Translations under genes and position numbers: made by a program | IMG/VR virus record: IMGVR_UViG_3300032214_000528 | Span: 32,001-96,000 of that record | Source: a virus | DNA: 64,000 bases | Strand: one strand, 5' to 3' | The notes under the pieces: generated by a model | The model's database searches: none | What the model saw: only the letters and a program-made list of their open reading frames with translations | What the model was told of the DNA's origin: nothing | In this document: in pieces, positions 1 to 64,000 of the stretch | Position numbering within the stretch: the first letter of the stretch is position 1 | Layout of the letters: every line of letters begins with the position of its first letter

Positions 1-1389
1 AACAACTGTCTGCAATGTGTTGGATACAGTTTCGACTGCTGCTGCAGACACAACGATCTGAGTCTCGGCAACGGCAACTACTGCTTCTGCTACAGCAGTA
101 ACTGCTGGTTCTACTGATGCAACTGCAGTTGTAGTAGCAGTTGTAGCAACTGTTTCAGCTGTTGTTGCAGCTGTCTGAGCTGTAGATTGTTCTGTTTGAG
201 CAGCAGTAAGAGTGGTTTGAGCTGTAGACAAAGCTGTAGTAGCAGTGGTTTCTGCTGTTTGTAAAGTTGTAAGAGTTGTTTGTTCTGTAGCTAAAGTAGT
301 AGCTGCTTCCTGAGCTGCAGCCACAAGAGCTGGGTCAGAAGTAGTTTTTGTTACAGCAATATTGTCAATAATATAGTAGTCAGCATCTTTTGTAATTGTT
401 AGTGTCTCAATAGATGAACCTGTTACTGTTTCAGTTGAGGTGTACCCGACCGCCTGTGTTTCAGCAGAAACGTTATTATCAATAATTGTTGTCGTGGTTG
501 AGCCATCTGTATTTGTTGCTGTCATAGTTGTATCGCCATTTTTAGCGTATACGCCCATGGTCACAGAAGTGACAGTTCCAGTGTTGCTTGGGTTTACATC
601 AATAACAACATCATTTGCTGGGTATTGAATTACAAGACCCGATCCTGATGTTTGAGCAGTATCCCAATTACCACCAATAGTTACACCAGATCCAGTAGTA
701 ACTGTGACTACACTTGTGGTGTTATTAGCAAAAGTTTCTGTAACTGTTGTAGATGTGTTTGCTGCAGCTGCCTCTGCTTGAGCTGCTGTTGCAGTTGTTG
801 CAGCTTGAGTAACCACTGCTTCTTGTATATCAACTGCAGTTGATGCTTGAGTTAAAGTTGTCTGTGCTGTCTCTACGACTGCTGTTTGGGTCGTAACTGT
901 GGAGGTTGCTTGGGCCAAAGTTTGATTGGCAGCTTCCGATGTTGCAACTGCTGTCTCCGCCGCTGAGATTGTTGAACTTGCTGTTTGCGTAGCATTGTCA
1001 GCTTCTGTTACTGAGCTAGTTGCATTTTGAATAGATTCTGTGACGACTGGAGAAGGTTCGGATATTGATGCTGCTACCTCCGCAATTTGAGTGACTTTTG
1101 TTTCTAGTGTTGTTACAGTAGATTCTGCTGTTGCTACAGCAGTTGACGCTTCAGCTAGTGGACCTTGCGTTGGTTCCACTGAAGTGTCTGTTGGGATCAC
1201 CTCCGACGACGCACTGGATACTGCATTAGTTGTTCCAGTACCTCCTTGATCTTGAGGAGTTGCGTCCTCAGCGATAGCGGCTGATGGGTTAAGTATCCCA
1301 TAGATGACAGAAGTTATTGGGACAGCAAGAATGTAAGAGATGGCTTTAGCGCCAATCCTTACTTTAACTTTGCGTAAACGAGGACGCAC
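1..1389 (-). CDS. Large secreted/surface Thr-Ala-Val-rich protein, partial (runs off the left edge; not in ORF track)
   Basis: Open frame read from GTG at 1389 to position 1: MRPRLRKVKVRIGAKAISYILAVPITSVIYGILNPSAAIA|EDATPQ..., a basic N-region, hydrophobic stretch and AxA cleavage site, then low-complexity T/A heptad-like sequence. Confidence 0.85.
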   Translation of the reverse strand, partial: MRPRLRKVKVRIGAKAISYILAVPITSVIYGILNPSAAIAEDATPQDQGGTGTTNAVSSASSEVIPTDTSVEPTQGPLAEASTAVATAESTVTTLETKVTQIAEVAASISEPSPVVTESIQNATSSVTEADNATQTASSTISAAETAVATSEAANQTLAQATSTVTTQTAVVETAQTTLTQASTAVDIQEAVVTQAATTATAAQAEAAAANTSTTVTETFANNTTSVVTVTTGSGVTIGGNWDTAQTSGSGLVIQYPANDVVIDVNPSNTGTVTSVTMGVYAKNGDTTMTATNTDGSTTTTIIDNNVSAETQAVGYTSTETVTGSSIETLTITKDADYYIIDNIAVTKTTSDPALVAAAQEAATTLATEQTTLTTLQTAETTATTALSTAQTTLTAAQTEQSTAQTAATTAETVATTATTTAVASVEPAVTAVAEAVVAVAETQIVVSAAAVETVSNTLQTVV

Positions 1390-1461
1390 TTAGTAAACCC
1401 CCAGCGTAGGGCTAATAGTTCTGACAAGTTAGTGTCCGTAACCTGCAGAATTAATTATAAA

Positions 1462-2121
1462 CTAAGCGTTTTGCTTCCTTAAATAAACATGTCGTACAGT
1501 AGAGGCGTACCACTTAGCTCCACCTTGTACTGTTGGAATTGCTTCATTATTTAGGTTGTCAGCGATTGTTTTATAAGAAAGACCTGCATCTCTTTCTAAA
1601 AGTATTCTTTCTCTAATAGTTTCTTCTACTTGTGGAAGTGGTCCTAAATCAACTCCCCAAACCTTTTTATTGTCTCTTCTATCCTTATGAACATCCTTTT
1701 GACGCATGGAAATCATTCCACGTTCCATCTCTGCCATAGCAGACATAATTGTTACAACAAATCTTCCCTGATAAGTTCCTGTATCTAAACCTAGATCTAG
1801 TAATGCTAAACGCCACCCATACTTATGTGAGCGATCAACAATACTTAAAAAGTCACGAGTAGAACGAGCAAGTCGATCAAGACGAGTTACAAAAAGTGCT
1901 TTAGCTTTTCCTGTATCTAGGTCTTCTAAAGCTTGTCTTAAAACAGGACGACCAGTAATACTTTTACCAGAACGACCTTCTTCTCTAAGAATCACAGCTT
2001 CATACCCTGCTAGCTCTGCTGCAGCAATAAGTTGCTTTTCTTGAGCACCAAGACTCATGCCATCTTCTGCTTGCATCTGAGTCGAAACTCTTGCATAGCA
2101 GTAAGCAATGCCTTCACTCAT
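1462..2121 (-). CDS. Serine recombinase (resolvase/invertase family)
   Basis: YARVST catalytic Ser motif, EGRSGK..RPVL, RLDRLAR; short C-terminal DNA-binding region. Confidence 0.92.
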   Translation of the reverse strand: MSEGIAYCYARVSTQMQAEDGMSLGAQEKQLIAAAELAGYEAVILREEGRSGKSITGRPVLRQALEDLDTGKAKALFVTRLDRLARSTRDFLSIVDRSHKYGWRLALLDLGLDTGTYQGRFVVTIMSAMAEMERGMISMRQKDVHKDRRDNKKVWGVDLGPLPQVEETIRERILLERDAGLSYKTIADNLNNEAIPTVQGGAKWYASTVRHVYLRKQNA

Positions 2122-2333
2122 ACAATCTTCCTAACGTCAAAGTCAGTGTGTCGTTTAATGTATCTAACAGCAAGACTCAAGATGACAATGTCATCAAGGT
2201 GTCCTATTACAGGGATAAAGTCTGGGATTAAATCGATAGGGTTGAGTAGATAAAGACCAGTTAAAACAATAACTATCTTCACCCTCATCGGGGTATCTAT
2301 CGATCTAACCTTCGACCACATCTGTCTAATCAA
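2118..2333 (-). CDS. DUF1232/YkvA-like small membrane protein
   Basis: YLLNPIDLIPDFIPVIGHLDD signature. Confidence 0.85.
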   Translation of the reverse strand: MIRQMWSKVRSIDTPMRVKIVIVLTGLYLLNPIDLIPDFIPVIGHLDDIVILSLAVRYIKRHTDFDVRKIV

Positions 2334-3040
2334 GGAGCTACTCTTCCATTCTTAACGAAGGAATCGTAGGTAAGAGGCATAATCTCTTTGAAGATCTGCT
2401 CATACTTTTCAGCAACCATCTCGATCTCTCTTTGAGGGTAGCTTGGGAAGTGTGATCCTTCAGCAGTCATTCTTAAAGATAAGAAGTCCATTAAAGCTCT
2501 GGCATTCATAGTCACATAGGCGGAAGAGTAGATATTGACTGGGAGAACTCCTCTAGCAACTTCCCTAGCAACACCTGCTGCTAGCATGTCCATGTAGTTG
2601 GCATAAGCCTCTTTACAGGTTCTTCTATATGAAACCAAGGTAATAGCCATTTGTTCTGCACTGCCATCTTCAAATGTATAAGCTCCAGTCTTACCAACTT
2701 GGACCAGTTTGCGATCTGGACTCGGAACATAGAACTCTGGTTCCAAGACTCGATAGCGACCTGACTCTTCGTTGTAAGAAGCCATTCGATGGCGCATATG
2801 TTCACGCCAAACAAAGATGGGAGCTTTGACATAGAAGGTAAAGACAGAGTGCTCAAAGGGAGAGCCATGACGCTCTCTGGCTAAGAAGTTAATCAAGCCA
2901 GCAAGTTTCTCGTTCCCCTCAGTTGAGTTAAACGATCTTTCCCCTTGGGTAGATACCTTTGCAGCAAAAGCAACATCGTTATCTGAGGCACTGTGTTTTA
3001 CCAATTCGACAACTACATCTGATCGAAAGGTGAGGTCCAA
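2330..3040 (-). CDS. thyX: FAD-dependent thymidylate synthase ThyX
   Basis: HGSPFEH and RHRMASYNEESGRY (RHRx7S) motifs. Confidence 0.96.
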   Translation of the reverse strand: MDLTFRSDVVVELVKHSASDNDVAFAAKVSTQGERSFNSTEGNEKLAGLINFLARERHGSPFEHSVFTFYVKAPIFVWREHMRHRMASYNEESGRYRVLEPEFYVPSPDRKLVQVGKTGAYTFEDGSAEQMAITLVSYRRTCKEAYANYMDMLAAGVAREVARGVLPVNIYSSAYVTMNARALMDFLSLRMTAEGSHFPSYPQREIEMVAEKYEQIFKEIMPLTYDSFVKNGRVAP

Positions 3041-3253
3041 TTACTCCCCAGTCTTAACAGAACGAAGCTTTGCCTTTGCCTTGGCTTTTGCTGCTGCCTC
3101 ATCGCTTTTCTTGAAGAAGGTCATTGAAGCCTTAACAATAGCCAAAAAAGCAGCAAAAGTGATGATGCAGATGATTGCTACCAAAATCCAGCCAACTGCC
3201 CATAGTGAGATCTGAAATGCCAATTCGAATGGCAGTTTCCAATTGATGTCCAT
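3041..3253 (-). CDS. Hypothetical membrane protein
   Basis: 70 aa, one long hydrophobic helix, GAGG RBS upstream. Confidence 0.6.
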   Translation of the reverse strand: MDINWKLPFELAFQISLWAVGWILVAIICIITFAAFLAIVKASMTFFKKSDEAAAKAKAKAKLRSVKTGE

Positions 3254-3365
3254 ATTTCCTCGTTTCTGGGGTAATTCCCCGTGTAAATAAGCCTACCATA
3301 TGTACAGACTTAGACTTAACTATGTACAGTTTTTAGGGCTGTTTTATAAGCTTCACATGCCTTTT

Positions 3366-3512
3366 TCAGCCTATAGATCGTACAATCATTACCTTTTCCC
3401 AAGCGGCGCCACAGGCGTAGCACCAGTCGTCCTTATCTAGGAACATTTTGTTGTTTACAACGCCTCTAGCACTTGAAGGGCATTCAGAGCAGAAATAAGA
3501 AAACTGGATCAC
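3366..3512 (-). CDS. Zn-ribbon microprotein (48 aa, not in ORF track)
   Basis: MIQFSYFCSEC...WCYACG; two CxxC; start overlaps stop of the upstream gene (GTGA). Confidence 0.55.
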   Translation of the reverse strand: MIQFSYFCSECPSSARGVVNNKMFLDKDDWCYACGAAWEKVMIVRSIG

Positions 3513-3826
3513 TCTAACTCCTTCTCGATAGCCTGAATAGTTGGGCAGGGATACATTTGGCTAAATCCATTACTAGAACACTCTTTACATTGTTCTTCCC
3601 ATAATTCATTTTCTTCACCATCATACCCACCAGTAAACCCTAGAACTGGCTTATGCAATTCCACTACTGCACGAAGGGCAGGGTAAAACTTCCAATTGAC
3701 TGTATCATCGCCGCTTAACTCAATGATTCGTAAAGTTAACTCACTTTGGGTCATGCATTGTCCTCCAGTTTCTACCAAAGGCGATATAACACCCGACTCG
3801 GTTAAACCAATCTTCTTGATCTGCAA
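3509..3826 (-). CDS. Hypothetical phage protein (true start probably at internal MTQSEL)
   Basis: ALRAVVELHKP...CKEC...YPCPTIQAI, a common actinophage small-protein pattern. Confidence 0.6.
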   Translation of the reverse strand: MQIKKIGLTESGVISPLVETGGQCMTQSELTLRIIELSGDDTVNWKFYPALRAVVELHKPVLGFTGGYDGEENELWEEQCKECSSNGFSQMYPCPTIQAIEKELE

Positions 3827-3856
3827 TAAACCAAAATGGCTTGGCTAGTAACTTTC

Positions 3857-4126
3857 TCATTCGTCATCTCCCAAAAGCTCTCTCATAGCAGCAAGTGTGG
3901 TCTTGTTTGGTTTATTAATTGGACCTGCTCCAAAGTCTGAAATTACATGATAAGCAGTTTCTACATAAGAAAGAGTGTTAGAGATTAGATCCTCTGGGTG
4001 AGAGAGTTCACTAGTCCAACTACCTTGAAGATGCGCCTTCAAGCCGGGGATAAGCCTGTCCACGAACTCGTCAGGGGTCATATAACCTCTAGCCTTAAGT
4101 TCTTTATCAGTTGGTTGCTTTTTCAT
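3857..4126 (-). CDS. Hypothetical protein
   Basis: 89 aa ORF, overlaps neighbour ATGA-style. Confidence 0.55.
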   Translation of the reverse strand: MKKQPTDKELKARGYMTPDEFVDRLIPGLKAHLQGSWTSELSHPEDLISNTLSYVETAYHVISDFGAGPINKPNKTTLAAMRELLGDDE

Positions 4127-4626
4127 TCTTTATGACTCTTTTTTGCTTTATCTACAGATTCTATTTGCTTCTCCAGACAAGGTACGCAGACATTTCCATG
4201 GATAATCATGGCGCCAGCACTCACCATATACTCTGAAAATATAGAATGCCCGGAGGTAGCGCAAAAGTCACACATATCTGGTGTTTCCTTTTTTGCCTTT
4301 TTTGCTTGCTCTAGACTATCTACAGGACAGGCAAAAAGGTTTGGCATCAGCAGATGAGAATAAACTATTGATGGGGTAAATGGGTCTAGGTGTTTGCAAG
4401 CAACCACCGAGCTAATACCTTCTTCTGTGTGAGTGAACCTATACTTTTCCCCGAAATAAGTATCTAAGAAATTATATGAGTCATCTTCGCTACTATTTAT
4501 CCCTTTTCCTTTTATAGTCTCTCCAGCAGTTTCAAGAATACTCCTAGCGTGGGCAGCTGCACCTTCTATTTGATCTTTAAAAAATATATCTCTAATGCGA
4601 TCTTCACTCATTCGTCGCACCCACAA
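4123..4626 (-). CDS. Hypothetical protein with CxxC pairs
   Basis: 167 aa; CDFC, CVPC. Confidence 0.6.
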   Translation of the reverse strand: MWVRRMSEDRIRDIFFKDQIEGAAAHARSILETAGETIKGKGINSSEDDSYNFLDTYFGEKYRFTHTEEGISSVVACKHLDPFTPSIVYSHLLMPNLFACPVDSLEQAKKAKKETPDMCDFCATSGHSIFSEYMVSAGAMIIHGNVCVPCLEKQIESVDKAKKSHKE

Positions 4627-4799
4627 GGTTCTGTGTAGTCAAATGTGCAAAAGTAGCATCCCATAAACTCCCCGTGGGCTTTGCAGACATAGCGAAACTG
4701 CTGGGCATCGCAGCATATATGAATATCATCCATGATGTCGTAATACTTAGTTTGATCGATAGGTCTACTCACTTGGGTGCTCCTCTCGTGTTTTGGCAT
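4608..4799 (-). CDS. Small Cys-rich hypothetical protein
   Basis: CCD..YVCKAH..CYFC..CGC. Confidence 0.5.
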   Translation of the reverse strand: MPKHERSTQVSRPIDQTKYYDIMDDIHICCDAQQFRYVCKAHGEFMGCYFCTFDYTEPCGCDE

Positions 4800-4968
4800 C
4801 TAAAATCTCTTGCTTAGTCCAATACTCTGCATAGGCATACCAATGGATAAAGTTGATGGTAATTGCCCTTGAGTAGTGGCAATAGTCAAGACCGAAGCCC
4901 CAACTATCCCAAACGCCAGCTCCGACAAGGAACCTTCCAATCTTTTTATTTCTCGTCGAGTGCAACAT
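4765..4968 (-). CDS. Hypothetical protein
   Basis: 67 aa ORF in a same-strand run. Confidence 0.45.
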   Translation of the reverse strand: MLHSTRNKKIGRFLVGAGVWDSWGFGLDYCHYSRAITINFIHWYAYAEYWTKQEILDAKTREEHPSE

Positions 4969-5081
4969 TCTTATGTCCCTTCATATGGTTGGAAAGAGTT
5001 AGGTGTGCAAACTGAGAGCGCACCTCTATCTCTGCTTTACAAACTGGACATATAACTACCTTGTTCTTCACCTTTACTCCG

Positions 5082-5279
5082 TTACTCACCTGTATCTCCC
5101 TTACAGTCGTGTCCGTCATTGAAATAGGTATCTGTGCGACCTTTTGAGTTATACCTAAGAAAAGCTGGTCTATTCCTCTGTCTTAGGTAGCGTGGGGATC
5201 TAGTCCAATGGTTTGCTCTGCGAAGCCCTACTTCTTGCGAGCATAGTGGGCAGGTTATATTTCTTATAGTAGTTGTCAT
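5082..5279 (-). CDS. Hypothetical protein
   Basis: 65 aa, CPLC; ATGA overlap with neighbour. Confidence 0.5.
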   Translation of the reverse strand: MTTTIRNITCPLCSQEVGLRRANHWTRSPRYLRQRNRPAFLRYNSKGRTDTYFNDGHDCKGDTGE

Positions 5280-5467
5280 TCTTTTTCTAACCTTACTCTA
5301 GCGTTAGACAGTAACTCTTCTAAACTTCTAGAGTCTTGATCAAAGTTTGACCAATCTTGTGCGAGAGGTGTTCCAGTAGGGATTTCTTTTTCTGGTTCTA
5401 CTACTACTGTGATGCCTTTACTCTTTCCCAAGAGATAGGCAACTGCTAAACCTAAAACCATCGTCAC
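5276..5467 (-). CDS. Hypothetical protein with LAQxWxxFDQDSRSLEELL motif (paralog of 44777-44983)
   Basis: Motif seen in both translations. Confidence 0.7.
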   Translation of the reverse strand: MTMVLGLAVAYLLGKSKGITVVVEPEKEIPTGTPLAQDWSNFDQDSRSLEELLSNARVRLEKE

Positions 5468-6171
5468 TCCTTCGGGGAGGCTGTCTTACCTCCTTTTCTT
5501 ATTGTAGAGGCTGCCTTCTGCTTTTGTCTAGTGTCAAAACGTGATTTTCCGGGCGCCCGCTCCGTTAAAGGCGGGACGAGAGTGAGGGGGGAGAGGGTTG
5601 TGGGTGTGGGTGTGTTTGCCTTGCGTCTGGCTCTATATGCCCTCTGGTAGGCAGCTTTTACCTCTTTGGGGATACGAGCAACATGTTCACGATGCTGTTG
5701 CAGGTGGCAGGTCTTGCAGAGAGGGTAAGTTCTCTTTACGCCATTTCTGTCTGGGTAGGATCGGTAAGTTGTATTTTCCGGGCTTCTTGTGTGGCCGTTT
5801 TTGCAAAGTTTCTTTTCACTTGGCTTACCAACAATCTCTCCAATGGATCTGGCAATGCCTCGCTTGATGGCATCATTCTGATTTTGCTTAGGAGTTCCAA
5901 GCTCAAGGTGTTTGGGGTTAACGCAACGCTTAACATCGCAGGTATGCATAATGTGCATAGATGGGTCTGACATCTTATTTTTGTTCTTTGCCATAGCCCA
6001 AGACATCTTGTGTGCGCTTTGGATACTATTCTTTTCATAAGCAAAGCATCCATATCCTCTGCTGTTTGCTGAAGCAAGCCACAGCCAGCACTCGTCTTCG
6101 CCTCTAATATCAACCTTGTCCCAGAAGCGCTTGAGGCGGTTCTCGTCCATCTTGAGCTTGGTGACTTTCAT
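5464..6171 (-). CDS. HNH endonuclease (HNH_3-like) with C-terminal Zn-binding region
   Basis: HIMHTCDVKRCVNPKHLELGTPKQN; CKNGH...CKTC. Confidence 0.9.
   Translation of the reverse strand: MKVTKLKMDENRLKRFWDKVDIRGEDECWLWLASANSRGYGCFAYEKNSIQSAHKMSWAMAKNKNKMSDPSMHIMHTCDVKRCVNPKHLELGTPKQNQNDAIKRGIARSIGEIVGKPSEKKLCKNGHTRSPENTTYRSYPDRNGVKRTYPLCKTCHLQQHREHVARIPKEVKAAYQRAYRARRKANTPTPTTLSPLTLVPPLTERAPGKSRFDTRQKQKAASTIRKGGKTASPKE
5545..5620. repeat. Dispersed ~75-bp element, copy 1 (inside HNH 3' end)
   Basis: TTTTCCGGGCGCCCGCTCCGTTAA...GAGGGTTGTGGGTGTGGGTGTGTTTG. Confidence 0.75.
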
Positions 6172-6662
6172 TCTTCTATTACCTTGTCAAACTTTGATCT
6201 ATTGCATTTAGCATGCATAGGACGAATATTCTCAAGGGTGTCTGTTCCACCTTTAGACATGGGTATCCAATGGTCTGTTGTAAAACTATTAGCCCACTCG
6301 GGTTGTCCGGGTCTTCTATCCGCAGAAAGATCTATTGGAGAACTACATAAGTAGCAGTCGGAGCCATAAAGATTAATGACGTCTTCCTCTTTATAAAACT
6401 CATACTTAAGTCCAAGAGATCGAGCTCTAGCTCTATGGTTTTCTCTACGTTTTCTTTCTGTAGTTTTCTTTCTTTGTGTGGGATCTAAGTAATTCTTTTG
6501 ACGCCTCTCTTTTTCTTTTTCTGGATGTTTAGCTGCTTGATTACGCCTTTGCTCAGCGCTAGCTGCTTTACAGGGAGCACATCTCTCTTCTTTATTAGCG
6601 TAATGCTTTCTATAGCCAGCCATAGTTCCGCATATGTCACGAGTTATGATAGTAGTCTCCAT
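6168..6662 (-). CDS. HNH endonuclease
   Basis: CGTMAGYRKH...CAPC N-terminus; CYLC...DHWIPMSKGGTDTLENIRPMHAKCNRSK. Confidence 0.9.
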   Translation of the reverse strand: METTIITRDICGTMAGYRKHYANKEERCAPCKAASAEQRRNQAAKHPEKEKERRQKNYLDPTQRKKTTERKRRENHRARARSLGLKYEFYKEEDVINLYGSDCYLCSSPIDLSADRRPGQPEWANSFTTDHWIPMSKGGTDTLENIRPMHAKCNRSKFDKVIEE

Positions 6663-6719
6663 AGAAAAAATATACCTTAACAGTCGTGAAAAAGAAAGAT
6701 CTGGTGCTAGGATTTGGGT

Positions 6720-7250
6720 ATGACAACAATTATCGGGATCCAGAAAGAGGATGGGTGCATGATTGTTGCTGACTCAAGGACTAGCGACGCTAAGGGCAGA
6801 CCTTACTCGCATCCTGATATGAAGAAGATCTCGCAGGTTGGGGAGTATCTTGTTGCTGGGTCTGGGGATGCTGATGCCTGTGACTTGATTCAATACACTT
6901 GGGAAGCCCCTGAAGTTCCAGAGGGTGTTGATCTATATCGGTTTATGATTACTGAGGTTGCTCCAAGTATTAGAAAGTGTCTTAAGGAAGCTGGGTATGA
7001 GATTCCAAAAGACGACCCTGATGCTGGGTTCTTTTTCTTGATTGCTATCCGTGGGACATTGTTTGAGGTAGATGAGAGTTATACAGTCATGCTTCGAGAT
7101 GATGGCTTCTATGGAATTGGTAGTGGATCACGCTTTGCACTCGGTGCAATGATGGCTGGTGCAGATTGGAAGGTTGCGATGGACTTGGCAGTAAAGAATG
7201 ACATCTACAGTCATCCGCCATATATTGTGATGGAGCAACTAAAAGTCTGA
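6720..7250 (+). CDS. Proteasome beta/HslV-like Ntn-hydrolase peptidase, copy 1
   Basis: M-T1TIIG, D17-S-R19, Lys near position 33-35, GIGSG; leaderless TAGGAT 6 nt upstream of ATG. Confidence 0.85.
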   Translation: MTTIIGIQKEDGCMIVADSRTSDAKGRPYSHPDMKKISQVGEYLVAGSGDADACDLIQYTWEAPEVPEGVDLYRFMITEVAPSIRKCLKEAGYEIPKDDPDAGFFFLIAIRGTLFEVDESYTVMLRDDGFYGIGSGSRFALGAMMAGADWKVAMDLAVKNDIYSHPPYIVMEQLKV

Positions 7251-7330
7251 TTTTCCGGGCGTCCACTCCGTTAAGAGAGGGAGGGGAGGCAGATTATCCG
7301 GGGAGGGTTGTGTGTGTGTTTTGTGTTTGG
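7251..7330. repeat. Dispersed ~75-bp element, copy 2
   Basis: TTTTCCGGGCGTCCACTCCGTTAA...CCGGGGAGGGTTGTGTGTGTGTTTTGTG. Confidence 0.8.
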
Positions 7331-7452
7331 TCTTCTGGCACGAGCTTGTCTAGCTCTTCCCAAAGGGTTTTGATATCTAGTTGATCTAGGTGGTTTTTAT
7401 AGTCTTGTGCTTCTTGTATGGTTTTATGGTCCAGTTGTTTATCTTTGCTCAT
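7294..7452 (-). CDS. Small hypothetical protein (52 aa, not in ORF track)
   Basis: MSKDKQLDHKTIQEAQDYKNHLDQLDIKTLWEELDKLVPED...; its tail runs into the repeat. Confidence 0.5.
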   Translation of the reverse strand: MSKDKQLDHKTIQEAQDYKNHLDQLDIKTLWEELDKLVPEDQTQNTHTTLPG

Positions 7453-7460
7453 CTGCTTGA

Positions 7461-8699
7461 CTAAAGTAGATCGTGCCAGCCAAGTAAGGCTCTTATGCTC
7501 ATGGTGCCAGTCATTGTTCTAAAAGATAAAACGTATACATCTGAAACTGGATTATCTGAATTAGTACGACCTAGCTGAAGATCCCAAGTGCCTAAGTTAT
7601 CTGACTCTTGTATTGCAGCAGATTGATTAGTTGCATATAAGAATTGACGACGTGTTGGTGTGCCATCTTGACTCATTGCAGTTGCAGTAACGTTGTATTC
7701 TAGATTTCCAGTGTATGGGTCTGTAACCCAAGTTCCACCTGTAACTGAGCTTGGATTCTTAACTAATGCCCAGCCGCCTTCTCCAGCATTAGATGATGCA
7801 ACATCTACATATGTAGGAAGAATTACAGAATCTGTTCTTCCAGCTTTTAAACGAATAGCGATAAGTGGGTATCTATCAGTTCCAACTGATGCTGCCTGAT
7901 CACGCCATGCAGTGTGAATAACAGCTTCTTCGTGACTATATCCTCCATTAGAAATAATGCTTACACAGATCTGCTTTAGACTACTTGAAGAAGCAGTTGC
8001 TCCCGTGTTTTCTATTTCATATCTAACTGGAAGAGATGCTGTAGTTATATAGACAGATGTAGTGGTGTTTGCGTGGTTAAAAATATGAACTGGAACAAAA
8101 TAACCATCAATTGCAAAGCCTAGTCGTACAGAACCTACACCAAGCCATTCATATTCAGACCAGAAGATTTGAGCTTTAGATAGATCAAGGACTAAATCAC
8201 TTGGGCCATCTCCATTAAGTTGATCGATATTCCACTGGGATTGTGGTACTCGTGTCTCAACTACAGCTCCAGTAATATAACTACGCTTAACAAGATAAAC
8301 ATTTAAACCATCTACTTCTAGGTAGAAACCGTTTTGGCGGGAAAAATAACCTGCTCTTTGTCTGAGGTTTGCTTTAGGTGCTGCAAAGACAAATGTCTGC
8401 ATAACTTGTAAAGACTTGCCTGGCTGGTAAGGAAATACTCTGTAGCTTTCTAAAGTAACCTTATCCCCAGAAGCAGTGTTGACGTTAAGTGAAAGACTGC
8501 TTTCATTTACTAAATATGTTACTGAACCTGCACCAGCAACTTCCTCACTAAAATCATCGTTTCTTTTATAGCGATGAGATGAGTCAAAGAGTGTGTATGG
8601 CTCAGAAGTCTTTATGCGTCCAAAAAGATCTGTGCGAAAGCTTGAGAAGCCATGCTGGGAAACGTTAGGTACATTGCCCTGTCCATTGGTATTGGCCAT
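7461..8699 (-). CDS. Conserved phage hypothetical protein, beta-rich, possibly virion-associated
   Basis: 412 aa; DLFGRIKTSEPYTLFDS, YQPGKS, EYEWLGVGSVR patterns recognised from aquatic phage proteins. Confidence 0.6.
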   Translation of the reverse strand: MANTNGQGNVPNVSQHGFSSFRTDLFGRIKTSEPYTLFDSSHRYKRNDDFSEEVAGAGSVTYLVNESSLSLNVNTASGDKVTLESYRVFPYQPGKSLQVMQTFVFAAPKANLRQRAGYFSRQNGFYLEVDGLNVYLVKRSYITGAVVETRVPQSQWNIDQLNGDGPSDLVLDLSKAQIFWSEYEWLGVGSVRLGFAIDGYFVPVHIFNHANTTTSVYITTASLPVRYEIENTGATASSSSLKQICVSIISNGGYSHEEAVIHTAWRDQAASVGTDRYPLIAIRLKAGRTDSVILPTYVDVASSNAGEGGWALVKNPSSVTGGTWVTDPYTGNLEYNVTATAMSQDGTPTRRQFLYATNQSAAIQESDNLGTWDLQLGRTNSDNPVSDVYVLSFRTMTGTMSIRALLGWHDLL

Positions 8700-8700
8700 A

Positions 8701-9012
8701 TTAGATTAAGCCAAATTCATCCATGAGGATTCCTCTTGGCTTTGCTCCTGTAATTCTCTTAGTTTCTTTTCCATCTTCAAAAACGATAATGGTTGGGATA
8801 CTGCTGATCTTAAGCTCTGCAGTCAAGCCTGAGTTCTCGTCTGCATTTACCTTATAGATAGTAATTTGTTCTGGAAAATCTTCTGCAATAGCTTCTAGTA
8901 TAGGGGCAACCATCTTGCATGGTCCACACCAGTCTGCCCAAAAGTCAACGGCGACCTTACCCTTTGAGGTTAGGACATCTGTTGCAAAATCTTTAGATGA
9001 GGTCTCTTTCAT
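8701..9012 (-). CDS. trxA: Thioredoxin
   Basis: DFWADWCGPCK, SIPT cis-Pro loop. Confidence 0.96.
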   Translation of the reverse strand: MKETSSKDFATDVLTSKGKVAVDFWADWCGPCKMVAPILEAIAEDFPEQITIYKVNADENSGLTAELKISSIPTIIVFEDGKETKRITGAKPRGILMDEFGLI

Positions 9013-9287
9013 TACTCTTCATCTTTCTTAACTCCAGCTGCAGATGTTCCATTGAGCATGAAGCCTGAGATAACACCAACGAGAAACGAAACTGTGGTTG
9101 AAAGAAGGGTAAAGAAAGCCTTATCGTTTTCAGACTGGACTTCTCCTAGTGGCTGAGTTACAAAGGTAACGGCATAAATAATTGCCATTGTTGAGCCAAA
9201 GACAGTCAGAGCAAGCATGAGGCCAACATAGAAGCGCAAGCGAGCATTGATTTCATCTGTTGTGTAGCGTGGTCGTCTACTTGGCAT
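9012..9287 (-). CDS. Two-TM membrane protein
   Basis: Two hydrophobic helices; probable start MPSRRPRY at 9287. Confidence 0.7.
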   Translation of the reverse strand: MPSRRPRYTTDEINARLRFYVGLMLALTVFGSTMAIIYAVTFVTQPLGEVQSENDKAFFTLLSTTVSFLVGVISGFMLNGTSAAGVKKDEE

Positions 9288-9525
9288 TTGCATTTTCTGC
9301 AGCCTCTCTTTCAGAATCTTCATCATAAAGCGGGGTTCCCCTCATTACATCTTTAGTGCAAACTCCATATGCTTCGCAGTTAGGAGGTAGACACTCTGGG
9401 CTTTCCCAGTTGGCTGGATCCTGACATGGATAGCGATAAATGTCCTCAAAGTTGTATTTGCCACAAGAGGTAAGCGCAAGGCATAGCCCTAGTACAGCAA
9501 CAAGTTTAGCGAGTGTCCAATTCAC
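9277..9525 (-). CDS. Cys-rich lipoprotein
   Basis: Signal peptide with lipobox LTSC; YRYPCQDPANWESPECLPPNCEAYGVC. Confidence 0.75.
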   Translation of the reverse strand: MNWTLAKLVAVLGLCLALTSCGKYNFEDIYRYPCQDPANWESPECLPPNCEAYGVCTKDVMRGTPLYDEDSEREAAENANAK

Positions 9526-9529
9526 CTAT

Positions 9530-9763
9530 TCATTTTACAGGAAAGTTTTCAGCGTCATCTGCAAGAAGATTGTCATAAATGTCAGAAGGAACCCTGTGAC
9601 CTGCCTCTTCGTGCTCCTTGAGGTGGTCAATCATTGCTTGAGTGTTGGTAGCGCCAAAACCAGACTGCTCCAAACGAGGGTCTAGCCAGCAAGCGCAACA
9701 GTATAAATAATCAGATGCCATGAAGACATAGACATCTGCTTCGATGAATCGTGAGTAAGCCAT
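9530..9763 (-). CDS. Small hypothetical protein (start MAYSRF at 9763)
   Basis: MAYSRFIEADVYVF..YCCACWL..HLKEH; the longer ORF-track N-terminus overlaps the repeat and the divergent gene. Confidence 0.6.
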   Translation of the reverse strand: MAYSRFIEADVYVFMASDYLYCCACWLDPRLEQSGFGATNTQAMIDHLKEHEEAGHRVPSDIYDNLLADDAENFPVK

Positions 9764-9787
9764 ATAGAGATTATAGCCGAAGTTGTA

Positions 9788-9862
9788 TTTTCCGGGCGTC
9801 CACTCCGTTAACTGCAGAGGAGGGAGAAATCCGGGGAAGGGGGTTGTGTGTTTTTTGTCTTG
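9788..9862. repeat. Dispersed ~75-bp element, copy 3
   Basis: First 24 bp identical to copy 2 (TTTTCCGGGCGTCCACTCCGTTAA). Confidence 0.8.
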
Positions 9863-9881
9863 TTTCGTGTAGTATCTGGGT

Positions 9882-10595
9882 ATGAGTAACTTGGTTAAGT
9901 TTGTAGATAGATATGGCAATACCCCTAAGCACTTATACCCTGTACCAGCTAAGGATATTCTGCCAGACTGGTACAAGGCAACTACTAGCCACTATCAAAA
10001 CAAAAAGAAGATCTACGGAAAAGATATGACTTCTGGTTTAACATCAGGCACAGTTAAAAAATGTATTCCTGTTTTTGATGCTCTTACAGCAGGATACATC
10101 ATTGTGACAACTGTAGACATAAGTGTTACAAGCAATTATGGAGAGAGCGAGTTTACTTGGTCTTCTGAAGGAGCAGCACTAGGCACTCATCCTATAGGGC
10201 AAGCAGACCTACACCCCTATGTCAGTGGTGATAAGAGAATTATGAAATTTGCTAATCCGTGGGGGATTCAAACCCCTAAAGGATATTCCTGTCTTTTTAT
10301 CCCCCCTGTTCATAGAGAGTCTGTTTTTAAAATTCTTGAGGGGGTTGTTGATACTGATACCTATTTAAATCCTGTAGAGCTTCCTTTTGTTTTGACTGAT
10401 CGTAATTTTAACGGGATTATCCCTGCTGGAACCCCTATGGCACAAGTGATTCCTTTCAAACGGGAGTCATATAGGATGGAGATATCTTTTGCACAAGAGG
10501 ATATAGAAAAGCAAAAAGGCATCTTTAGAGATATTAGATCAACGTTTTTTAATAGCTATAAGGATAGATTTTGGTCTAAGAAGAACTACAGCTGA
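9882..10595 (+). CDS. DUF6065-like / dUTPase-fold phage protein
   Basis: KKCIPVFDALTAGY, NPWGIQTPKGYSCLF, GVVDTD, GTPMAQVIPFKR. Confidence 0.6.
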   Translation: MSNLVKFVDRYGNTPKHLYPVPAKDILPDWYKATTSHYQNKKKIYGKDMTSGLTSGTVKKCIPVFDALTAGYIIVTTVDISVTSNYGESEFTWSSEGAALGTHPIGQADLHPYVSGDKRIMKFANPWGIQTPKGYSCLFIPPVHRESVFKILEGVVDTDTYLNPVELPFVLTDRNFNGIIPAGTPMAQVIPFKRESYRMEISFAQEDIEKQKGIFRDIRSTFFNSYKDRFWSKKNYS

Positions 10596-10633
10596 GAAAG
10601 TAGGAGTTTCTTATTTAGGATAGAGTTTTACCT

Positions 10634-10879
10634 ATGAGTGAAGACGATATCCCAGAGGATAATTTGGATGACCTTGAGTTTGAGGGTATGACCCCTCTAG
10701 ACCAAGACGCTGCCAATATGCATGAAATGTTTGAGTCCTTGAAAAGAGCTGGGTTTACTGATCGTCAAGCTCTTCAATTAGTTGCTTTTCTTGTTGAAGA
10801 AAGTGGTAATGGAGGAGCCAATATTGAATTTGTCGCTGACCCAAATATGTTCCCAGACGACGAAGACGACGATCAATGA
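10634..10879 (+). CDS. Acidic hypothetical protein
   Basis: 81 aa; leaderless TAGAGT promoter. Confidence 0.65.
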   Translation: MSEDDIPEDNLDDLEFEGMTPLDQDAANMHEMFESLKRAGFTDRQALQLVAFLVEESGNGGANIEFVADPNMFPDDEDDDQ

Positions 10880-11148
10880 TTGAACCGACTCCCGAAGAAG
10901 AAGCTCTAGTTGAAATGCTTTTAGAGGCTGGGGCTCTTTATATTGGTGGGGTTGATGAGAATGGTAAAGAACTTTATTTTATGGACCCTCCTGTGATGAA
11001 GGAGGTCTGTCCACCCTTTTATGATTTGTGGATGCGTGATTTAGATGATGGTCTTATGGAGCTATTTAAGCTGGGACTTCTAGATGTTAACTATGATGAG
11101 AGTTTGAAGCCACGGTTTTCTGTTAGGACTATGCCCTTAGAAGATTAA
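10876..11148 (+). CDS. Hypothetical protein
   Basis: 90 aa; ATGA overlap. Confidence 0.65.
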   Translation: MIEPTPEEEALVEMLLEAGALYIGGVDENGKELYFMDPPVMKEVCPPFYDLWMRDLDDGLMELFKLGLLDVNYDESLKPRFSVRTMPLED

Positions 11149-11164
11149 ATGGTAGGGTTCAAGC

Positions 11165-12733
11165 ATGATACAGACAAGAAAACTTGAAAAAATTACCGTA
11201 GTAGGCGGTGGAACTGCAGGTTGGTTAACTGCACTATACGTCAAAACATGCTTACCTGATTCAGAAGTAACTCTTATTGAGTCAGAGGAAATTGGTATCT
11301 TAGGGGCTGGTGAAGGGTCTACTCCTCACCTAGTCTACTTATTAGATCTTGTTGGTATTCCTGTTTCTAGGGTTATCAAAGAAACTGGTGCGACTATAAA
11401 GACTGGTATTAAATTCACTAATTGGAATAATGATGGTGAATTTTATTATCACGGGTTTGCAATGAGAGAGGGTTTTGGATTTAACTCTGTACAGATAAAC
11501 CCCCTTGCTTTATCGACATTATCTACATATGTTAGCAATGCTGTAAAGAATGAAAAGCTTGGCTTAGTTGACATGTCAGAAAAACTAGGGGAAAGCAATA
11601 AAGTTCCGTTTACTGTTAATAGAGATGCTCCAGCAGATGTCTCTAACACTATATTTAAGTTTAATAACTACGGAGATTTTTCTCTGCACTTTGATGCAAA
11701 AAAGCTAGCAGAGCTATTGAGATCTATTGGAGAAGACCGTGGTATTAAAAGAATTGAAGGGATTGTAGCCTCGACAGAAGAAGACTCGTATGGTGATATA
11801 AAAACAATTACACTGGAGTCTGGTGAAAAGGGAGAGACTGATTTTGTTTTTGACTGCACTGGTTTTGCGAGATTCCTTATTGGAAAAAAGTTTAAGTCTG
11901 AGTGGGACAGCTACTCAGAATATCTGCCTGTAAATGCAGCAATTCCTTTTTTCTTACCTGCTAACGAAAACAACACTCCTCCATACACAGAAGCAATAGC
12001 TATGAAGTATGGTTGGATTTGGAAGATTCCTCTACAACACAGGTTTGGTTGTGGATATGTCTACGACTCTAGTTTAATAACTGAAAAACAAGCTATGGAA
12101 GAAATAGAAGACTATCTTGGTTTTGAACCAGAGTATCCTAGAAAAGACAAAGGTGGCTTTAAATTTAGCGCAGGGTCATATAAACAACCTTGGATTAAAA
12201 ATTGTATTGCTGTAGGACTATCTTCTGGATTTATTGAGCCACTAGAGGCAACTTCTATTTGGGTAAGTATTATGTCTCTTAGAGAAGCGCTCTCTAACGT
12301 AGAGCTTATGACACTTAAAGACGATAGAGTTTCAGATGAATATAACTCTTACATGCAAAAAATTAATGAAGAAGTTCGTAACTTTGTATACTTTCACTAC
12401 ATGTCTAATAGAAATGACACGGAGTTTTGGGAAAAGTTCTCTGACTATAATAAAGCTCCAGAAGGAGTTAAAACTATTGTGAATAAGTGGTCCTATAGAC
12501 CTCCTAGAGTAGAAGATAAGTACGGTATTTTCTGGACTATTGAAAGTTGGTACGCGGTAGGTTGTGGAATTAACTTAGTTGATAAAGAAGTTATAAAGCG
12601 ATCTTACACTCATGCAGATGTGAGTAAGTGGGCTTTTGGTCAATATGGAGATTTAAAAGCAAAACAAGATGATGCTGTTAAACATTTTATGGACCACTCG
12701 CAATTCATAGAAGAGCTTAAGCATGAAATTTAG
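11165..12733 (+). CDS. Flavin-dependent (tryptophan-halogenase family) halogenase
   Basis: GGGTAGW FAD motif, GEGSTP, ATIKTGIKF (catalytic Lys region), WIWKIPL (WxWxIP), FIEPLEATSI. Confidence 0.92.
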   Translation: MIQTRKLEKITVVGGGTAGWLTALYVKTCLPDSEVTLIESEEIGILGAGEGSTPHLVYLLDLVGIPVSRVIKETGATIKTGIKFTNWNNDGEFYYHGFAMREGFGFNSVQINPLALSTLSTYVSNAVKNEKLGLVDMSEKLGESNKVPFTVNRDAPADVSNTIFKFNNYGDFSLHFDAKKLAELLRSIGEDRGIKRIEGIVASTEEDSYGDIKTITLESGEKGETDFVFDCTGFARFLIGKKFKSEWDSYSEYLPVNAAIPFFLPANENNTPPYTEAIAMKYGWIWKIPLQHRFGCGYVYDSSLITEKQAMEEIEDYLGFEPEYPRKDKGGFKFSAGSYKQPWIKNCIAVGLSSGFIEPLEATSIWVSIMSLREALSNVELMTLKDDRVSDEYNSYMQKINEEVRNFVYFHYMSNRNDTEFWEKFSDYNKAPEGVKTIVNKWSYRPPRVEDKYGIFWTIESWYAVGCGINLVDKEVIKRSYTHADVSKWAFGQYGDLKAKQDDAVKHFMDHSQFIEELKHEI

Positions 12734-13007
12734 AACACAGTGGATAACCGCCTTAGGATCGATGAAGAAAAAAGAATATTGGAATTTACCTAATACAGTA
12801 GAATTTGCTGCTTTTATGACTAAAGCTGCAATTATTGTTCCCGGTCTTTTATTTGATACTCAACTGTGGTGGCTCTATATAGTTGCTCTTCTCACAAGCA
12901 TATCTTTAGTTTGGTCATCTACAGTCAAAACCTTGCCTACTATCATTTGGTTTAATATTTTATGGAGTGGTTTAGCTATTGCTGCTATCGCTAAGCATTT
13001 TATCTAA
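12723..13007 (+). CDS. Small multi-TM membrane protein
   Basis: 94 aa, about 3 hydrophobic segments, overlaps halogenase stop. Confidence 0.7.
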   Translation: MKFRTQWITALGSMKKKEYWNLPNTVEFAAFMTKAAIIVPGLLFDTQLWWLYIVALLTSISLVWSSTVKTLPTIIWFNILWSGLAIAAIAKHFI

Positions 13008-13225
13008 GAGTCTCTAACTATTTTTGCAACATATTTTAAAACTTCGTCTGGTCTCCATGATGGATCTATCTTTGAATTTTCAATCTTATCTGCTAGGTCT
13101 TTTTTAAATTGAGCATGACCCCACCCAAACTTAGGCTCCAGCATATGAGTAACCTTGTCTCTAACTACCCCATTTACTCTTTCATACTCTTTTAACATTA
13201 CTGCAGCAAATCTAGGAGACAACAT
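13004..13225 (-). CDS. Hypothetical protein
   Basis: 73 aa ORF. Confidence 0.5.
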   Translation of the reverse strand: MLSPRFAAVMLKEYERVNGVVRDKVTHMLEPKFGWGHAQFKKDLADKIENSKIDPSWRPDEVLKYVAKIVRDS

Positions 13226-13625
13226 CTGACTCCTCCATCTTCATAGTCTCGTGCTCGACGTCGTTGTTAGCAGAGTAAAGTTTATAGGTAGTTCCACCAT
13301 TATTAGAAAATGCGTCACGATTGCGAATGCTCTGCCATAGGTCATCGCCAATCTGTACCCACTCCCTAGGCTCATTTGTAAGTGGAGCAAGGTTCTCGTA
13401 GCGCAGTAAACGATTGAGAGTTCCTATGCAATGATCTGTTGCTTCTGGACCTAACTGCATAATGTTGAATGCTTCAATGACAGAGACGTACCAAAGAATA
13501 ATCTTTGCATCCTCTTGAATAAGACTTAGCTCGCCAATTGCATGCTTAGACAGATCCGATAAATTCGTGGGAATAACTCCACCTTTCGTTGTTGAGCTCC
13601 CAACGACTTTTCGTTGCTTTCCCAT
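13212..13625 (-). CDS. Hypothetical phage protein (start uncertain)
   Basis: LSKHAIGEL...LTNEPREW...LWQSIRNRDAFS pattern. Confidence 0.6.
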   Translation of the reverse strand: MGKQRKVVGSSTTKGGVIPTNLSDLSKHAIGELSLIQEDAKIILWYVSVIEAFNIMQLGPEATDHCIGTLNRLLRYENLAPLTNEPREWVQIGDDLWQSIRNRDAFSNNGGTTYKLYSANNDVEHETMKMEESDVVS

Positions 13626-14622
13626 CTGTCCTCCTCATATGGTTCTTTGATGTTGGTTTCCACACTGATGATTGGTCTCGATACTCACCTAGTCGTGGAT
13701 GCGATGTCTTTGAAAAGAATCGCTTTCCATTCTCTGTGTAATGTCGAGCTACTGCTTCGGAGATGCGTGGTCCAAAACCGAAACCCTGATAGTCAGGATG
13801 TACGACAAGTCTATGCTCTCTGAAAGCATTTTGCACAGTACCAGAGGGATAGGCCATGACGGATGCAAAACCTACTAACTGTCCTTCCCAGAGAGCCATG
13901 TAGTTGTGTGAGGCTTTGTTGAGCGACTCGGAGAGATAGTGATGCTTAGCGAAGTAGCTCCAAAGTAAGTTTGAGCAAGGGAATATTTCGAGTACCAGTT
14001 CAGGTCGTTGAAGATACCTCCCCGAGGTCCACTCGCCACGATCAGTATCAATTACCCAATCTGGTTCCAGAAACTCAAGGATGTCACGATGCACTGTTGC
14101 AAGAACTATCCCCTTAATCTTATTCTTACGAACATAGCGAGCCATAGAAGTTGATGCTGCCTTTGCAACATTGCGATCAATTACTGATGTGTATTCATCA
14201 ATAACTGCTCCACTACGAAGTGAACGAGCAAGTCCTGCTCTAAACTGCTGGCCATTAGATAAAGCATGAAATGGTTTGATCCACTCTGGAACGCTCATAA
14301 GTCCTGCAGCAGAAAGTCTTTCATTTGCTTTTTCTGGTGTTCCAAAGTGAGATGCAATAGATTTCTTTGAGTCCCAGATAAGGGTTGATGGTGAACCAAA
14401 AGACTTAAGAAGTGTTGACTTACCTGTACCAGATGCTCCAACAATAACGCCAATACCGAAGTCTTTAGGTAAATCGTCTGGGATTAAATATGGATAGAAA
14501 ACCTCTGTACCAGTTGATACATAATCAAAAGGACGAATAAGATCTTGAGTAAGCTCATCCATTTCTACGCTTGATGTGAGAGGAGAATCTGATCTATTTA
14601 ATTTAAACCATTCCTCACTCAT
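13546..14622 (-). CDS. ABC-type ATPase fused to GNAT acetyltransferase
   Basis: GASGTGKS Walker A, LSNGQ signature, IDEY Walker B; C-terminal RLVVHPDYQGFGFG acetyl-CoA motif. Confidence 0.88.
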   Translation of the reverse strand: MSEEWFKLNRSDSPLTSSVEMDELTQDLIRPFDYVSTGTEVFYPYLIPDDLPKDFGIGVIVGASGTGKSTLLKSFGSPSTLIWDSKKSIASHFGTPEKANERLSAAGLMSVPEWIKPFHALSNGQQFRAGLARSLRSGAVIDEYTSVIDRNVAKAASTSMARYVRKNKIKGIVLATVHRDILEFLEPDWVIDTDRGEWTSGRYLQRPELVLEIFPCSNLLWSYFAKHHYLSESLNKASHNYMALWEGQLVGFASVMAYPSGTVQNAFREHRLVVHPDYQGFGFGPRISEAVARHYTENGKRFFSKTSHPRLGEYRDQSSVWKPTSKNHMRRTDGKATKSRWELNNERWSYSHEFIGSV

Positions 14623-15397
14623 CTGGCACTAGGTTTTCTTTAATGATCTTTGCAACAATCTTATGTGTCTTTGTTTCTTTAAATTGTTTGTACCTATCTA
14701 CAAGAGGAGCGAAAGGACCAAATGTGTATCTATATGATCTACAAGCTGCTGTTATAGATTGAAGTTCATCATTAACAATAAAACGCTTAAGGACAACATT
14801 TCTTGTTGTATTGAACTTTGCATAAAATAGAGGATCATCTTTGTCAATTTTAAGTTCGTTCACGTTCTCCCAGAGCTGGATATCAGTATTGATCTCTCTA
14901 AACCAACCGCCAATATTAAAAGCACCACCAACAAAAGCACCTTGCTGCATATATGTTGCTTTATGGAAATACGGGGAAGTAACCTCCATTTGAAGATCTT
15001 CTTCACAGAAAAACAAATATGACAAAGAGTAATTAACAATCAATGACTTATTTAAACTTGGAGGTCTTCTTACAGATGCACCAATAGCGTTCTCGATCCG
15101 AGACATTAACTGTCCTCTGTAAGGATCCCAAAACAAATCAGCATCTCTAGAGTTATGAAATAGGTAAGTGTTCCTATGAAAATCAGACACAGCTGGGCAG
15201 TATAGGTAGCTATCTTGCTTAATCTCTTTATTTCTACGACTTTTAAGTTCCTCTAAACTATTTATAGGATCTCTATAAGACATATTCCAATTTACGTTGT
15301 GTGCCCAGTAGTCTGGGTCAGTTATCTCTGGTTCTGCGACTGGGAGTTTAAATGATGGCGCCCAGTAAACTATAAGGTCTTTTTCTTTTTTAGACAC
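14615..15397 (-). CDS. Hypothetical protein, paralog of 15397-16170
   Basis: Shared YW.P, YL.CPA, P.FH, IG.WFR, F..D.PLFY, LKRF motifs. Confidence 0.75.
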   Translation of the reverse strand: MSKKEKDLIVYWAPSFKLPVAEPEITDPDYWAHNVNWNMSYRDPINSLEELKSRRNKEIKQDSYLYCPAVSDFHRNTYLFHNSRDADLFWDPYRGQLMSRIENAIGASVRRPPSLNKSLIVNYSLSYLFFCEEDLQMEVTSPYFHKATYMQQGAFVGGAFNIGGWFREINTDIQLWENVNELKIDKDDPLFYAKFNTTRNVVLKRFIVNDELQSITAACRSYRYTFGPFAPLVDRYKQFKETKTHKIVAKIIKENLVPDE

Positions 15398-16170
15398 TAT
15401 CCCTCCAATAAATTCTTTTTAATTTCCTTCAAAACAATCTCTCTACTGCTTGTCTTATTAAACAGCTCGTATCGTTTTTCAAGAGACGGTTCGTTATGAT
15501 GACTATTGATTAAGTTTCTCGTAATCACGGAAAGAGTGTCTGTATATACAAAACGTTTTAATATGATGTCTCTATCTGTGTTAAAGCTAATATAGAACAA
15601 AGGTTCGTTGTCTTCAAAGACTAAACGTCCTTTAGGCTCCCAGAGTTGAAGTTCAAAGTTAAAAGGTCTAAACCAACTTCCAATGTCATATTGTCCTGGA
15701 ACAGGGGTAGCGTAGTTTAAATACTTGGGTCTATGAAACATTGGTGGAGTTATCTCTGCATTAATTGACTCTTCTGAGAAGAAAAGCCACCTTAGCTGCA
15801 TATCAACTGTTGGCTTATCCATCAAAGCGGGAGCTCTTCTTACTGCAAAGTTTAAATGCCTTTCTTGCTCTGGCATAAAAGTAGAATCATTCCTATCCCT
15901 AAGATCATATGTGTATGAGCATGCAATAGCATTATAGAAAACAAAAGTCTTTTTAAAAGTATTTTTTGCTGCTGGACAAGATAAATATGTTGTTGGACCA
16001 CGCTGAGGATTTTTCTCAGCCATAAGGTCAGAATGAAGACTTTTTGGATCTGAATAAATTAAATGCCCGTGAGTGTTGTTCCAGTCTTCTGCTGAAGCAT
16101 CCTCTACAGCACCGGGAGTCCAATAGATAACTAATGGCTTTTTTTCGTCATCTGTCTTTTTAAAGTCCAT
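15397..16170 (-). CDS. Hypothetical protein, paralog of 14615-15397
   Basis: Same motifs; leaderless TATGCT promoter. Confidence 0.75.
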   Translation of the reverse strand: MDFKKTDDEKKPLVIYWTPGAVEDASAEDWNNTHGHLIYSDPKSLHSDLMAEKNPQRGPTTYLSCPAAKNTFKKTFVFYNAIACSYTYDLRDRNDSTFMPEQERHLNFAVRRAPALMDKPTVDMQLRWLFFSEESINAEITPPMFHRPKYLNYATPVPGQYDIGSWFRPFNFELQLWEPKGRLVFEDNEPLFYISFNTDRDIILKRFVYTDTLSVITRNLINSHHNEPSLEKRYELFNKTSSREIVLKEIKKNLLEG

Positions 16171-16247
16171 ATCTAGAGCATACTGGACTAGAAAAAGAAA
16201 AACAAGCGGTAGGTTGCATCTTTCTTAATTCTGTGTATGATAGAGAT

Positions 16248-16991
16248 ATGATTAATCAGGGAAACGACGTTCCAGAGAAGACAATTGCAGTCTTTATGAA
16301 GAAGCAAAACGGTCCTGTCAATGAAGAAAGAGTTCGTGGTATCTTACAAAAACCAGATAAGAAAAGGGATTGGTTTACCCCTAACTTTTATAGGTGTCTT
16401 CCACTTATTATAGGAAACACTTATGGGTATGTTTTAACTGCAGAATACGAGTTTAGCGTTGTGTGGGACGGTGGAGAAGGTCCCGAGTCTGTAAAAATTA
16501 CAACTCCTGATGAGGACTACCTTAAAAAGTTCCCTCTTGTTACTTCACACTTTGGATCTGGGATTGTCACTATAAGCGCTCCTTGGGTACTTAGAACCCC
16601 TCCGGGAGTAAACCTTATGACTATCAACCCACCTAACCATATTCTTCCAGCGATTACTGTTATGACTGGTGTAGTAGAGACAGATAACTCTCGTGTTGAT
16701 TTCACTTTTAATATGAAAATTCAGCTTCCAAATGTAGAAATAACATTCCCGGTTGGAGAACCATTAACGGGAATCATACCTATACCTAGATACTATGCTG
16801 ATGAGTTTGAGTTGAAGATGGCAGAAGATATTTTCTCTCAGGAACTGGTGCAGGAAGAAGCAGATGCTACTATTAGATCAGATATAAAAAGGTCTCAGCA
16901 TATACACAATGACCCTCCTATCTTTGACAAAGAGTATATGAGAGGTGTTGATACCTATGGAAATAAATTCCCCGACCATCAAAAGAAATAA
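16248..16991 (+). CDS. DUF6065-like / dUTPase-fold phage protein
   Basis: RCLPLIIGNTYGY, PWVLRTPPG, GVVETD, GEPLTGIIPIPR; resembles 9882-10595. Confidence 0.65.
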   Translation: MINQGNDVPEKTIAVFMKKQNGPVNEERVRGILQKPDKKRDWFTPNFYRCLPLIIGNTYGYVLTAEYEFSVVWDGGEGPESVKITTPDEDYLKKFPLVTSHFGSGIVTISAPWVLRTPPGVNLMTINPPNHILPAITVMTGVVETDNSRVDFTFNMKIQLPNVEITFPVGEPLTGIIPIPRYYADEFELKMAEDIFSQELVQEEADATIRSDIKRSQHIHNDPPIFDKEYMRGVDTYGNKFPDHQKK

Positions 16992-17002
16992 AAGGTAGAA
17001 AA

Positions 17003-17305
17003 ATGAAATGCAGCTTTTGCTCTTATAATCATAAGCCAGATAATCCTCAGTTTCTAAAGGCTCACGCTGAACTTGATATTCTTGAAGGAAAGACAGGTGG
17101 AGTTGTTCCTGTAGTTGTTTGGAGAGATGGTGAGTTTTTATTGGTGTCAAAAGAAAATGATGGAGAAACTGTTTACTCTATTGGTTTAGTAGACCCTAGA
17201 CCTTTAGTGGAAGACGAAGAGACAATCAGAAAAAGAAGAGAATATGACGCTTCCGTCACTAAAGAAGAAGAAGAAGTGGTAGCAGATACTCCTAGCGAGT
17301 CTTAG
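17003..17305 (+). CDS. Hypothetical protein
   Basis: 100 aa, N-terminal CSFC. Confidence 0.55.
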   Translation: MKCSFCSYNHKPDNPQFLKAHAELDILEGKTGGVVPVVVWRDGEFLLVSKENDGETVYSIGLVDPRPLVEDEETIRKRREYDASVTKEEEEVVADTPSES

Positions 17306-17514
17306 TCTTCTATAAAATCTGACTCGTCAAAGATGTCAGTTGCTTTTTCCACAAGTGCATCTTCATACTTAACAAAGTGGTGGTTGCAAAAGAACAAGTC
17401 TCCATAAGGAAATTGAACTAAATAATAAGCTTTAGCTTGACAGCTATCGCAACGGTCTTGTGGTCCAATTGCTTTGATAGGTTCAAGCGTTGGAGTCGGG
17501 GTTAAAGGTTCCAT
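17302..17514 (-). CDS. Small actinobacterial-type Cys/His protein
   Basis: DRCDSCQAKAY...LFFCNHH. Confidence 0.7.
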   Translation of the reverse strand: MEPLTPTPTLEPIKAIGPQDRCDSCQAKAYYLVQFPYGDLFFCNHHFVKYEDALVEKATDIFDESDFIED

Positions 17515-17722
17515 ACAACTCCTTACATGTAGGACAAATTGGAAACTTTTCTGGATCCCTAGACGGCACCCACTTCTTACCGCACAAAGCTATCACAGGT
17601 GTTCCTTCAACCATAGCTCTAACTGCTTCACCTTTTTCAACATAGTGAGCAAACCTCTCATGGTCACCATCTCCATAAGACAGTTGTGTATCGAGAATCG
17701 TGTCATAGAGAGGTTCGCTCAT
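17483..17722 (-). CDS. DUF3039-like protein
   Basis: GDHERFAHYV..G.PVIALCGKKWVPSRDPEKFPICPTCKE. Confidence 0.88.
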   Translation of the reverse strand: MSEPLYDTILDTQLSYGDGDHERFAHYVEKGEAVRAMVEGTPVIALCGKKWVPSRDPEKFPICPTCKELYGTFNPDSNA

Positions 17723-17731
17723 AGATATATT

Positions 17732-18667
17732 TTATCCCTTAATTGGTAGTAATGACTTTAATACTGTTTCCTGTGGCAGTATTGCTATATGAGATGAAAC
17801 ATCTTTACTTCCGTAACTAATAAGGAAATTATCTCCCTGTGTAGTTAAACCTGCTGCAAACTCTACGCCACGATTCTCGAATATAAAGCCTCGTGAAAGA
17901 GCGATTAGCTTGCCTTTTTCATCATACTTTGCAAAGTAATGAACATAAAATCTATGAGTATTATTTAATATAATTCTAGTAAATAATCTGTGAACAACTG
18001 CTAGATAACTTCCATCTTCTAACGGATAAAGATTACTATTACCTCTAAGGGATGCAATCTGTTGATTGTCAGTAAGATGTGTTGTCATCTTGTTTCCCTT
18101 AATAGTTGAATTTGGACCATAGATCCAATCAAAATATTCATTAGGTTCAGGAGATAACATCCAGTTTTTCTCTGGTTTGTTTGCGTCCATTCCTTCGAAC
18201 TTCTCGAGGGACTCTATTGATCTTAGGTTATTGCTAAGACGACAGATAGCCATACGAGCTTTTTCTGTATGACCCTTCTCCATAGTCACGCAGGTAAAGT
18301 GCCATGCACCATCACGATAGAAAAGCTTCGGGTCTTCTAAACCACGGCGTAACGGTCCTTGCTCTGAAAGAGCATCTACATCAAGAAGACGCAAGTCAGT
18401 AAGTTTGTAGGTTTTTGGGTCAATCTCGGATATGTAAATCTTGCTGCGAATAAAGTCACCAGAAACAACTTGATAAGCACCCAATGGGTTGATGACATAG
18501 TTGCCAGAGCGAAGCATTCCAACATATCCAGTGGACTCGTGATAGCCAATAGATAAGTTAGTAGCAGACCACTCTTTAATATTTGGGTCAGCTAATCGAC
18601 GAACATTCTTAATCTCTCCACCTAGCTGATGGATCGTGGGTGCACTCTTCTCATCTTCAATCTGCAT
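17732..18667 (-). CDS. Glycoside hydrolase-like beta-propeller (GH130/GH43 clan-like)
   Basis: GLEDPKLF, PEKNWM, VEFAAGL motifs. Confidence 0.6.
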   Translation of the reverse strand: MQIEDEKSAPTIHQLGGEIKNVRRLADPNIKEWSATNLSIGYHESTGYVGMLRSGNYVINPLGAYQVVSGDFIRSKIYISEIDPKTYKLTDLRLLDVDALSEQGPLRRGLEDPKLFYRDGAWHFTCVTMEKGHTEKARMAICRLSNNLRSIESLEKFEGMDANKPEKNWMLSPEPNEYFDWIYGPNSTIKGNKMTTHLTDNQQIASLRGNSNLYPLEDGSYLAVVHRLFTRIILNNTHRFYVHYFAKYDEKGKLIALSRGFIFENRGVEFAAGLTTQGDNFLISYGSKDVSSHIAILPQETVLKSLLPIKG

Positions 18668-19445
18668 AGATCACCTTTGGATGTCTATCAACTACACCAC
18701 TTACTTTCTTAGCAACTGCAAAGATGTTATCACCAGTGTGTTGGACTTTGATCCCTATCATCTCGAGGCGGAGAGCAATGCCAACATGTGGTTCTTCAAA
18801 TGAGTCTTCAGTCCAAGTTGATCCATCAAAGCCAGCAGCTTTAAGAACTGCTGTAAGTGAATGAATGCTGTATTCGTAGTTGTGTCGATAGAGTGATCGA
18901 TCATGTCGATACTGCATGTAAAAATATGGCTCGATGCCATTAAGTATTTTATGAATTGCCCAAGTGCTAGCGCAGTTAGGTGTTGTAACTAAAAGGGTTC
19001 CTCCGACTTTAAGAACTCTATTAATCTCTGAAAGCATGTACATGGGGTCGACCTCCATGTGCTCAATAACTTCCGAGAGGAGTATGAAGTCGAAGGAATT
19101 ATCGTCGAAGGGAAGTGGCTCATCTTCAATGTTTACACGACCAACTTTAAGATTAATAGATTCATCTTGAAGTGTGAATATGTCTTCGCCAAGTTTTGGT
19201 TTATCTAAGTTGAAATCAGTAACGGTTAAATCTAGCTCTGGTGCAAGCTTGCTAAGAACAAGTGGGATGAGAGAGGTTGTCCCTATCTCTAAAAACTTAC
19301 CTTGAGGTTTTTGATCAAGGATTACTTGTAGGGTTCTTGCCATTCGACGAGCGTGACCGTAATGGTAGTTGTCTTCTTTTTTAATTAAAGGTTTCATAGC
19401 ATTGACAATTTCTGGTGAAATATCTTTGTAAGTCTCTGTAATCAT
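18657..19445 (-). CDS. Class I SAM-dependent methyltransferase
   Basis: FLEIG, SFDFILLSEVIEH, RVLKVGGTLLVTTPN; start MITETY. Confidence 0.88.
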   Translation of the reverse strand: MITETYKDISPEIVNAMKPLIKKEDNYHYGHARRMARTLQVILDQKPQGKFLEIGTTSLIPLVLSKLAPELDLTVTDFNLDKPKLGEDIFTLQDESINLKVGRVNIEDEPLPFDDNSFDFILLSEVIEHMEVDPMYMLSEINRVLKVGGTLLVTTPNCASTWAIHKILNGIEPYFYMQYRHDRSLYRHNYEYSIHSLTAVLKAAGFDGSTWTEDSFEEPHVGIALRLEMIGIKVQHTGDNIFAVAKKVSGVVDRHPKVIYAD

Positions 19446-19843
19446 TCTTCTTCTCCCAAATATACAAAGCGCTCGATACCTGCAGACTGCATTATCTTCA
19501 TACAACCTGGACAAGGATGACCCGTGATGTAGATAGTTGAGCCTTGAAGCTCTTCCCAAGATGCACGAATAATTGCGTTAGCCTCAGCGTGAGTTGCCCA
19601 GCAAAGGTCGTATTGTCCTTCTGAATGTTTTGAATTAGGGTCAAGTGCCCTAGGACATTGACCTGTAGCTCCACAAGAGTTTTCACTTCCGGGAGGTGAT
19701 CCGTTATATCCTGTAGAAACAATCTTATGATTTTTCACAATAACAGCGCCATGTTGCGCTCGCACACAATCACCACGCATAGAAACCGCAACGGCTATAT
19801 TGAGATAGTAGGTGTCCCAATCTGGGCGTTGTAATTCTGTCAT
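19442..19843 (-). CDS. dCMP deaminase
   Basis: STGYNG, HAEANAI, PCPGC. Confidence 0.93.
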   Translation of the reverse strand: MTELQRPDWDTYYLNIAVAVSMRGDCVRAQHGAVIVKNHKIVSTGYNGSPPGSENSCGATGQCPRALDPNSKHSEGQYDLCWATHAEANAIIRASWEELQGSTIYITGHPCPGCMKIMQSAGIERFVYLGEEE

Positions 19844-19871
19844 TGAGTCAGCCTATCAGAAAATAGTAAAG

Positions 19872-19927
19872 GAGCAGTTTGTCGACATGCTCAGGTCGCC
19901 ATCCTAGGTAGTAGCGTACCTAGAAAT
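19872..19927 (-). ncRNA. Candidate hairpin plus H-type pseudoknot (unassigned)
   Basis: CTAGGTA/TACCTAG stem, then CGAC/GTCG stem whose loop GAGCA pairs with downstream TGCTC. Confidence 0.4.
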
Positions 19928-19933
19928 TTATTA

Positions 19934-20095
19934 TTACTTTACTTTACGCTCCCAACGGGTTCCTTCTTGGAGGATTCCGTCTTTGTCGCCATCTCTTGCA
20001 TTAGGGTTGTAGCCCTTTGCAATCTTGTCATCTTTAATTGCATAGTAAGAAATAAAGACAGCCATAGCTAAATAGACTGCTACTACTTCAATCAT
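19934..20095 (-). CDS. Small membrane-anchored protein (53 aa, not in ORF track)
   Basis: N-terminal TM, then YNPNARDGDKDGILQEGTRWER. Confidence 0.65.
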   Translation of the reverse strand: MIEVVAVYLAMAVFISYYAIKDDKIAKGYNPNARDGDKDGILQEGTRWERKVK

Positions 20096-20871
20096 TTGGT
20101 TAACGCTGCCCAAGTCTTAGGGCCAACTACGCCATTGGTTTCTTCAAGCTTGTTTGCCTTCTGGTACTCGATGACAGCCTTTTCAGTTGCTGGACCAAAA
20201 TCTCCATCAGCTTTTAACTTAAGAGCAATCTGCACCTTCTTGACATTAGAACCCTTAGATCCCTTTTTCAATGGAACAAATGCTGCTGGCTTCTTAGGTG
20301 CTGCAGGTTTTGATGTTGGAGCATCAGATGAACCAACCTTAGAAAGAAGTGGAAGGTTTTCTTCGCCAGCATAAACTGGACGACCCCAGCCAACGACTGC
20401 ATTCATAAGCTTTAGCTTGTTGTCCTTGACATATGCACGAGTCTTCTCGACACACATTCCGCCATTGCGCTGGTCTCCCTTTGCAGTTCCTGAAGTGTTG
20501 CCTTCGATAACTTGGATAGTTCCATTTCCGTTGTTCTTAATGCAAAGACCAACATGAGAAATACGATTGACACCATCATCTGGGAAATCAAAATAAATCC
20601 AGTCTCCTGCAGACGGGTCATCGTTACGAGCATCTGCCCAACGGTTTTCTTTCTTAAACTGATCTGATGCTGCAACTGTTGATGCTGACTTAGGGAACTT
20701 TGAAACCCCAGCTGTCATTGCACACCAAGAAACGAAAGACTGGCACCAAGGTTGGAAGTTTACCTTCATCCATGCGCCGTACTTTGTCTCGTTATCTTTT
20801 GGTCCTTCAATTGTTCCAAGTTCTTTTTTAGCAACCTCGATGATTGCCTCTACTGATCCTTTTACTGCCAT
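20092..20871 (-). CDS. Endolysin: CHAP amidase plus C-terminal peptidoglycan-binding domain
   Basis: QPWCQSFV (Cys), SHVG (His), IEGNT; LKKGSKG..VQ..L..DGDFGPATEKAV..GVVGPKTW. Confidence 0.9.
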   Translation of the reverse strand: MAVKGSVEAIIEVAKKELGTIEGPKDNETKYGAWMKVNFQPWCQSFVSWCAMTAGVSKFPKSASTVAASDQFKKENRWADARNDDPSAGDWIYFDFPDDGVNRISHVGLCIKNNGNGTIQVIEGNTSGTAKGDQRNGGMCVEKTRAYVKDNKLKLMNAVVGWGRPVYAGEENLPLLSKVGSSDAPTSKPAAPKKPAAFVPLKKGSKGSNVKKVQIALKLKADGDFGPATEKAVIEYQKANKLEETNGVVGPKTWAALTK

Positions 20872-20981
20872 TATTCGTCATCTCCTTCTAGATGTCTGTC
20901 TTCACAGTCTCGTGCCAGACTAGACACGACATAAAGTTTCTTGCACCAATCGCAACGCCATTGAGCAAGGTTGTCCTTCAT
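20871..20981 (-). CDS. Zn-finger microprotein (36 aa, not in ORF track)
   Basis: WRCDWCKKLYVVSSLARDCEDRH. Confidence 0.6.
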   Translation of the reverse strand: MKDNLAQWRCDWCKKLYVVSSLARDCEDRHLEGDDE

Positions 20982-20991
20982 TAAGACAATT

Positions 20992-21171
20992 CTAGCGTTT
21001 CCCTGCCCAGCCTGTTCCTTTGAAGATTGTTGGGTTAGCGGTAAAAACTCTAATCAAACTGCCTTTACAGCCTTCCTGAGCGCATGTAGAAGTGCTTGGG
21101 GCAGTTCCTATAGGAAACTCTAAGTCAGTCTCTTTTAGACAATTTTGGCACTTATATCCATATATAGCCAT
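20992..21171 (-). CDS. FmdB-like zinc-ribbon protein (not in ORF track)
   Basis: MAIYGYKCQNC...C..C...FKGTGW. Confidence 0.8.
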   Translation of the reverse strand: MAIYGYKCQNCLKETDLEFPIGTAPSTSTCAQEGCKGSLIRVFTANPTIFKGTGWAGKR

Positions 21172-21173
21172 AA

Positions 21174-21347
21174 CTACTTCTCTTCTTCTTCTTCTTCTTT
21201 AGATATACGATATGCAGTTCCTCCGCAAACGCCTCTACCCATTGTGCGGCGCTCACATGAGACGGTTTCAAAGCTTTTTAATGAATCGTCATAGTTATAA
21301 GAAACAATTTCATCGCAGAGAAAACATTTATATACGTACAACGTCAT
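21174..21347 (-). CDS. Second FmdB-like zinc-ribbon protein (not in ORF track)
   Basis: MTLYVYKCFLC...C...CGGTAYR. Confidence 0.55.
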   Translation of the reverse strand: MTLYVYKCFLCDEIVSYNYDDSLKSFETVSCERRTMGRGVCGGTAYRISKEEEEEEK

Positions 21348-21630
21348 AAGTAATTCCTAATCTTTTTGCAAGTTCGTGTCTTCTTTCTTCGTTCATACCT
21401 CCCCAAACGCCATAGACTTCTGGAACTTTAAGAGCGTGGTCGAGACATGCTTGCTTTACAGGACATGTATTGCAAATTGCAATAGCACTTTGTTCCCTAT
21501 TTCTTTTAGTTTTGCCACGCATGTTTTCTTCAAGAAAGAAGCTATCTGTATCAACTCCATTGCAAGCTCCCTGATACTGCCACTCCCATTGGTCGTGAAC
21601 AGGTTTTAGAGCTTTGCTAACTACTGTCAT
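21328..21630 (-). CDS. whiB: WhiB-family transcription factor (WhiB3/WhiD-like)
   Basis: WEWQYQGAC...CNTCPVKQAC...YGVWGG; four Cys. Confidence 0.93.
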   Translation of the reverse strand: MTVVSKALKPVHDQWEWQYQGACNGVDTDSFFLEENMRGKTKRNREQSAIAICNTCPVKQACLDHALKVPEVYGVWGGMNEERRHELAKRLGITYDVVRI

Positions 21631-21928
21631 TGTGCTCTCTTTCTAAAACCTCTAGGTGGTCTCTAACTAAGCCAATCGGTACAACAGGTTTTCCAACTAT
21701 CCCATGTTTACGTCTGTAGGCATCTCTTTCATTGAAAGTAGTTCCAGCCCATACTCCGTAAACTAAGTTATCTCTTGCATGTTCAAAACATTCATCTAAT
21801 GCTGGACAACTACTACACATTCGCTTAATGTGATTTAGATTCGTGTAATTAGCATTACCTGAATCATCTTCAACAAAAAACAAATTTATATCTAGTCCTA
21901 GACAAGATGGTGTGTTTTTAAAATGCAT
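21617..21928 (-). CDS. whiB: WhiB-family transcription factor (divergent)
   Basis: C...LFF...CSSCPALDEC...YGVWAG. Confidence 0.88.
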   Translation of the reverse strand: MHFKNTPSCLGLDINLFFVEDDSGNANYTNLNHIKRMCSSCPALDECFEHARDNLVYGVWAGTTFNERDAYRRKHGIVGKPVVPIGLVRDHLEVLEREHNDSS

Positions 21929-21963
21929 AAGCTCCTATTAAGTTTTGGTTGAACAAATAACCT

Positions 21964-24009
21964 TTACTGGTTATTTGCGATTAGTTTAACCTCACAAGCG
22001 TCGGTTGTGCAATAAGCCTCGCCGATAGCATCGGCTGCCATTCCTGCATAAACTCCTGAGAAATCAATTGGGAAGAGTTTCATAACACCTTCTTCATTAT
22101 ATTCTTCCTGAGTTATTTGCGTGTAAGGCATTTGAGGATAAGTAAAGTTTCCTGAAGGTAGGAATGAAACAGTCTTTAGCTGACCATCATACATATGCAA
22201 TACAGTTCCAACATGTTCCTTCTCTGTTTCTGGATCAAATGAAATAGTTACAGATACAGAGTTATCTGACCAGTAGCGCTGTGCAGTTGCTGCAAGTGCC
22301 ATCTTCTCGAAGATAGTTACATCTTTCTCTGCACGCTCTGCCATTGACTCGATTGGAAAGAAAACAACTGAAGTTGTGTCAGGTGATTCTGATGCTGGTT
22401 CAACTCTGTAGTTTGCCATCTTGAAAAGTGGAAGCATTGGATCTGAATTAGCAAAACGAATTGCACGATTGAAATACTTTCCACCCGGAGTCCAGTGAAC
22501 TCCTGGAGACTCTCCAGCTAAGATTGAGACTGTGCCTGATGGCTTAACGGTTGTGGTCTTGATTGACTCACGAATACCAAGCCACTCTGAATAGGTCACG
22601 TCATAATTCTTAACTACGGTGTAGCCTTGGTCCATCCAGTCTTTAAGAACTGGCAATCCAATTCGATCTGCAAAGTTAGCAACTCCAGATATTGACGTGC
22701 CAATTCTGCGATTTCTTTGCATGATCGCATTGGTCTCTTCCCAGTGTGTTGGTAGAAGAGTGACAGTCTTAGCGTAGAGATATGCAAACTTAAGTGTGCG
22801 CTTGAAATCTTCCAAGTCATCGTGACGATTTAAATATGTTTCAACAAGAGTACACATTTCATATGACTCGAGTGATTGCTCAGCACAAGGGTTATAACCC
22901 ATGATGCGATGATCCTTATTGTTAATTGGATCTGCTAAGCGACCATACTTGCGTGATAGGTCAAGCCAAACAACTCCTGGTTCTCCGTTGAGTGCAATGC
23001 CTTCAACAATTCCTGATAAATCTTGTCCAACCTCAGCTGCGATGGAGTTGTTAGACATCCAAGCCCAGCCGGGATTCTCTGGGTCGTATGAGTTACGATC
23101 TGGAAATACTTCTGGATTTTTAAGGTTTAAGAATGTTTCGTCTCCTAGTCTTCCGATAAGGAGTTCAGCAGAGCGGCGCACATTGCCAGAAACAACGCAA
23201 ACGCCAATGAGATTACCAATATCGGCGATATCAGTACGAGTGACTTTTTCATTTTCACGATTGATAAATAGCTTTCTAATGTAGTTGTGAAGTTTAATAA
23301 GTGGGTCTGGACCTGCTGCAGTTCCACCAAAGATTTTAATTGGTGCACCAGCTGGACGAACTTCAGAGTAGTCATATTCAAATGTTGGCTGATCTGGCTT
23401 CAAGAATGAATTAATAAGTTGTGCAGTTGTGTTAACCCAACCTTCACGAGAGTCTTCTACAACTACTGTAACTACTTCATCCTTTGGCTTATAGATGGTG
23501 AAATCTTTATCAGCACCTAAGTCATCAAAGCCAACGCCAACACCAAGCATTGATGCTTCCATAAGGAATGCAAATGGCTTTGCTGGATCGTTCTTTGTCA
23601 TCTCTCGTGTTGAAACGAAAGCACAGTTTTGTAATGCTGCTGAGTTCTTTTGCTCGTTAACGAGCGGTGTACCCATTACCCAGAGTCCACGTCCCGGTGG
23701 AGTCCACTTCAAGTTGAAGAGACGGTCAAATGCTTCTTTTGCTGATGCTGCTGCACGAGTGTCAGACCAAGGAAGTCGTGAAGTTTTGCAGTGATCTTTT
23801 TGAATTGAATACATGCCATTGATTACTCGCTCGCAAACTTCAAGCCAAGTCTCTTTAGTTCCGTCTTCTTTCTTACGAGAATAAGTACGAAGAAAAGTAA
23901 TTTCACCTACTGAGTTGCCACCTGCATCTCTATATCCGAAAGGAGCCTTCTTATCCTTATAGGTTGCTAGAAAATCTTCGGATAACTTAAAAGAGAAAAC
24001 AAATGACAT
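21964..24009 (-). CDS. nrdJ: Class II adenosylcobalamin-dependent ribonucleotide reductase
   Basis: PPGRGLW, NCAF, NPCAEQ, CTLVE, TVKPSGT; 681 aa, no intein. Confidence 0.95.
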   Translation of the reverse strand: MSFVFSFKLSEDFLATYKDKKAPFGYRDAGGNSVGEITFLRTYSRKKEDGTKETWLEVCERVINGMYSIQKDHCKTSRLPWSDTRAAASAKEAFDRLFNLKWTPPGRGLWVMGTPLVNEQKNSAALQNCAFVSTREMTKNDPAKPFAFLMEASMLGVGVGFDDLGADKDFTIYKPKDEVVTVVVEDSREGWVNTTAQLINSFLKPDQPTFEYDYSEVRPAGAPIKIFGGTAAGPDPLIKLHNYIRKLFINRENEKVTRTDIADIGNLIGVCVVSGNVRRSAELLIGRLGDETFLNLKNPEVFPDRNSYDPENPGWAWMSNNSIAAEVGQDLSGIVEGIALNGEPGVVWLDLSRKYGRLADPINNKDHRIMGYNPCAEQSLESYEMCTLVETYLNRHDDLEDFKRTLKFAYLYAKTVTLLPTHWEETNAIMQRNRRIGTSISGVANFADRIGLPVLKDWMDQGYTVVKNYDVTYSEWLGIRESIKTTTVKPSGTVSILAGESPGVHWTPGGKYFNRAIRFANSDPMLPLFKMANYRVEPASESPDTTSVVFFPIESMAERAEKDVTIFEKMALAATAQRYWSDNSVSVTISFDPETEKEHVGTVLHMYDGQLKTVSFLPSGNFTYPQMPYTQITQEEYNEEGVMKLFPIDFSGVYAGMAADAIGEAYCTTDACEVKLIANNQ

Positions 24010-24094
24010 TAACGTGCTCCGTTTCGATAAAAGGGGTTACAAATAAAGGTAAATAAAAGTACTGGATTACCCTAGGGGATTAAGTCTATCTTGT

Positions 24095-24319
24095 CTAGAA
24101 AAGCTCGTCTTGAAGTCTTTTGTCCACTTTATGAGATGTGATATCTAAAGTAAGCGCCTGAGCGCATTGCAAACCTGCAATAAACTCTTCTGGAAGTGCT
24201 TTGGATTTGCTTTCTTCAATTACATCTTGTATAGCAATATAAATCTTATGACGGATAGTGGATTCAATTTCTGTTTTATGTTGCTCGTAGTTACTCCAAT
24301 AAACTGCAACTTCAGACAT
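24095..24319 (-). CDS. Hypothetical protein
   Basis: 74 aa with GGAG RBS. Confidence 0.6.
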   Translation of the reverse strand: MSEVAVYWSNYEQHKTEIESTIRHKIYIAIQDVIEESKSKALPEEFIAGLQCAQALTLDITSHKVDKRLQDELF

Positions 24320-24327
24320 TGTCTCTC

Positions 24328-24693
24328 CTATATTAGATCAGTGGTCGGATGTAATCCATCTCCATCAAATAGTACGTCGAGTTCTTCAAGATGACAACTG
24401 TGAACTTCAACTAGAAGGTCATCTTCATCGCACTCGCCGCAAGCGATATATGAAACTGTGTAGCCAAGCTTTTCTAATGTATCGAAAGCTTCGTCTATAT
24501 CTTTAGCGGACATGCTGACCGGGGCAACCCTGAGTCGGGCAACGTGGGTTTCCATTATTGCCTTGAGTCTCTGTTCGCTTTTGCTTACAGAATTTACATG
24601 TGTCTTGACTAGATAAAGGAAGCTTGTCAGCCATTGAGTTCTCCACTCACTAGGAAACTGGAAGGGAAACTTTGAGCATACCCTGCCAAACAA
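24328..24693 (-). CDS. Hypothetical protein (start uncertain)
   Basis: C-terminal CGEC...C; overlaps upstream ORF. Confidence 0.45.
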   Translation of the reverse strand: MFGRVCSKFPFQFPSEWRTQWLTSFLYLVKTHVNSVSKSEQRLKAIMETHVARLRVAPVSMSAKDIDEAFDTLEKLGYTVSYIACGECDEDDLLVEVHSCHLEELDVLFDGDGLHPTTDLI

Positions 24694-24824
24694 TCTGTTG
24701 AATGAAAGTATCTCACCTTTTGAAGAGCCCTAGGCCAAGTAAGGACTATCGCATTGGATGGGTCAAAGCTTGTGTGAGAAGGGCAGTCGTCCCAACTACA
24801 TTCAACTAGTTGATTTCGGCCCAT
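24627..24824 (-). CDS. Small Cys-rich protein
   Basis: CSWDDC...YFHSTDCL; leaderless TAAAAT promoter. Confidence 0.6.
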   Translation of the reverse strand: MGRNQLVECSWDDCPSHTSFDPSNAIVLTWPRALQKVRYFHSTDCLAGYAQSFPSSFLVSGELNG

Positions 24825-24860
24825 GTGGTAATTTTATCTTCTTACTATAAAGTATGCACT

Positions 24861-25520
24861 ATGAGCGTACAACACTATGACGTGGCGATAGCCACCCCCG
24901 GACATTCCATGAAAGCTGAGTATGTCAGGGCTTTGGTGAAAACCTGTGCCAGATTGGATAGTGAGGGGATCTCCTATATCTGGCTAAATAAGTATTCATC
25001 CTTTGTTCCAAGTGCTCGAGAACTGACCGCTACAGACACCTACAGCCATAACTGGGAAACTCGGGTTATTGGTTCCGGGAACTTTACCTGCAGCAAGATC
25101 TTCTGGATTGATTCAGATATCGAGTGGGAGGTGGGTGATTTCCTGAAGCTGCTTGAGTCACCCCTAGATATTATTTCCGGGCTCTACCAGACGCATCCGA
25201 ATGGGACGGTTGCCGTAAATAAGCCTGACTTTCTGGGAAGACCCCTAAAGGTCAATAAAGATGAGTTTATGCTAGATGATGAGCCAGTTGAGGTAGGTGG
25301 GGTTGGGTTTGGGTTTGTGGCGATGAAGGCTGAGGTTCTGGAGAATATGAAGAGACCTTGGTTCCTGATTGATAGGGTTCGCTGGGACGATATGCCTTTT
25401 GACACTAATGTGGGTGAGGACTATTCTTTCTGCAACAATGCCAAGAAAGCTGGGTTCAAAATCTGGGTTGATCCTTTGGTGAGAGTGCTTCATCATAAGG
25501 AAACTGTCTACCAAGTTTGA
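24861..25520 (+). CDS. Glycosyltransferase-like protein (GT-A fold)
   Basis: FWIDSD (DxD), GFGFVAM, GEDYSFC, WVDP..V.H. Confidence 0.8.
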   Translation: MSVQHYDVAIATPGHSMKAEYVRALVKTCARLDSEGISYIWLNKYSSFVPSARELTATDTYSHNWETRVIGSGNFTCSKIFWIDSDIEWEVGDFLKLLESPLDIISGLYQTHPNGTVAVNKPDFLGRPLKVNKDEFMLDDEPVEVGGVGFGFVAMKAEVLENMKRPWFLIDRVRWDDMPFDTNVGEDYSFCNNAKKAGFKIWVDPLVRVLHHKETVYQV

Positions 25521-25870
25521 CAGTATATAAATACATACTATACACTATAACGGTATAACAGACTATACTTTGAGTAAGGTCTTTTGATCTCTACTTTTCT
25601 ATGATACTATTGTTGCAGGAAGGTTGTAAAGTGAAAAGATACTATTGTGGAAAAAGTATTTTGGATTGGTTTTCTTCAATAGTGACACTATACAAGTATA
25701 CAGTATAGTATATATACTGTACTATAAATATTACTACATCATGTGTACACGCGTAGAGCTAAGGTGAAACATAGTCTTATATACCGTTATACTTTATAGT
25801 GTATAGTACAAGCTTAAATAAATAGATCTTGACTATAAAGTATAAGAGGGTATAGACTCTAGAATGAAAG
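25521..25870. repeat. AT-rich segment with nested inverted repeats and TATA-type iterons (origin candidate)
   Basis: TACAGTATA-N5-TATACTGTA at 25699-25721; imperfect IR 25539-25566 / 25771-25805. Confidence 0.6.
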
Positions 25871-25880
25871 CGAGGTTTCA

Positions 25881-26072
25881 ATGACGAAAGACGAAGAGAT
25901 TGCTAAGCGACTGACTCGAGTTGAGTTAGAGATCAAGCGAATGCAAAAGGATGTAAAAGATTTAACGGCTGAAAGTAAGAAGCTACGAACAGATGTGTAT
26001 GAGTTTGTTGGGGTCTTCAAAACTTTCTTAGAGCTAGTAAAGGAGACAGAAGATGACATTAACACCAAGTGA
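25881..26072 (+). CDS. Coiled-coil hypothetical protein
   Basis: 63 aa with heptad pattern. Confidence 0.6.
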   Translation: MTKDEEIAKRLTRVELEIKRMQKDVKDLTAESKKLRTDVYEFVGVFKTFLELVKETEDDINTK

Positions 26073-26274
26073 CTTGATTGTGCTGGGTTCTATTGTAGGA
26101 GCCACCACTTCACTAACCACTCTTGTAACTCTTATTTTCTTTAGAGCATTGGAACGCAGAAGGAAGATGAGATTGATGGAAGAGTTTCTTATGCACATGC
26201 ATGACAAGATGGAGACTGACGAGAAGTTCGTTTCTATTATAAATCAACTTAAGCAGGAAGGTGAAGACCTGTGA
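26053..26274 (+). CDS. Hypothetical membrane protein
   Basis: N-terminal TM. Confidence 0.55.
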   Translation: MTLTPSDLIVLGSIVGATTSLTTLVTLIFFRALERRRKMRLMEEFLMHMHDKMETDEKFVSIINQLKQEGEDL

Positions 26275-26798
26275 CAGATGCAAAAGAGTTCTTTAATAAA
26301 CTAGGTGTCTCTATTGAGGACGTCGACAGTAAGGAAGATAGACAGAGGCGTAGAGGTCCGACAGATAGAAGAATTTGTATCTGTGGTCACGGAACTAATA
26401 AACACAAAAACCCCGAGATAGCAGACGAGACACGAAATCGCTATGTTGATGGTGTTGTAGCCGAGCGTACATATGCATGCAACCCCAATGCCCGAGTTGA
26501 GTGTCCATGTAGGCTGCCTCAACCTGTAATTGTTGTAAGCGACTCCCGATGGTTCCTTAGGAAAACTCAAGGTGGCGGACACCTTCATGCACTCGTTCGA
26601 GGTATGAGAAGTCTTCTAGAAATTGAAGGAGCCACGATTGACTGGCTAATTGAACCAACCTGCGCTAAATGCAATGAGTCAGGTTCAGATAAGAACATTC
26701 TTCCAGTACCATTAACTAAAGCTGGAAGACTAACCCACGATGGTCTGTCAGAAGGATACGACCGCCTTCTCTGTGAAGAATGTAGAAAGGAAGTTTAA
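26271..26798 (+). CDS. Cys/His-rich hypothetical protein
   Basis: CICGH..H, C..CPC, CAKC, CEEC. Confidence 0.7.
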   Translation: MTDAKEFFNKLGVSIEDVDSKEDRQRRRGPTDRRICICGHGTNKHKNPEIADETRNRYVDGVVAERTYACNPNARVECPCRLPQPVIVVSDSRWFLRKTQGGGHLHALVRGMRSLLEIEGATIDWLIEPTCAKCNESGSDKNILPVPLTKAGRLTHDGLSEGYDRLLCEECRKEV

Positions 26799-27130
26799 TG
26801 AGCCTAGAAGACGATATTGCAAACCCAATGATAGAGACAATCAACTCTATGATTGCTAACGAGCAGATCAATGTCGATCATGCTTCTGTTTTAATGACAA
26901 TTCTTAAATACTCTATCGATGAAGCAAGGTTTAATCTTAGAGCGCAGATAGACGACAAGATCCATTTATGGGAGTCAATGTATGGTGAGAGAGATAAGAC
27001 GCTTTATGCTCTTGGTTTACGCCATGCTTTAGATATGATAAATGGTGAAGTAGCAACAGATAAGAACGGCTTTAATGATAAGCCTTATGAAGAAGGCCAA
27101 GAGTTTATTATAGATGCAGAGGAAGTGTAA
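26798..27130 (+). CDS. Hypothetical protein
   Basis: LYALGLRHALD pattern; coupled stop/start. Confidence 0.7.
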   Translation: MSLEDDIANPMIETINSMIANEQINVDHASVLMTILKYSIDEARFNLRAQIDDKIHLWESMYGERDKTLYALGLRHALDMINGEVATDKNGFNDKPYEEGQEFIIDAEEV

Positions 27131-27367
27131 ATGGAGTATTGGTCTTATCTGCTGGCAATTATAGGAGTGTCAGGAATCTTTCTAGTTGGCAGAAAGACCA
27201 TCTGGGGTTGGCTAATCCTTTGCGTTAATGAATGTATTTGGATTGCCTATGCTTTGGCAACTAAGCAATATGGTTTTATCATAATGGCAGTTGCATACGC
27301 AAGTGTGTATGTGAAGTCTTATATTGGTTGGAGACGAGATGAAGTTCAGGTTCAGCAAAACAGCTGA
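27131..27367 (+). CDS. Small PnuC-like membrane protein
   Basis: W..GW...W..YA...QYGF...GW pattern; 3 TM. Confidence 0.6.
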   Translation: MEYWSYLLAIIGVSGIFLVGRKTIWGWLILCVNECIWIAYALATKQYGFIIMAVAYASVYVKSYIGWRRDEVQVQQNS

Positions 27368-27469
27368 GGAACTTAGACGACTAATGGATCTGAGAAGGTC
27401 TTCTGCAACCACCCCTACCAAAAATAAAAAGAAATACAATAGAAAAATTAAACACCCAAAAAGGGATAT

Positions 27470-27541
27470 GCCTTCGTAACTCAGAGGAAGAGTATTCGGT
27501 TTCTACCCGACTTGCCGCAGGTTCGAATCCTGCCGAGGGCA
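27470..27541 (+). tRNA. tRNA-Arg(UCU), CCA not encoded
   Basis: Acceptor GCCTTCG/CGAGGGC, D stem ACTC/GAGT, anticodon loop TTTCTAC, T arm GCAGG-TTCGAAT-CCTGC. Confidence 0.93.
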
Positions 27542-27774
27542 CTTTCAAAAGCACTTTTATAGCATACTTTTATACTTCTTTCGTACAAAGACTTCTATAA
27601 TAAAACATCATTTAATGCCCTAATCCCTGCGTAGTTCTTTACGCTCAGAACATATGTTGTTTATGAAAGGGTAAAACAGCCTGTATCTCGTTGCACGGGC
27701 GCAAAAATCTTTTTACCCCTAACCGTGCTATTGTTCATGTGTCAAGTACCCTGCTTGACGATATGGAGTAATAG

Positions 27775-28068
27775 ATGAATAAAGCAATGATCGACTCCTA
27801 CTTACGAAACTTACTTGGTCAAGTCATTGGTGCAATTACCATTGTCAGCCAGACAAGCGGAGTAGGCAGTCCAACTGACTTCGGTTCAAGCGAATGGCTT
27901 CTAGTAGCCAATGCTCTCTGGGCATCCCTAGTTCCAGTTGTAATTAGGTACGCAAAGAAAAGTGACCCAGCCTTCGGTCTGATCGCTGAAACAGCGACGG
28001 CGGAAGTAACAAAGAAGATTTCCACAGCTGCGGCCGCAAAGAAGAAAGCCCCAGCAAAAAAGAAGTAG
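27775..28068 (+). CDS. Holin-like membrane protein
   Basis: Two hydrophobic segments, WLLVANALWASLVPV..DPAFG, basic C-terminus. Confidence 0.55.
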   Translation: MNKAMIDSYLRNLLGQVIGAITIVSQTSGVGSPTDFGSSEWLLVANALWASLVPVVIRYAKKSDPAFGLIAETATAEVTKKISTAAAAKKKAPAKKK

Positions 28069-28142
28069 GGGTAAAAACGTCAGCCCCCTGGGGGTAAAAC
28101 CTCAGGGGTCTGTAAACCACATCTATCATAGAAAGGCACAAA

Positions 28143-28373
28143 ATGGAAGAACTAAATATCCCAGACACCTGCATCACAAATGAGCAAAAGGTTTTCTGGT
28201 TGAAGGAATTGATTGCAAACAACAAGTATGCAAACGAAGAACAGCGTCAACAGATTCAAGTCCTCTTGGCAACTTACTCTGTGGGTGGACGTCTACTTGT
28301 AGACGGACAACTTCCAGAGCACCCAGATCAAATCATCCCTCAAGAAGACGCAACTCCTAGAACATCAGAGTAA
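28143..28373 (+). CDS. Hypothetical protein
   Basis: 76 aa with GAAAGG RBS. Confidence 0.6.
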   Translation: MEELNIPDTCITNEQKVFWLKELIANNKYANEEQRQQIQVLLATYSVGGRLLVDGQLPEHPDQIIPQEDATPRTSE

Positions 28374-28379
28374 CTATAG

Positions 28380-29318
28380 ATGACAGACATTTCCCCCTTC
28401 GAAGCTGAAGATGGCCCGGAAGATACAACACCAGTTGTAGACACCCCCATCGACTACCGCCCTGACCTTTCGGCTCTTGGCATGCTCGAAGTTGAAAAGG
28501 GAGTTGTCGAAGACACCTACGAAAACAGAGCTGCCCTTCGAAAGGCGATGCTGAACTGGGATTCTGTTTATGACCAGTCAGGCGCCCCGACAGGGTTGAT
28601 TGCTGCCCGCTCACAAGAAGCCATCAAAGAAAGACGGCTAATGAGCTTGGCAGAGAAGAAACCGCTGTTGTTAGATCCAGGAAATAATAACTCAGATTTC
28701 CTAACGGGCCTCGAGCTCCTCCTAGACGATGACGCCATAAAGATTTGTCCACCTTGGGTTATCGGCGCAACCCGCACATGGCAAGCCGAACAAGAGACTG
28801 GCCCGAAATCATCTAAGCGAGCGCCAGCGGCTATGCCTCATCGCTGTACCAAAATTAAATCAGACGGCATCCGCTGCATGCTGTGGGGGTCAGGTCGTGT
28901 CAAAGATGACGGTTTGTGTCGAGTCCACCTCAAAGGCATTAGACGGCCGGGCGCAGATGTCGAACGGGCAAGAATCAAGATTATGCAATCGGCAAGCTAT
29001 GCTGTGGATAAGCTTGAAGAGTTAATGGAGAACGCAGTCTCTGAACCAGTCCAACTTAAAGCGGCAACGGAACTACTTGACCGTGCTGGAGTCCGAGGCG
29101 GGACCGAGCTGGATATCGGAGTTGATATTTCCGGGGAGAGGCCAGCTCACGTCATCGTGGCTGAACGTCTGCAACGGCTAGCGGCAGGTGCTGCACACAC
29201 GGCAAGCAACCTAGCTAACGACGGGGTAAAAATAATTGACGCCGAAGTATCGGATGTCTATGACATAACAACCGCAGCCAAAGAGGAAGACGGGCCAGAT
29301 CCAGATGACCGCAAATAA
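28380..29318 (+). CDS. Terminase small subunit-like protein
   Basis: RC..K.DG.RC...GLCRVH zinc knuckle followed by AVDKLEELM..A.SEPVQLKAATELLDRAG helical motif. Confidence 0.55.
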   Translation: MTDISPFEAEDGPEDTTPVVDTPIDYRPDLSALGMLEVEKGVVEDTYENRAALRKAMLNWDSVYDQSGAPTGLIAARSQEAIKERRLMSLAEKKPLLLDPGNNNSDFLTGLELLLDDDAIKICPPWVIGATRTWQAEQETGPKSSKRAPAAMPHRCTKIKSDGIRCMLWGSGRVKDDGLCRVHLKGIRRPGADVERARIKIMQSASYAVDKLEELMENAVSEPVQLKAATELLDRAGVRGGTELDIGVDISGERPAHVIVAERLQRLAAGAAHTASNLANDGVKIIDAEVSDVYDITTAAKEEDGPDPDDRK

Positions 29319-29505
29319 TAATTCGGTTTCACTAGCTCAAGAGCTAGCCGCTAACCTCCATGCCGACATCGGCTTGGCAAAGACTAGAGAAGAACATATC
29401 CGAGTAACGGCACGGGCTAATGCAGCTGCCGCTCTTTTAGCGGAACTAAATATTCCACTTTACGAATTCGATCAAGCAACTTTCACAAGCGGCAAGGACG
29501 AGTAG
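29305..29505 (+). CDS. Hypothetical protein
   Basis: 66 aa, overlaps upstream gene. Confidence 0.55.
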   Translation: MTANNNSVSLAQELAANLHADIGLAKTREEHIRVTARANAAAALLAELNIPLYEFDQATFTSGKDE

Positions 29506-29552
29506 GTTTATATAACCAATACGCTAACGGATAGCGTATTAGTTATATAAAC
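29506..29552. repeat. 47-bp near-perfect inverted repeat
   Basis: GTTTATATAAC-C-AATACGCTA ACGGA TAGCGTATT-A-GTTATATAAAC; 20 of 21 positions pair. Confidence 0.85.
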
Positions 29553-29579
29553 AAATGTCAAGCAAGCGGCAAGGGAATC

Positions 29580-30740
29580 GCACATTGTTATTTACTCACG
29601 AGTAGTTGAAGTTTCAACTAGCGGCGTGGGATAGGGACGCTCGAATATATAACGGATCGTTGTCACACGAGCTCGAGGAGTGCTAACGGATGTTGTTACT
29701 TCCGGGGTCTACAGCTGCAGATCCACTGAACGGTGGACAGACTTAATTCTAACCCTGTACGCCTGAACCAAATAGATGACGGATAGTTAACAGTTTCGCT
29801 GTCAAAGCGGAAAGGGCCCCTTAGCCCGGAAAATATAATACAAGACGCAGCGAAGACGAGGCAGCTGCCGCCGGGAACAAACAACTGTGAGCAATAAAAT
29901 CACCGGGTCGGCACGAGCGTGATCGGATCTAGATCTCCAGGAAATAACAAATTCAGAACGTGACAGCAGCAGCTGCAGTGAACCCCGGAACTAAATACTT
30001 GACTTGAGCACAGCGGCGTGCCAGGATGGATCCAGATCTCCGGGAAAAAACAATCTTTTTTGCCAGGGCCGGGATGGAGCTCCTCCAGCCGGGAAATAAT
30101 AATTTGACTACAGCGGCTAGGGGACCAACGGGTCCAACAGGACCAATCGGTACAACGGTGGCGGTGGAGGCGGAGGCGGCGTGCTTGCATCAAGCCCGGA
30201 AAATATAATACCGAGGAAGACGGATCCGGGTCCCTGGAAAATAAAACATCGGCTTGGGTATACAGCTGCAGCTTGACAACGGCTTGGGATTCAAAGAGCG
30301 GCATGGGATAGAGCGCTCGCAATATATAACGGTGTGAGTTGTGGGACGCAGCTTGTAGCTCGATGCTGGGAACTAATAACTTAACGGTGCGTGTAGCTTG
30401 ACAAGCATTTGACAGGGTGGTTACACTTTGCGTGCAAGTGCTCGCAAAGCGGACATAACGGTCCCCGGAAATAAAAACTCGACAGCGCATCACAGCTGCA
30501 GCTCCAGACGCTGGTCATCAACTTTAAACATATGCATGGTTGTCTACGTTGACTTTCGAAGTGACGGGGACCAGATCTGAATCCTGGAAAATAGAATGTA
30601 ACGTTAGGGCCCGCAGCTCCAGTGCGTCAGCCGGGAAAATATAATATCGAGGAAGACCACCCGGATGGCCGCCTCCTCCCGGAACTAATAATTTGTTTGC
30701 CCATGACAGCTACAGGTCGACTCACGAAAACTTTCTTGCT
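29580..30740. repeat. Non-coding region of degenerate repeats
   Basis: About 11 CC(G/A/T)GGAA(A/C)-AT-rich units, four CAGCTGCAG, and a 35-bp direct repeat at 29621/30298. Confidence 0.8.
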
Positions 30741-30748
30741 GTTAGTGC

Positions 30749-30778
30749 TTGACACAAAAAGAAACTGTGCTCTATGAT
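30749..30778 (+). promoter_or_regulatory. Sigma-A/70-type promoter
   Basis: TTGACA-18-TATGAT. Confidence 0.85.
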
Positions 30779-30824
30779 AAATCCTGCAGCAGAAATTACT
30801 CTGCTAAATGACGAAGGGAACACC

Positions 30825-31268
30825 ATGGGTTACACGCACTACTACACAAAGACTGGCACATCAGTCGAAGACTCTCGCCTCTTTGAAATGTTTATGAATG
30901 GGGCTCGAACCATTATCGAGTACGCCACTACTGTGGACAAGATTCAACTCGCAGACGGAATGGGTGATCATCTCGGCCAGTGGGAATGCTCAAAAGAAAA
31001 TGTTTGGTTCAACGGCTACGGGCCAGATTCACACGAGACCTTTAACTGGTCCTTGGATTCCTCAGGCTTTGGATTTACAAAGACGGCACGCAAACCATAC
31101 GACGCCGTAGTAACGGCATGCCTCATACATCTCAAAGATGTATACGGAGACTTGGTCAGCATCGGCTCGGACGGCTCGTGGTCTGAGTGGCAAGACGGGG
31201 CAAGGCTTTACCGCAACGCAACGGGCTTGACGGCGAGCGCACCATTCGATTTGGAAGAAGCAATCTAA
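30825..31268 (+). CDS. Conserved phage hypothetical protein (MGYTHY family)
   Basis: MGYTHYY...FNG...HETF...FTKTARKPYDAVVTACL; RBS GAAGGGA. Confidence 0.8.
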   Translation: MGYTHYYTKTGTSVEDSRLFEMFMNGARTIIEYATTVDKIQLADGMGDHLGQWECSKENVWFNGYGPDSHETFNWSLDSSGFGFTKTARKPYDAVVTACLIHLKDVYGDLVSIGSDGSWSEWQDGARLYRNATGLTASAPFDLEEAI

Positions 31269-31386
31269 AAAACAAATAGATATTACGGCGTGCCCTTTAA
31301 GCCTGTGCAGTGACACGGCAAGGGTGCGCCGTATCTTTTTAAACAACGGCATGGGATAGCCCCAGCCTCTACGAAAGGACACACGG

Positions 31387-31614
31387 ATGACACGCAAGAT
31401 AGTTACAACAATAGAAATCGAGTTCGACGAAGCTGTGATGCTCGAGGACCGGGAAAATATAATGACGGATGACGAACTTCAGATCTACGCAGCGGAGTTG
31501 TTCTGCGAGGATATCTACAACTTGGTGAAGTACAACGAACTTTATGATGTAGCGGTTGCACGCACAAGAATCGTTGATGCTGCAAATGACCAGTCCCCGG
31601 AACAAATAATTTGA
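31387..31614 (+). CDS. Hypothetical protein
   Basis: GAAAGGA RBS; acidic 75 aa. Confidence 0.7.
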   Translation: MTRKIVTTIEIEFDEAVMLEDRENIMTDDELQIYAAELFCEDIYNLVKYNELYDVAVARTRIVDAANDQSPEQII

Positions 31615-31801
31615 CGACAGCGAAGACCACCAGGCCCTGGACCGGGAAAAAATAATTCGCTGTCGAGGCCTGGAGGAAATCTATCGCCGGGAACTCACAA
31701 CTTCATTTACCAAGATGTCTAGTGTCTGAAAACCTTAGGCTCAATGATGTCCTAATCTAGAAAGGTATGATAAGGTTTTCCTAAATGACGAAAGGGAAAA
31801 A

Positions 31802-32095
31802 ATGCAATACACATTTAGATTCAATGAAATTGCAATGAACCAAGTTTGGTTTGAGGCAAAAGATGATGAAGAGGCGAAGTCTCTTATGAAGCAACTAATG
31901 GAAGATGAAATCAACATCAACGACCTTCCTGAAGTTGGGGAACGCAATAGAGGAATTGACTTGGACTTCAGCGTTTCAATCTTGGAAGATGAAAACTTCC
32001 GAGTGGTCAAAATAGAATGTTGTTCTCACGACTCACATGAAAACTATTGCGAGTGCTGTATGAACTCTTGCAATGACTGTTCTAAATCGCTATAA
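31802..32095 (+). CDS. Hypothetical protein
   Basis: AAATGACGAAAGGGAA leader. Confidence 0.7.
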   Translation: MQYTFRFNEIAMNQVWFEAKDDEEAKSLMKQLMEDEININDLPEVGERNRGIDLDFSVSILEDENFRVVKIECCSHDSHENYCECCMNSCNDCSKSL

Positions 32096-32096
32096 T
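32068..32096 (+). promoter_or_regulatory. Sigma-A/70-type promoter
   Basis: TTGCAA-17-TATAAT. Confidence 0.8.
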
Positions 32097-32125
32097 AAAA
32101 ACTACAAATGACGAAAGGGAAACAA

Positions 32126-32341
32126 ATGGAGTTTTTCAATACGCTTCCTGCAGTTCTGCAGGACATATCAAGACAAGCAAAGATGGAAGAACTTTACGAT
32201 AGTTGGCACGACTCATATATCTCTGAGGCTGGAGATGAGTTCTCTAACTATGTAGAGGAAGCATTACTTAGTTATCAACTTCCAGTTGTTCAAGAACTTG
32301 CAAAGTTGTTCTATGAGAAGCAGGAGAACACAAATGCCTAA
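32126..32341 (+). CDS. Hypothetical protein
   Basis: Conserved leader, start MEFFN. Confidence 0.7.
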   Translation: MEFFNTLPAVLQDISRQAKMEELYDSWHDSYISEAGDEFSNYVEEALLSYQLPVVQELAKLFYEKQENTNA

Positions 32342-32945
32342 CTGGTGCTCAAATACAATAAACATTTCCGGGGACCAAGAGACAGTAAAAAATCTCAAGG
32401 AGTTCGTTGGTCGCCCAATCAAAAGAACTATGGGAGAAACTGTTGAAGAGATTGAAAATCCAATCTTTTCTCTTTACAACATTGTCGCTCCGACAAAAGA
32501 TTCAGAGTCTCGTATGGGTGATGCTTTCAAGTCCCAAGGGGACGAGGACTGGTATCACAACCACATCAACACTTGGGGAACTAAGTGGGATGTTTGCGGT
32601 GAGGACTCATGTTGGTTCAGCGAATCTGATGGCTCACTTTCCTACACTTTTGATTCGGCTTGGTCTCCACCAGATTTAGCGATTGCTCGGCTTGCCGAAA
32701 TCTTCCCTACTCTTTTCATTGAACACAAATACAATGAGACTGGCATGGGCTTCTGGGGAATCACTACCTACAAAGACGGCGAGCAGTTCAGCGAAGATGG
32801 TGGCGAGATTGACCACGCTTGCTGGGCAGAGATGGGCGAGGAGTGTCCATGCGTTGAGGACCCGGAGGAATGTTCCTTCTACTCGGATTGTCCTAACTAC
32901 AAAGAGGACGAGGACGAGGAAGAGGAAGCGGAGGTATCGGCATGA
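32334..32945 (+). CDS. DUF1281/YubB ferredoxin-like domain protein
   Basis: MPNWCSN...WGTKWDV...FDSAWSPP. Confidence 0.85.
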   Translation: MPNWCSNTINISGDQETVKNLKEFVGRPIKRTMGETVEEIENPIFSLYNIVAPTKDSESRMGDAFKSQGDEDWYHNHINTWGTKWDVCGEDSCWFSESDGSLSYTFDSAWSPPDLAIARLAEIFPTLFIEHKYNETGMGFWGITTYKDGEQFSEDGGEIDHACWAEMGEECPCVEDPEECSFYSDCPNYKEDEDEEEEAEVSA

Positions 32946-33175
32946 CCCTATTCGTATGCCACACAGGAACGGACACTTGGTTCGCCCTATCGGATACCGC
33001 CTACATCTTTGACGACGAGGACATGAACGGGCTTGACCCAATCTATAAAGCGGAGTTGGAAGAGAGCATGGATAGCGGATACGCCAGCGAGGTCGCACAC
33101 CTAATCGGCATGGAAGTCGGCGAGGACGAACTCAGAAAAATATCCAAGATGCTGAAGAAAGCCCGGAAAAGATAA
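32942..33175 (+). CDS. Hypothetical protein
   Basis: ATGA overlap. Confidence 0.65.
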   Translation: MTLFVCHTGTDTWFALSDTAYIFDDEDMNGLDPIYKAELEESMDSGYASEVAHLIGMEVGEDELRKISKMLKKARKR

Positions 33176-33251
33176 TTAGAGGACGGCGTGCCCAGATGCA
33201 AATGTCTGGGCGTGCTACCCTAACGGAGTGGGAATACGAGAGAGGTAAAAG

Positions 33252-33539
33252 ATGCGACTGCATTATTTCGACATTGACGGGAACTACGGAAACGCCGACA
33301 AGATCACGGTGATTGGAACTGGTGCTTGGATTCGTGAGGATTTCTTGCTAGTCATGGAAGCCAAAGACGAGGAACGCTATTTAGTTGCTCGTGTGATTTC
33401 CGAGTGGGTTGAAGCTGGACGACCACAAAAAGATAAGGCTATGAATAAAGAGTTTAAGAGATATGGATTAAAACCTCATAAAGCTTTGCCAGTTTTTACC
33501 CCTGACCCTGAAATCGTAAAGGAAATAGATATTTCCTAA
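33252..33539 (+). CDS. Hypothetical protein
   Basis: YFDIDGNYG motif; GAGG RBS. Confidence 0.65.
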   Translation: MRLHYFDIDGNYGNADKITVIGTGAWIREDFLLVMEAKDEERYLVARVISEWVEAGRPQKDKAMNKEFKRYGLKPHKALPVFTPDPEIVKEIDIS

Positions 33540-33697
33540 TACGATCAAAATTTCTGCCTCTACGCTTTTATTCGTCATTTGAGCGTGGGGGCAGATTTAT
33601 TTTTACGACACGCTTAGGCTAATTTCGCCTCTATGATGTTTTCTGCTAGAGTTGCCTTATCGCACTTTGGGGGTGCGAAAATGACGAAAGGACACCC

Positions 33698-34153
33698 ATG
33701 CTAGACAAGACAAAGCAAGTGCAAGGACTCACAGTTTATGCTGAGTTCTCTAAAGAGGGATTTCGCACAGAGTTCTTTATGACTCCCGACGGATTTACTC
33801 CCGAAGGAACACCAGTTCCTGCAAAGGTTTATCGCAGAGTTCTCTCTGCTGATAAGCCAAAGAAGTTGTGGTCTGCCACGACTCTACGACCAGCCACAGA
33901 AATCGCCGAGATTGGCGTAAAGGATTTGGCTGACTCAGATAAAGAAACCTACATTGAGAAGCGCACCGAAAATCTAATGCAGATTTTTGAGGGCTTTATC
34001 TCAGGTGGTTGGACTATTGTAAATGAGCCATTTCTAATCGAAACTTCTCAGAAGGATTTGGTAGAAGTAGCAAAGGGAGAAACACCTATCAAAGTTGTTT
34101 ATCGTATCAACCAAAGCAGAAAAGCATTGGGCTTTCCTGCTGAGATTGCTTAG
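33698..34153 (+). CDS. Hypothetical protein, first gene of MoxR operon
   Basis: Promoter plus conserved leader; 151 aa. Confidence 0.75.
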   Translation: MLDKTKQVQGLTVYAEFSKEGFRTEFFMTPDGFTPEGTPVPAKVYRRVLSADKPKKLWSATTLRPATEIAEIGVKDLADSDKETYIEKRTENLMQIFEGFISGGWTIVNEPFLIETSQKDLVEVAKGETPIKVVYRINQSRKALGFPAEIA

Positions 34154-34165
34154 GGGGCAATAAAA

Positions 34166-35224
34166 ATGGATACAATTACTAAAGACAAGTTGGCTTCTAT
34201 TGGGGGCGACTTTTGGAATATCGTTTCAGAGTGCATAGCGCAAGGTGTGCATGAGGAAACTTCACTACGACTAAATGCAAAGGTATTACCTAGTGGTCGC
34301 TTTGTTGAGCGAGCAAGTGGCGCTGATAGAAAAGCGAGAGAGCGAGCAGGTGCTATGACTCCTAGTGGAGTAGATGTTGCTTCTTTCGAGGCTGATGATT
34401 TCTATGTTCGTCCTAATGGACAAAAGTATTTCACTCGTCAATGGGGAATTCATAAGGACATAGCAGTAATTCGCAAAGCAAGAGAAGCCACCTCAAAATA
34501 TAACTCAGAAGGAATTGGCGACCCACAGTTCGTCCTTCTCTATGGCGCTCCGGGAACTGGAAAAACTGCACTCATTGAGGCTTCATTTTCTGATGAAACT
34601 TTGCATACAATTATTGGAAGTGGAGATACAGAAGTATCTGACTTCTTAGGAAGTTTCGTTCAGACACCTAGTGGAAACTTTGAGTGGATTGACGGAGAAT
34701 TCGTCAAGGCAGTAGAAAATGGTGAGCCACTTCTAATCGACGAAATTGGTTTGATTGACCCTAAAGTTCTTTCATTTGCTTATGGTGCTATGGACGGACG
34801 AAAGGAATTCACAATTCCAATGAACCCTGATAGAGGCACTATCAAAATCCACCCTGACTTTTTCGTAGTGGGTGCGACTAACCCTAACGCTCCGGGAGTT
34901 CGACTTTCAGAGGCGTTGCTATCTCGTTTCGCAATTCAGGCAGAACTAACCACAGATTGGAAACTCGCTGAGAAGTTGGGCGTTCCTAAAACTATGGTGA
35001 GCGTTGCTCAAAATCTCTACAAGAGAAGTCAGGGCGATACTGCTGAAATCTCATGGTCGCCACAGATGAGAGAGTTGCTTGCTTTCCGTTCTACTGCCGA
35101 ACTATTTGGCACAGAGTTTGCGATTGCTAACTTAATCGCCAGCGCACCTGAACTCGACAGAGATGTGGTGGTTGATGTTATTGCTCGGGCGTATGGCGCT
35201 GAGCATAAGCCAGCAAAAATCTAG
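34166..35224 (+). CDS. MoxR/CbbQ/CobS-like AAA+ ATPase
   Basis: GAPGTGKT, LLIDEIG, ATNP, ALLSRF. Confidence 0.92.
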   Translation: MDTITKDKLASIGGDFWNIVSECIAQGVHEETSLRLNAKVLPSGRFVERASGADRKARERAGAMTPSGVDVASFEADDFYVRPNGQKYFTRQWGIHKDIAVIRKAREATSKYNSEGIGDPQFVLLYGAPGTGKTALIEASFSDETLHTIIGSGDTEVSDFLGSFVQTPSGNFEWIDGEFVKAVENGEPLLIDEIGLIDPKVLSFAYGAMDGRKEFTIPMNPDRGTIKIHPDFFVVGATNPNAPGVRLSEALLSRFAIQAELTTDWKLAEKLGVPKTMVSVAQNLYKRSQGDTAEISWSPQMRELLAFRSTAELFGTEFAIANLIASAPELDRDVVVDVIARAYGAEHKPAKI

Positions 35225-35366
35225 TTCCCTGCTAGATGTTGGCTAGTGGGGTGGGGGCTTCATGGGTGTAGCCCTCACCTACCACTCAGGGGTAAAAGCG
35301 AGGGAAAGCTTTGACTCCTACGATCAAAATTCGCAGGACTCACCTAGAGGCAGATAGCCCTAGATG

Positions 35367-35395
35367 TTGCAGGTAGATAGTTAAAAGTGTATGAT
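35367..35395 (+). promoter_or_regulatory. Promoter of the VWA gene
   Basis: TTGCAG-17-TATGAT. Confidence 0.75.
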
Positions 35396-35442
35396 AAACC
35401 TATCGTTGGACACACGATACAAAAGAGAAAAGGACGAACGAC

Positions 35443-37221
35443 ATGGCACACATTAAGCCACTAGAAACAAAAGGCTCAGGGGTCAAGACACCTACTGAGT
35501 GGCTACCAGTTGGCTACGAAATTGGATTGCTAGTTAATGAGTGGTCTGAGCGAAGCGACATTGTTGCTTGCATTGGCACAGACAAAGGTGAAGGCGCACC
35601 TGCTTGCTTTATCCCTTCACTCGCTGAGGTGCAGGTAAATACGATTGAGGCGTTTGGAGAAGGCATTACTCCTAATCTGATTGACGACCTTACAAAGCCA
35701 AAGAACCAGTTTGAGTTTCCAAAAGCAGTAGGTGCAATTATGCACGAAGCCTTCCACGCAAAGTTTTCTAGTTGGGATATTGCTCAGGCAGGTAAGGAAC
35801 TAAAGCAAGATGAGTTTCAGGCTTTGATGTTGCTAGAGGAAGGTCGCATTGAGGCACAGGGAATTATTGCTATGCCTAGAGCAAAGAACTTTTTGCGAGC
35901 AAGTGCTATGGGTTTAATTATTGACGAAGCAAAAGAAACTTTCGCTGATAACTCTAGCGTTGGGTCTGCTTGCCAGTTGGTGGGATTGGCTCATGCTCGT
36001 ATCGTTGCAGGGTCATTACTAGAAACAGAAGCAACAGATTTAATCAAGGCAGTAAATGATTTTCTAGGTGCTGACCTAGTTGCAAAGTTGATTGCAATTA
36101 TTGAGAAGTTCCAAAGCCACACTCGCCACTCAGATATTTCTGCTTGCTATCCATTAGCGATTGAGTGGGCTGAGTTGGTCAAGGAAGCAAAGAAGGAAAA
36201 GGGAGAACCTACTGCTGAGGAAATGCAGGAGTTCGCAAAGATGATGAGCGAACTTATGGCAGACATGGACTCAGAAGTTTCTGAAAATGTTTCAGATGAA
36301 CTATCAAAGCAACAGGACTCAGAGGCTATGAAAGAGTCTGCTGAAAAGAAGTCAATGAGTTCTAAAGAGCAAAAGAAAAATGAGGAAATCTCTCGTCAAG
36401 TATTCTCAAAGAGTTCAGGTCCCGGAGAATTCCGAACTGCCTCTAAGTTGATTGAGAAGCGAGCGCCTATTGCTTCTGAGAGAAGTGCGACAGTAAAGAT
36501 TGCTAGAGCATTGGAAAAAGCAAAGTATCGTGAGAAGGACATTACAGAAGTAGATAGCATTACACCTCCGGGGCGACTACGCACTAGAGCAATTATTCAG
36601 AGCAAGGCGCTTGCACAAAGAGGAATTCATAAGCAAGCAGAGGCTTTCCGCAAAACAGTTCGCAAGCACACAGACGAACCAACACTTTCAGTTGGAGTCA
36701 TGGTTGATATTTCAGGGTCAATGTCGAGTGCTATGCAACCAATGGCTTCTACTGCATGGATTATGTCTGAGGCAGTTCGTAGAGTTCAGGGTCAATGCGC
36801 TATGGTTTATTACGGCTCAGATGTTTTCCCAACACTCAAAGCAGGTCAGCGACTAAAAGATGTTTCAGTTTATTCTGCACCTGACGGAACAGAAAAGTTC
36901 GACCGAGCATTTCGTGCATTGGACGGCTCACTCAACCTTCTCAATGGAACTGGCGCTCGTTTGCTAGTAGTTGTGTCGGACGGACATTACACAAGTGAGG
37001 AAACCGAAATGGCTCAGCGTTGGCTAAAGGCTTGCACCCGAAATGGCGTTGCAGTTCTATGGCTTCCGATTGGCGACAATGGACGGCAAGCAGAGGAAAT
37101 CTGCAAAGGGGCGAACGCTCAGGTCGTGGCAGGGATTACCAGCCCAACCGAGTCGGCATTAGCGATTGGTCGCACCGCAGAGCGAGTCCTCTCAACCGCA
37201 GGGCAAAGGCAGGTCGCTTGA
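35443..37221 (+). CDS. CobT-like protein: N-terminal HExxH metallopeptidase-like domain plus C-terminal VWA
   Basis: HEAFH, LEEGRIE; VDISGSM MIDAS, VVVSDG. Confidence 0.85.
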   Translation: MAHIKPLETKGSGVKTPTEWLPVGYEIGLLVNEWSERSDIVACIGTDKGEGAPACFIPSLAEVQVNTIEAFGEGITPNLIDDLTKPKNQFEFPKAVGAIMHEAFHAKFSSWDIAQAGKELKQDEFQALMLLEEGRIEAQGIIAMPRAKNFLRASAMGLIIDEAKETFADNSSVGSACQLVGLAHARIVAGSLLETEATDLIKAVNDFLGADLVAKLIAIIEKFQSHTRHSDISACYPLAIEWAELVKEAKKEKGEPTAEEMQEFAKMMSELMADMDSEVSENVSDELSKQQDSEAMKESAEKKSMSSKEQKKNEEISRQVFSKSSGPGEFRTASKLIEKRAPIASERSATVKIARALEKAKYREKDITEVDSITPPGRLRTRAIIQSKALAQRGIHKQAEAFRKTVRKHTDEPTLSVGVMVDISGSMSSAMQPMASTAWIMSEAVRRVQGQCAMVYYGSDVFPTLKAGQRLKDVSVYSAPDGTEKFDRAFRALDGSLNLLNGTGARLLVVVSDGHYTSEETEMAQRWLKACTRNGVAVLWLPIGDNGRQAEEICKGANAQVVAGITSPTESALAIGRTAERVLSTAGQRQVA

Positions 37222-37287
37222 CCTAAGATAGGTTTTCTAGTCGGGTATCGTCCTTTTCAGCGTGTGTCCCCCCGATTAGGAAAAGAG

Positions 37288-37314
37288 AAGCCTCACCTAA
37301 TCGGTGGGGCTTTT
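37288..37314 (+). terminator. Intrinsic terminator
   Basis: AAGCCTCACC-TAATC-GGTGGGGCTT-TT. Confidence 0.75.
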
Positions 37315-37514
37315 CGCTTGTGGGGGTAAATTTTGATCGTAGAAGCTTTACGGCAAGTAGAGTTTTTACTTCCCGATAGCGCTTTTAATTTATTTAATTT
37401 TTGAGCGTGAGGTGCAGGAGCGGAGATAGGAAAAAATAATTCATTTTGATACTGGGTTTATTTGGATAGGTATGATAGGGTTGGGGCATAACAAGAAAAG
37501 GGAAAGGGAAAGAA

Positions 37515-37706
37515 ATGCAGATAAGAATTTTTCACGGCTTGACTTGTGAGGATTGCGATACGCAGAACTCTCTAGTCATAGACACAGGCTCGGATTGGAT
37601 AGATTGGGTTTGCCTTGATTGCCGAAACGAGTCGCACGAACTAATCCACCCTGACGACAGGGACGACATAGATTTGACCAAATTGGTCTATTCGATAGAG
37701 GGGTAA
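37515..37706 (+). CDS. Small Zn-ribbon protein
   Basis: CEDC...CLDC. Confidence 0.65.
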   Translation: MQIRIFHGLTCEDCDTQNSLVIDTGSDWIDWVCLDCRNESHELIHPDDRDDIDLTKLVYSIEG

Positions 37707-37708
37707 AA

Positions 37709-37936
37709 ATGGCGGAGATACATTATCTGATTGCATACAACACGGAAACAAAAAAGTGGGTTGCAGCGGACGAGGCTTTAGGTTCTTGGTTTAGGAACGG
37801 CCCGGTCTGGGAAGGTTCTCACGAGGACGGCAAGTGGAGATTTCTTAACTATGATGATGCTATTGAAATGGACACGGAATACGAAGCCAGCGAAACTGTC
37901 GGCAAGATACTCAAGCAACTAAATGGCGAGGGGTAA
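37709..37936 (+). CDS. Hypothetical protein
   Basis: 75 aa after AGGGGTAAAA. Confidence 0.7.
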   Translation: MAEIHYLIAYNTETKKWVAADEALGSWFRNGPVWEGSHEDGKWRFLNYDDAIEMDTEYEASETVGKILKQLNGEG

Positions 37937-37939
37937 AAA

Positions 37940-38395
37940 GTGGAAGCGGGTCTTTATGACTACTCCATTACTTATCACGGCATGAAACCGCATGATCAGC
38001 GTAGAGAGAGCGTGTTCTTTACTAACGGATTGGTTGCCACAGTAGAGATAGACGGATACGCCATAGACATTTACGCTGAGGGAAACACTCGCCTGAACTA
38101 CGCTAACGGAGATGACATTAGGATTTTTAGCACACCTGATGATTTTATTTATGGCGACTTGGAAACGGACGCAAAGCTTCAAGAGATACAAGATGACGAG
38201 GACTACTACTGGGTCAATAACAACTGGTTCGACCTCTACATAAAGGGAGAGCATTTAGATCAAGTTACCCACACCATTGACGAAGCCATTGAAAGTGCGA
38301 AGGCGATTGTCGCTGAACACATAGTCAATGTTTGCTTCATTGAAAATAACACGAAACCTATTTTGCATAAGGACGGGATTTTTGTAGAGGTATGA
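37940..38395 (+). CDS. Hypothetical acidic protein
   Basis: 151 aa, WVNNNWF. Confidence 0.7.
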   Translation: MEAGLYDYSITYHGMKPHDQRRESVFFTNGLVATVEIDGYAIDIYAEGNTRLNYANGDDIRIFSTPDDFIYGDLETDAKLQEIQDDEDYYWVNNNWFDLYIKGEHLDQVTHTIDEAIESAKAIVAEHIVNVCFIENNTKPILHKDGIFVEV

Positions 38396-38435
38396 TAGGA
38401 TAGGGTTGTAAGCAAATGACGAAGGGAAAATAAAA

Positions 38436-38927
38436 GTGCATTGTGTTCAGTTATTGTTTGTTGAGGCTGATACTCATCAAGACGCTATCGAGATAGTTGA
38501 TAGCAGACGAGAGGAAGCAGATTGGTCTGATTGGTCTGAGGTTGGTGGGCGTTGGTCAGGGATTTTTGGAGAAGGCGAACCAAACGCAATTCTTTATTCC
38601 AATGACCCTGAGAAGTGGGACAAGATGATAAAAGAGTTTTCTGATTACAGAGTGGCTCACATGAAGGAGTCATTGGCTGAAGTAGAAAAATCAGGTGAGA
38701 GTGTTGCTGAACTAATCAAGCACTACGACCCATTAGCCAATAACTTTGACTTGGGTATGAAGGGTTATTACTTGCGAAGGATTGGTTCACTACTTGCCGA
38801 TTACTGGACAAGCGATAGTGCGGTCTATGACTTAGAGGCTGGCACATCTAACTTGGCTTACTTGGCAGAGCGAACTGCAACAAACCCGAAAAAACAATTT
38901 ATGGTTGCGGTGGATTTCCACCACTAA
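38436..38927 (+). CDS. Conserved phage hypothetical protein
   Basis: MH...WSDWSEVGGRWSG...VAVDFHH pattern. Confidence 0.75.
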   Translation: MHCVQLLFVEADTHQDAIEIVDSRREEADWSDWSEVGGRWSGIFGEGEPNAILYSNDPEKWDKMIKEFSDYRVAHMKESLAEVEKSGESVAELIKHYDPLANNFDLGMKGYYLRRIGSLLADYWTSDSAVYDLEAGTSNLAYLAERTATNPKKQFMVAVDFHH

Positions 38928-38967
38928 AAATGTTATGATAGTTATCCAAATGACGAAGGGAAAGTAA

Positions 38968-39228
38968 ATGGAAAACGAAAGCGAGTTTATTACGGCTGGC
39001 GGTCTTGCCGAGTATCTCTCACAAGAGTATAAGGAAAGCGAGATTGTTTCCTACAATGTATACGGCAAGTCTGATGTTGAGTCCGACTTGGGTTGTGAGA
39101 TTACGGATGAACAATGGAAAGAGTTTATTCGGGAGTGGGAAAATGATGATGTTCTCAATGAAATTCGTGCCCAAAGTTGGATGTTGCTAATAGATAATCT
39201 TCGTCAAGAACTGGGGATTGACGAGTGA
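38968..39228 (+). CDS. Hypothetical protein
   Basis: Conserved leader. Confidence 0.7.
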   Translation: MENESEFITAGGLAEYLSQEYKESEIVSYNVYGKSDVESDLGCEITDEQWKEFIREWENDDVLNEIRAQSWMLLIDNLRQELGIDE

Positions 39229-39323
39229 GCCTTTGTGAGATTTGCGAGGCAAACGAAAAAGAGTATGCCGAAGGCAAGTGGTGCGCTTCGTGTAAAGATG
39301 ATTTCAAGGAGAGTGATGACTAA
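39225..39323 (+). CDS. CxxC microprotein (32 aa, not in ORF track)
   Basis: MSLCEICE...WCASC; GTGA/TAATG coupling on both sides. Confidence 0.6.
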   Translation: MSLCEICEANEKEYAEGKWCASCKDDFKESDD

Positions 39324-39499
39324 TGAGGCTTTGTAAGTTTTGTGGCTACGGCATACGGCTAGACAAGGCTGGCTGGTGGGTAGACCTAACGGGTGGAGAT
39401 GTGTGCGGTTGGGACGGCACGAACTCAGCTCACGAACCTAGACTTACTAGGCGAGATACGGCAGGGGTAAAAACGGATCAACGGAAGGAAGTGGCGTGA
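39323..39499 (+). CDS. Small hypothetical protein (58 aa, not in ORF track)
   Basis: MRLCKFCG...C...H; coupled on both sides. Confidence 0.55.
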   Translation: MRLCKFCGYGIRLDKAGWWVDLTGGDVCGWDGTNSAHEPRLTRRDTAGVKTDQRKEVA

Positions 39500-39732
39500 G
39501 AGTAAAAGATTTGATTGAGCAGTTGAGAGCCTATGACGGAGAGGACGAGTTGATTGTCTGCTACTGGGACAAAGAAACGGTGCATGGATACGGCTCGCCT
39601 GAAGTAACGGACGAGGAGTGGAGTGAGGTCATCGAAAGGTATAACAACGGTGAGTGGCATTTCCAAAGCTCGGCTGCCGAGGATTTTGTAGAGATAGTGC
39701 AAGAAGTGGTTTCCGAACGAATTACCGAGTAA
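39496..39732 (+). CDS. Hypothetical protein
   Basis: MRVKDLIEQL. Confidence 0.7.
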   Translation: MRVKDLIEQLRAYDGEDELIVCYWDKETVHGYGSPEVTDEEWSEVIERYNNGEWHFQSSAAEDFVEIVQEVVSERITE

Positions 39733-39790
39733 ATTATAAAAGGTATGATAGGCTTGCCTAGCAATACCAAATGACGAAAGGAACAGGGAA

Positions 39791-39934
39791 ATGGAAAAGA
39801 CAGTATGGGAGTCCTCAGTTACTGAGGAAATGATTTTTGACGCAGGTTTATCAAAGGCTGATGTAAAGCGTCTAGTAAAAGAGTTAGATGACGCAGTTAT
39901 GGAAATCTGCCAAAACTCAGGGATTGGGGGGTAA
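39791..39934 (+). CDS. Small hypothetical protein (47 aa, not in ORF track)
   Basis: Promoter, conserved leader, MEKTVWESSV. Confidence 0.65.
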   Translation: MEKTVWESSVTEEMIFDAGLSKADVKRLVKELDDAVMEICQNSGIGG

Positions 39935-39936
39935 AA

Positions 39937-40122
39937 ATGTTTTTCAATGGTTTCACTTTACTGATGATGATTATTGGGGCCGGGATCGGTTTTAGTTTTT
40001 CCCGTTGGGCTATCTCTACTCCATACCTAGTAGAAGCCCTATCTCAAAGAGTGGGATACGACTACGACAACGAGGGTCAGGTAATTATTTATACTGGACT
40101 CTACGCTGAGGCTGAAAAATAA
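39937..40122 (+). CDS. Small membrane protein
   Basis: N-terminal TM. Confidence 0.55.
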   Translation: MFFNGFTLLMMIIGAGIGFSFSRWAISTPYLVEALSQRVGYDYDNEGQVIIYTGLYAEAEK

Positions 40123-40236
40123 TTTGACGACACGCTCACCACGATTTGCACAAAGGTTATGATGAGTGTATTGTTCTACTTGTTCGGGTAAATCGCTCGG
40201 ACTTACAAAATGACTAAGAGAAAAAGGAAACGCCAA

Positions 40237-40626
40237 ATGGCTAACACCGAAGTATCATACGAAGTAGTGCAGGTAAAGGCTACAACAACAACAACAAAGA
40301 AAGCAGTAGTTTTAGATGAAACTAATGCGCTCGCACTAATCGCTAAAAAGAAACTAATCTCAGAAGCGATTGCAACACAAACTGCCGAGTTGGAAAAAAT
40401 CAAGGCAGAGATTTACGCCCTAATGGGTTGGGAAAAAGTCAAGGTCAATAAGAAAGATAAGTGGGTTGGCGAAGCAGAGGTTGGGCTTATCGCTGGCGAG
40501 GAACGAGTCAAGATTGACCTAAGGGAACGCACCGATTTTGACGGAGATGTTTTGTTCAATGACTACCGAGAGATTTACGACTTGGTGGCAAAGAAGTCAG
40601 AGTATCCCGTCCTAACCGCAAAGTAA
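40237..40626 (+). CDS. Hypothetical protein
   Basis: Own promoter (TTGCAC-17-TATTGT, 40146-40174) and terminator; start MANTEV. Confidence 0.75.
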   Translation: MANTEVSYEVVQVKATTTTTKKAVVLDETNALALIAKKKLISEAIATQTAELEKIKAEIYALMGWEKVKVNKKDKWVGEAEVGLIAGEERVKIDLRERTDFDGDVLFNDYREIYDLVAKKSEYPVLTAK

Positions 40627-40648
40627 TCTCCCTATTACTTAGCAAGAG

Positions 40649-40679
40649 AAAAGCCCTCACCGAAAGGTGGGGGTTTTTT
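40649..40679 (+). terminator. Intrinsic terminator
   Basis: GCCCTCACC-GAAA-GGTGGGGGT-TTTTT. Confidence 0.85.
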
Positions 40680-40821
40680 CTTTTGTGGCGAGGGGTAAAA
40701 AGCGAACGGCCGGGGATCAAGCTGGAGGGCCCGGAAAAAAGAATACGAGGTTCAAGAGCCCTAAATGCAGAAAGGTATGATAGGATTACCTTGTTCAGAC
40801 AAACTAGGGAAAGGCAAGACA

Positions 40822-41208
40822 ATGGACATAATGGAAAAGCACACGGTTGAATTGACTAGCGATTGCACTTGCACCAATGAGGACGGCACGCCTAGCACCG
40901 ATTGTTTTGATTGCTGGGACGACTCGGTATGGTTGTTCAAGGACTTGATGAACACTTGGCGTAAGACGGTCGGAGTAAATTGGAACACGGTTAGAATTAC
41001 TGGCCGGGGTATGGGTTGGCAACGCACTAGCGGAGAAGCCGTAGTGTCTTTCGATAAAGTGTTGGACGCACTAAAGATAAACGGGGACTTTACTTTACGG
41101 TTCAAGCAAGAGGGCTTAGTCCTTACGGCAACACGGTCAAGCCACGATGAGCCTACGGGTGCAGGGTTTTCTTTCACCCTTATCAAAGATGAAGAGGGAG
41201 AGGGGTAA
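40822..41208 (+). CDS. Hypothetical protein
   Basis: Start MDIMEK after GAAAGG; C..CFDCW, W.RTSG, SHDEPTG. Confidence 0.7.
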   Translation: MDIMEKHTVELTSDCTCTNEDGTPSTDCFDCWDDSVWLFKDLMNTWRKTVGVNWNTVRITGRGMGWQRTSGEAVVSFDKVLDALKINGDFTLRFKQEGLVLTATRSSHDEPTGAGFSFTLIKDEEGEG

Positions 41209-41211
41209 AAA

Positions 41212-41355
41212 GTGGGGAAAGATTATCTATCTATACTTATGGAGTGGAAGCCCGAGGGGGACTTTACCGAAGCTGATCTCTGGGACGCTATCGCTGAAGC
41301 CGAAGGCGTAGATGTAAGCGAGATAAGTGATAGGGACTTGACCGAGTTTATCTAG
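41212..41355 (+). CDS. Small acidic protein (not in ORF track)
   Basis: ...MEWKPEGDFTEADLWDAIAEAEGVDVSEI. Confidence 0.55.
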   Translation: MGKDYLSILMEWKPEGDFTEADLWDAIAEAEGVDVSEISDRDLTEFI

Positions 41356-41399
41356 CGGTTCGATTGTGAAAGTGCAGAAAGGTATGATAGGATAAAGGT

Positions 41400-41480
41400 A
41401 TCTCGGTGGGGGGAAGTCGCTGGTCACCTGAACGACCTGAAACCTAGGGGGTCGGAAACAATACGACTCCCCACCGAGTC
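41400..41480 (+). ncRNA. Candidate structured 5' leader/ncRNA
   Basis: Follows TTGTGA-18-TAGGAT; CTCGGTGGGG pairs with CCCCACCGAG and encloses AGTCG/CGACT and CGACC/GGTCG helices. Confidence 0.45.
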
Positions 41481-41502
41481 TATAACTAGGGAGAGGTAAA
41501 AA

Positions 41503-41622
41503 ATGAAAATAACGGACGATTATGATTACGCTAAAGATGTATGGCTAATAAAATGCGTAGAGTGTGGCGTAAGTATGAGCCGTGAAGCATACGCTTACGG
41601 ACACGATTGCGAGGTGGCGTAA
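41503..41622 (+). CDS. CxxC microprotein (39 aa, not in ORF track)
   Basis: MKITDDYDYAKDVWLIKCVECG...HDC. Confidence 0.6.
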   Translation: MKITDDYDYAKDVWLIKCVECGVSMSREAYAYGHDCEVA

Positions 41623-41888
41623 TGGGTATGAGAGGTGAGGTAGGTCGGTTTGATTTACAACAAGAAAAGATAACCGAGCTTAGATTGGCTAAGGCTAGAT
41701 TAGAGGATGCTCAAAAAGTTTTTTGGGAGTGTTTGCTAGGTTCTAGTAAAGCAGGAGTAACACACAGAGAGATTGCGGAAGCTACTGGATTTAGTCGTGC
41801 CAATGTAATGTATCACTTAAGAAAGATACAAGATAATAATCCTTTCTTTATAGGAGATGCCAATGCGAATAGGGGTAAAAAGAAATGA
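41622..41888 (+). CDS. Helix-turn-helix DNA-binding protein
   Basis: GVTHREIAEATGFSRANVMYHL. Confidence 0.8.
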   Translation: MGMRGEVGRFDLQQEKITELRLAKARLEDAQKVFWECLLGSSKAGVTHREIAEATGFSRANVMYHLRKIQDNNPFFIGDANANRGKKK

Positions 41889-42211
41889 ACGATCAAGACT
41901 CGATAAGCTGGGGAGAGCTGGCGGAATTGACTCACGCTACGCAGGTGGAACGATTTGGTTTTTGTATGTGTGAGGACAATGAAGGGAACGAAAACCCTTA
42001 TGCCGATTGTAATAAATACTACTCAACCGATTTATCTATCTCTATTGTGGAGATAAAGGCAGATAGCAAAGAACAAGCTGAAGCGATTATGCAAGAGTTT
42101 ATAGACAAGATTGCACCGATTATGGACGACAAGATTAGGTGGGACGAAGCTAACTGGGAGATTGAGGAAAGTGTCCTAGATAAGAAAGCTGGGGAGTGGA
42201 TAACAAACTAA
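41885..42211 (+). CDS. Hypothetical protein
   Basis: ISWGELAELTHATQVERFGFCMCED..PYADC. Confidence 0.65.
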   Translation: MNDQDSISWGELAELTHATQVERFGFCMCEDNEGNENPYADCNKYYSTDLSISIVEIKADSKEQAEAIMQEFIDKIAPIMDDKIRWDEANWEIEESVLDKKAGEWITN

Positions 42212-42311
42212 GACTCACCGAGGCTTGATTTGAAAATGTCAGGATAATCAAATACAATAAAGCTACTCGGTTACAGTAGCCGATTAACTAGGGAAAGAGT
42301 CAAATAAATAA

Positions 42312-42404
42312 ATGAGAACACTCCAAGAAAAACTAGATGCCGTGGCAAAAGATTTAGATGTTGTTATGGCTGATTTGTTAGATGAGCTTGGTCTAAATGA
42401 CTAA
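42312..42404 (+). CDS. Microprotein (30 aa, not in ORF track)
   Basis: MRTLQEKLDAVAKDLDVVMADLLDELGLND; sole ORF between a promoter (TTGAAA-17-TACAAT, 42230) and a terminator. Confidence 0.65.
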   Translation: MRTLQEKLDAVAKDLDVVMADLLDELGLND

Positions 42405-42416
42405 GTAGTCAGAGAG

Positions 42417-42450
42417 AAGCCCCCGCTAAAAGGCGGGGGTTTCTTTCTTT
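42417..42450 (+). terminator. Intrinsic terminator
   Basis: GCCCCCGC-TAAAAG-GCGGGGGT-TTCTTTCTTT. Confidence 0.85.
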
Positions 42451-42490
42451 ATAGGATAAACTTATAGGGGTAAAAAGAAAGGGAAAAGTT

Positions 42491-42796
42491 ATGGATCAGA
42501 TTATGGATACACGAACCGTTATGTTTATTGGAGATTATTTTTCAATGATGGTTACGGTAGGCGTTCCCGAAGAAGCGGTAAAAGAGGGCGAGATCTATGA
42601 AGATGCCTGTCTTAGAGTAGCTGGGACTTTAATGAAAGAACACTACGGCTGGGATGTTGTTGCCGTAAGTAATCACATAGGGGTTTTAGATGAGGGAGAC
42701 CCTAACTGCGAAACTTGTTATGGGGCTGGAAAGATGAAAGCCGAGGTAGCTGGTGTGGCAAGAGATGTAGAGTGCCCCGATTGTTTTAATGGTTAG
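42491..42796 (+). CDS. Hypothetical protein with C-terminal DnaJ-like CxxCxGxG
   Basis: CETCYGAG...CPDC. Confidence 0.65.
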   Translation: MDQIMDTRTVMFIGDYFSMMVTVGVPEEAVKEGEIYEDACLRVAGTLMKEHYGWDVVAVSNHIGVLDEGDPNCETCYGAGKMKAEVAGVARDVECPDCFNG

Positions 42797-42831
42797 GGGT
42801 AAAAAGTAGACTTACCGATTATGATAAGATT

Positions 42832-42940
42832 AGGTCACCGGGTCGAGCGAACTTCCCTTTCTGCTCCCCGTTGAGATAAGCACTTGTGCTTATCGCACCG
42901 CCCCTTGCTCTCCCTAGCAGGGGTGCGGTGTGTCTAATTG
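42832..42940 (+). ncRNA. Candidate three-hairpin sRNA with C-rich loops
   Basis: After TATGAT/TAAGAT -10; hairpins 42839-42870 (loop CTTCCCT), 42875-42894 and 42894-42932 (loop CTCCCT); no + strand ORF. Confidence 0.55.
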
Positions 42941-42994
42941 TAATTATTATAGAGATTAGATAAGCTAGATCTAAATCGACAAGAGGGGTAAAAA

Positions 42995-43252
42995 ATGACA
43001 AACAACACAATTCAACTCACCGAGTATTTAAATAAAGAGTGGGGACAATTAATAGGGGCAAAACTTTTAAGTATTAGAAGCGCTACCGAAGATGAAGCAG
43101 ATGAGATGATGGGCTGGGACTTTAGCAACCATCACGCTGTGCCGATTTTAGAGTTTGACAATGGGCTAAGCCTAATTCTTTCTCAAGATGAAGAAGGTAA
43201 TGGCGCAGGGTTTGCGTTTCTAGTTGAGGAAAGTCAGGAAGGTGTGTTATAG
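42995..43252 (+). CDS. Hypothetical protein
   Basis: LILSQDEEGNGAGF motif. Confidence 0.75.
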   Translation: MTNNTIQLTEYLNKEWGQLIGAKLLSIRSATEDEADEMMGWDFSNHHAVPILEFDNGLSLILSQDEEGNGAGFAFLVEESQEGVL

Positions 43253-43275
43253 TTATCCTACTCGCAGGGAGCGAG
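43224..43275 (+). promoter_or_regulatory. Promoter plus 5' AGGGA hairpin
   Basis: TTGAGG-18-TATAGT; CTCGC-AGGGA-GCGAG. Confidence 0.7.
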
Positions 43276-43290
43276 AGAAAAAGAGGGAAA

Positions 43291-43626
43291 ATGAAAACAG
43301 CCGTGAAAGTTACAACAGAGGGAACAGTCTCTGTGATTGACCTACAAGCAGACAGCAACGAGTTGGGAACTTTACAGAGTGCCGTTGGTGGTTTGATTGA
43401 GGTAGCAACTCTACAAAGTGGATACACAATGTTTATGAACGAAGAAGGAAAAATCCACGAACTTCCAATCAACGAGAAAGCCACCGCAATTTGGTTGGCT
43501 AACTTCCCTAACTTCCCTGATGTAATCTTGGGAGATGTTGTTCTAGCAGGAGCAACAGACGAAGAAGGAGAACAACTAGGGCTAGACCCCGACTACGCAC
43601 AACGCTTGGTCGAACTTCTAGCATAA
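43291..43626 (+). CDS. DUF3846-like protein
   Basis: LQSAVGGLIE, MNEEGK..LPINEKAT, ILGDVVLAG. Confidence 0.85.
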   Translation: MKTAVKVTTEGTVSVIDLQADSNELGTLQSAVGGLIEVATLQSGYTMFMNEEGKIHELPINEKATAIWLANFPNFPDVILGDVVLAGATDEEGEQLGLDPDYAQRLVELLA

Positions 43627-43637
43627 AAGTAGTAGAG

Positions 43638-43665
43638 GAACCCCTGCCGAGAGGTGGGGGTTTTT
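43638..43665 (+). terminator. Intrinsic terminator
   Basis: AACCCCTGCC-GAGA-GGTGGGGGTT-TTT. Confidence 0.85.
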
Positions 43666-43718
43666 CTATTGTATAGGGGTAAAAATCAGGGTTCACCGAT
43701 CAAGGTATCTTTAGAGGT

Positions 43719-43961
43719 ATGCAAATAGTTCAGAAGGTTTATCACCCTAACGGGAGTTCAGCTCCGTTTGTTGTGGCAATAGTTGATGACCCTGCCGAGG
43801 CAGATACTAAATTAGTTATTATGTTTGAAGAACCCGAGTGCACTGCGGTTTTCTCTTTAGATGGTCTTATTCAAGATGAAGACATTTCAGAGAAAAACTC
43901 TAGTCACGCCGAGCGTTATGAATACGCTTTGCGTGATGAGCTGTGGGATAATCGTTACTAG
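43719..43961 (+). CDS. Hypothetical protein
   Basis: YHPNGSSAPFVVAIVDD. Confidence 0.7.
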   Translation: MQIVQKVYHPNGSSAPFVVAIVDDPAEADTKLVIMFEEPECTAVFSLDGLIQDEDISEKNSSHAERYEYALRDELWDNRY

Positions 43962-43973
43962 GGGTAAAAAACT

Positions 43974-44543
43974 ATGACAACAATAGCGAGTGTTCAAGGT
44001 GATGGCTGGGCTGTTGTTGGTTATGACTCAAGAGTTACCGAGGAAGATGGCAGAACTTATACCTTGCCGAAAGAAGCAGGAAAAGTTTTTAAGAGTGGTA
44101 ATTACATAATTGGTGTTGCGGGAGATGTTAGAGCAATCAATTTAATGACTCACGTTTTTAAGGCACCGCCTTGCACAGGATCAACTTTAGGGGTAAAACT
44201 AGATAAGTTTATGACTGCGGTCTTTATCCCGGAACTAAAGAAATGTTTTGAGGAAGCCTCTTACTCAAAAGATGGCGACCAAGAAAGTCAGATTATGATT
44301 TTAATAAATGGAACTATCTACGAGATAGGCGAAGATTATTCTTGGTGCCACGACATTGCGGGTATCTATGCTATTGGTTCAGGTGCCGACTTTGCTTTAG
44401 GTGCGCTCAATGCTTTATCAGAGGGCAAGAACAGAACTCTTACTACTGCAAGAGCAACGATCAAAACTGCGCTCGCCGTCTCAGCTAAGTTCGATAATAA
44501 GACTTCCGAACCTTTTTACCTCTTGACTCAATACCGAGACTAG
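43974..44543 (+). CDS. Proteasome beta/HslV-like Ntn-hydrolase peptidase, copy 2
   Basis: M-T1TIA, D17-S-R19, GKV, AIGSG. Confidence 0.85.
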   Translation: MTTIASVQGDGWAVVGYDSRVTEEDGRTYTLPKEAGKVFKSGNYIIGVAGDVRAINLMTHVFKAPPCTGSTLGVKLDKFMTAVFIPELKKCFEEASYSKDGDQESQIMILINGTIYEIGEDYSWCHDIAGIYAIGSGADFALGALNALSEGKNRTLTTARATIKTALAVSAKFDNKTSEPFYLLTQYRD

Positions 44544-44647
44544 CAATCCCCACAAACTGCGCCATTGGTGTAGTGGTCTTGATTGATTTGGAACTTCTGC
44601 CCACACTTCCAACAGTTGATGTAAATCATTACTGCTTTTCTAGCCAT
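44540..44647 (-). CDS. CxxC microprotein (35 aa, not in ORF track)
   Basis: MARKAVMIYINCWKCG...VCGDC; own promoter (TATGAT at 44684-44679) and AAAGGGAG RBS. Confidence 0.7.
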   Translation of the reverse strand: MARKAVMIYINCWKCGQKFQINQDHYTNGAVCGDC

Positions 44648-44721
44648 TATGTTTCTCCCTTGTTTGGCTTGTAGGATTATCATAACAGATTTTCCTGACA
44701 AACTCTAAGACACGCCGAGAG

Positions 44722-44750
44722 TTGCAAAGTGCAGGAAGGTCTGTTATTAT
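44722..44750 (+). promoter_or_regulatory. Promoter with conserved spacer
   Basis: TTGCAA-AGTGCAGGAAGGTCTGT-TATTAT. Confidence 0.8.
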
Positions 44751-44776
44751 TTTCTTATAGGGAAAGGAAAACAAAA

Positions 44777-44983
44777 ATGTGGGGATTACCTGATAGCGCA
44801 ATCTTGGGAACTATCAAAAGCCTAAAGAGTCATAAGGGCGGAAGAAAAAGTAGTGCCGTATCAAAGCCAAGCAGAGAGATAACTCTTGCTCAATCTTGGG
44901 AGTGTTTTGACCAAGACTCTAGAAGCCTAGAGGAACTACTTGCTATGGCTCGCCTAACTATAAAGAAGCAACACGCCGAATAA
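44777..44983 (+). CDS. Hypothetical protein with LAQxWxxFDQDSRSLEELL motif
   Basis: Paralog motif of 5276-5467. Confidence 0.7.
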   Translation: MWGLPDSAILGTIKSLKSHKGGRKSSAVSKPSREITLAQSWECFDQDSRSLEELLAMARLTIKKQHAE

Positions 44984-44992
44984 GCAGGGAAG

Positions 44993-45045
44993 TTGCAAAG
45001 TGCAGGAAGGTCGTGTAGTATTTACTTATTGGCTAAGGGAGCCAA
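44993..45045 (+). promoter_or_regulatory. Promoter plus 5' AGGGA hairpin
   Basis: TTGCAA-AGTGCAGGAAGGTCGTG-TAGTAT; TTGGC-TAAGGGA-GCCAA. Confidence 0.8.
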
Positions 45046-45061
45046 AGAAAGCAGGGAGAAA

Positions 45062-45217
45062 ATGAAAACACAAGCAAAGTTTATTCGTCGCAGAATTGCC
45101 GTTGGAGTTATTGCGCTCGCCCTTATCGCTTGGGCGTTTGACGCTACAACACCTGAAATGTGCAAAGTTCCAACAGAGCAGATGAACCAATTCTGCCTAG
45201 ACCTGTTGTATCCATAA
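45062..45217 (+). CDS. Small membrane protein
   Basis: MKTQAKFIRRRIAVG.. TM. Confidence 0.65.
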   Translation: MKTQAKFIRRRIAVGVIALALIAWAFDATTPEMCKVPTEQMNQFCLDLLYP

Positions 45218-45229
45218 GGGGGAGAGCAA

Positions 45230-45466
45230 ATGCCTAGACTTAGAAAACCTCAACCGATTTTGTTAAATGATGATGAACTCTATGCGCTTATGCTAGCCAC
45301 ATTTAAACACCCTAAAGTTCCTAAATGGAAGCCAACAGGTTATGAACTAGGGCTACTAAAAGACGCTTACGAAAAAATTGCTACAGAGTATTACGCTCGA
45401 GCCGAAGAACAACAACGCATTGACGAGGAACTACGACTAATAAGAGCAGAATACGAGGGGGTTTAA
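45230..45466 (+). CDS. Hypothetical protein
   Basis: 78 aa with RBS. Confidence 0.6.
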   Translation: MPRLRKPQPILLNDDELYALMLATFKHPKVPKWKPTGYELGLLKDAYEKIATEYYARAEEQQRIDEELRLIRAEYEGV

Positions 45467-45468
45467 GT

Positions 45469-45675
45469 ATGAGCGAAGAAGGTTCAGAGTCATACAACAA
45501 AGCAAAACAAAGATGGGGTAAGGGAGAAGAACTTACAGACCAAGAGTTCGCCTGTCTTTTAATGAGGTCTTGCGGAGTCTCTAATTTAGTTGGGGCTTTA
45601 GGTTATGGACACGCTAACGAGTGCGGTTTTTGTGATGGGTCTAAACAAGTAGACCCTAGAAGTTATAGGGGGTAA
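45469..45675 (+). CDS. Hypothetical protein
   Basis: 68 aa, CGFC. Confidence 0.55.
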   Translation: MSEEGSESYNKAKQRWGKGEELTDQEFACLLMRSCGVSNLVGALGYGHANECGFCDGSKQVDPRSYRG

Positions 45676-45679
45676 AAAG

Positions 45680-45871
45680 ATGATGTTTGATCTTGGCTTT
45701 GGGCTACCGACTTATTTAGCTCATCTAACTATTGGGGTTGGTCGCTACACCCTTTGGCTCAACATTGTGGCTACTAACTGGAGAACCTTTCACTTTGGCA
45801 AAAGGTGGGGCGACTGGGTTGGTTGTTTCTCTGTCTTTACTTTTGCTTACACTATAAAAGAGAGGGGGTAA
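45680..45871 (+). CDS. Hypothetical aromatic-rich protein
   Basis: 63 aa between two AGGGGGTAAAAA motifs. Confidence 0.5.
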   Translation: MMFDLGFGLPTYLAHLTIGVGRYTLWLNIVATNWRTFHFGKRWGDWVGCFSVFTFAYTIKERG

Positions 45872-45873
45872 AA

Positions 45874-46050
45874 ATGTATTTAGATACGGGAACCTTGTTT
45901 GCAATAGTGATTGCGCTCGCTGGCTCATGCTTTGTTATGGTAGTTGGTATCAGAGCGCAGGGTCAGTTGCACCGAGTCATTAACCAAAAGAACGAGAAGA
46001 TCAGATTTCTCCAAGCCGAACTACTAAAAGAAAAGAGAGTAACTCAATAG
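45874..46050 (+). CDS. Small membrane/coiled-coil protein
   Basis: MYLDTGTLFAIVIALAG.. Confidence 0.65.
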   Translation: MYLDTGTLFAIVIALAGSCFVMVVGIRAQGQLHRVINQKNEKIRFLQAELLKEKRVTQ

Positions 46051-46244
46051 TGAAGATTGAAAAGATTACAGATGAGGCAGTTCGCCTTTACGAAGGTGGG
46101 CTATCTCTAGAGGCAGTAGCCAAAGAACTAGGCGTTGCCTACCGAACCGCAAGAAAGGCTGTCTACGGGGCTGGAGTGGTCGTTAGAGACCCCTCTAATC
46201 GTTTAGTGGGCAGAACTAGACCTGATAAGAGAGTGAGCGCATGA
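46050..46244 (+). CDS. Helix-turn-helix protein
   Basis: LYEGGLSLEAVAKELGVAYRTAR. Confidence 0.8.
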   Translation: MKIEKITDEAVRLYEGGLSLEAVAKELGVAYRTARKAVYGAGVVVRDPSNRLVGRTRPDKRVSA

Positions 46245-46396
46245 ATACCAACAACATAGTTTGGACAGCAGTCGTATCCCTAGCCCTTGGCTTGGCTTGC
46301 CTTGTGGCAGGTTATCAAGGTAATGACTCAATGGCGCTCGCCTTTGGGTTAACCTCAGTAGCCTCAGCAACTCTATCTGCTAGAGAGAAGCGATAA
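46241..46396 (+). CDS. Small two-TM protein (51 aa, not in ORF track)
   Basis: MNTNNIVWTAVVSLALGLACLVAG.. Confidence 0.6.
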   Translation: MNTNNIVWTAVVSLALGLACLVAGYQGNDSMALAFGLTSVASATLSAREKR

Positions 46397-46415
46397 AGCT
46401 TTAAGGCTTTCTAAG

Positions 46416-46454
46416 TGCGGGAAGGTAGGAAAAACCTGCCTTCCTGCATTTTTT
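46416..46454 (+). terminator. Intrinsic terminator
   Basis: TGCGGGAAGGTAGG-AAAAA-CCTGCCTTCCTGCA-TTTTTT. Confidence 0.8.
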
Positions 46455-46711
46455 ATGGAGCATTTAGGTTTTATTATAGATTTAAGGCTGTCAGCAGGGG
46501 ATTTACGCTTAGAGTGTGAAATAAACCTCAATCTGATAGGCTAAAAAAGTGTCGGATTAACCTGACATTGCGGTATAGTTTATCCAAGCAAGACAAGTGA
46601 CATAAGGAGATCTACGGATTAGACACTTGAAGTAAGGCTGTCCCCAAGAGCGGGGTGGCAAGGCTGTTAACACTTATAGCCTGTCCCTGTCCCCTAACAA
46701 AGGAAAACCAA

Positions 46712-47284
46712 ATGAAGCAATCTCTAAAGCAACGCCATTTGCAGGAGTTGATAGCACTAATGTCTTTGACAGTAGTTCTAGCCTCTACCGCAGTAGCAGT
46801 AGCGCAGAGTCCAGAGCAAATGGAACCAGTTCAACAAGTTGTAGTAGTTCCAGAAGTAGTAGAAGTAAAACCGAAGCTTTCAGACTTTGAGAACAAAACC
46901 TCTCTCACCGATACAGAATTGAGAGATCTTCTCATTGCAGTTGGCTTTGAAGGCAAAGCCCTTCGCATTGCGTGGGCTATTGCAAAGAAGGAGTCCAATG
47001 GTCGCCCGCTTGCTTTCAATGGCAACGCAAAAACAGGCGATAGTTCCTACGGTGTCTATCAAATCAACATGATTGGTGACTTAGGCCCGGATCGAAGAAT
47101 TAAGTTTTCACTTGATTCAAACTCAGACCTTTTCAATCCAGTAATCAACGCTCAAATTGCTCACCACATGAGCAAGGGTGGAGAAGATTTTTCCGCATGG
47201 AAGATCTCCAAGAGCGACTATAATAGTGCTACGGCGGAACCTAAGTTTCAAATGTGGCTTAAGAAGTTCCCCGAAGGAAAGTAG
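46712..47284 (+). CDS. Secreted lytic transglycosylase (SLT/lysozyme-like)
   Basis: Signal peptide; AIAKKES catalytic Glu, SYGVYQIN, LFNPVINA, FSAW. Confidence 0.85.
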   Translation: MKQSLKQRHLQELIALMSLTVVLASTAVAVAQSPEQMEPVQQVVVVPEVVEVKPKLSDFENKTSLTDTELRDLLIAVGFEGKALRIAWAIAKKESNGRPLAFNGNAKTGDSSYGVYQINMIGDLGPDRRIKFSLDSNSDLFNPVINAQIAHHMSKGGEDFSAWKISKSDYNSATAEPKFQMWLKKFPEGK

Positions 47285-47289
47285 GAAAC

Positions 47290-47712
47290 ATGAGCGAAGA
47301 ACTCAGACCCCTAGTAGGTTCAATAGTTCCGCCTGTGGTGACACCTGCGGAAGAGCCAAAGCCAACCCCTGCGCTCGCAGTTGAGCCAAAGGTTGAAGAG
47401 GTCAAAGAAGTAAAGAAGGAAATCAAGTCAGCCCCAAAGGTTAAGAGAGATGCCAACACAATTATTTCTCTTTCTGCTTTGAAGGTTGGTGCTATGGCTG
47501 GTAACTCTTCTTCTGTTCAGACTGTTCAGTTGCGTCTTAAAGACCTAGGTTTTGACGCAGTTGTTCGAGATAAGTTTGGCAGACTAGGAGAAGGAAGTGT
47601 TGAAGCGATCAACGCTTACCGAAAGTCAGTAGGCTTAGAAGAGTGCGGTTGCTTTAATGAAGAAGTTCTCGCTTATCTCTTTGACGGTCTAGATGTAGGA
47701 GTTGGAGCGTAG
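47290..47712 (+). CDS. Peptidoglycan-binding-like domain protein
   Basis: VQTVQLRLKDLGF...G.LGEGSVEAINAYRK. Confidence 0.6.
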   Translation: MSEELRPLVGSIVPPVVTPAEEPKPTPALAVEPKVEEVKEVKKEIKSAPKVKRDANTIISLSALKVGAMAGNSSSVQTVQLRLKDLGFDAVVRDKFGRLGEGSVEAINAYRKSVGLEECGCFNEEVLAYLFDGLDVGVGA

Positions 47713-47820
47713 TAGCTACCTTTCCAATTTCTATCAGCGCCCAGTTGCTCAAGTAAAATTGAGAGGCTGGGCGTTGGTATTTCTAGCGCCTAAGTGCGGG
47801 ACATTGAAAGGACAGCACTC

Positions 47821-48102
47821 ATGGCAGTAATCAAGAAAGAAAAGAACAAGCAGTTCGAGAAAACTAAGATGATTGTTTCAAGAGTCATTGCGGTTTTCGC
47901 TGCGTCAGGATTATCAGTAGTCGGTGCTGGCTCTATTGTCGGTATTGAACTAACTCAAGCAGTAACCCTTGCGGGTGCTCTTGGTGTTGCTACTGTCTTG
48001 GAAGCGTTGGCTCGTGCCTACCTTGCAGACGGAAAATTAACTACTGCCGAAATCGATCAAGCCTTTGCTTTGGTTGATAAGGGTAGAAGTTCTTCTTCTT
48101 AA
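47821..48102 (+). CDS. Holin-like membrane protein
   Basis: Two hydrophobic segments, DGKLTTAEIDQAF. Confidence 0.55.
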   Translation: MAVIKKEKNKQFEKTKMIVSRVIAVFAASGLSVVGAGSIVGIELTQAVTLAGALGVATVLEALARAYLADGKLTTAEIDQAFALVDKGRSSSS

Positions 48103-48117
48103 TTCTGAAAAGCAAAG

Positions 48118-48153
48118 AACCCCCCAACCTTTGCGGTTGAGGGGTTTTTTGTT
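48118..48153. terminator. Terminator between convergent genes
   Basis: CCCCCAACC-TTTGC-GGTTGAGGGG-TTTTTT. Confidence 0.75.
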
Positions 48154-48161
48154 TGACGGAT

Positions 48162-48302
48162 TTACTTAGAGTTCTTTAGTTCTGTTAGCCACATTTCTAG
48201 AAGTTCAGCCCTTGCGGTGTTGCCTTCCGATAGTGCCTCTAGAAGTTGTTTTGTTATTTGTTCAATTGTTCTGTCGTTGATCAGTTGTGAAGTTGAAGCC
48301 AT
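48162..48302 (-). CDS. Small hypothetical protein
   Basis: MASTSQLIND.. after AGGGA RBS. Confidence 0.6.
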   Translation of the reverse strand: MASTSQLINDRTIEQITKQLLEALSEGNTARAELLEMWLTELKNSK

Positions 48303-48395
48303 TTCCCTACTTCCTTTCTTGTTCGATTGGGTCTTGAAGTAATGCAATTGCAGTTCCTAGAACCCCTGCGATTATTGCTACGGTTGCTATTAACA

Positions 48396-48518
48396 TTATG
48401 CCCCCAAAATAAAACATAGAGCGATTGCAACTGCTACACCAACAAAAGCGCCAATAGGTGCGCCAACATCAGCGTTTTCATCAAGCCAGTCAATTACTGC
48501 GGTGAATGGATTTGTCAT
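48396..48518 (-). CDS. Small membrane protein (40 aa)
   Basis: MTNPFTAVIDWLDE..; own promoter and hairpin leader. Confidence 0.7.
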   Translation of the reverse strand: MTNPFTAVIDWLDENADVGAPIGAFVGVAVAIALCFILGA

Positions 48519-48533
48519 TTTGTTTCTCCCTTT

Positions 48534-48587
48534 TGGTTCTCCCTGAACCATTGATAAAACTATAAACCTTCTTCCTGACATTTGCAA
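48534..48587 (-). promoter_or_regulatory. Promoter plus 5' AGGGA hairpin
   Basis: TTGCAA-ATGTCAGGAAGAAGGTT-TATAGT; TGGTTC-AGGGA-GAACCA. Confidence 0.8.
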
Positions 48588-48646
48588 GAGACACGCCCAA
48601 CAAAAAACCCCCCGATTTCTCGAGGGGTTCTTCGGGGAGTTGGTCA

Positions 48647-48913
48647 TTAAACCTCTGTAGCCCTGCCGTCCTCAACTTGCTTGAGGAAGTCTTGAACTAT
48701 CTCTAGTGCGTCCTTTCGTCCTTGAAGTCCTCTGAACTTTGGAAGTCCGATTTGATCTCCGATAAGTCTTGCAAAAGTGCGGAGAGCAGGTTCTGAAGTC
48801 ATTTGCATTTTACTTCCGCCGTATGTCTTGATTTCAAGTTCTAGTGACATTTTGATTAGTTCAAGTTGGATAGGGCTAACTGCTAACTCTACGGTCATTG
48901 GTGATGTTGTCAT
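48647..48913 (-). CDS. Hypothetical protein
   Basis: Own promoter, leader and terminator (48601-48630). Confidence 0.75.
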   Translation of the reverse strand: MTTSPMTVELAVSPIQLELIKMSLELEIKTYGGSKMQMTSEPALRTFARLIGDQIGLPKFRGLQGRKDALEIVQDFLKQVEDGRATEV

Positions 48914-48935
48914 TTTGTTTCTCCCTTTTGTTTTT

Positions 48936-48990
48936 CGGTTCTCCCTGAACCGTTAGGAAAAGAATACATGACCTTCCTGACATTTGTCAA
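48936..48990 (-). promoter_or_regulatory. Promoter plus 5' AGGGA hairpin
   Basis: TTGACA-AATGTCAGGAAGGTCATG-TATTCT; CGGTTC-AGGGA-GAACCG. Confidence 0.85.
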
Positions 48991-49023
48991 GATAAGATCA
49001 AAAAGCTTTTACGGCGTGTCGGG

Positions 49024-49063
49024 AAAAGAAAAACCCCCCCGAGGGAAGTCAGGGGGGTTAGTT
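49024..49063 (-). terminator. Intrinsic terminator with CTTCCCT loop
   Basis: CCCCCCTG-ACTTCCCT-CGGGGGGG-TTTTTCTTTT on the minus strand. Confidence 0.8.
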
Positions 49064-49071
49064 CTTTGCGG

Positions 49072-49344
49072 TTACTTGGTAAGGAGAAGTTCCAAGATTT
49101 CGCCGTCAGTAAGTTCTTTGTAACTACCGTTGAAAGGACTTGTGTAAGAACCTTTATTCTCATCTGTTACGGCAACCTTTACAACTTCTGCATTCATTCC
49201 CTTTGCATTCTTTGCGGTTTCAGTAATCAGGCTACTTGCACCTTGTGCGGTATCAACATGGAAGTTGTAGTTTGTTTCCTTTGTGATTGTTCCTGTTGAT
49301 GTTGTCTCTGAATACTTTACTGTGATTGATACTCCGTATGACAT
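49072..49344 (-). CDS. Hypothetical protein
   Basis: Start MSYGVS after AAAGGGAG. Confidence 0.75.
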   Translation of the reverse strand: MSYGVSITVKYSETTSTGTITKETNYNFHVDTAQGASSLITETAKNAKGMNAEVVKVAVTDENKGSYTSPFNGSYKELTDGEILELLLTK

Positions 49345-49364
49345 TTGTTTCTCCCTTTGTTTGT

Positions 49365-49420
49365 ATTGGAACTCCCTGCTCCAATAAGATAAAGATACAT
49401 GACCTTCCTGCACTTTGCAA
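49365..49420 (-). promoter_or_regulatory. Promoter plus 5' AGGGA hairpin
   Basis: TTGCAA-AGTGCAGGAAGGTCATG-TATCTT; ATTGGAGC-AGGGA-GTTCCAAT. Confidence 0.85.
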
Positions 49421-49434
49421 GTTATAATAGGCAG

Positions 49435-49860
49435 ATGACTAGTCATACTTTCTGACCTAGATTTCTGACCACTATCAAGACATGAGCCTAAGTTACTAGG
49501 TAGTAACTAGGTAGGCAAGTAGATGACTAGTCTTGTATCGAGTGACTTATCTAGACTGTCTATGACTGGTCATTTAAGTTCATAGACTTTAGACATTGAG
49601 AAGATGTAAGAAGAGTATCCAAGATGATAGATGATAGATGTAAATCATAACTAACATAAAGCTTTTTTGTCTACAAAGGATAAATGTATGTATGCCTTTT
49701 TTGATCATTTTTGAAAGAAAATAAAAACAAAAGGGCACATAGGCACTTCTAAATCTGTAAAAAATTTAAAATACAGATAAAAATAAAAAGTTTTTTGAAG
49801 TTGCAAAACTAAAAGAAAAAAGGCCCGGAACGATTTTGAAAATGTCAAAAACTATACGTA
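49435..49860. repeat. Non-coding segment with palindromes and A-tracts
   Basis: ATGACTAGTCAT (49435), GACTAGTC (49525), ATGACTGGTCAT (49562), AGTTACTA-GG-TAGTAACT (49491); runs of A4-6. Confidence 0.65.
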
Positions 49861-49975
49861 CCCTTCTCACAGGCCAAAAGCAATTTATGTAAAGGTTCAT
49901 CTTTTCTTCTTTGCCGTACAAGATTTCATCTCCTTTTCTTTGTACGACCTCTTGAACTTCAAGTACAATAAGCAT

Positions 49976-50476
49976 ATGATTAACCAGCCTCGACTCCCTT
50001 TAGATGAAGTCACCTACATTGCCTCTCTCCCTCGTGCTGAGTTGGAATCACGCCTACGGGCGCTGTGGAATGCTGGCTGGTCCCTCGCAATTATTGGAGA
50101 TTCTCTAAATCCGCCTCGTCCAAAAACAACTATCCACTTCTGGGTCCGTAGAGCTGAAGATGTAAAGCAGTTTAGGAACATCCCTGTTCCCCCTCCAAAG
50201 TCTCTTACTACTTCCGTGCCTACCAAGAATGCTCCTCGTCTGAGATCCATTTCTCCGGGCGTCCCTACCGATATAAGGCTTAGACTTAGAGAGCTGTCTA
50301 TTCTCTCAAAGCGCTATCGTGCTAAGACATCCCCCGAGAGTCCTTTAGCCAGAGCAAATGTTGAGCTAACACAGATTGCCAAAGAATTAAGAAGCAGAGG
50401 CGTTCCTACCGCTGCCATAGCTGAAGCCGCAGGAGTCACCTACCGAGCTATGGCAAGACGACTCTCAAATGGCTAG
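49976..50476 (+). CDS. Double helix-turn-helix DNA-binding protein
   Basis: WNAGWSLAIIG..PKTTIHFWV and RGVPTAAIAEAAGVTYRAMARRL; leaderless TACAAT. Confidence 0.75.
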   Translation: MINQPRLPLDEVTYIASLPRAELESRLRALWNAGWSLAIIGDSLNPPRPKTTIHFWVRRAEDVKQFRNIPVPPPKSLTTSVPTKNAPRLRSISPGVPTDIRLRLRELSILSKRYRAKTSPESPLARANVELTQIAKELRSRGVPTAAIAEAAGVTYRAMARRLSNG

Positions 50477-50810
50477 AACTTATAAAACAGCTTCTGGCGT
50501 CTACAGCGAAGAAGATCTAGCCGTAGTTATCTGGGTTAACCCTAAAATCACTAAGCGCCCACAATCTCGACGCCTTGAGACTATGACTTCTCCTAACTCT
50601 AGATATCCAATGGCATTCCCCATTGCTCACTTAACTTCTCACCATGCTTGGAAGACTTTTAAAGTTACAAAAAATTCCGAAGACATTGACTCTCTAATAG
50701 GCAGAACATCAAGACAATCCCCTATACTGGTTCCATTGCCTCTAGCTAAGTCTTATTTGGGCTGGGACGAGTTTTATATACCCACCGAATACACCAATTT
50801 AGGAGATTAA
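50469..50810 (+). CDS. Hypothetical protein
   Basis: 113 aa, overlaps upstream stop. Confidence 0.65.
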   Translation: MARTYKTASGVYSEEDLAVVIWVNPKITKRPQSRRLETMTSPNSRYPMAFPIAHLTSHHAWKTFKVTKNSEDIDSLIGRTSRQSPILVPLPLAKSYLGWDEFYIPTEYTNLGD

Positions 50811-50812
50811 CA

Positions 50813-51181
50813 GTGCGTTCTCTTGCAGATGTCTTTCCAGCGGTCGCTTGGATTGCCCCACCTAACTCTGTAGCTCTCTCCGAGCTTGCTACAAGTGGTC
50901 CAAGCCCTGCAGGAACCCGCAAAGTAGATAGAGTTCGAGTTGTGTTGCTGGGAAACAACATTCTTATCGCTCAAGACTCTCCAGAAGGCCCTAAGTTGGT
51001 TTTTAAGGAGGGTTTCATCTCTCGCCTAGTAAATGGCAAGACCACGACGGTTAAAACCGATACAGGCAAGACCATCGCCTTTACCAAGGATGAGAATTGC
51101 GGATGTGGATCACGCCTACGCACTTGGAACCCATATGGACAGAACAATTCAGTCTTCTCCACATCGGATCCAACCGAATGA
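50813..51181 (+). CDS. Hypothetical protein
   Basis: DVFPA...NCGCGSRLR. Confidence 0.7.
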   Translation: MRSLADVFPAVAWIAPPNSVALSELATSGPSPAGTRKVDRVRVVLLGNNILIAQDSPEGPKLVFKEGFISRLVNGKTTTVKTDTGKTIAFTKDENCGCGSRLRTWNPYGQNNSVFSTSDPTE

Positions 51182-51474
51182 GCGACTTCTCAACTCTTCA
51201 GATCGCTCTTTTAGGTCTTGCTACCTATCGCACAACTCGCTTCTTTACTAGAGACACTCTCTTCAACCCTATCCGTAATTGGATTTGGAAGAAGCGTCCG
51301 CCAGAGAAGTCTTTTATCGGATATCTATTCACCTGCGAATGGTGTACCTCAGTTTGGATAGCATCAGGTTATGTATTATCCGCTATCATTATTCCTGAAG
51401 TAACCTACATAGTCATAACCATTTCAGCGTTATCGGCTATTGCAGGATTGTTGACCGCATATGAGGATAAGTGA
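51178..51474 (+). CDS. DUF1360-like membrane protein
   Basis: LATYRTTRF..D.LF..IR...GYLFTCEWCTSVW. Confidence 0.8.
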   Translation: MSDFSTLQIALLGLATYRTTRFFTRDTLFNPIRNWIWKKRPPEKSFIGYLFTCEWCTSVWIASGYVLSAIIIPEVTYIVITISALSAIAGLLTAYEDK

Positions 51475-51514
51475 CAGCCCTCATGTTCCGCAGCAGAATT
51501 GACGAGGAGTAAAC

Positions 51515-53215
51515 ATGGGTATTTTCACCAACGACGATTCCACACCAGTCACACCCGCTCCTAAAAAATCTGCCCCGTCAGCTTTATCTACTATTTTTAC
51601 ATCTAACGCACAAACAGTTGCCTACTCAACTCCTCGGGCACTTACTGCTGCAGCAGCGCAGTTAAAAGTTAATGACAAGGGAGAATACGAACAGTTTAGA
51701 ATTCGTCGCTCTGCAGGTTCATCTGCATGGCAAGCCGAAGCTTGGGAGTACTACGACGCAATCGGTGAAGTTAAATATGCTTTTAATCTTGTAGCATCAG
51801 TTGTTTCACGAATTAGAATTTATGCAGCAGTAATTGATGATCCAGCAGAGGCACCAGTATCAGTTCGCAACTCAGACAAAGTCGATGATCGTCTTGCACA
51901 AGCAGCAGAACGTGCATTAGATAGGTTAAACTCTGCATATGGTGGACAAGCAGGATTACTTAAAGATGCAGCTCTCAATCTTTCAGTTGCGGGTGAGTGC
52001 TATCTCGTACAAATGCCCGCTCGTCCAGGACACGGTCTTCCTGAGTCTTGGGATATTCGTTCTGTTGACGAAGTAACAACAGATCCAAAAGGTGGCTTCA
52101 ATGTCATTGGTCGCCGTGAGCAGGGATCTAACTCACAAAGCTCTAACACTAATTTAAATACAAAGCTTGGTAAAAATGCATTTATAGGACGCATCTGGCG
52201 TTCACATCCTCGTTATTCAGATGAAGCAGATAGCTCTTTAAGAGGTTTGCTTGATCTTTGTGCTGAACTTCTTCTATTGAATAGGACATTCCGTGCGACT
52301 GCTCGTTCTCGCCTTAATGCTGGCGCTCTTTATCTCCCAGATGGTCTTTCGGTTGCGGCGCAAGCGGATCCAGACTACCCCTACGATTCTGAGGATGGTA
52401 TCGGCCCAAACTTTACTGCTGAAGAAGCAGAGGACGAATTCGAAGAACAATTAATGGATGCGATGACGACTCCAATCAGAGATGAAGAGTCTGCATCAGC
52501 AGTTGTCCCACTTATCATTCGTGGCCCAGCGGAACTTGGCGACAAGATTAAGCAGTTTAAGTTTGAGCGTTCATTCGACCCAGCACTTGCACAACGTGCT
52601 GACCGTGTTCTCGAGCGCATTCTTCAGGGACTAGATGTTCCAAAGGATGTTGTAACAGGTCTTGCAAATGTTAAGTACTCAAACGCACTTCAAATCGATG
52701 AAACTCTCTATAAATCACATATAGAACCTTTGATGCTGCTTATTGCAGATGCACTAACTGTTGTTTATCTTCGTCCTTATCTTATTGCAAGTGGTTTCAC
52801 TGAAACAGATGTAAATCGTCTTGTTGTTTGGTATGACCCATCAGCAATTGCAACTCGTAATGACCGTGCATCAGATGCTGATTCAGGATTTGATCGTGGA
52901 GCAGTTTCATACGACACATGGCGTCGTGCTCATGGCTTCTCGGATCAAGATGCACCAACTCCAACAGAGATGGCAATCCGTATGCTTTCAGAGCGTGGAG
53001 TGCTTACACCAGAGCTTACAGAAGCAATGCTTGGAGCAGTTGCACCAGATGTTATGGCTGCAATACGTACTGCACAACAAGAAGCATCTGTTGCCCCGCT
53101 ACCCCCAGAGGTTGAGCAAGCACTTCAGCAAGCATCTGCAGGTGCAGAGGCAACAGGAAATGTTGCTGAATCCCCAGATGCAGAGACAGCACCTGAGGGA
53201 ACAGAGAATGTCTGA
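51515..53215 (+). CDS. Portal protein (actinophage type)
   Basis: EAWEYYDAIGEVKY...SRIRIYAA, RIWRSHPR..ADS; 566 aa, at the head of the structural run. Confidence 0.8.
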   Translation: MGIFTNDDSTPVTPAPKKSAPSALSTIFTSNAQTVAYSTPRALTAAAAQLKVNDKGEYEQFRIRRSAGSSAWQAEAWEYYDAIGEVKYAFNLVASVVSRIRIYAAVIDDPAEAPVSVRNSDKVDDRLAQAAERALDRLNSAYGGQAGLLKDAALNLSVAGECYLVQMPARPGHGLPESWDIRSVDEVTTDPKGGFNVIGRREQGSNSQSSNTNLNTKLGKNAFIGRIWRSHPRYSDEADSSLRGLLDLCAELLLLNRTFRATARSRLNAGALYLPDGLSVAAQADPDYPYDSEDGIGPNFTAEEAEDEFEEQLMDAMTTPIRDEESASAVVPLIIRGPAELGDKIKQFKFERSFDPALAQRADRVLERILQGLDVPKDVVTGLANVKYSNALQIDETLYKSHIEPLMLLIADALTVVYLRPYLIASGFTETDVNRLVVWYDPSAIATRNDRASDADSGFDRGAVSYDTWRRAHGFSDQDAPTPTEMAIRMLSERGVLTPELTEAMLGAVAPDVMAAIRTAQQEASVAPLPPEVEQALQQASAGAEATGNVAESPDAETAPEGTENV

Positions 53216-54185
53216 CGCAAAAGCCCCTAAGAAAGATCAAATCAAAGGTTCTAAGAAAAACGCTAAAGGATCTGCATCAGGTTCTCGTAAAGTAGTTTTT
53301 TCTAAAGCAGTTGAAAAATCTCTTGCAGATAAAGTAGCAACTCACAACGAGAAAGCTAGAGAAGGCCGTCGTGCAACTCTAGGAATGCTCAAGGCTGTCT
53401 ATCGCCGTGGTGCAGGTGCTTACAGCACTTCACATCGTCCCGGTATGACTCGCAACCAATGGGCTATGGCTCGTGTTAATGCATTTTTGAAGATGCTCAA
53501 GTCTGGTAAGCCAGCGAACTCAGCTTACAAGTCAGATAATGACTTGCTCCCAGCAAAGCATCCTCGTTCAACAAAGAAGAACAACTCAATCACTGCTTCG
53601 GCTGGATTAGTTCCAGAAGAATCAGACCTAGCTAATGCTCTCATTGAGATCGCTGAGAAGTATGGAAAGTTCAACGAAGATGCAACAGGAATTTGGGCAG
53701 GATACACCCCAGCCGCAGAAAATAAATACAAAGGAATCGGAGTCAAGTGCTCTAGCTGTGTTCTATACATGGGTAACGGCTCGTGCAGAATCATCGAAAC
53801 AGAAGTCGAAGACGAAGGTAAGTGTCGTTTCGCGGTTATCCCAGATGGGGTCGTTGATGTCGGAGTTCTCGAAGGCGAAAAACTCGGAAACGAAATCCAA
53901 TCCTTAGAAGAGCTTGCACAGATTGCTGAAGAATATAGATTTGAACAAGAGTTGGCAGTAGAGATACTTCCTGAAGAAGAATACGACTCACCAGAACACG
54001 CTATTCTTTCTTTAGCAGAGTTTTCAGGGTTTGGTTATGAAGCAGAGCATGCAGTTCGTGCATCTTGGCTTCGTGGAGTTCGCAGCGGTGACGATCCATT
54101 CAAAAGAGCATCTAATTTTGCAATACTAGGTTATGAAAGCTTAGATTCAGATTTGTTACCTAAAAAGGGAGAAGATAATGTCTAA
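53208..54185 (+). CDS. Head-associated protein with conserved AVYRRG/QWAMARVNAF domain and a four-Cys motif
   Basis: TLGMLKAVYRRGAGAYSTSHRPG..QWAMARVNAFL..DLLPAKHPRST; CSSC-x8-C-x13-C. Confidence 0.7.
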   Translation: MSDAKAPKKDQIKGSKKNAKGSASGSRKVVFSKAVEKSLADKVATHNEKAREGRRATLGMLKAVYRRGAGAYSTSHRPGMTRNQWAMARVNAFLKMLKSGKPANSAYKSDNDLLPAKHPRSTKKNNSITASAGLVPEESDLANALIEIAEKYGKFNEDATGIWAGYTPAAENKYKGIGVKCSSCVLYMGNGSCRIIETEVEDEGKCRFAVIPDGVVDVGVLEGEKLGNEIQSLEELAQIAEEYRFEQELAVEILPEEEYDSPEHAILSLAEFSGFGYEAEHAVRASWLRGVRSGDDPFKRASNFAILGYESLDSDLLPKKGEDNV

Positions 54186-57100
54186 GAAGAATCAGAGACA
54201 GCTTCACGTTCTCTCTCAAAGCGAGACTACATACAGCACTCGTCAACAAGCACGTCTAATCCGTAACGAAGCACTACAAATGATTGAGGCAGCTAATGAA
54301 TTTACAACTAACACCCGTAGAGTTAATCGTCGCTCAGCTTTCCGTGTCATTTCTCGCTCTCTTCATTCTTCTGAAGGTCTCCCATTTTCAGTTCGTAAGC
54401 ACCAAGCGCTCACAGAACTCTCAAACTACATCTCACTTGCAAAACACAACAAGGTAGTTGGCTTAACAGCATTTAACACCGATCTTCTTCCACTTACACA
54501 CCCACGTTCGACTCGTGAACACTCTATGACGGCTTCAGCGATGATTCGTTCACATATTCAATGGGTTACAGATGATCCACGAATCACAGATGAGAACGCT
54601 AAGGCACTTATTGCATCTGCAATGCTTGCTCCAGCTAACTCTCCAGAAAAACTTTATGCACTTACACGCTTAGAGAACCTTCCACAAGGCCATGTTCCAC
54701 TAGAAGCAATGACTGCAGCATATGGTGGAGGAAACTCTGCTGCTGCAAAGCGTGCTCGTGTTGCTCTCCAGCTCCGCGACCGTTTGGGCCGCTGGGTTGA
54801 GATGTTTGGTGGCCTTGGTATCAAGGTAAAGCGTCGTGACGGAAGCACAGCAGCTCTTACAGGTCGTGCAGTAGGGCAGAACATCTTTAGTCCACAACTT
54901 GCAGATGTCGAATTAGAAGATGGACGCATTGTTGCAGTACCAATTCGTCAAGCACGAGGTGCAACATTCCTTCCAAGCCCTGCAGCAAAGAAAGATGGCT
55001 TTACACCTGCTGGTTCAACAGCAGATGACATGGATGACCCAATTATCGATGAAGCAGATCTTACATTTATGGAAAGTCCTAGCTCATTTGAGAAAGATGA
55101 GAGAGGAAGCAAGCAGGGAACAACAAAATATACTGATCAAGCCTACGATGTAGTTAAGTTTGATGATAACAAGCGTGCTCTTGCAGATTTAAGTGAGACA
55201 AACAAACTTAGAGCAGAGCGTGACTTAGACGATGCAGCAGTTGATAAGCAAGGCGAGACAGATCCAGACTCAGGTAAGCAATTTTGGGATCCAGAGAAGC
55301 CAATCTATGCAGTCTCACGTCGTGGCGGAACTCCTTTTGCATATACACAGAACTGGAACGATGCACAGCAAAGAATTCAAGCAGATCAAAGATTCCTTGA
55401 TGAAGAAGAGGGTCGTACACCTCTTGCGAGAATTACTCAGGATGACAACACTCCTGAAGACGAGACTCCACTTGTAGATCAGCAAGATAAGTTTAAGAAG
55501 GAAGAGATCGCACGTCTTCCAGAACAAGAAACAACAAAAGCTCCATCTGATTTTAAATACAAAGTTCCAGAAGATACTTATGAAGTATCTGATCCAACAG
55601 CGCCATACCGCTCCGTATCTGAGTATGACGATCCTGCATCTCTTGCAAATATGTTCCAAGGTGATGAGCTCATTGATGGTCTTGATGATGCAATGGATAC
55701 TGGTCTTGGTCGCCTCACATTCCCAGATGGAACAGATTCAGATGGAGAACCTACTGGTGGAGAGCAAGAAGTTCCAGCAGAAGCAATTCTTAAAGCAATT
55801 GATGAAAAGGGCGGGGATGCAGAACTTGCACTTGCTCAAGCATACGATAAGCGTCTAGGGACAACAGAAAATGAAGACGCACTTGCTGCAAAGCGTGAAG
55901 CAGATAGAGGAGCAAAGGTTGGCGAGCCAAAGAAGCTCGGCGAAGTATTCGACGAAGTAACAAAGGCTCCAGAGCCAGAAGCAGAAGCACCAGTTGAAGA
56001 AACTCCTGTTGCAGAGATCCCAGAGATTACTGAAGATGCAGAGCCATCCACATATCCAGCTCTAATTGATGGACTTACAGAAGAAGAGCAAGCAGAGTTT
56101 GAGAAGAGCAAAGACTACACTCCATATCTCACAGAAGATGCTCCAGTCGAGTGGCCAGAAGGTTTTACACCGCCACAAAATAGAATTCTTAGCGAAAAAG
56201 AGCGTGCACAAGCTTTAGAAATTGCTAGCTCAGATATTCCTGACGAAGATCTAGCCGAGTCATACAACGGTGCAATCAAAAATAAATATGACGAAGATGG
56301 TTATGCACCATTTGGTGATTTAGACGAGAACAACGAAGTGCAGACAATTCAAGTACCAAGTGAAGTTCTTCGTGATGCAATGAAGCTTCGCAACTTTGAC
56401 ATGGACGAAACTAATCAACAGGTTGTTGACGGAACTTGGGATGAAGTAGACCCAGAAGATGAAGTTGCATTGGAAGAAGAACCTGTAGCAGAGATTCCTA
56501 CACCAAAGACTCCAGATGAAGGCAAGGGAACTAAGTCTGGCAAAGATCCTCTCAAGGAAGGTTGGGGATCGGAAGACTGGATTGACGAAACATCTAAGGA
56601 TCCTCGTTTCCACGAGATGCTTAAGAAGAATAAAGATTTTGCAAGACTTACTGGTTTCTTTAACGATCCAACATTCGATAGCCCTCTTCTCTCTGACTAC
56701 CAAGACAAAGATATGGAAGGCTTTGAGTCTGGCAGTGAAGTAGAGGCAATCGATCTTGGCGAGTATGGGTTTGAACCAGGACCTTCAGCCCGTGTTCAGT
56801 ATGCACTTGATATTTTGCAAGATCCTACACAATCAGCTCGTGCTGGTTTCAAGGACTGGAGAACTGGTGAGCGCTCAGCAGAGAACGAAAGAAATATTCT
56901 CAAGGCAGCAGATGAGCAACTAGATCTTGCTAAGCAGGATCTCTCTGAAAAAGATGTTATTGAAAACAAAGCAATTGATTCTGTCCGTGCAACTCTTGCA
57001 AAAGAAATTGCAAAGCTTGACAAGCAGATCGAGAAAGATAAGAAGGCTGAGGAAGAAGCAAAGATTGCTCCTCAGGTTTCTTACAAACTAAGAGGAGATC

Positions 57101-60100
57101 GCTTAGAGCTTCGCTCTGGTAAGAAGGCTCCATTCAGAAGACAAGATGTAAAAGACTTTTTAGATGATAATGGTTTTGATTGGAACCCAGATGCTAAGGC
57201 TGAAACAAAATCTGGTATGGATGAAGCAAGCGCTAAGAAGTTCCTTCGTGATTTAAGAGATAAATATGGTATTGATCTTCTTCCAAGAGAAGGACAGCCA
57301 CCAATCGACCTTGAATCAAAGGACGAAGTAATTGAAGCTCCTTCAACTCCTGAAACTCCATCTGCAAAGCCAAAAGAAAAGTCTCTCAAAGAAAGAGAAG
57401 AAGAAGAGTTCGGTAAGTTCTTACCTCTTCCAGATCCCTTACCTGAAGGTTGGGTAAAAGATGAAGAGCGTGGATTCAACGAAGTTTATTACATGCAAGC
57501 TGTTGAAAACGAAAACGGCGATAGAATTGTTGGAACATACGGTAAGGATGGAAGTAGAGACCCATACTGGACAGTAAGCGCTGACTTTGACTCGCCAGAA
57601 TCATTTAAGTCTTTTGAAGATGCACTTGATTTCTATAACAAAAATTCTGGAAAGCAAACAGAAGACAGTGCCGAACCAGAGACTTCTGAAGACACAACAC
57701 CTGTTGAAGATGTAGTTGAGCTATCCCCTACTCTAAACGAAAAATTACTAAAGCGTGATGGCATCCAGATGGTAAAGATCACTGGCCCAAATGGAGAAGA
57801 GATTGAGACACCAGTCTTTAATCTTCGTGGTCGCCCTATGGTTTTAATCAATGTTAATGGTGTACGCATACCGTTCTACATTAGCTCGGGTAAAGGCGGT
57901 AAAGCAGGTGTTCCTGTTGGAAAGTGGTATCCAATCTTTGGAATCGGTACCGATGGCTGGTTTAATAAGGGCAACGAAGAAGAGATTAACAACTACTTCG
58001 ATAGTCCAGAGCTAAGAGAGGTAGCTGAATGGCTTAACTCTAATATTGGAGATATCCGTAAAGAAGATATGCCAGAGTCTGACGAAGTCACTGACGAGCT
58101 TCGTGCACAGATAAACCAAGACCTATCTCCAGGTCGTTACTATGAAAACGCTGTTGTCTACGGAAATAGAGCTCTTGCCCTTGCAAAAATTAGGGGAGAT
58201 GAAGAAGCAGTAAAACAAGAAGAAGCAATTCTTAAAAAATACCTAGACGATATAGCAAAATTTGAAGCTGAAAAGAAAAAGCAAGAAGAAGAAGGACAGG
58301 AAGAGCCAACTGTAGAAGAAGTAGTTCCTGAAGAAGAAGAAGTAAAAGAGCCTGTTGCTGAAGAACCTGCGGCAAAAAGGAATATCTTCCAAGAATCACT
58401 TGACATAATTCAAGAGGGACTTCTTGATGCATTGTCAGAAGAAGGTCCTAACATAACTGTCTCAGAGTTAGTAGATAGACTGAAGCGTAAGCTAAAGGGT
58501 GATGACAAAGTTGTAGGAGATTATGGCACTAGAGGTGACATGATTAGCAAGCTCATGTGGGCTAAGTGGGGCGCTGGTTTCTGGAGAAACGAATCTCCAT
58601 ACATTAGAAGATCCATGAGCGAATACAAGTCTGAATTAAAGAAGCTCTCAGACGAAGAACTTATTGCATTAGTTGATATGTATTACGACGAGATTGATGC
58701 TCGTCTTGAAGCTGAGAGAGAAGCATCACGACCAGTTGAACCAACGCCGCTTACTCCTGAAGAAGCTGCGGAAGTAGAGAGAAAGCGTAGAGTTAAAGAG
58801 CTTCGTGATAAGAAGCGCAGAGAGCGTGAAGACAAGCTTCTAGAAGAAGATGATAAGGCTAAGGAAGAAGAAGAAAAGCCAACCCCTGCAACCCCTGCAA
58901 CCCCTGCAACCCCTGCAACCCCTGCAACCCCTGCGAAGCCAACTCCTACAACCCCAGAAAAGCCTAAGCCATCTGATTACGAAGAAGACACTCCTGATGG
59001 ATTTGTTTATGTTGACAAGAGCGACAATGACGTTAAAGATGGAGATGAAATTAATCTCCCTAGTGTTGGCTGGGTAAAAGTTAAGAGAAAGGTTTTCCTT
59101 CCTGGTAGAACCACTGCAGATGTTGTCTATGAAGATGAAAATGGTAATGAAGGTACTGGTTTCTTACCTAGAACAGTTGAGACTCGTGCTAAGCAAGCTC
59201 CTGCTGAAGAACGCAATCGTAAGACTCCAGCAAAGCTTAGAGTCGGAGAAGAAGTCTATCTTGTTGATAAAGATGGAGATGGTCCTGGCTGGGTAAAGGT
59301 TCTAGAAGTAAAAAAGAGAAATTGGAATTCAGGGAACAGTAAAGGCGACCAAACCACATGGGAAATATGGTACGAAGATGCAAATGGAAAGCGTAGTCTT
59401 TGGACATATAACTACTGGAGCAGTAGCAGTTGGGGCGGAGACGGTCAAACTGGTAAGTTCCCTACTCGTCCTGCAACATCTAAAGCACCAGAACCTGTAG
59501 AAGAACCTTCAGTAACAGTTACGCCTCGCATTGCTGCATCTAGAACAACAGATCTTAAGCCAGGCGATGTTATGACTAAGGACTTCTTTACAGTCACAAA
59601 TGTAGAGCAAGGATTCGAGAAGAAGCGTGATGGAGAAATGGTTCCAGCTTCTCGTGTCACTGGTTACTATCCTGGCGGAGTAGAGCAGTCAAGCAAGCTT
59701 TGGGCAGACGACGTTTTATTTGATGTATATCGTGATGTAACTCCTCCTGCAAAGGGAGATCTTCCAGAACTTAATCAGCCAAAGATGGGTGATTATGGAA
59801 AGCTCACAAAGGTCAATGGCGAATGGGAGCTAAAAGACCCAGCTGAGCAAAAGCAATTTGAACAAGACATGGAAAAGTATCAGGAGCAACTATCCACACA
59901 GAAGGCTCTTTGGGAAGCTCCAGTTGTTGAAGTTCCTGTAAAGGAATTTACACCTGAAAACACTCTCCACGTTGTCAACGCACTTGGTAAAGATCTCAAG
60001 CCAAACGATATTGCATTCCGTCGTGACGAGAATGGTGAGCTCAGCGAGTTTTTCGTTATTGAAGAAGTTCTTCCAGGCACAGTTATGGTCCCTCGTGCAG

Positions 60101-63100
60101 ATGGAAAGCCAGCAGAAGAGAAGGTTCAAATCCGTGGATACTATCCAGGACACGAATCACAAGTTAAGTCTTGGAAGACTGGCACATCTGTTGAAGTTCT
60201 CCGTGGGGAACAAGCAGCAAACATTCCTGCAAAGGGTGATAAGCCAGCAATCGATAGCATCGAGCCAGGAACTCTCAAGGGTCAGGCATACAAAGATAAG
60301 AACGCAGAAATTTCAGCATTAAGAAAAGAAGCTGGCAAGGCATACACACCTGATCTAACAGCCTCAGAGATTCCTGCAGTACTTGTAGAAAGACCTAATA
60401 GCTTTAATCGTGGAAACCGCCCAGCGTTCTTTGGCAAGGCTGCAGAACTTGCAAACCTCAAAGATGGTAAAGCAATCTCTGATGCTCTTAAGGGCAAGCG
60501 AGTTGTCTACTTCGACTTTGAAACAGTAGGAACTGGAAAGTTTGATAACGACAATCCTGATGCACCAATTCAGGTTGCAGCATCTGTCTGGGAAGGTGGA
60601 GAAAAGGTTGGAGAGATCAACCTATTCATTAACCCAGGAGAGCCTCTTGGGGACTATTACTATAAAGAAGATGAAAACGGAAACAAAGTTCTTGATCCAG
60701 AAAAGCTTCTCAGCTCAGACGGGCAGACAGTTGATGATGCATTCTTAGCATCTCAACCATCTATTGAAGATCAGCTTCGTGCATTTGCAGAGTTTGCTGG
60801 ACAAGATGCAATCTTTGTTGCACACAATGCAGAGTTTGATACAAACACATTCGAGAAGTGGGCTCAGAAGCTAGGTATTGACTACAACATGGATGGTGTT
60901 ATCGATACTCTTGAATTAGCAAAGAGCATGACACCAAAGGGCAACAAGCTCGGTCAAGTTGCTAAGCGCTACGGTATTGAGAAGACAGATGAAGAGTGGC
61001 ACGATGCTAGAACTGACTCTGAGGTTCTCCCAGCAATCCTAGAAGGTTTGCTTGGAGATATGAAGCCTGACAATAGAGAGTTTGATCCTGCAACTCGTCT
61101 TGCAGAGTTTGAAGCTAAGCGTTCTTCTTACAATGAAAAGCTAGAAGCATTTAAGAAGCAAGAAGCAGATCTTGCTATGGCTGAAGCAGTCAAGCGTGGT
61201 ATGGCTGGAGAGCCTGTATCTATTGATGAAATGCTTGGCAAGACCAAGACAACATCTGGCTTTGGTTCTGAAGGAAGCACAGACTCTGCTGAAGAGTATG
61301 CATATGAATCAATCTTTGGTGGAAAGATTAACAACTCTTGGATCGAAGATGATGAAAACACATTCGTTGTTGACGAAGGTGCAGCAACTGTAGGAGATAT
61401 TAAGATTGGTGACTTCGTACCTGCTGAGGGTGGCGGATACCATGAAGTTGTTGACCTGCTTGCAGACCCAGAAGATCCAAACGGAACTATCGTTGTTCGT
61501 AAGATTGTATCTAGCGGTTTGCTATACAGCACACGAGTTACAGAGAAGAAGTCTCCAGGAATTGGTTGGTCTAACGGCAAGGTTCTTAAGGGAACTCTCC
61601 GTCGTCGTAACGAACTAGCTGGTAAGACACCTGCAGAAGTTAAAGCTTTAGTATCTAAGCCAGTAGTAGTTGCTCCAGAACCTACAACAAAGGAAAAGAC
61701 TCCTACACCTAAGGGTAAGAAGTCAATCACTCCAGAAGAGACACAAAGTGTCGTCTCGGATGCGATTGAGGCAATTACATCTGGTGCTAAGTCAGATTCA
61801 TCTGTTGAAGATGCGGTAAAGGGTCTTCCACTTGATGACACCACTAAGTCTGCAGTTCTTGCAGATCGTGAAGATGCATCTATTAATCACCTATCAGCAG
61901 ACGGTGTTGCTCTTAAGGTTGGCGACAAGGTTCGCAACGTAAAGAATGGCCGCATGGGTGAGGTAAGAGCAATTCTTACAACATACGGACCTCGTGGATA
62001 CAAGAATTACGTCAAGGTTAAGTTTGACGATGCTGCAAAGCGTGAAAATGTTTCAGCAGGTTCACTACAGATCATTAATCCTGATGACGGTGGCGGTTTC
62101 TTCACAGATCCAACTCCTCCTGCAACTGGAGAGCCAGTAAACCCTAACGAGACACCAAAGTCTGCAGAAGAATTAACTTCACTTCTTACTGGAGATGTTA
62201 CAGATAACACTCCTGCAGTTGAAGTTCCAGAAGAGCCTGTAGTTATGGATGCTGAAGATCGAACAAGAATTTGGAAAGAAAACGAAGAAAAGAGAATGAA
62301 GTACGCTCTTGATCTTAACTATCGCCAAGTAAGCCCTGAAGCATTAGAGGCACTTACAGCAGCAGTTCAAGATATATCTCAATATGACAAGGGTCATCAA
62401 AGATCTGTTACAGCATTTATGCCAAGTCTTTCTACTGGATTGCCAGTAGAAAGAACATTTACGTTTGTAAAGCCAAGTAAAAAAGATCTTGAGCGTCGTG
62501 AGGACATGGAAGCAGACGATATTATCGTTATGATTGGTCCTCGCAATACTGAAGCAATTATTAAGTCAGATGGAAGAATTCTTTATTTTGATAATCCATC
62601 TGTTCCAAACTGGAACTTTAGTGTTAGATCTCCAGATCTATACTCAGCTATTGAAAAATCAGACGAGGTCACTTTTCCTTTAGGGGAAAATCCTGATCTT
62701 CAAAATATGGGAATGATTTCAAATAATCAAGAGTTCCCTAAAGATGCTCTTGGAAGTCCAGATGAGATAGAAGATCCAGATTTTGTTGTAGATAGCCCTG
62801 ATGCAGAGCCAAAGGGAATCAAGCCAACCAAGCAACAGCAAGCAGTTATAGATGCTGTAGTTGCTGGCAAGGATGTAATTGTTCAAGCTCTTGCTGGAAC
62901 AGGTAAGACCAGCACACTGAAAATGGCTGCAAAAGCTGTTGCAGAAAAAGATCCAGACAAAACTATTCTTTACATTGCATTTAACAAGGCTGTAGCTGCA
63001 GAACTTAATGCAGATCCAGATCGTCCTTCAAATATGATTGCACGAACCAATACTCAGGTTGCTTGGCACCATTCACCTAAGTGGATGCAAAAGCGTAGCT

Positions 63101-64000
63101 TTGACAAAACACTGCTTTCACTGCCAACTGATGTAGCTGATCATCTCGAGATCGGACCAGTTAAGGTTACAGAGATTAAGAAAGACGGATCAAAGGTAGA
63201 AGCAACTCTTTCAAGTAAAGATGTCGTTGGAGTAATTCGTCAGGCAGTAACAGCATTTGCACAGAGTGCAGATGAAAAGATTATGCCTCAGCACTTCACA
63301 GATAACTTTGTAGACATTCCTGAAGTGTTTATTGACTACGCAAACCGCTGGTGGGACGACATCTCAAGCCCTAAGGGTAAGCTAGCGATGAATCAGTCTT
63401 ACCCAGAAAAATATGTTCAGCTAAATGGCATAGATGTAACAATGTCTCCAAGTGAAGCGGGTGCAAACCCAGCAACAATGATCCCTGCAGCAGACATTAT
63501 CTTCTTTGATGAAGCACAAGATATTAATGATGTTGCTGGCGATTGGGTTCGTAAGCAAACTGTACAAAAAGTATTCGTTGGCGATGGAAATCAATCTATC
63601 TATGGTTTCCGTGGAGCAAAGGATCAACTAGATACTCTTGAAGGAGCAGATAAGCTTCAAATCACAGAGTCGTTCCGCTTCGGTCCAAACATTGCAGCAC
63701 CTGCCAACCGTTTCCTTGCTGTTGCTGGAAAGCCAGAAAGAGTTGTTGGAGCTGGAAAAGATCAAGGTAAAGTTGTAGAAAGCCTTGACGAGATGCCAGA
63801 TCCAGATGCAGTTCTTGTCCGCACAAACGGTGGTGGATTTAAGGCAATGCTTGAGTATCTTGAGCAAGGAAAGACTGTCGGAATTAGTCAATCAACTAAG
63901 ACAAGACTTGAAGAAGTTATTGACACAACAAGTTGGCTCATGGGCGGAAAGAAGGGCTCAAAGCCAGCTAAGTACAACGCAGAAATTGGAATGTACGACT
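54178..64000 (+). CDS. Giant multidomain (polyvalent) protein, partial, >3270 aa, with DEDDh 3'-5' exonuclease and UvrD/Rep SF1 helicase domains
   Basis: Frame read without a stop from ATG 54178 to the window end. Exonuclease: YFDFET (~60510), VAHNAEFD (~60820), HDARTD (~61000). Helicase: ALAGTGKT (62887), FFDEAQD (63502), [20 protein letters not shown]. Confidence 0.92.
58882..58935 (+). repeat. 9-bp tandem repeat encoding a (TPA)6 linker
   Basis: ACCCCTGCA x5 plus ACCCCTGCG. Confidence 0.95.

Follow-up and report, generated by a model that had tools for sequence, protein, structure and literature searches.

A conserved hairpin over the stop codon of a phage MoxR gene carries a loop that covaries with the SD sequences of its own operon

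Main Finding

In a 64,000-nucleotide stretch of viral DNA (positions 32,001 to 96,000 of IMG/VR record IMGVR_UViG_3300032214_000528, hereafter the window), the last codons of a MoxR gene, its stop codon and the first bases of the 3'-UTR form a conserved RNA hairpin, H1, whose loop is complementary to the Shine-Dalgarno (SD) regions of both cistrons of its own operon and covaries with them across 17 lineages. Because the loop changes together with these SDs, pairing between the 3' and the 5' parts of the mRNA is indicated, and we consider it rather probable that the loop acts as an anti-SD, in cis or from a 3' fragment, and thereby lowers ribosome loading. The initial annotation of the window had grouped H1 with two further hairpins (sites 2 and 3) as 3'-UTR elements with unrelated stems and conserved C-rich loops complementary to AGGGA(G) leaders. 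All three hairpins are present with exactly the sequences described, and they are different things, not one class; the other two do not share the support found for H1.

The MoxR Operon and Its Stop-Codon Hairpin

The operon consists of two cistrons, an upstream gene of 151 aa (33698-34153) and MoxR, with the following elements:

33660..33697, plus strand: leader of the first gene (33698-34153), comprising a hairpin (33660-33678) with loop UUUGGGG and then the SD GAAAGGA
34145..34161, plus strand: small hairpin whose loop displays the MoxR SD UAGGGGG (34151-34157), 8 nt 5' of the MoxR ATG (34166)
35208..35244, plus strand: H1, a two-tier hairpin spanning the TAG stop (35222-35224) and the five MoxR codons before it, identified by fold, conservation and pair counts
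35225-35231, plus strand: apical loop of H1, UUCCCUG, the proposed anti-SD
35245..35286, plus strand: H2, a strong GC-rich hairpin directly 3' of H1, rich in G on the 5' arm and in C on the 3' arm, and lacking a U tract

The inner part of H1 (35219-35237) is a 6-bp stem closed by the 7-nt TTCCCTG loop, with the TAG stop lying within the 5' arm. Folding gave a hairpin containing the MoxR stop codon in 27 of the 29 distinct relatives; the third base of the stop forms a G-C pair in 14 and an A-U pair in 12, with no mismatches. In the alignment of relatives, 94.2% of the cells at H1 pairs are paired, against 22-48% in slid controls; compensatory changes are seen at 8 of the 14 pairs, none of 500 shuffles scored as high, and the G-U pairs are confined to the sense strand. 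Pyrimidines make up 87% of the loop bases (C 46%, U 41%, A 8%, G 5%), a composition that gives H1 the C-rich apical loop of 6C and UCCC-type sRNAs.

Several other accounts of this site were rejected. Read-through of the MoxR TAG would yield only a short in-frame extension that is not conserved among relatives, and the complement of H1 is not followed by a start codon, as an antisense gene start would require. Kissing between the loops of H1 and H2 would amount to about 3 bp only, and as an antiterminator competing with the H2 stem the loop of H1 would be much too short. H2 itself is probably a terminator or a 3'-end protector, and in relatives the TTGACA promoter of a vWA gene lies 3' of it.

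Covariation of the Loop with the SDs of Its Own Operon

Complements of 7-10 nt to H1 are found at operon SDs in 12 of the 17 lineages. In most lineages the best complement of the loop anywhere in the 1.7-kb operon is an SD, by exact and lineage-specific matches of 7-8 nt, and in several the SDs of both cistrons are matched; the GAAAGGA site of the first gene is the matched site in many relatives. Permutation over the 17 lineages with hand-read loops gave p of about 1e-5 or less, and a fixed probe (the 14 nt after the stop, tested against positions -22 to -2 of both start codons) gave about 5e-6, values that are not strict probabilities as the lineages are related; the antisense probe was flat. 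The matched k-mers are rare in the loci of 16-21 kb, the hairpin itself being their sole other copy in several of them. Within the sequence compared, the matched 7-8-mer occurs only at the operon's own SDs in most lineages; the relative L039 has its matched 8-mer at three further SDs as well.

The matched sequences extend into SD flanks that vary by lineage and lack complementarity to a 16S tail, and the loop follows these flanks, not a shared AGGGA core. The generic AGGGA(G) leader named as the partner in the initial annotation is replaced by the lineage-specific SDs of the operon's own two cistrons, and its proposal of an anti-SD 3' loop, acting by 5'-3' kissing or as a trans RNA, finds support at the MoxR site through the covariation of loop and SD. 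Same-mRNA kissing between H1 and the loop of the operon's 5' leader was rejected: it holds in three near lineages, and distant lineages have no G-rich leader loop. The operon SDs, rather than the leader loop, are the consistent partner of H1.

In the phage of this window the match is modest, with four Watson-Crick bases or 7 bp including three G-U pairs, the latter being formed with the best partner, the small hairpin around the MoxR SD (34145..34161); pairing of the loop alone is calculated at about -7 kcal/mol. Two lineages depart from the pattern in that the L012-type keeps the hairpin with a UUUA loop and has no SD match anywhere in H1, and the L009-type has a U-rich loop, with the SD complement located in the 3' arm of the stem.

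The Two Other Hairpins and a Stand-Alone RNA

The features around site 2 are as follows:

40621..40640, plus strand: site 2, a hairpin of 7 bp whose loop is CUCCCU (40628-40633), with the TAA stop of gene 40210-40626 in its 5' arm
40648-40679, plus strand: intrinsic terminator 3' of site 2, with GC stem and U tract
41486..41495, plus strand: SD region of a 39-aa ORF (41503-41622)
42832..42935, plus strand: stand-alone RNA predicted from sequence, about 100 nt long, folding into three hairpins and equipped with a -10 box of its own

Site 2 resembles H1 in its AU-rich stem, its overlap with a stop codon and, like H1 and H2, its lack of a U tract. Its loop does not match the SD of its own gene, and its TCCCT is kept in near relatives only. 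The best partner of the loop is the SD at 41487; among the SDs of the 135-kb genome, only the region 41486..41495 carries the 8-mer complementary to it. The orthologous leader of the 39-aa ORF is resolved in the closest relative only. The region 41486..41495 also holds a 10-nt complement to the apex of hairpin 3 of the stand-alone RNA, which shares its 8-mer with the site 2 loop. The stand-alone RNA is conserved, lies 7.6 kb downstream of H1 and displays two C-rich apical loops, CUUCCCU and CUCCCU; its middle loop is UUG here and C-rich in relatives. We regard site 2 as a weaker relative of the H1 idea, probably aimed at the UAGGGA-type SDs of other phage genes.

The features of the third region are:

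49032..49059, minus strand: site 3, intrinsic terminator of gene 49072-49344, with GC stem, U tract and a loop containing UUCCCU
49364..49386, minus strand: 5' leader hairpin of the 49344 transcript, with an AGGGA loop
48936-48952 (minus), 48534-48550 (minus) and 45029-45045 (plus): sister hairpins of the AGGGA type

Site 3 is an ordinary intrinsic terminator; like the hairpin after site 2, it has the GC stem followed by a U tract that defines Rho-independent terminators, in contrast to H1 and site 2. The 49344 gene does start with an AGGGA-loop hairpin and an AAAGGGAG SD, as had been described. The suggestion that the two ends of this transcript carry complementary loops did not survive comparison: the terminator loop is retained in the closest relative only and reads ATCCA, GAAA or GAGA in orthologues, while the 5' G-rich loop and the SD are kept. 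Loop conservation in related phages had been set beforehand as the test of the original idea, and by this test site 1, the MoxR hairpin, is strongly conserved and covarying, site 2 is conserved among near relatives only and site 3 fails. Unrelated stems around a conserved loop are accordingly a feature of the site 1 orthologues and no rule for 3'-UTRs.

The C-rich-loop pattern within this genome is barely above chance, TCCCT lying within a hairpin loop at 7 of its 35 intergenic occurrences (p = 0.03, uncorrected, for this genome alone). Stop-proximal loops of 28 representative relatives showed no C-rich enrichment, with 53 CCC against 52 GGG loops, which rules out C-rich loops as a general 3'-end feature. 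When all stop-codon hairpins were compared with the start sites upstream, the scan returned 67 matches against 33 in the control, mostly noise, and the principle is not shown to be general by it. Searches of Rfam at both thresholds found no relevant family, 6C included; only a tRNA exceeded the gathering threshold, and the sub-threshold matches are terminator look-alikes. A megablast search against the phage collection gave no match, and the protein search retrieved distant actinophages only. A look-up of public RNA runs for this sequence returned none.

Proposed Mechanism and Alternative Explanations

We infer from the covariation that the apical loop of H1, or in some lineages the loop together with the 3' arm, would act as an anti-SD for the SDs of the 151-aa gene and of MoxR, most likely pairing with them either in cis through a 5'-3' contact or via a stable 3' fragment that the GC hairpin H2 could protect. 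Such pairing in the cell would reduce ribosome loading and might trigger cleavage of the duplex, as in icaR. As the stop codon sits in the stem, a terminating ribosome would always melt H1, and the loop would be exposed only while no ribosome translates the 3' end.

A wider action in trans was also considered, in which the C-rich loops of H1, site 2 and the three-hairpin sRNA form one network: terminator-ended 3'-UTR fragments would accumulate and, in the manner of 6C or the staphylococcal UCCC-loop RNAs, titrate G-rich SDs along with AGGGA leader loops in many mRNAs of phage or host, the MoxR operon being one target of many. The conserved sRNA with its two or three C-rich loops, the 8-mer common to site 2 and sRNA hairpin 3 with its single complementary SD, the three further SDs matched in L039 and the conservation of the G-rich leader loops are all consistent with this. 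We nevertheless hold it to be unlikely, given that the match is confined to the operon's own SDs in most lineages, that the loops follow lineage-specific flanks and not a common core, and that the stable 3' fragment is presumed only. It is very unlikely, in our judgment, that H1 is just a structural 3'-end element contributing to mRNA stability or, with H2, to termination, its pyrimidine loop and SD complementarity being by-products of, for example, resemblance to the 16S 3' tail. The 16S 3' tail is itself complementary to SDs, H1 always adjoins a strong GC hairpin, and the UUUA and U-rich loops of the two deviating lineages fit such an element; it would not explain why the loop tracks flanks that lie outside 16S complementarity, and the ordinary terminator loops of this phage are GNRA-like.

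A positive role would have the pairing bring the stop codon to the start sites of the operon, so that a ribosome melting H1 frees the nearby SD for re-initiation, a bacterial closed loop. The placement of the stop codon inside the stem in nearly all relatives and the matching of both cistrons in several lineages agree with it. However, no precedent in bacteria was found, the anti-SD pairings known to date are repressive (PMC3868564), and activation cannot be told from repression by sequence; we regard this role as highly improbable. Returning to the anti-SD reading, it can be speculated, though we are distinctly doubtful, that the stop-codon hairpin is a translation sensor whose loop, exposed on idle mRNAs, would serve as a self-locking off switch or hand ribosomes over from the stop to the operon starts, and that it would combine with the three-hairpin sRNA and the G-rich leader loops into a phage-encoded SD/anti-SD code timing early genes without protein factors.

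Relation to Known Systems

Very few experimental cases exist in which the 3' end of a bacterial mRNA pairs with its own SD. In the icaR mRNA of S. aureus, the motif UCCCCUG in the 3'-UTR base-pairs with UAGGGGG, the mRNA's own SD, both cis and trans action are deemed possible, and the authors considered this a "singular example" of such pairing (PMC3868564). The resemblance is close, a C-rich 3' motif facing its own SD, with UUCCCUG against UAGGGGG in the MoxR operon; H1 likewise shows a 3' complement to SDs of its own transcript and, as natural covariation, compensatory changes on both sides. The icaR motif, however, lies 260 nt after the stop, whereas that of H1 lies 0-5 nt after it in the loop of a stop-codon hairpin, and H1 concerns two cistrons of a phage operon with a probable actinobacterial host. 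The support also differs in kind, covariation for H1 and experiment for icaR; for H1, ribosome blocking and cleavage by RNase III are putative.

The 6C sRNA of Actinobacteria carries C-rich loops (PMC6486639). H1 shares C-rich apical loops with it and with the staphylococcal UCCC-loop sRNAs, whose loops pair with ribosome-binding sites rich in G, often by loop-loop contact and chaperone-free; those RNAs, however, are independent transcripts with many targets, whereas H1 is part of an mRNA and matches no Rfam family.

Another group of RNAs, the 3'-UTR-derived sRNAs such as s-SodF of Streptomyces, end at the terminator of their mRNA. The layout, in which a seed precedes a terminator hairpin at the mRNA end, is similar in H1, except that its apparent target is the parent operon itself and that H1 is known here from sequence alone.

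The geometry at the MoxR stop, in which the loop of a stop-codon hairpin is matched to two cistrons, is unusual, and this family of uncultured phages offers many natural compensatory changes for a 3'-SD contact. This suggests that C-rich loops serve as gene-specific anti-SDs in phages whose hosts, probably Actinobacteria, lack Hfq, and the idea is directly testable for H1 with short RNAs and reporters.

The three hairpins and their genomic setting

The phage genome is complete (135,031 bp, 43% G+C, direct terminal repeats), and the window covers its bases 32001-96000. By protein similarity the metagenome-assembled Actinomycetia phage DSL-LC01 is the closest named phage, with Microbacterium and Gordonia phages coming next. 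The region from 24.8 to 48 kb carries many short genes on the (+) strand, with promoters and terminators of their own. Within it, the gene at 34166-35224 encodes an AAA_5/MoxR-type ATPase; it is preceded by a 151-aa gene (33698-34153) to which no family was assigned and followed by a gene with a vWA domain. In IMG/VR, 45 loci are syntenic, with MoxR protein identities of 53-94%. The hairpins considered are as follows.

35208-35244 (+), H1, hairpin over the MoxR stop codon TAG (35222-35224), with apical loop UUCCCUG at 35225-35231 (site 1)
35245-35286, H2, strong GC hairpin directly 3' of H1
40621-40640 (+), stop hairpin (site 2)
49032-49059 (-), terminator (site 3)

The hairpins at sites 1, 2 and 3 were all found and match their initial annotation, which had described 3'-UTR hairpins with C-rich loops complementary to the phage's AGGGA(G) leaders. 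No general rule of C-rich loops in 3' UTRs emerged: loops near stop codons in 28 representative loci contained CCC (53) and GGG (52) equally often, and TCCCT fell within a hairpin loop in 7 of its 35 intergenic occurrences, a weak pattern in this genome only (p = 0.03, uncorrected). Each site was therefore judged by its own orthologues. On this basis the MoxR stop hairpin is well supported as a conserved anti-Shine-Dalgarno (anti-SD) element of unusual form, site 2 is a weak candidate, and site 3 is ordinary.

A conserved RNA hairpin over the MoxR stop codon

H1 is longer than first described. In the fold, a lower stem pairing the last coding bases with 35238-35244 is followed by an internal loop and an upper stem that carries the TAG. 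The best fold encloses the stop codon in a hairpin in 27 of 29 distinct relatives. For the third stop base, G-C pairs are seen in 14 sequences, A-U pairs in 12 and mismatches in none; past the stop, where coding imposes no constraint, several positions occur in four pair types. When 19 covariance-model matches, mostly orthologues, were aligned, 94.2% of cells were paired and both sides had changed in 8 of 14 pairs; none of 500 shuffles equalled the alignment on any measure, and pairing fell to 22-48% when the partner was slid. G-U pairs are common; read from the opposite strand they would become A-C mismatches, so the structure belongs to the sense-strand RNA. Across relatives the loop consists of 46% C, 41% U and 5% G. 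The adjacent H2 has a G-rich 5' arm and a C-rich 3' arm in all relatives, and an apical UGGGUGU(CC) motif is common to several lineages.

The loop covaries with the SDs of its own operon

For each loop, the 1.7 kb upstream was searched for the best Watson-Crick complement, which in most lineages lay on the SD region of the operon's first gene, of MoxR, or of both. These matches span 7-8 nt and their sequence varies among lineages; the matched words are rare, the sole other copy in several 16-21 kb loci being the hairpin's own complement. Reassigning loops among the genomes of 17 lineages lowered the mean longest match from 6.3 to 4.5 and weakened the duplex energy from -9.8 to -6.8 kcal/mol, and the true assignment was equalled by none of 100,000 permutations. 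A judgement-free design, with a 14-nt probe from the third stop base set against positions -22 to -2 of both starts, gave a match of 6.8 vs 4.95 and energies of -12.1 vs -8.8 kcal/mol (0 of 200,000 permutations as good), while the reverse-complement probe in this design gave no signal (3.5 vs 3.6). Since the matched stretches extend into SD flanks that a 16S tail would not pair with, the loop tracks the mRNA and not the ribosome. The proposed anti-SD character is thus supported at site 1, with the partner redefined from the AGGGA(G) leaders at large to the two SDs of its own operon. In the window phage the duplex of the loop with the MoxR SD is modest (7 bp, including 3 G-U), and a small hairpin (34145-34161) carries this SD in its loop.

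Two lineages are exceptions. In L012, L013 and L015 the loop of the MoxR stop hairpin is UUUA, and the C-rich loop of the vWA-gene stop hairpin (about 7190-7230 in L012) complements the MoxR SD region over 7 nt; the anti-SD appears to have moved one gene, from the MoxR stop to the vWA-gene stop. In L009-L011 (about 11050-11085) the stop hairpin has the complement of the MoxR SD in its 3' arm, paired with a 5' arm that resembles an SD, an internal SD/anti-SD mimic in place of a displayed loop.

Among experimentally studied cases the nearest is icaR of Staphylococcus aureus, in which a UCCCCUG in the 3' UTR base-pairs with that mRNA's own SD (UAGGGGG), in cis or in trans, blocking the initiation complex and forming an RNase III substrate (PMC3868564). 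The actinobacterial 6C RNA likewise directs C-rich loops to G-rich ribosome-binding sites, and does so independently of a chaperone (PMC6486639). By analogy, H1 would act in cis or in trans as an anti-SD that represses its own operon. With the stop codon lying within the stem, ribosomes terminating at MoxR would have to melt H1, and display of the loop would therefore depend on translation.

Site 2 and a three-hairpin sRNA

Downstream of the stop of gene 40210-40626, the TCCCT persists in three near lineages, of which only two show a clear stem; in more distant relatives the stop codon sits in the GUAA loop of a small hairpin, and a terminator comes next. At site 2 the loop and its own SD do not match. 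The loop shares its 8-mer with hairpin 3 of an sRNA at 42832-42935 (+), and the sole genomic SD complementary to it is that of a 39-aa ORF at 41503; counterparts in relatives match UAGGGA-type SDs of downstream genes. The pattern fits action in trans, with few lineages behind it.

The sRNA itself was confirmed, with its own -10 box, three hairpins and compensatory changes in 8 pairs (8 sequences). Its covariance model also matches at the syntenic position beyond near relatives, in distant ones, where the loops are C-rich with a CCC core:

L012, 12518-12626
L017, 17890-18002
L020, 20409-20523
L022, 14651-14765

In view of this conserved sRNA, a wider phage SD/anti-SD network is plausible but unproven. 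The transcription unit at 41370-41890 (+) contains a long leader hairpin (about 41404-41480) and the 39-aa CxxC ORF (41503-41622), which is overlapped by the gene of a small helix-turn-helix protein (41622-41888).

Site 3 and recurrent motifs

Site 3 is a canonical terminator. Among 23 loci for the gene, its UUCCCU loop recurs in the closest relative only, the others having AUCCA, GAAA or GAGA. The 5' hairpin of the 49072-49344 transcript retains a covarying stem, and its loop is G-rich in 12 of 16 distinct sequences; the SD, too, is preserved across orthologues. The suggested 5'-3' kissing within this transcript is unsupported, because the terminator loop is lost in relatives while the 5' hairpin persists.

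The motif GGGGTAAAA(A) occurs on the (+) strand a few bases past terminators or stops, with no start codon behind it, at 28068, 35289, 37322, 39464, 40693, 42474 and 42797; immediately upstream of ATG or GTG it also supplies the SD and spacer, at about 39925, 41200, 41875, 42985, 45666 and 45863. Distant relatives have AAAAAGTAAAAA in its places. Candidate roles are decoy ribosome site, phage promoter and processing signal. At the end of the vWA gene (37215-37330, +), a small hairpin spans the TAA stop; next come another hairpin, whose interior is C/U-rich, a terminator and the GGGGGTAAA motif. Promoters at 44722, 44993, 48590, 48990 and 49420, whose spacing would fit the actinobacterial PafBC/RecA-NDp motif, form a class that shares a spacer element, TGCAGGAAGG or TGTCAGGAAGG, upstream of AGGGA-loop leaders.

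Follow-up and report, generated by a model that had tools for sequence, protein, structure and literature searches.

Between the stop codon of an open reading frame (ORF) of 101 aa and the ATG of one of 85 aa, at 42995, lies a gap of 198 bp (42797-42994) that holds no ORF on the + strand; around the RNA element within it there is no conserved ORF. The + strand of 42832-42945 folds into three hairpins in series (HP1, HP2 and HP3, Table 1; paired span 42835-42931) with an MFE of -50.2 kcal/mol, compared with -30.6 +/- 3.3 in dinucleotide shuffles (z -5.95; 0/200). The fold of the minus strand is weaker (MFE -45.1, z -4.5). An earlier note, made from the letters of this DNA, had described the gap as ORF-free and had placed in it three consecutive hairpins followed by an A/U-rich tail. 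The gap is as described, and the same fold and z value return the hairpins at the same coordinates. The tail is indeed A/U-rich; taken as a U-tract it fails, since HP3 went unflagged in the terminator scan, and the U-tract of an intrinsic terminator does not follow HP3 in the family described below. ARAGORN, run on the window (the whole 64-kb stretch of DNA that was analysed), found only a tRNA-Arg at 27470 and gave the RNA no tRNA-like or tmRNA identity.

The window comprises bases 32001-96000 of an IMG/VR record of 135,031 bp that has direct terminal repeats. Three WhiB genes and one gene for an HslV-like peptidase are present in the genome. Its portal protein shares 70% identity with that of Actinomycetia phage DSL-LC01, assembled from a lake metagenome (PMC10611076), and 48-62% with the portal proteins of large Microbacterium and Arthrobacter phages. 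The public runs listed as containing the sequence are freshwater metagenomes; all 20 are registered as DNA (marked 'DNA?'), and no RNA run is among them. The three WhiB genes, the kinship of the portal protein and the freshwater metagenomes identify the host as an actinobacterium; a G+C content of 43% points to a low-GC freshwater lineage of that phylum. The phage is lytic, with a genome of 135 kb, and the RNA gene lies inside its early-gene cluster. Beyond the portal gene, an ORF of about 4200 aa occupies 54178-64000 of the window and continues past its end.

Table 1. Features at and around the RNA element (positions in the window)
Feature	Position	Strand	Remark
101-aa upstream neighbour	42491-42796	+	C-terminal CxxC...CxxC zinc ribbon
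RBS of upstream neighbour, AGAAAGGGAA	42476-42485	+	10-nt complement of the HP1 loop
Extended -10, TGATAAGAT (TGn + TAAGAT)	42822-42830	+	TAAGAT 42825-42830, TG 42822-23
HP1	42839-42870, extendable to 42835-42874	+	loop CUUCCCU 42852-42858
HP1 outer stem, CGGG/CCCG	42839-42842 with 42867-42870	+	compensatory changes in all three aligned pairs
Junction UUGAG	42871-42875	+	single-stranded; last G doubles as first base of HP2
HP2	42875-42894	+	8-bp stem, loop CUUG; compensatory changes in seven of seven aligned stem pairs
HP3	42895-42931	+	15-bp stem, one bulge, loop CUCCCU 42910-42915, conserved closing G·U pair
A/U-rich tail, GUCUAAUUGUAAUU	42932-42945	+	no canonical U-tract
Promoter-like TTGTAA-17-TAAGCT for next gene (ATG 42995)	42938-42966	+	read from sequence
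TTTAGA-18-TATAAT	42975-42946	-	opposing promoter
Leader hairpin CTCGC-AGGGA-GCGAG, then RBS AGAGGGAA	43261-43275	+	candidate partner of UCCCU loops
Leader hairpins, AGGGA loop	44750-44770, 45029-45045	+	hairpin survey
Leader hairpins, AGGGA loop	48534-48550, 48936-48952, 49364-49386	-	hairpin survey
Promoter-hairpin units (three of six)	43224-43275, 44722-44770, 44990-45045	+	
Promoter-hairpin units (three of six)	48534-48590, 48936-48992, 49364-49425	-	

A family of structured phage RNAs

Viral contigs encode 27 close relatives of the upstream protein, a profile search finds 102 relatives, and nearly all of them are followed, directly 3' of the gene and on the same strand, by a homologous three-hairpin element. 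A covariance model built from 11 sequences (A1/R1) matches the element in 51 of 59 distant loci and a second model, R2, recovers most of the rest; in about 57 of the 59 the RNA still follows the gene. Relatives with protein identity as low as 37% have the RNA. Each of the 19 RNA-bearing records that were searched whole with R1 or R2 holds a single significant copy (G009 being marginal, with E 0.045), and the searches found no second copy in the phage genome. In G006, a 136-kb relative, the model also gives a weak second match (C1:106710-106790, E about 0.01) at 2 kb upstream of the main one, which could be a decayed paralogue or simply chance.

The covariance-model search in related phages that the earlier note had proposed as a check thus yields a family, and covariation backs its structure. 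In alignment A3 (45 distinct members) 95.5% of cells pair, compared with 45-56% when the partners are slid; 19 of the 21 pairs have changed on both sides (for HP3, compensatory changes are seen in 9 of 11 aligned pairs), and none of 500 shuffles attains these values. MAFFT followed by RNAalifold arrives independently at the same helices. The G·U pair at the end of the HP3 helix is kept in 38 of 40 members; its conservation, together with the frequency of other G·U pairs, implies that the structure forms on the + strand only, which is the strand that the earlier note had favoured by the same argument and to which the weaker fold of the minus strand also points. Members differ in length by non-multiples of three bases, and the element is therefore non-coding. 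This is a genuine, widespread and hitherto undescribed family of structured, non-coding, phage-encoded RNAs on the + strand; the RNA of this phage would be ~95-110 nt long.

Across the family the most invariant nucleotides are the CC ahead of HP1, the G-UGAG junction, C-GC where HP2 meets HP3, the GGG of the HP3 3' strand and the final U. The loops are less conserved in sequence than the G-UGAG junction, that CC and the base of HP3, a distribution that suggests a fold or protein contact beyond plain antisense pairing.

Rfam 15 returns no match to the RNA at gathering thresholds and none at E <= 10. Among GenBank phages nothing matches the nucleotide sequence of 42300-43700, and tblastn with the upstream protein is likewise without a match. 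The RNA is absent from the named or cultured relatives DSL-LC01, Pumpernickel and Mimi; with R2, Arthrobacter phage Mimi and Microbacterium phage Pumpernickel gave nothing significant (best E 0.19). A scan of viral contigs with the pattern GCTCCCYGWTGAG-N-CGCAY produced mostly chance matches and one new member.

Two other architectures were considered and rejected. A four-way junction would require a closing helix, P0, that pairs in only 51% of cells. The idea of a hammerhead ribozyme came from CUGAUGAG...GUC in some members. A hammerhead joins three helices, one of them open, through CUGAUGA and GAAA cores and cleaves after GUH; at the core positions the window has GUUGAG and CGCAC, the GAAA element is missing, all three helices are closed hairpins in series, the poorly paired P0 is no real closing helix, and the Rfam hammerhead models give no match.

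Promoter and flanking signals

The extended -10 element would place the start of the RNA around 42835-42838. The -10 candidates that had been picked out by eye are present, and TAAGAT aligns with the conserved -10 of the relatives: counted from the first paired base of HP1, 42 of the 45 members have a TAnnnT box 7-9 nt upstream, and such a box is almost absent from the rest of the 40 nt before HP1. Members of the close clade have TGn in front of the box, and the TGn-extended -10 is the promoter type usual in Actinobacteria. In three members (L015, L016 and L025) an extra gene with a canonical U-tract terminator has been inserted before promoter and RNA; since that terminator precedes its promoter, the RNA unit is autonomous of upstream transcription.

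One box of the type (A)GGGGTAAAA(A) lies, family-wide and without exception, 6-24 nt upstream of the -10 box of the RNA. About 20 copies of (A)GGGGTAAAA(A) occur on the + strand of the window, in the early region only (28068-45873; for example at 42796, 42985 and 43961). Most are placed 0-6 nt before an ATG or GTG and so amount to a strong RBS plus spacer; the copies at 35289, 40692, 42796 and 43676 come after terminators and have no start codon.

Where the promoter-like sequence of the next gene stands in the window, relatives carry TTGMAA-ATGTCAG-N10-TAGAAT; possession of its own putative promoter argues that the downstream gene is independent of the promoter of the RNA. On the opposite strand, the earlier note had read a promoter facing the RNA and had suggested that it could make an antisense antagonist. 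The promoter sequence is there, and it is kept only where the upstream protein is at least 85% identical, the stretch holding a + strand promoter elsewhere; the antagonist role finds no support beyond these close relatives.

Loops, ribosome-binding sites and leader hairpins

The loops of the family consist of 46% C, 35% U, 13% A and 6% G (81% C+U). YCCY is found in at least one loop of 44 of the 45 members, CCC in 39 of 45, and GGG never. HP1 loops are typically UUCCCUU or AUCCCCUU, and the typical HP3 loop is CUCCCUA, its YCCCU being the best-kept loop motif of the three. HP2 has no C-rich loop in this clade, and in other clades has UACCCU, CUACCU or ACCCCUU; HP1 likewise lacks a C-rich loop in several distant clades, and some distant members have runs of 4-6 C in their loops. 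The loops resemble the 3' tail of 16S rRNA, CACCUCCUUUCU. Hairpins of 7 bp with UCCCU or CUCCCU loops also stand at the 3' ends of genes at 35219-35237 and 40621-40640 (+ strand), so that such hairpins also occur outside the small RNA.

In this phage TTCCCTTTCT (42853-42862) exactly complements AGAAAGGGAA, the RBS of the upstream gene, and GAAAGGGAA recurs at the RBSs at 31790, 32113 and 37502, the HP1 loop being an exact 9-10-nt complement of all four; HP3 offers a 10-nt complement to the RBSs at 41486 and 45220. The complementarity of the loops to neighbouring early-gene Shine-Dalgarno (SD) sequences and to AGGGA leader loops, on which the earlier note had built its case, is therefore real. 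RBSs of the AAGGAG type dominate overall; the early region around the RNA (genome 59.6-81.5 kb) uses another dialect, consisting of GAAAGGGAA (often within AAUGACGAA(A)GGGAA), AAGGGAGAAA, and AGGGGUAAAAA-AUG. GGG-containing RBSs make up 24 of 47 in the early region vs 19 of 100 elsewhere (p 1.6e-4), and AGGGA RBSs 12 of 47 vs 6 of 100 (p 0.002). Leaders of the form AAUGACGAA(A)GG(G)A(A) stand directly before start codons at 30805-30825, 31782-31802, 32105-32126, 33678-33698, 38415-38436 and 38947-38968; the ACGACGAAAGGA leader is also found in distant relatives and in DSL-LC01, which suggests that it is a conserved short 5' UTR of another promoter class.

The predicted duplex of the HP1 loop with GAAAGGGAA-type RBSs is worth -14 to -15 kcal/mol, that of the 16S tail about -9. 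HP1 is beaten by 5 of 300 of its own permutations on early RBSs and by 100 of 300 on other RBSs; the 16S tail does equally well on this permutation test, and much of the loop-RBS signal is accordingly generic anti-SD character. By its displayed, SD-complementary loops the RNA would fall into the functional class of C-rich-loop anti-SD sRNAs, an assignment to be read with the fact that C-rich loops match any SD sequence to some degree. Close relatives with the same loop have lost the exact 10-nt match to the upstream-gene RBS, the HP1 loop shows no covariation with the RBS of the syntenic upstream gene, and the search for a specific conserved target found none.

A co-evolution test was applied to the repertoire as a whole: in 17 family genomes, the terminal loops of the RNA were compared with the RBSs of same-strand genes within 10 kb (gene calls being heuristic), the mean duplex energies of all loop-set x RBS-set combinations forming a matrix from which row and column effects were removed. 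Own loops fit the RBSs of own neighbours best (trace -6.18, a value that 2-9 of 20,000 permutations attain, the 17 genomes being non-independent), and the diagonal of the cross-matrix is negative in 12 of the 17, with small effect sizes of about 0.4 kcal/mol. The signal survives removal of the first multiplicative component (45 of 20,000), and three one-per-clade subsets give p 0.0006-0.035. The length of the loop C-run correlates with that of the RBS G-run (rho 0.46-0.48, p about 0.05), and neither correlates with GC content; G-runs in 'GnTAAAA' boxes bear no clean relation to HP2 C-runs in the 3-kb loci. The test lends modest and indirect support to loop-RBS pairing. With RBS enrichment near the RNA and a loop-RBS fit across 17 genomes, the anti-SD reading is plausible and modestly supported.

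Six leaders of this phage begin with an AGGGA-loop hairpin that comes 5-8 nt after a shared promoter, TTGCAA-AGTSCAGGAAGGTC-TAnnnT, and before an AGGGA-type RBS. The extended consensus of the six promoters, TTGCAA-A(G/T)GT(C/G)CAGGAAGGTC(A/G)TG-TAnnnT, suggests that the genes form a co-regulated class and that the spacer may hold a site for a regulator. The earlier note had proposed that the C-rich loops kiss these leader loops. Their complementarity stands; as a core function of the family, kissing does not. Only one leader hairpin (45029) is kept, with compensatory stem changes, in a 134-kb relative at 70% identity, and leader hairpins are far less widely kept than the RNA, so that AGGGA kissing cannot be what the family as a whole is for.

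Candidate functions and known counterparts

The RNA is probably a regulator of translation, and the best explanation, to which we give about half of our belief, is that its C/U-rich loops pair with the G-rich RBSs of the phage's own early mRNAs. Transcription would run rightward inside the early-gene cluster from the extended -10 promoter that belongs to the RNA, and the three consecutive hairpins would expose C/U-rich loops (UUCCCU, CUCCCU) for pairing with early-mRNA RBSs of the GAAAGGGAA, AAGGGAG and AGGGG types and, in this phage, possibly also with 5' leader hairpins through their AGGGA loops. The RNA would thereby become a competitor of the 16S anti-Shine-Dalgarno sequence, and translation of the early set would be tuned or shut off with no chaperone involved, as happens with the 6C sRNA of the host phylum. 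We infer from sequence that the RNA is transcribed, where it begins and ends, that it pairs in vivo and which way its effect goes. The trans-acting anti-SD switch of the earlier note survives in part: a non-coding RNA with its own promoter, matching loops and modest co-evolution speak for it, and the missing conserved specific target and the demotion of kissing speak against it. A bolder version, which we hold tentatively and with rather more doubt than belief, is that this freshwater-actinophage lineage runs a private translation code, a GGG-type dialect of early RBSs with a co-evolving RNA that bears up to three imitations of the anti-SD tail; the RNA would be a timed, chaperone-free master switch that silences early genes and perhaps host messages, possibly descended from an ancient capture and remodelling of host 6C.

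Protein binding at the conserved junction is the main rival, and the cis-acting leader comes next. The notion that the RNA binds protein (as scaffold, sponge or RNP partner, through the junction and HP3 base or through the C-rich loops) is attractive in that the G-UGAG junction, the CC and the G·U-closed base of HP3 outrank any loop in conservation and that gene and RNA keep their order over deep divergence; we nevertheless think it unlikely to be the explanation. Candidates for the partner would be the product of the always-adjacent small gene and a host factor that recognises the pyrimidine-rich 3' tail of 16S. The zinc ribbon of the neighbour bears, in the close clade, a sub-threshold likeness to Anti-TRAP and DnaJ CxxC domains, but it is missing in distant relatives that keep the RNA, and the neighbour has no recognisable RNA-binding fold: the 101-aa protein matches no Pfam or PHROG family above threshold, and its predicted fold (pLDDT 81) has no PDB match at E <= 0.001. 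Nor does protein binding alone predict the fit between loops and RBSs.

The two remaining readings keep the element in cis. As a 5' leader it would be read through, from the promoter of the RNA, into the downstream genes as far as the conserved one for the HslV-like protease, its hairpins affecting either polymerase or message by put-like antitermination, by stabilisation or by processing. A canonical terminator stands after HP3 (by 24 nt) in only 4 of the 45 members, all of one clade; this clade counts against a leader, and the absence of a canonical terminator from the other 41 counts in favour; terminators lie further downstream, and the HslV-like gene follows the RNA at 0.3-1 kb throughout the family. 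However, clades differ in the gene that comes directly after the RNA, a point against a dedicated 5' leader, and between the two stands a conserved promoter separate from that of the RNA. Repeated conserved loop motifs are, to our knowledge, no feature of put-type elements, and we judge the leader improbable. Very improbable indeed is an element that merely ends the upstream gene, HP3 with or without HP2 serving as a U-tract-less terminator or 3' UTR stabiliser with no function in trans. 'I-shaped' terminators, which have no U-tract, have been described for Actinobacteria; HP3, a hairpin that is long and rich in G+C, comes straight after a gene, and the gene-end hairpins with UCCCU loops noted above show the same placement. 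Yet these phages otherwise use U-tract terminators (15 found vs 5 expected), a conserved -10 box separates the stop codon from HP1, the canonical terminator in L015, L016 and L025 already precedes the unit, and three hairpins with conserved loops and junction exceed what a terminator needs.

Regulatory RNAs of lytic phages are barely known, and we know of none described for phages of the abundant freshwater Actinobacteria. The family is well supported, is absent from Rfam and is present in roughly 60 uncultured phage contigs, and pairing of its loops with early RBSs would be a concrete mechanism with a defined candidate target set; if the proposal is true, these phages time the translation of their own early genes by an RNA that competes with the anti-SD of the ribosome. 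The highly conserved G-UGAG junction suggests, at the same time, that there is more to the fold than the display of loops.

Among known RNAs, hairpins 7, 13 and 14 of Staphylococcus aureus RNAIII and RsaE/RoxS pair with Shine-Dalgarno regions through UCCC-type loop motifs, and RNAIII also makes loop-loop contacts with target hairpins. The phage RNA shares with them the possession of several UCCC-type loops, and the loop-loop contacts of RNAIII are a model for those that might be made with AGGGA leader loops. These RNAs belong to Bacillota, however, and have no sequence or covariance-model similarity to the RNA described here, which is encoded by a phage and probably targets early genes of that same phage; the analogy with RNAIII and RsaE/RoxS is purely functional.

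The published RNA that comes nearest is the 6C sRNA of Actinobacteria (RF01066; M. tuberculosis B11/6C), which binds many mRNAs via C-rich loops and G-C pairing without Hfq or ProQ (PMC6486639). The phage RNA is not a member of that family. The 6C model gives no match in 42700-43050 at E <= 10, in the whole window at E <= 1, or in ten further family members at E <= 2, and the best-scoring member of the family, the high-GC L324, reaches 37.5 bits with a gathering threshold of 47 bits; with the window RNA and the ten members scoring nothing and L324 below threshold, membership in RF01066 does not hold. In place of the two adjacent hairpins with loops of about six C that characterise 6C, HP2 has CUUG and HP3 has CUCCCU. 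In a distant relative, IMGVR_UViG_3300028025_003950 (L316:299-370), a second RNA precedes the family RNA by about 1.4 kb; it has two hairpins with CCCCC loops, reaches 42.8 bits with the 6C model (threshold 47 bits) and may be a phage-borne 6C-like RNA; no counterpart of it was found in the 64-kb window. The loops of the phage RNA hold 3 C and those of 6C six or more; the phage RNA has an extra 5' hairpin and the conserved G-UGAG junction, and it resides in a lytic phage whereas 6C is chromosomal. What the two have in common is the phylum of the host and an architecture of adjacent, linker-less, G+C-rich hairpins with C-rich loops, HP2 and HP3 corresponding to the two hairpins of 6C. This likeness may reflect distant relationship or convergence; if the proposed pairing is true, the chaperone-free mechanism of the 6C type extends from host chromosomes to viruses.

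Follow-up and report, generated by a model that had tools for sequence, protein, structure and literature searches.

The stretch of DNA analysed here (the window, 64,000 nt) comes from the complete 135-kb genome of an uncultured freshwater phage and carries five conserved promoters, each followed by a short hairpin that would form the 5' end of the transcript, as a first-pass annotation had reported. The promoters are of the sigma-70 type (-35 TTGCAA or TTGACA, a spacer with CAGGAAGG, -10 TAnnnT), with a predicted +1 at an A that lies 7 nt past the -10 and 0-2 nt ahead of the stem. On the plus strand, promoter P1 (43224..43253; -35 43224-43229, CAGGAAGG spacer, -10 43248-43253; predicted +1 43260) precedes hairpin 1 (43261..43275; 5-bp stem, AGGGA loop), which leads a DUF3846 gene (43291-43626; Shine-Dalgarno sequence (SD) AGGGA at 43284-43288). 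Promoter P2 (44993..45021; -35 44993-44998, -10 45016-45021; predicted +1 45028) precedes hairpin 2 (45029..45045), which is present as reported but is more aptly described as an AAGGG pentaloop on a 6-bp stem, with U-A as the closing pair; it leads a 51-aa, membrane-like ORF (45062-45217) followed by an operon up to 46396. The other three lie on the minus strand. Promoter P3 (48559..48587; -35 48587-48582, -10 48564-48559; predicted +1 48552) and hairpin 3 (48534..48550; 6 bp, AGGGA) lead a 40-aa ORF (48518-48396); P4 (48961..48990; -35 48990-48985, -10 48966-48961; predicted +1 48954) and hairpin 4 (48936..48952; 6 bp, AGGGA) lead an 88-aa gene (48913-48647). Finally, P5 (49392..49420; -35 49420-49415, -10 49397-49392; predicted +1 49385) is followed by hairpin 5 (49365..49385; 8 bp with one G.U, AGGGA), which begins at the predicted +1 and leads a 90-aa gene (49344-49072). 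Intrinsic terminators follow each small hairpin-led gene, every such cassette has its own promoter, and three of the five copies lie within tandem, near-identical promoter-gene-terminator cassettes.

The leaders share one layout: the hairpin, an A-rich spacer, then an unpaired ribosome-binding site of the AAGGGAG type, the separate true SD that had been described downstream of each hairpin. RNAfold predicted the 5' hairpin as the sole structure of all five leaders (-6.9 to -8.9 kcal/mol), with the downstream SD left open. Judged by promoter geometry and predicted start sites, the stem of all five copies, like that of the relatives, starts 6-8 nt past the -10, at about +1 to +3. Two features had not been considered in the first-pass annotation: the loop with its closing G (AGGGAG) is identical to the hexamer of the genes' own SD, and the position of the hairpin fits +1 to +3, the classical place of a 5' mRNA stabiliser. 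A genome-wide search, one of the checks proposed earlier, found eight stems of 5 bp or more that close an AGGGA or AAGGG pentaloop, where first-order Markov simulations gave 3.6 +/- 1.9; the excess is wholly promoter-linked, five of the hairpins being those at the promoters above. Copies of the same promoter at 41365+, 44722+ and 44690- have no such hairpin.

Three WhiB genes in the phage genome suggest that the host is probably an actinobacterium. Megablast against GenBank phages gave no match to this phage, and its RNR matched phage contigs that had been binned with MAGs from across many phyla, from which the host could not be inferred.

We searched IMG/VR and metagenome data for promoter-linked hairpins in relatives and retrieved 26 distinct hairpins with a pentaloop, on 17 different stems. 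Their inner stem pairs are canonical without exception (130/130), compared with a mean of 51% and a maximum of 63% in shuffles; the stems vary with pairing preserved in relatives as well. The set contains 21 G.U pairs, on the mRNA (sense) strand only. From canonical pairing far above that of shuffles and sense-only G.U pairs, we conclude that the 5' hairpin is a selected RNA structure, as judged by comparative sequence analysis. The reading as a double-stranded DNA operator was rejected, since the half-sites vary around a constant centre and the G.U pairs are confined to one strand. Among orthologous leaders the stem has turned over completely by compensatory changes; in the relative G002, a wholly different 8-bp stem stands in front of the 40-aa gene. 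The loop, thought to be invariant, is so in this genome alone; among relatives AGGGA and AAGGG alternate, with AGGG as the common core, and the loop is occasionally replaced. Two gene lineages retain the hairpin at the same place with AGGG gone, the loop being AAACG at the 90-aa gene and 11 nt long at the DUF3846 gene; at least part of the function thus does not need the AGGG loop. These leaders are best explained as conserved modules of early transcripts made by the host polymerase, whose stems drift with compensating changes and whose pentaloops retain AGGG, and the covariation across relatives strengthens the earlier proposal of a regulon tag on early mRNAs. A metagenome scan added close relatives only and no new variants of the loops of the small RNA described next.

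A candidate reader of the tag, a small RNA with three hairpins, lies on the plus strand (42822..42941), with an extended -10 (TG 42822-42823, TAAGAT 42825-42830). Its +1 is predicted near 42837 and the structured element spans 42837-42935; the minimum free energy is -50.2 kcal/mol on the plus strand (z -5.8) versus -45.1 on the minus strand. In relatives, invariant G.U pairs, six compensatory pairs and a conserved extended -10 argue that this C-rich small RNA is a real, conserved plus-strand element. Rfam searches at gathering and permissive thresholds matched neither the small RNA nor the 5' hairpins to any family, 6C included. The loop of HP1 is CUUCCCUUUCU and that of HP3 is CUCCCU; the apical UUCCCUU and CUCCCU complement the AGGG tag exactly, in that AGGGA(G) of loops and SDs matches CUCCCU and AAGGG matches CCCUU in HP1. 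Conservation and complementarity make it plausible that this RNA reads the tag; no loop-to-loop covariation between small RNA and 5' hairpins was found among the retrieved relatives, because the loops of the small RNA do not vary (HP3 CUCCCU is unchanged in 17/17 copies seen, and loops containing UCCCU are invariant). Small RNA and hairpins co-occur within one clade only, so that their co-occurrence is not independent evidence.

SD usage also bears on the small RNA. All AGGG loops and most early SDs use GGG, which pairs with UCCCU by Watson-Crick pairs and needs a wobble against 16S CCUCC, whereas in this phage the late and structural genes have the canonical GGAGG or AGGAG. GGG-type and canonical SDs stand at 27:15 in the early region versus 26:55 elsewhere (p=0.001). 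In addition, leaders whose hairpin loop has no AGGG carry UAGGGAG (7/7, versus 5/32), in two gene lineages only; this sequence would lengthen the complementarity to the HP3 loop, a hint of a link between leader and small RNA. When duplex energies of the small RNA loops and of the anti-SD were compared across all start regions, early genes did not stand apart from the rest.

We tentatively favour, at somewhat less than an even chance, a protective stem-loop at the 5' terminus, with its AGGG loop and the ribosome-binding site both targeted by the phage's three-hairpin small RNA. The stem at the extreme 5' end would shield the message from 5'-end-dependent decay of the RNase E/J and RppH type, while the exposed loop and the ribosome-binding site would form a two-site target; by kissing at the hairpin and pairing at the ribosome-binding site, the small RNA would be able to tune or shut off the gene set. 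Such a layout has parallels. S. aureus RNAIII acting on rot and coa, the UCCC-loop small RNAs RsaE and LhrC and the actinobacterial 6C/B11 have several apical C-rich loops and contact each target mRNA twice, through G-rich motifs in a hairpin loop and at the SD (PMC2837412, PMC4132741, PMC6486639). In RNAIII-coa, SD pairing and loop-loop contact occur together (PMC2837412), and the C-rich loops of 6C act without a chaperone (PMC6486639). The present RNA differs from RNAIII and 6C in being phage-encoded, with the phage's own early genes as predicted targets and the predicted hairpin target at the extreme 5' end. The small RNA is a plausible reader of the tag. Against it, a 5-nt loop leaves little room for a full kissing helix, and AGGGA and AAGGG also complement the canonical 16S anti-SD with one G.U. 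A more specific version, which we consider possible at a lower likelihood, is an RNA-only timing switch: on accumulation, the UCCCU small RNA would clamp both the 5' AGGG hairpin and the AAGGGAG SD, silencing or destabilising the early set, and the stems could drift freely, the loop alone being read.

The main rival to reading by the small RNA, which we hold to be rather unlikely, is an SD-mimic stabiliser or standby site: the loop would be bound by the 3' end of 16S rRNA, so that a parked 30S subunit blocks 5'-end-dependent nucleases or feeds the true SD nearby. The identity of the loop hexamer with the genes' own SD and the position at the predicted +1 to +3 speak for it, as does pairing: AGGGAG and AAGGGG each pair at six positions, with one wobble, with the anti-SD 3'-UUCCUC-5', which is assumed to be canonical for the host from general knowledge and was not read. 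No start codon lies at SD distance downstream of the motif in the loop. Precedents are the STAB-SD of cryIIIA and the aprE leader, the latter combining a 5' stem-loop with ribosome binding (Agaisse and Lereclus 1996, Hambraeus 2002, via PMC3997798; also PMC5737220). The E. coli ompA and papA and B. subtilis aprE leaders and the STAB-SD and SP82 polypurine stabilisers likewise have a hairpin a few nt from the 5' end and SD-like purines upstream of the real SD; the phage module differs in that the SD-like motif lies within the loop of the terminal hairpin, in that it is repeated over a set of early transcripts with freely variable stems and in that the motif avoids the optimal anti-SD complement. 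Indeed, the optimal GGAGG, AGGAG or AAGGA occurs in 0/26 loops, although late genes of the phage use such SDs, and only 5 nt are exposed, the sixth being paired, which may hinder 30S binding.

Reading of the loop by a protein, be it a CsrA-type regulator of the host, an RNA-binding repressor of the phage or an endoribonuclease like RegB that cuts early GGAG, appears improbable. The leaders do have the CsrA two-site layout, AGGGA in the loop and a second GGA in the SD, as in CsrA/RsmA sites with GGA in a short hairpin loop and another at the SD. CsrA, which the first-pass annotation had offered as a possible reader, is absent from the complete phage genome by Pfam search (PF02599), and GGA, the defining CsrA contact, is present in the AGGGA loops of this window and is not conserved in those of relatives, where orthologous hairpins often have C-AAGGG-G loops containing neither GGA nor GGAG; CsrA as the reader is accordingly not supported. 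The search for CsrA proposed at that stage gave a different outcome on the host side: the protein occurs in 36/151 sampled genomes of the class to which one Actinomycetota MAG belongs (a tally that includes the unpublished G020, G043 and G049), which favours a host regulator and contradicts the argument that Actinobacteria lack CsrA, which was dropped. The targets of T4 RegB resemble the leaders in their early-gene-specific GGAG followed by an A-rich tract, and the best protein-only RegB substrate leaves GGA unpaired while its fourth G is constrained (PMC3014915). The phage differs in having no RegB homologue in its complete genome by Pfam search (PF10715) and AAGGG-G loops without GGAG. As to a phage repressor, a Pfam scan of 20 small early proteins found an RNA-binding domain in none, and an AlphaFold model (pLDDT 71) of the 90-aa protein encoded behind hairpin 5 does not resemble CsrA and matched nothing significantly in the PDB; the model of the 88-aa protein was too poor for a structure search. 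Moreover, GGG changes register inside the loop, as would be expected of base pairing more than of a protein site recognised by shape.

It is also quite doubtful that the hairpin is a purely cis-acting 5' cap, in which the stem alone counts, the likeness of the loops stems from duplicated leader cassettes or a folding preference, and nothing acts in trans. The AAACG and 11-nt loops kept in place in relatives, and the three copies in tandem cassettes, agree with such a cap. Against it, stems have fully turned over (17 versions) yet AGGG is kept, the opposite of what neutral descent predicts, and to our knowledge neither AGGGA nor AAGGG is among the known stable pentaloops. Pairing of the 5' loop with a 3'-UTR or terminator loop was rejected as a general mechanism because the CUUCCCUC loop is limited to the terminator of the 90-aa gene in this phage and one relative. 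Lastly, antitermination of the nut/boxB kind, with an N-like phage protein on the nascent hairpin driving polymerase through the terminators between cassettes, is highly improbable: the 5-6 bp stem, the purine pentaloop directly past early promoters and the intrinsic terminator ending each small gene recall it, but AGGGA and AAGGG are not GNRA-like, unlike the boxB loops GAAAA or GAAGA, the flanks are A-rich, no boxA-like element lies beside the hairpins, and with a promoter in front of every cassette there is no need for read-through.

Little is known of post-transcriptional control in actinobacteria and their phages; we know of no Hfq and of few characterised small RNAs in these bacteria. 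A whole promoter class with one loop on unrelated stems, together with a conserved small RNA bearing complementary loops, offers a compact, testable system. It bears on 5'-terminal mRNA protection in organisms with RNase E/J and on whether an SD-like loop can recruit ribosomes or a small RNA, and its leaders are portable parts for expression in actinobacteria. If the timing switch is true, the phage would turn off its early genes without a protein repressor.

Five predicted transcripts of this phage begin, as the first-pass annotation had described, with a small hairpin: at 43261-43275 (+), ahead of a DUF3846 gene; at 45029-45045 (+), ahead of a 51-aa ORF; and at 48534-48550 (-), 48936-48952 (-) and 49365-49385 (-), ahead of a 40-aa ORF, an 88-aa gene and a 90-aa gene, respectively. 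Upstream of each lies one copy of a promoter family (-35 TTGCAA/TTGACA, -10 TAnnnT) whose conserved spacer includes CAGGAAGG, found 11 times in the window for 2.4 expected. The seventh base past the -10 is an A after a pyrimidine in 5/5 promoters, and the hairpin stem starts 0, 1 or 2 nt past the predicted +1 A. When each leader was folded from this predicted +1 up to its start codon, the 5' hairpin was the sole structure (-6.9 to -8.9 kcal/mol) and the ribosome-binding site (SD) remained free of pairing, in agreement with the claim that a true SD, separate from the loop, lies downstream. The genome as a whole has 8 hairpins whose stem is 5 bp or longer and whose pentaloop is AGGGA or AAGGG, against 3.6 ± 1.9 in first-order Markov simulations; five are promoter-linked and the other three correspond to the background level. 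Promoter copies lie at 41365 (+), 43224, 44690 (-), 44722 (+), 44993, 48587 (-), 48990 (-) and 49420 (-), and at loci L041, L052, L056, L060, L024 and L039; those at 41365, 44722 and 44690 have no 5' hairpin. The transcript of the 41365 promoter starts with a conserved structured leader (41394-41480 (+), L092, L148, L258; GGGGGAAGUCGCUGG... ACCUGAACG) that precedes a small ORF and an HTH gene and is kept in distant clade members.

Searches with the promoter word and with two early proteins (90 and 88 aa), together with a scan of metagenomes, retrieved dozens of related contigs; two of these records are complete or nearly so. The clade contributes 26 distinct pentaloop hairpins linked to the promoter, with 17 different inner 5-bp stems. 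Their inner pairs are canonical in 130/130 cases, whereas 2000 shuffles averaged 51% and never exceeded 63%; five pair types occur at each of pair positions 2-5, and 21 pairs are G.U on the mRNA-sense strand, which would read as A.C mismatches on the opposite strand. Orthologous leaders have undergone complete compensatory turnover of their stems: that of the DUF3846 gene is CTCGC/GCGAG in this phage and CCAGC/GCTGG in relative G001, the 40-aa-gene leader has a 6-bp GGTTC-type stem here versus an unrelated 8-bp stem in relative G002, and the 90-aa-gene leader exists in at least six stem versions. Stems therefore do differ while pairing is kept, as first proposed. Although the 26 rows are non-independent (about six leader positions, a handful of lineages), this covariation marks a selected RNA hairpin rather than a DNA operator.

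The loop, initially held to be invariant, varies around an AGGG core. It is either AGGGA with a C-G closing pair or AAGGG with a C-G or U-A closing pair, the latter type including the window's second hairpin; orthologous hairpins alternate between the two, and AGGG is still present in some larger loops. In two gene lineages the hairpin is kept in place with an unrelated loop (AAACG for the 90-aa gene, 11 nt for the DUF3846 gene). Given this switching and these unrelated loops, the conserved core is AGGG within a small loop at the predicted 5' end, the stem-loop itself being the more persistent feature. In a wider phage family, the same promoter and a GAAGGGAAAC ribosome-binding site accompany short, unstructured leaders. 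The promoter spacer GTGCAGGAAGGTC is common to a much wider IMG/VR phage set, whose promoters have TTGACA as -35 and whose leaders are short, lack the hairpin and end in GAAGGGAAACAAAATG. TGTCAGGA-N8-TAnnnT resembles the mycobacterial RecA-NDp/PafBC motif.

The C-rich small RNA (sRNA) suggested as reader of the loops (42822-42941, +) is a real conserved element of three hairpins. Its own extended -10 promoter is conserved on the + strand, its minimum free energy is -50.2 kcal/mol on that strand (z -5.8) vs -45.1 on the other, and it contains G.U pairs that never change as well as six compensatory pairs. A covariance model locates it in ten more contigs, and every clade member retrieved retains it with compensatory changes; it has no Rfam family. 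Its UCCCU-type loops show no variation among the copies retrieved: the hairpin 3 (HP3) loop, CUCCCU, is perfectly Watson-Crick complementary to AGGGAG, and the hairpin 1 (HP1) loop includes UUCCCUU, complementary to AAGGGAA as well as to AAGGG. Comparison of duplex energies (sRNA loops versus anti-SD) was uninformative. UAGGGAG, which lengthens complementarity into the HP3 closing pair, occurs in 7/7 leaders whose hairpin has lost AGGG, from two gene lineages only, vs 5/32 others, weakly hinting at a link with the sRNA.

The sRNA promoter belongs to a second, extended -10 class (GGTATGATAGG-like; 31770-31801, 37480-37514, 38940-38967, 39760-39790, 40790-40821, 42820-42830) with short AAAUGACGAAAGGGAAAC-type leaders and no 5' hairpin; GAAAGGGAA is a 9-nt complement of the HP1 loop. 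Weak covariance-model matches to the sRNA (22-23 bits) at G007:59647-59732 and G009:7068-7153 (L150, L151), with loops UCUCUC and UCUACCUU, come from the hairpin-less wider family, some of whose SDs are AGAGAGG. Immediately behind the stop codon of the 88-aa gene and ahead of the gene's terminator (48630-48646 (-), same place in L121-L137), CUCCC(U/C), the same word as the HP3 loop, is kept in all relatives and could pair with AGGG sites of its own message. The 90-aa-gene terminator (49020-49066 (-)) has a 12-nt loop with CUUCCCUC in this phage and G001 only, and unrelated loops in other relatives.

The phage genome is complete (135,031 bp, direct terminal repeats, 43% GC), and the window covers its bases 32001-96000. 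Among its products are a portal protein, a ribonucleotide reductase (RNR), CobT/CobS-like proteins and an HslV-like protease. The phage carries three WhiB genes, a family that matched Corynebacterium alone among 14 control genomes. Among named phages it is closest to DSL-LC01, an Actinomycetia phage assembled from a metagenome (47% amino-acid identity over one protein), which its authors likewise term an actinobacteriophage (PMC10611076). A freshwater actinobacterium is therefore the probable host. Close RNR homologues (L244-L252) lie on contigs binned to metagenome-assembled genomes (MAGs) from many phyla (Chitinophagaceae, Bifidobacterium, Gammaproteobacteria, Saccharimonadia, Luteolibacter), probably mis-binned phage contigs. 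Actinobacteria possess RNase E and RNase J.

The leaders combine a hairpin at a set position relative to the promoter, an AGGG loop and a free SD, and the genome provides a complementary sRNA. We tentatively favour a mechanism in which the 5'-terminal stem would shield the 5' end against 5'-end-dependent decay while the sRNA would contact loop and SD together. This double contact resembles RNAIII-coa, where SD pairing is joined to loop-loop contact (PMC2837412), and the C-rich loops resemble those of 6C, which act without a chaperone (PMC6486639). A stabiliser read by the ribosome, of the STAB-SD or aprE type (references in PMC3997798; PMC5737220), fits an SD-like loop and is the nearest competitor, credible if clearly less probable: AGGGAG (loop plus closing G) is identical to the SD hexamer of the hairpin-led genes, and both loop types pair with the canonical anti-SD over six positions, one G.U allowed. 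However, 0/26 loops contain the optimal GGAGG or AGGAG, which this phage does use for its late and replication genes. GGG-type and canonical sites stand at 27:15 in the early region and at 26:55 outside it (p=0.001, based on rough gene calls). With a UCCCU partner being matched, and not CCUCC, one would expect just this consistent choice of GGG over GGAGG, at loops and early SDs alike. Site class AGGGGTAAAAA occurs on many + strand early and middle genes (28067-45873), late genes having GGAGG or AGGAG.

Reading of the loop by a protein is improbable, and by CsrA itself, also initially considered, far more so: the complete phage genome, when searched, lacked CsrA and C-AAGGG-G loops contain no GGA, although a host CsrA is possible on taxonomy (CsrA occurs in 36/151 sampled genomes of the class to which an Actinomycetota MAG belongs, counting unpublished genomes G020, G043 and G049; 33/148 excluding them). 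The C-AGGGA-G geometry recalls the RegB target, though no RegB homologue was found in the phage genome; a Pfam scan of 20 small early proteins showed no RNA-binding domain, and the 90-aa protein model gave no informative fold match. A 5' cap acting only in cis is about as improbable as a protein reader, and a nut-like site is very improbable.

Both 5' stabiliser hairpins and UCCC-loop sRNAs hitting SDs and hairpin loops are already known kinds. No description of the present arrangement was found in the literature searched or in Rfam. New are the SD-like motif in the loop of a terminal hairpin, the repetition of this hairpin as a tag across a phage promoter class while its stems drift freely and the presence, in one genome with it, of a phage sRNA that carries the exact complement of the loop.

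Follow-up and report, generated by a model that had tools for sequence, protein, structure and literature searches.

A cysteine-free, 4,200-residue polyvalent protein in the head module of a freshwater actinophage, probably packaged and delivered with the phage DNA

Polyvalent proteins, as described by Iyer et al. (2017, J Bacteriol; PMC5512222), carry as their hallmark an ArdC-N plus MPTase dyad that is typical of proteins transferred together with DNA. Autoproteolysis by their MPTases was proposed in the same study, and the N4 virion RNA polymerase, which is packaged unprocessed, is a precedent for a large protein passing the tail channel (PMC5512222). The ArdC protein of plasmid R388 is known to alleviate type I (HsdRMS) restriction; it counters restriction after expression in the recipient, an effect for which its protease activity is dispensable (PMC7213743). 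Among head-internal or ejected phage proteins (T4 Alt and IPs, SPP1 gp7/MuF, and others), several need N-terminal or partner-mediated targeting and protease processing. Here we describe a giant protein from an uncultured lake-water actinobacterial phage, a freshwater actinophage with a genome of ~135 kb. We consider it probable that this is a cysteine-free polyvalent protein of phage type that is made with the head proteins, packaged, and ejected with the DNA, bringing along ArdC anti-restriction and DNA-processing cargo.

The window, a 64,000-nucleotide stretch, corresponds to C1:32001-96000 of a virus record of 135,031 bp. On its plus strand, a frame opens with an ATG at 54178 and continues unbroken to the window end, where it is still open after 3,274 aa (54178..64000), as expected from the original prediction of a single ORF of >3270 aa. 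In the full virus record, the frame runs 2,780 nt farther, to window-equivalent position 66780, and encodes 4,200 aa in total (54178-66780, equal to C1:86178-98780 and L002:178-12780). This remainder, whose retrieval had been recommended, holds an ArdC module and a second HExxH domain, both of which the first reading missed because they lie beyond the window; the motifs that it quoted were all found in place. The giant had been placed next to the portal gene. It does belong to the same head module, but direct adjacency did not hold: between the portal (566 aa; 51515..53215, plus strand; phrog_776, E=4.9e-111) and the giant sits a gene for a 325-aa DUF5824 protein (53208..54185, plus strand; Pfam DUF5824 [PF19141], E=1e-9, aa 23-113), the stop of which overlaps the giant's ATG by 8 nt. 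Downstream, beyond the window, follow a 240-aa gene (67008-67730 window-equivalent), a 1,576-aa protease-scaffold (67727-72457), and the major capsid protein (MCP) (72620-74707). Replication genes (primase-helicase, Mre11-like exonuclease, and ribonucleotide reductase) lie elsewhere in the genome, away from the giant.

The cargo of the giant is rich in recognizable enzyme domains. At aa 2110-2284 (60505..61029, plus strand), we identified a predicted DEDDh 3'-5' exonuclease of the DnaQ/PolC-exo type, which matched Pfam RNase_T (56 bits, cutoff 24; E=9e-15) and had the PolC exonuclease 2p1j (1.4e-9) and the epsilon subunit as its top PDB sequence matches. The Exo I (D-x-E), Exo II (D), and Exo III (H-x4-D) motifs are present as D2113, E2115, D2221, H2275, and D2280; these positions were aligned in 86, 86, 85, 68, and 68 of 92 rows, respectively, with gaps in the rest, and were invariant in the aligned family copies except for a single D-to-E change at D2221. 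Judged by sequence, the exonuclease is intact, as had been proposed. A UvrD/Rep-type SF1 helicase spans aa 2885-3490 (in-window part, 62830..64000, plus strand; end at window-equivalent nt 64647). It matched Pfam UvrD-helicase (PF00580; 41.7 bits, cutoff 23), AAA_19, and UvrD_C (PF13361; 36.5 bits, cutoff 25.6), phrog_1967 (E=2.7e-72), and, in the PDB, FBH1 (2e-22) and UvrD. We read AGTGKT at 2906, FFDEAQD at 3109, a 13-residue motif at 3135, TAHQSKGLQW at 3436, and VAVTRA at 3479; motifs I, II, III, V, and VI together with UvrD-type N and C domains place the protein in the UvrD/Rep/PcrA type. This agrees with the predicted UvrD-type helicase starting at ~62820, and an SF1A polarity would follow from family membership.

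Behind the helicase, ArdC-N (aa 3543-3631; 64804-65070 window-equivalent, plus strand; Pfam ArdcN [PF08401], 102.5 bits, cutoff 22.6, 2.4e-29) is followed by MPTase-PolyVal (aa 3699-3812; 65272-65613 window-equivalent, plus strand; PF18818, 99 bits, cutoff 27.5, 2.7e-28). The module matched phrog_7245 (2.7e-67) and aligned to residues 10-291 of R388 ArdC (6sna; E=1e-47), with the two domains in order and the metal site kept (HELAH at 3733, TGH, and the downstream Glu ligand in EELIAE at 3764). The second HExxH domain (aa ~3975-4200, HEIAH at 4146; 66100-66780 window-equivalent, plus strand) may be weakly Rv0185-like: it scored 24.9 bits against TIGR04338, for which the NCBIfam cutoff is 90 (E=1.5e-5, aa 4073-4190), and its homologues are named by JGI as TIGR04338 (Rv0185-like HExxH metallohydrolase). 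Because of the ArdC-N plus MPTase dyad and the second HExxH domain in its C terminus, the giant is a textbook polyvalent protein: a DEDDh exonuclease, an SF1 helicase, ArdC-N, MPTase, and a second HExxH domain share one polypeptide, it has the zincin MPTase and the ArdC-N that serve this class as hub domains, and the gene stands among late structural genes, between portal/DUF5824 and protease-scaffold/MCP. The dyad, the separate replication genes, the conserved synteny, and the cysteine-free composition strongly support the earlier view that the head module encodes a large phage protein of the polyvalent kind.

The family-defining part is the header (aa 1-290; 54178..55047, plus strand). It comprises a helical DUF5824-like leader (aa ~18-135), an 11-residue leader motif (nt 54481-54513), an MTASA motif (nt 54526-54540), and a 12-residue motif (aa 198, nt 54769) followed by a small beta barrel (aa 213-255), all on the plus strand. 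In exhaustive phmmer searches, the header (~270 aa) had matches in at least 295 representative clusters when E<=1e-3 was required and in 87 when the limit was <=1e-30; most of these are giants, of some 2,000 to 7,000 aa. Among the 148 best matches listed, it lies at the protein's own N terminus in all but one, and 119 are giants of 1,780 to 7,004 aa. The cargo behind it varies (exonuclease, helicase, ArdC, primase, ADP-ribosyltransferase, or PI3K-like kinase): an unbiased sample of 15 header proteins contained RNase_T (6), UvrD (3), ArdC (2), PI3/PI4-kinase-like (2), DnaG primase (1), and ADP-ribosyltransferase (1) domains, and some header proteins in other phages have no known enzyme domain. 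The same repertoire of domains has been described for polyvalent proteins (PMC5512222).

An HMM built solely from giant-family leaders matched the DUF5824 neighbor at E=1.9e-12, which was its only other match in the six-frame ORF set of the phage. The neighbor also matched the giant's N terminus by BLASTP (6e-06), and the motifs DLLPxxHPRST and [IM]TASA are common to both, while Pfam DUF5824 itself matches the neighbor and not the giant. It is by way of the intermediate profile that homology is suggested between the first ~120 aa of the giant and the upstream gene. AlphaFold2 (AF2) modeled the header with a pLDDT of about 80 to 90 over aa 20-180, and fold searches gave no significant match. 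MuF/SPP1 gp7 was not found by Pfam at E<=5 on aa 1-290 or by PHROGs on the whole protein, and fold searches were uninformative on this point; the header may work like MuF, though it is not a detectable member of that family. A T4-type CTS was not detected in the giant.

Between header and exonuclease lies a succession of smaller modules. A conserved middle region (aa 300-755; 55075..56442, plus strand), found in 91 of the 119 header giants among the 148 best matches listed, consists of small alpha/beta modules between acidic linkers, with confident AF2 models at aa 290-410, 470-580, and 680-740. The long acidic linkers that had been noted are four stretches with windows of at least 30% D+E (aa 561-660, 711-810, 1331-1430, and 1491-1580). 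The "PFY" domain (aa ~1195-1320; 57760..58137, plus strand), with a 19-residue motif and GWFNKG at aa 1232-1265 (nt 57871-57972), is an optional module present in 7 of the same 119 giants. AF2 modeled it as a beta sheet plus helices (pLDDT 69, pTM 0.71), for which fold searches gave no match (best Z 3.4, Foldseek E>0.3). Stand-alone PFY homologues of 178 to 236 aa exist, and one of these copies adjoins a crAss_MUZ gene. A (TPA)6 repeat (aa 1569-1586; 58882..58935, plus strand) was read in a Pro/Lys/Glu-rich linker. Upstream of the exonuclease are putative small barrel-like modules (aa ~1650-2090; 59125..60447, plus strand), a block that co-occurs with the exonuclease in 38 to 54 header-bearing proteins among the matches listed. 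Two tandem modules, at about aa 1826-1867 and 1984-2027 (RVTGYYPGG...PAKGD and QIRGYYPGH...PAKGD), are homologous (pairwise E=2e-5), which upholds the predicted "repeated small barrels" for these two alone.

We found ~36 independent metagenomic clusters with the same architecture (2,830 to 4,183 aa; contigs up to 139 kb; from JGI, ENA, Logan, and NCBI). The gene order DUF1360, portal, DUF5824, giant, ~236-aa gene, protease-scaffold, MCP is kept in related loci (L008, L009/L010, L016, L017, and L018), and the head-module arrangement was conserved in all relatives examined (eight related loci). The closest GenBank record, the metagenome-assembled DSL-LC01, and Microbacterium phage Big4 likewise have the giant gene between the portal and a capsid gene. 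The DSL-LC01 giant (WJZ48510, 3,289 aa, annotated hypothetical) shares the header with 35% identity over aa 2-233; Big4 gp74 has 1,756 aa, and the giants of DSL-LC01 and the Microbacterium phages share the header or at least the QLRDRxGRW region. In the cargo of the DSL-LC01 and Big4 giants, no Pfam domain was found.

From context and composition, it is most likely that the giant is loaded into the capsid and enters the host with the DNA. The role originally proposed for it is partly supported; none of the results points to end resection or circularization, which had been suggested among its tasks. We propose that the header, with its DUF5824-like leader, docks the giant inside the procapsid, that the leader may be cut off at the conserved xTASA site also seen at the MCP propeptide junction, and that the giant then travels into the host along with the DNA. 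By analogy with its family, the ArdC unit would there bind single-stranded or exposed phage DNA and counter type I restriction like plasmid ArdC, and the UvrD-type helicase and the DEDDh 3'-5' exonuclease would work on the incoming DNA or on the host proteins attached to it. Possibly, the two zincin domains and the VGSEGKTGEEIA linker motifs serve to free modules by proteolysis. If ejected, the 460-kDa giant has to pass the tail channel.

A possible, if tentative, alternative is a capsid-loaded polyprotein, a precursor divided into separate effectors at xTASA and VGSEGKTGEEIA-type motifs, in the head or after ejection, either by the prohead protease or by the two zincins of the giant; such a polyprotein would refine the preferred reading rather than exclude it. 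Two HExxH domains in one chain are consistent with it, as is the autoproteolysis proposed by Iyer et al. (PMC5512222). Three linker motifs, VG(S/E)(E/Q)GxTG(E/D)EI at aa 3844, 3935, and 3961 (65707-66108 window-equivalent, plus strand), bracket a small barrel; the motif follows ArdC in 35 of 35 family members, including those at 35 to 39% identity, and the bracketed module sits elsewhere in other members. Such motifs could equally be docking peptides or recombination joints, however. Similarly, in seven phages xTA[SA]A recurs in the giant leader, the DUF5824 neighbor, and the protease-scaffold as well as at the MCP propeptide junction, but [TS]ASA is common (8 occurrences in 40.6 k residues of predicted proteome versus about 2 by chance), and the S/A variation does not strictly covary (L008 and L016 have TASA in the giant and TAAA in the MCP). 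The unprocessed N4 polymerase also speaks against the polyprotein (PMC5512222).

Rather unlikely is an unpackaged, late cytoplasmic enzyme that processes replication or recombination intermediates, or concatemers during packaging, with the place in the head operon reflecting timing. Exonucleases of the DnaQ/PolC type and helicases of the UvrD type are classic enzymes of replication and repair, and a helicase with a proofreading-type exonuclease would also suit such a role. The scan of the large ORFs turned up no DNA polymerase, and the phage may therefore rely on replication functions of the host or on auxiliary ones. As for the preferred reading, R388 ArdC does its work as a protein made in the recipient, and ArdC homology alone therefore does not demand coinjection. 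Against a cytoplasmic enzyme stands the composition of the giant: it has no cysteine in 4,200 aa, where ~40 would be expected at the genome-wide 0.95% (naive binomial P~3e-18). In this phage, cysteine makes up 0.22% of virion-type proteins and 0.90% of enzymes, and its absence thus matches the virion proteins and not the cytoplasmic enzymes, a pattern that is suggestive but not diagnostic. Cysteine is missing altogether from 67 of the 119 header giants among the 148 best matches listed, and some nonheader giants (P0037-P0039) are likewise low in it. Divergence is also much faster in the giant than in the portal or capsid genes. The portal of this phage shares 81% identity with those of L008 and L009, and identity to the L009 phage is 80% for the MCP and 78% for the DUF5824 protein, versus 45 to 54% in shared blocks of the giant, in which modules were gained or lost. 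The header shared with a second head-module gene, its association elsewhere with an ADP-ribosyltransferase, a kinase-like domain, a primase, or no known enzyme, and an ArdC dyad typical of proteins transferred with DNA argue further against a cytoplasmic enzyme.

Very improbable is a mainly structural internal head protein (an inner-body, DNA-spooling, or pressure-buffering scaffold) with secondary or inactive enzyme domains. The great length, the acidic low-complexity linkers, the position between portal and scaffold-protease, and the DSL-LC01 and Big4 giants without a recognizable enzyme domain would fit it, but the exonuclease residues are conserved and helicase motifs I to VI and the ArdC metal site are intact, which indicates selection on enzyme activity. 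An assembly chimera or frameshifted pseudogene, for which nothing but the unusual length speaks, is ruled out by a frame open over 12,600 nt and collinear full-length homologues on many independent contigs from four sources.

The packaged polyvalent protein that we favor adds to what is described for this class a DUF5824-like leader shared with a neighbor, variable cargo behind a header, conserved synteny, total cysteine loss, and fast evolution. P1 DarB, T4 Alt and IPs, the N4 virion RNA polymerase, and SPP1 gp7/MuF fusions are carried in the head and act at DNA entry, whereas packaging of the giant is what we infer. Its likeness to P1 DarB, invoked in the original prediction, would be by analogy only: searches of Pfam, PHROGs, and NCBIfam showed no methyltransferase family, and its helicase belongs to the UvrD type, not the DarB type. 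The syntenic giants of DSL-LC01 and of Microbacterium phages Big4, Cece, Zooman, and A3Wally are encoded at the same position, between portal/DUF5824 and protease/MCP, but are without the exonuclease, helicase, and ArdC set. Like the proteins of Iyer et al. (PMC5512222), the giant is a single chain of unrelated enzymatic and DNA-binding domains with more than one MPTase, encoded among portal-terminase late genes and predicted to be packaged and delivered with DNA. In contrast to them, its header is a DUF5824-like leader and not MuF, portal, or a Pfam-recognized LPD family; the commonest cargo of the header family, the DEDDh exonuclease, is absent from the main text of PMC5512222, where UvrD-type helicases occur only in actinomycete plasmid giants and complete cysteine loss is not discussed. 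With ArdC of the IncW plasmids R388/pSa (6sna and 6i89; PMC7213743), the module shares the full-length fold, an ssDNA-binding N domain plus an HExxH/E metallopeptidase; that plasmid protein has 297 aa, whereas here the module lies near the C terminus of a 4,200-aa phage protein with a predicted role in anti-restriction.

The polyvalent giant gene begins with an ATG at window position 54178 on the plus strand and is still open at base 64000, with 3,274 aa inside the window in the ORF listing. Because the ORF runs on to genome position 98780 in the full virus record, the giant is 4,200 aa long, and its frame is unbroken to the end. The 135,031-bp IMG/VR record, of which the window covers C1:32001-96000, has a 123-bp overlap between its two ends and looks like a circular assembly. 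The motifs quoted in the original prediction lie where it placed them (a 12-letter motif at aa 198 and a 19-letter motif plus GWFNKG at aa 1232 to 1265, nt 57871 to 57972), as do the exonuclease (nt 60505 to 61029) and the helicase (from nt 62830). A full-length search recovered 36 clusters (2,830 to 4,183 aa, 35 to 90% identity) on contigs of up to 139 kb from four data sources, all with the exonuclease, UvrD, and ArdC architecture. These collinear full-length homologues, together with block-wise BLAST, rule out a pseudogene and the assembly chimera or frameshift that the original prediction had weighed.

Domain calls from Pfam, PHROGs, NCBIfam, and PDB sequence searches were mutually consistent. 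A DEDDh exonuclease of the DnaQ/PolC-exo type (Pfam RNase_T) occupies aa 2110 to 2284, and its five catalytic residues are kept in all aligned family copies except one, which carries a single D-to-E change (D2221); this conservation points to a working nuclease. The UvrD/Rep-type SF1 helicase (aa 2885 to 3490) has complete canonical motifs, with FBH1 and UvrD as the closest solved structures. An ArdC-N domain (aa 3543 to 3631, outside the window) belongs to a complete ArdC module; together with the MPTase-PolyVal domain (aa 3699 to 3812) it aligns to residues 10 to 291 of R388 ArdC (E = 1e-47), with HELAH and EELIAE retained. A second HExxH domain (aa ~3975 to 4200; HEIAH at 4146) weakly resembles the Rv0185/TIGR04338 metallohydrolase family (24.9 bits, under the cutoff), and stand-alone homologues of this C-terminal domain are named TIGR04338 in JGI. 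Pfam searches at E ≤ 5 of aa 291 to 1041, 1442 to 2074, 2275 to 2874, and 3825 to 4200 gave no credible match, with DUF6958 and PcfK below thresholds.

Block-wise BLAST showed that aa 11 to 755, 1762 to 2650, and 2883 to 3857 are common to almost all family members, and that the PFY module, a small barrel (aa 3862 to 3960), and the C-terminal HExxH domain are gained or lost among members. The small barrel is located between the exonuclease and the helicase in other members. Where repeated barrels had been described, self-BLAST of the window returned only a VGSEG motif, and direct pairwise comparison found one tandem barrel pair. In 35 of 35 family members, the ArdC module is followed by the linker motif VGSEGKTGEEIA or a close variant of it, often near the C terminus. 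The giant has three copies (aa 3844, 3935, and 3961), which flank the mobile barrel and lie ahead of the optional C-terminal zincin; the motif may serve for cleavage, act as a docking peptide, or mark a recombination joint. A perfect (TPA)6 repeat (window 58882 to 58935, aa 1569 to 1586) lies within a Pro/Lys/Glu-rich linker that divides the variable middle of the giant from the barrel-exonuclease block.

The PFY domain (aa ~1195 to 1320), first flagged in the original prediction, proved to be a real, optional module with stand-alone homologues of 178 to 236 aa. It showed no recognizable fold (AF2 pLDDT, 69; Foldseek against PDB, E ≥ 0.37; VIA wide, Z ≤ 3.4), no usable match in the ESM Atlas, and none in the PDB sequence search or in Pfam at E ≤ 5; it also matches inside a ~1,957-position PHROG of unknown function. 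One stand-alone PFY protein comes from a crAss-like contig with TAG=Gln recoding (L013:6001-6615; ENA TONG22-1 scaffold_166, 56 kb), where its gene lies two genes downstream of a crAss_MUZ muzzle gene and amid genes for 588 to 3,224 aa. In crAss-like phages, the region around such muzzle-neighbor genes encodes capsid cargo proteins.

The giant does lie in the same head region as the portal gene (51515 to 53215; phrog_776, E = 5e-111) but not directly next to it, as had been thought, since a 325-aa DUF5824 gene (53208 to 54185) intervenes, its stop overlapping the giant's ATG. Five more metagenomic relatives share the gene order DUF1360, portal, DUF5824, giant, ~236-aa gene, ~1,450- to 1,590-aa protease-scaffold, and major capsid protein (MCP), and DSL-LC01 and Big4 have a giant gene in the corresponding slot between the portal and capsid genes. 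The MCP is 74% identical to that of Actinomycetia phage DSL-LC01 (metagenome assembled; predicted host, Actinomycetia; giant gene recorded as hypothetical) and 47 to 54% identical to its counterparts in large Microbacterium, Arthrobacter, and Gordonia phages; it also matches hundreds of Mycobacterium phage records at <60%. A primase-helicase, an Mre11-like exonuclease, and ribonucleotide reductase form a separate replication/nucleotide module. Elsewhere in the genome, the large terminase gene (genome 27614 to 29023, minus strand) lies ~55 kb from the portal on the opposite strand and adjoins a 1,217-aa ORF without cysteine or PHROG match (window 1 to 1389; genome 29736 to 33389, minus strand). 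A flavin-dependent tryptophan-halogenase-like gene (window 11165 to 12733, plus strand; phrog_2928, E = 2e-109) has a homologue annotated in DSL-LC01.

An exhaustive phmmer search with the header (aa 1 to 290) against 1.84 billion representatives found it in 295 clusters at E ≤ 1e-3. In the best 148 of these matches, the domain was N-terminal in all but one, and 119 of the proteins were giants of 1,780 to 7,004 aa (median, 2,912). Among the matches listed, BLAST against our giant detected the aa 300 to 755 block in 91 of the 119 header-bearing giants, the exonuclease block in 54, the helicase in 23, and ArdC in 12. Pfam annotation of an unbiased sample of 15 giants yielded RNase_T (6), UvrD (3), ArdC (2), PI3/PI4-kinase-like (2), DnaG-type primase (1), and ADP-ribosyltransferase (1) domains, so that exonuclease, helicase, ArdC, primase, ADP-ribosyltransferase, and kinase-like cargo all occur behind this header. 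In the syntenic DSL-LC01 and Big4 giants, Pfam recognized no domain. Among relatives, P0033 carries an ADP-ribosyltransferase and P0053 a PI3/PI4-kinase-like domain; P0037 to P0039 are ~4,200-aa giants, almost without cysteine, that combine NUDIX or sigma-70 region 4 with a UvrD helicase and in which the header region was not matched. For the header fold (aa 1 to 760; AF2 pLDDT, 71.6), the only matches, from Foldseek (PDB and BFVD) and VIA-align wide, were to generic helical bundles (Z ≤ 6.0; Foldseek E ≥ 5e-3), which do not assign a fold. Complex prediction of a portal monomer with the header scored 0.00, which counts neither for nor against an interaction.

An HMM built from giant-family residues 18 to 135 alone (the leader) matched the DUF5824 protein encoded upstream (E = 1.9e-12) and nothing else in the six-frame ORF set of the phage; pairwise BLASTP between the giant and the DUF5824 protein gave 6e-06. 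Both proteins contain DLLPxxHPRST followed by [IM]TASA, and we found no paper on DUF5824. Downstream of the window, the 695-aa, cysteine-free MCP (L004:6620-8707; window-equivalent 72620 to 74707) carries, ahead of its HK97-fold part, an N-terminal extension of ~270 aa that is strongly acidic and rich in Ala and Glu; the extension ends in APVTASADNLN and resembles a delta-domain or a scaffold-like propeptide. The 1,576-aa protease-scaffold (L004:1727-6457; window-equivalent 67727 to 72457) has an S78-type prohead protease region (aa ~800 to 1245) fused to large flanks. The xTA[SA]A site, a common tetrapeptide, recurs in seven of seven phages compared at MCP aa 269 (the junction of acidic extension and HK97 fold) and protease-scaffold aa 1087, where all six related phages have the identical peptide HYDDTASAIADVH. 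Strict TASA/TAAA covariation between the giant and the MCP does not hold, as the metagenomic relatives L008 and L016 break it. Judging from these sequences, xTASA is a candidate prohead-protease site at which the leader would be removed after loading.

None of the giant's 4,200 residues is cysteine; ~40 would be expected because the remaining predicted proteome contains 0.95% Cys. Virion-type proteins of this genome have 0.22% and recognizable enzymes 0.90%, and the giant (0%), though made of enzymes, groups by this measure with virion proteins. Almost all close family members are cysteine free, as are 67 of the 119 header-bearing giants among the matches listed; no paper tying cysteine loss to ejected phage proteins was found. 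Compared with the L009 phage, a metagenomic relative, the portal, MCP, and DUF5824 protein are 78 to 81% identical, whereas the giant's shared blocks are 45 to 54% identical, with modules gained or lost. Such fast divergence is expected of proteins that act where phage and host meet.

The best-supported reading is that the giant is a polyvalent head-cargo protein, because it is made with head proteins, has a header in common with a second head-module protein, is virion-like in composition, and carries ArdC. We found no virion proteomics for relatives in the literature, and we consider it probable that the giant is packaged in the head and ejected. As head cargo, its helicase and exonuclease would act on incoming DNA or on proteins bound to that DNA. 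The end resection or circularization proposed in the original prediction finds no support in the present results, and a DarB-like reading was dropped because the giant has no methylase. A narrower version of the head-cargo reading is possible rather than probable: that the DUF5824-like leader (DLLPxxHPRST...xTASA) is an undescribed capsid-loading address, cut by the prohead protease at the MCP-trimming xTA[SA]A site, which loads swappable, cysteine-free mega-enzymes of 2,000 to 7,000 aa for co-injection by large actinophages.

According to predictions, polyvalent proteins are the earliest phage weapons that a host encounters; to our knowledge, very few of them have been investigated, and no investigated example comes from a freshwater actinophage. 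The header is a candidate address domain distinct from its cargo. Because at least its QLRDRxGRW region is matched in the syntenic giants of cultivable Microbacterium phages (Big4, with giant gp74, Cece, Zooman, and A3Wally), whether such huge enzymes are loaded into capsids and ejected can be tested directly, and the header could perhaps be used for protein delivery. The cargo swaps are a natural series that would show which enzymatic activities are useful at DNA entry. The commonest cargo is a proofreading-type exonuclease, whose role, as far as we know, nobody has explained. Zero cysteine over thousands of residues may be a general mark of proteins that are kept inside a capsid and must be threaded out of it, and a full-length ArdC borne by a phage ties plasmid to phage anti-restriction strategies.

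The polyvalent class is already known (Iyer et al. 2017), and the giant is no new category; the header-plus-cargo pattern of its family matches the fixed header and exchangeable enzymatic cargo described for that class (PMC5512222). UvrD-like helicases were reported there in actinomycete plasmid giants only, and the text mentions no DnaQ-type exonuclease, DUF5824, or cysteine content (PMC5512222). A plasmid homologue of the giant's ArdC counters type I restriction (PMC7213743). Not covered by the published description are the DUF5824-like header, an exonuclease as the most frequent cargo, complete cysteine loss, and the conserved linker and candidate cleavage motifs. The proposed leader address would be a functional analogue of MuF or of the T4 capsid-targeting sequence.
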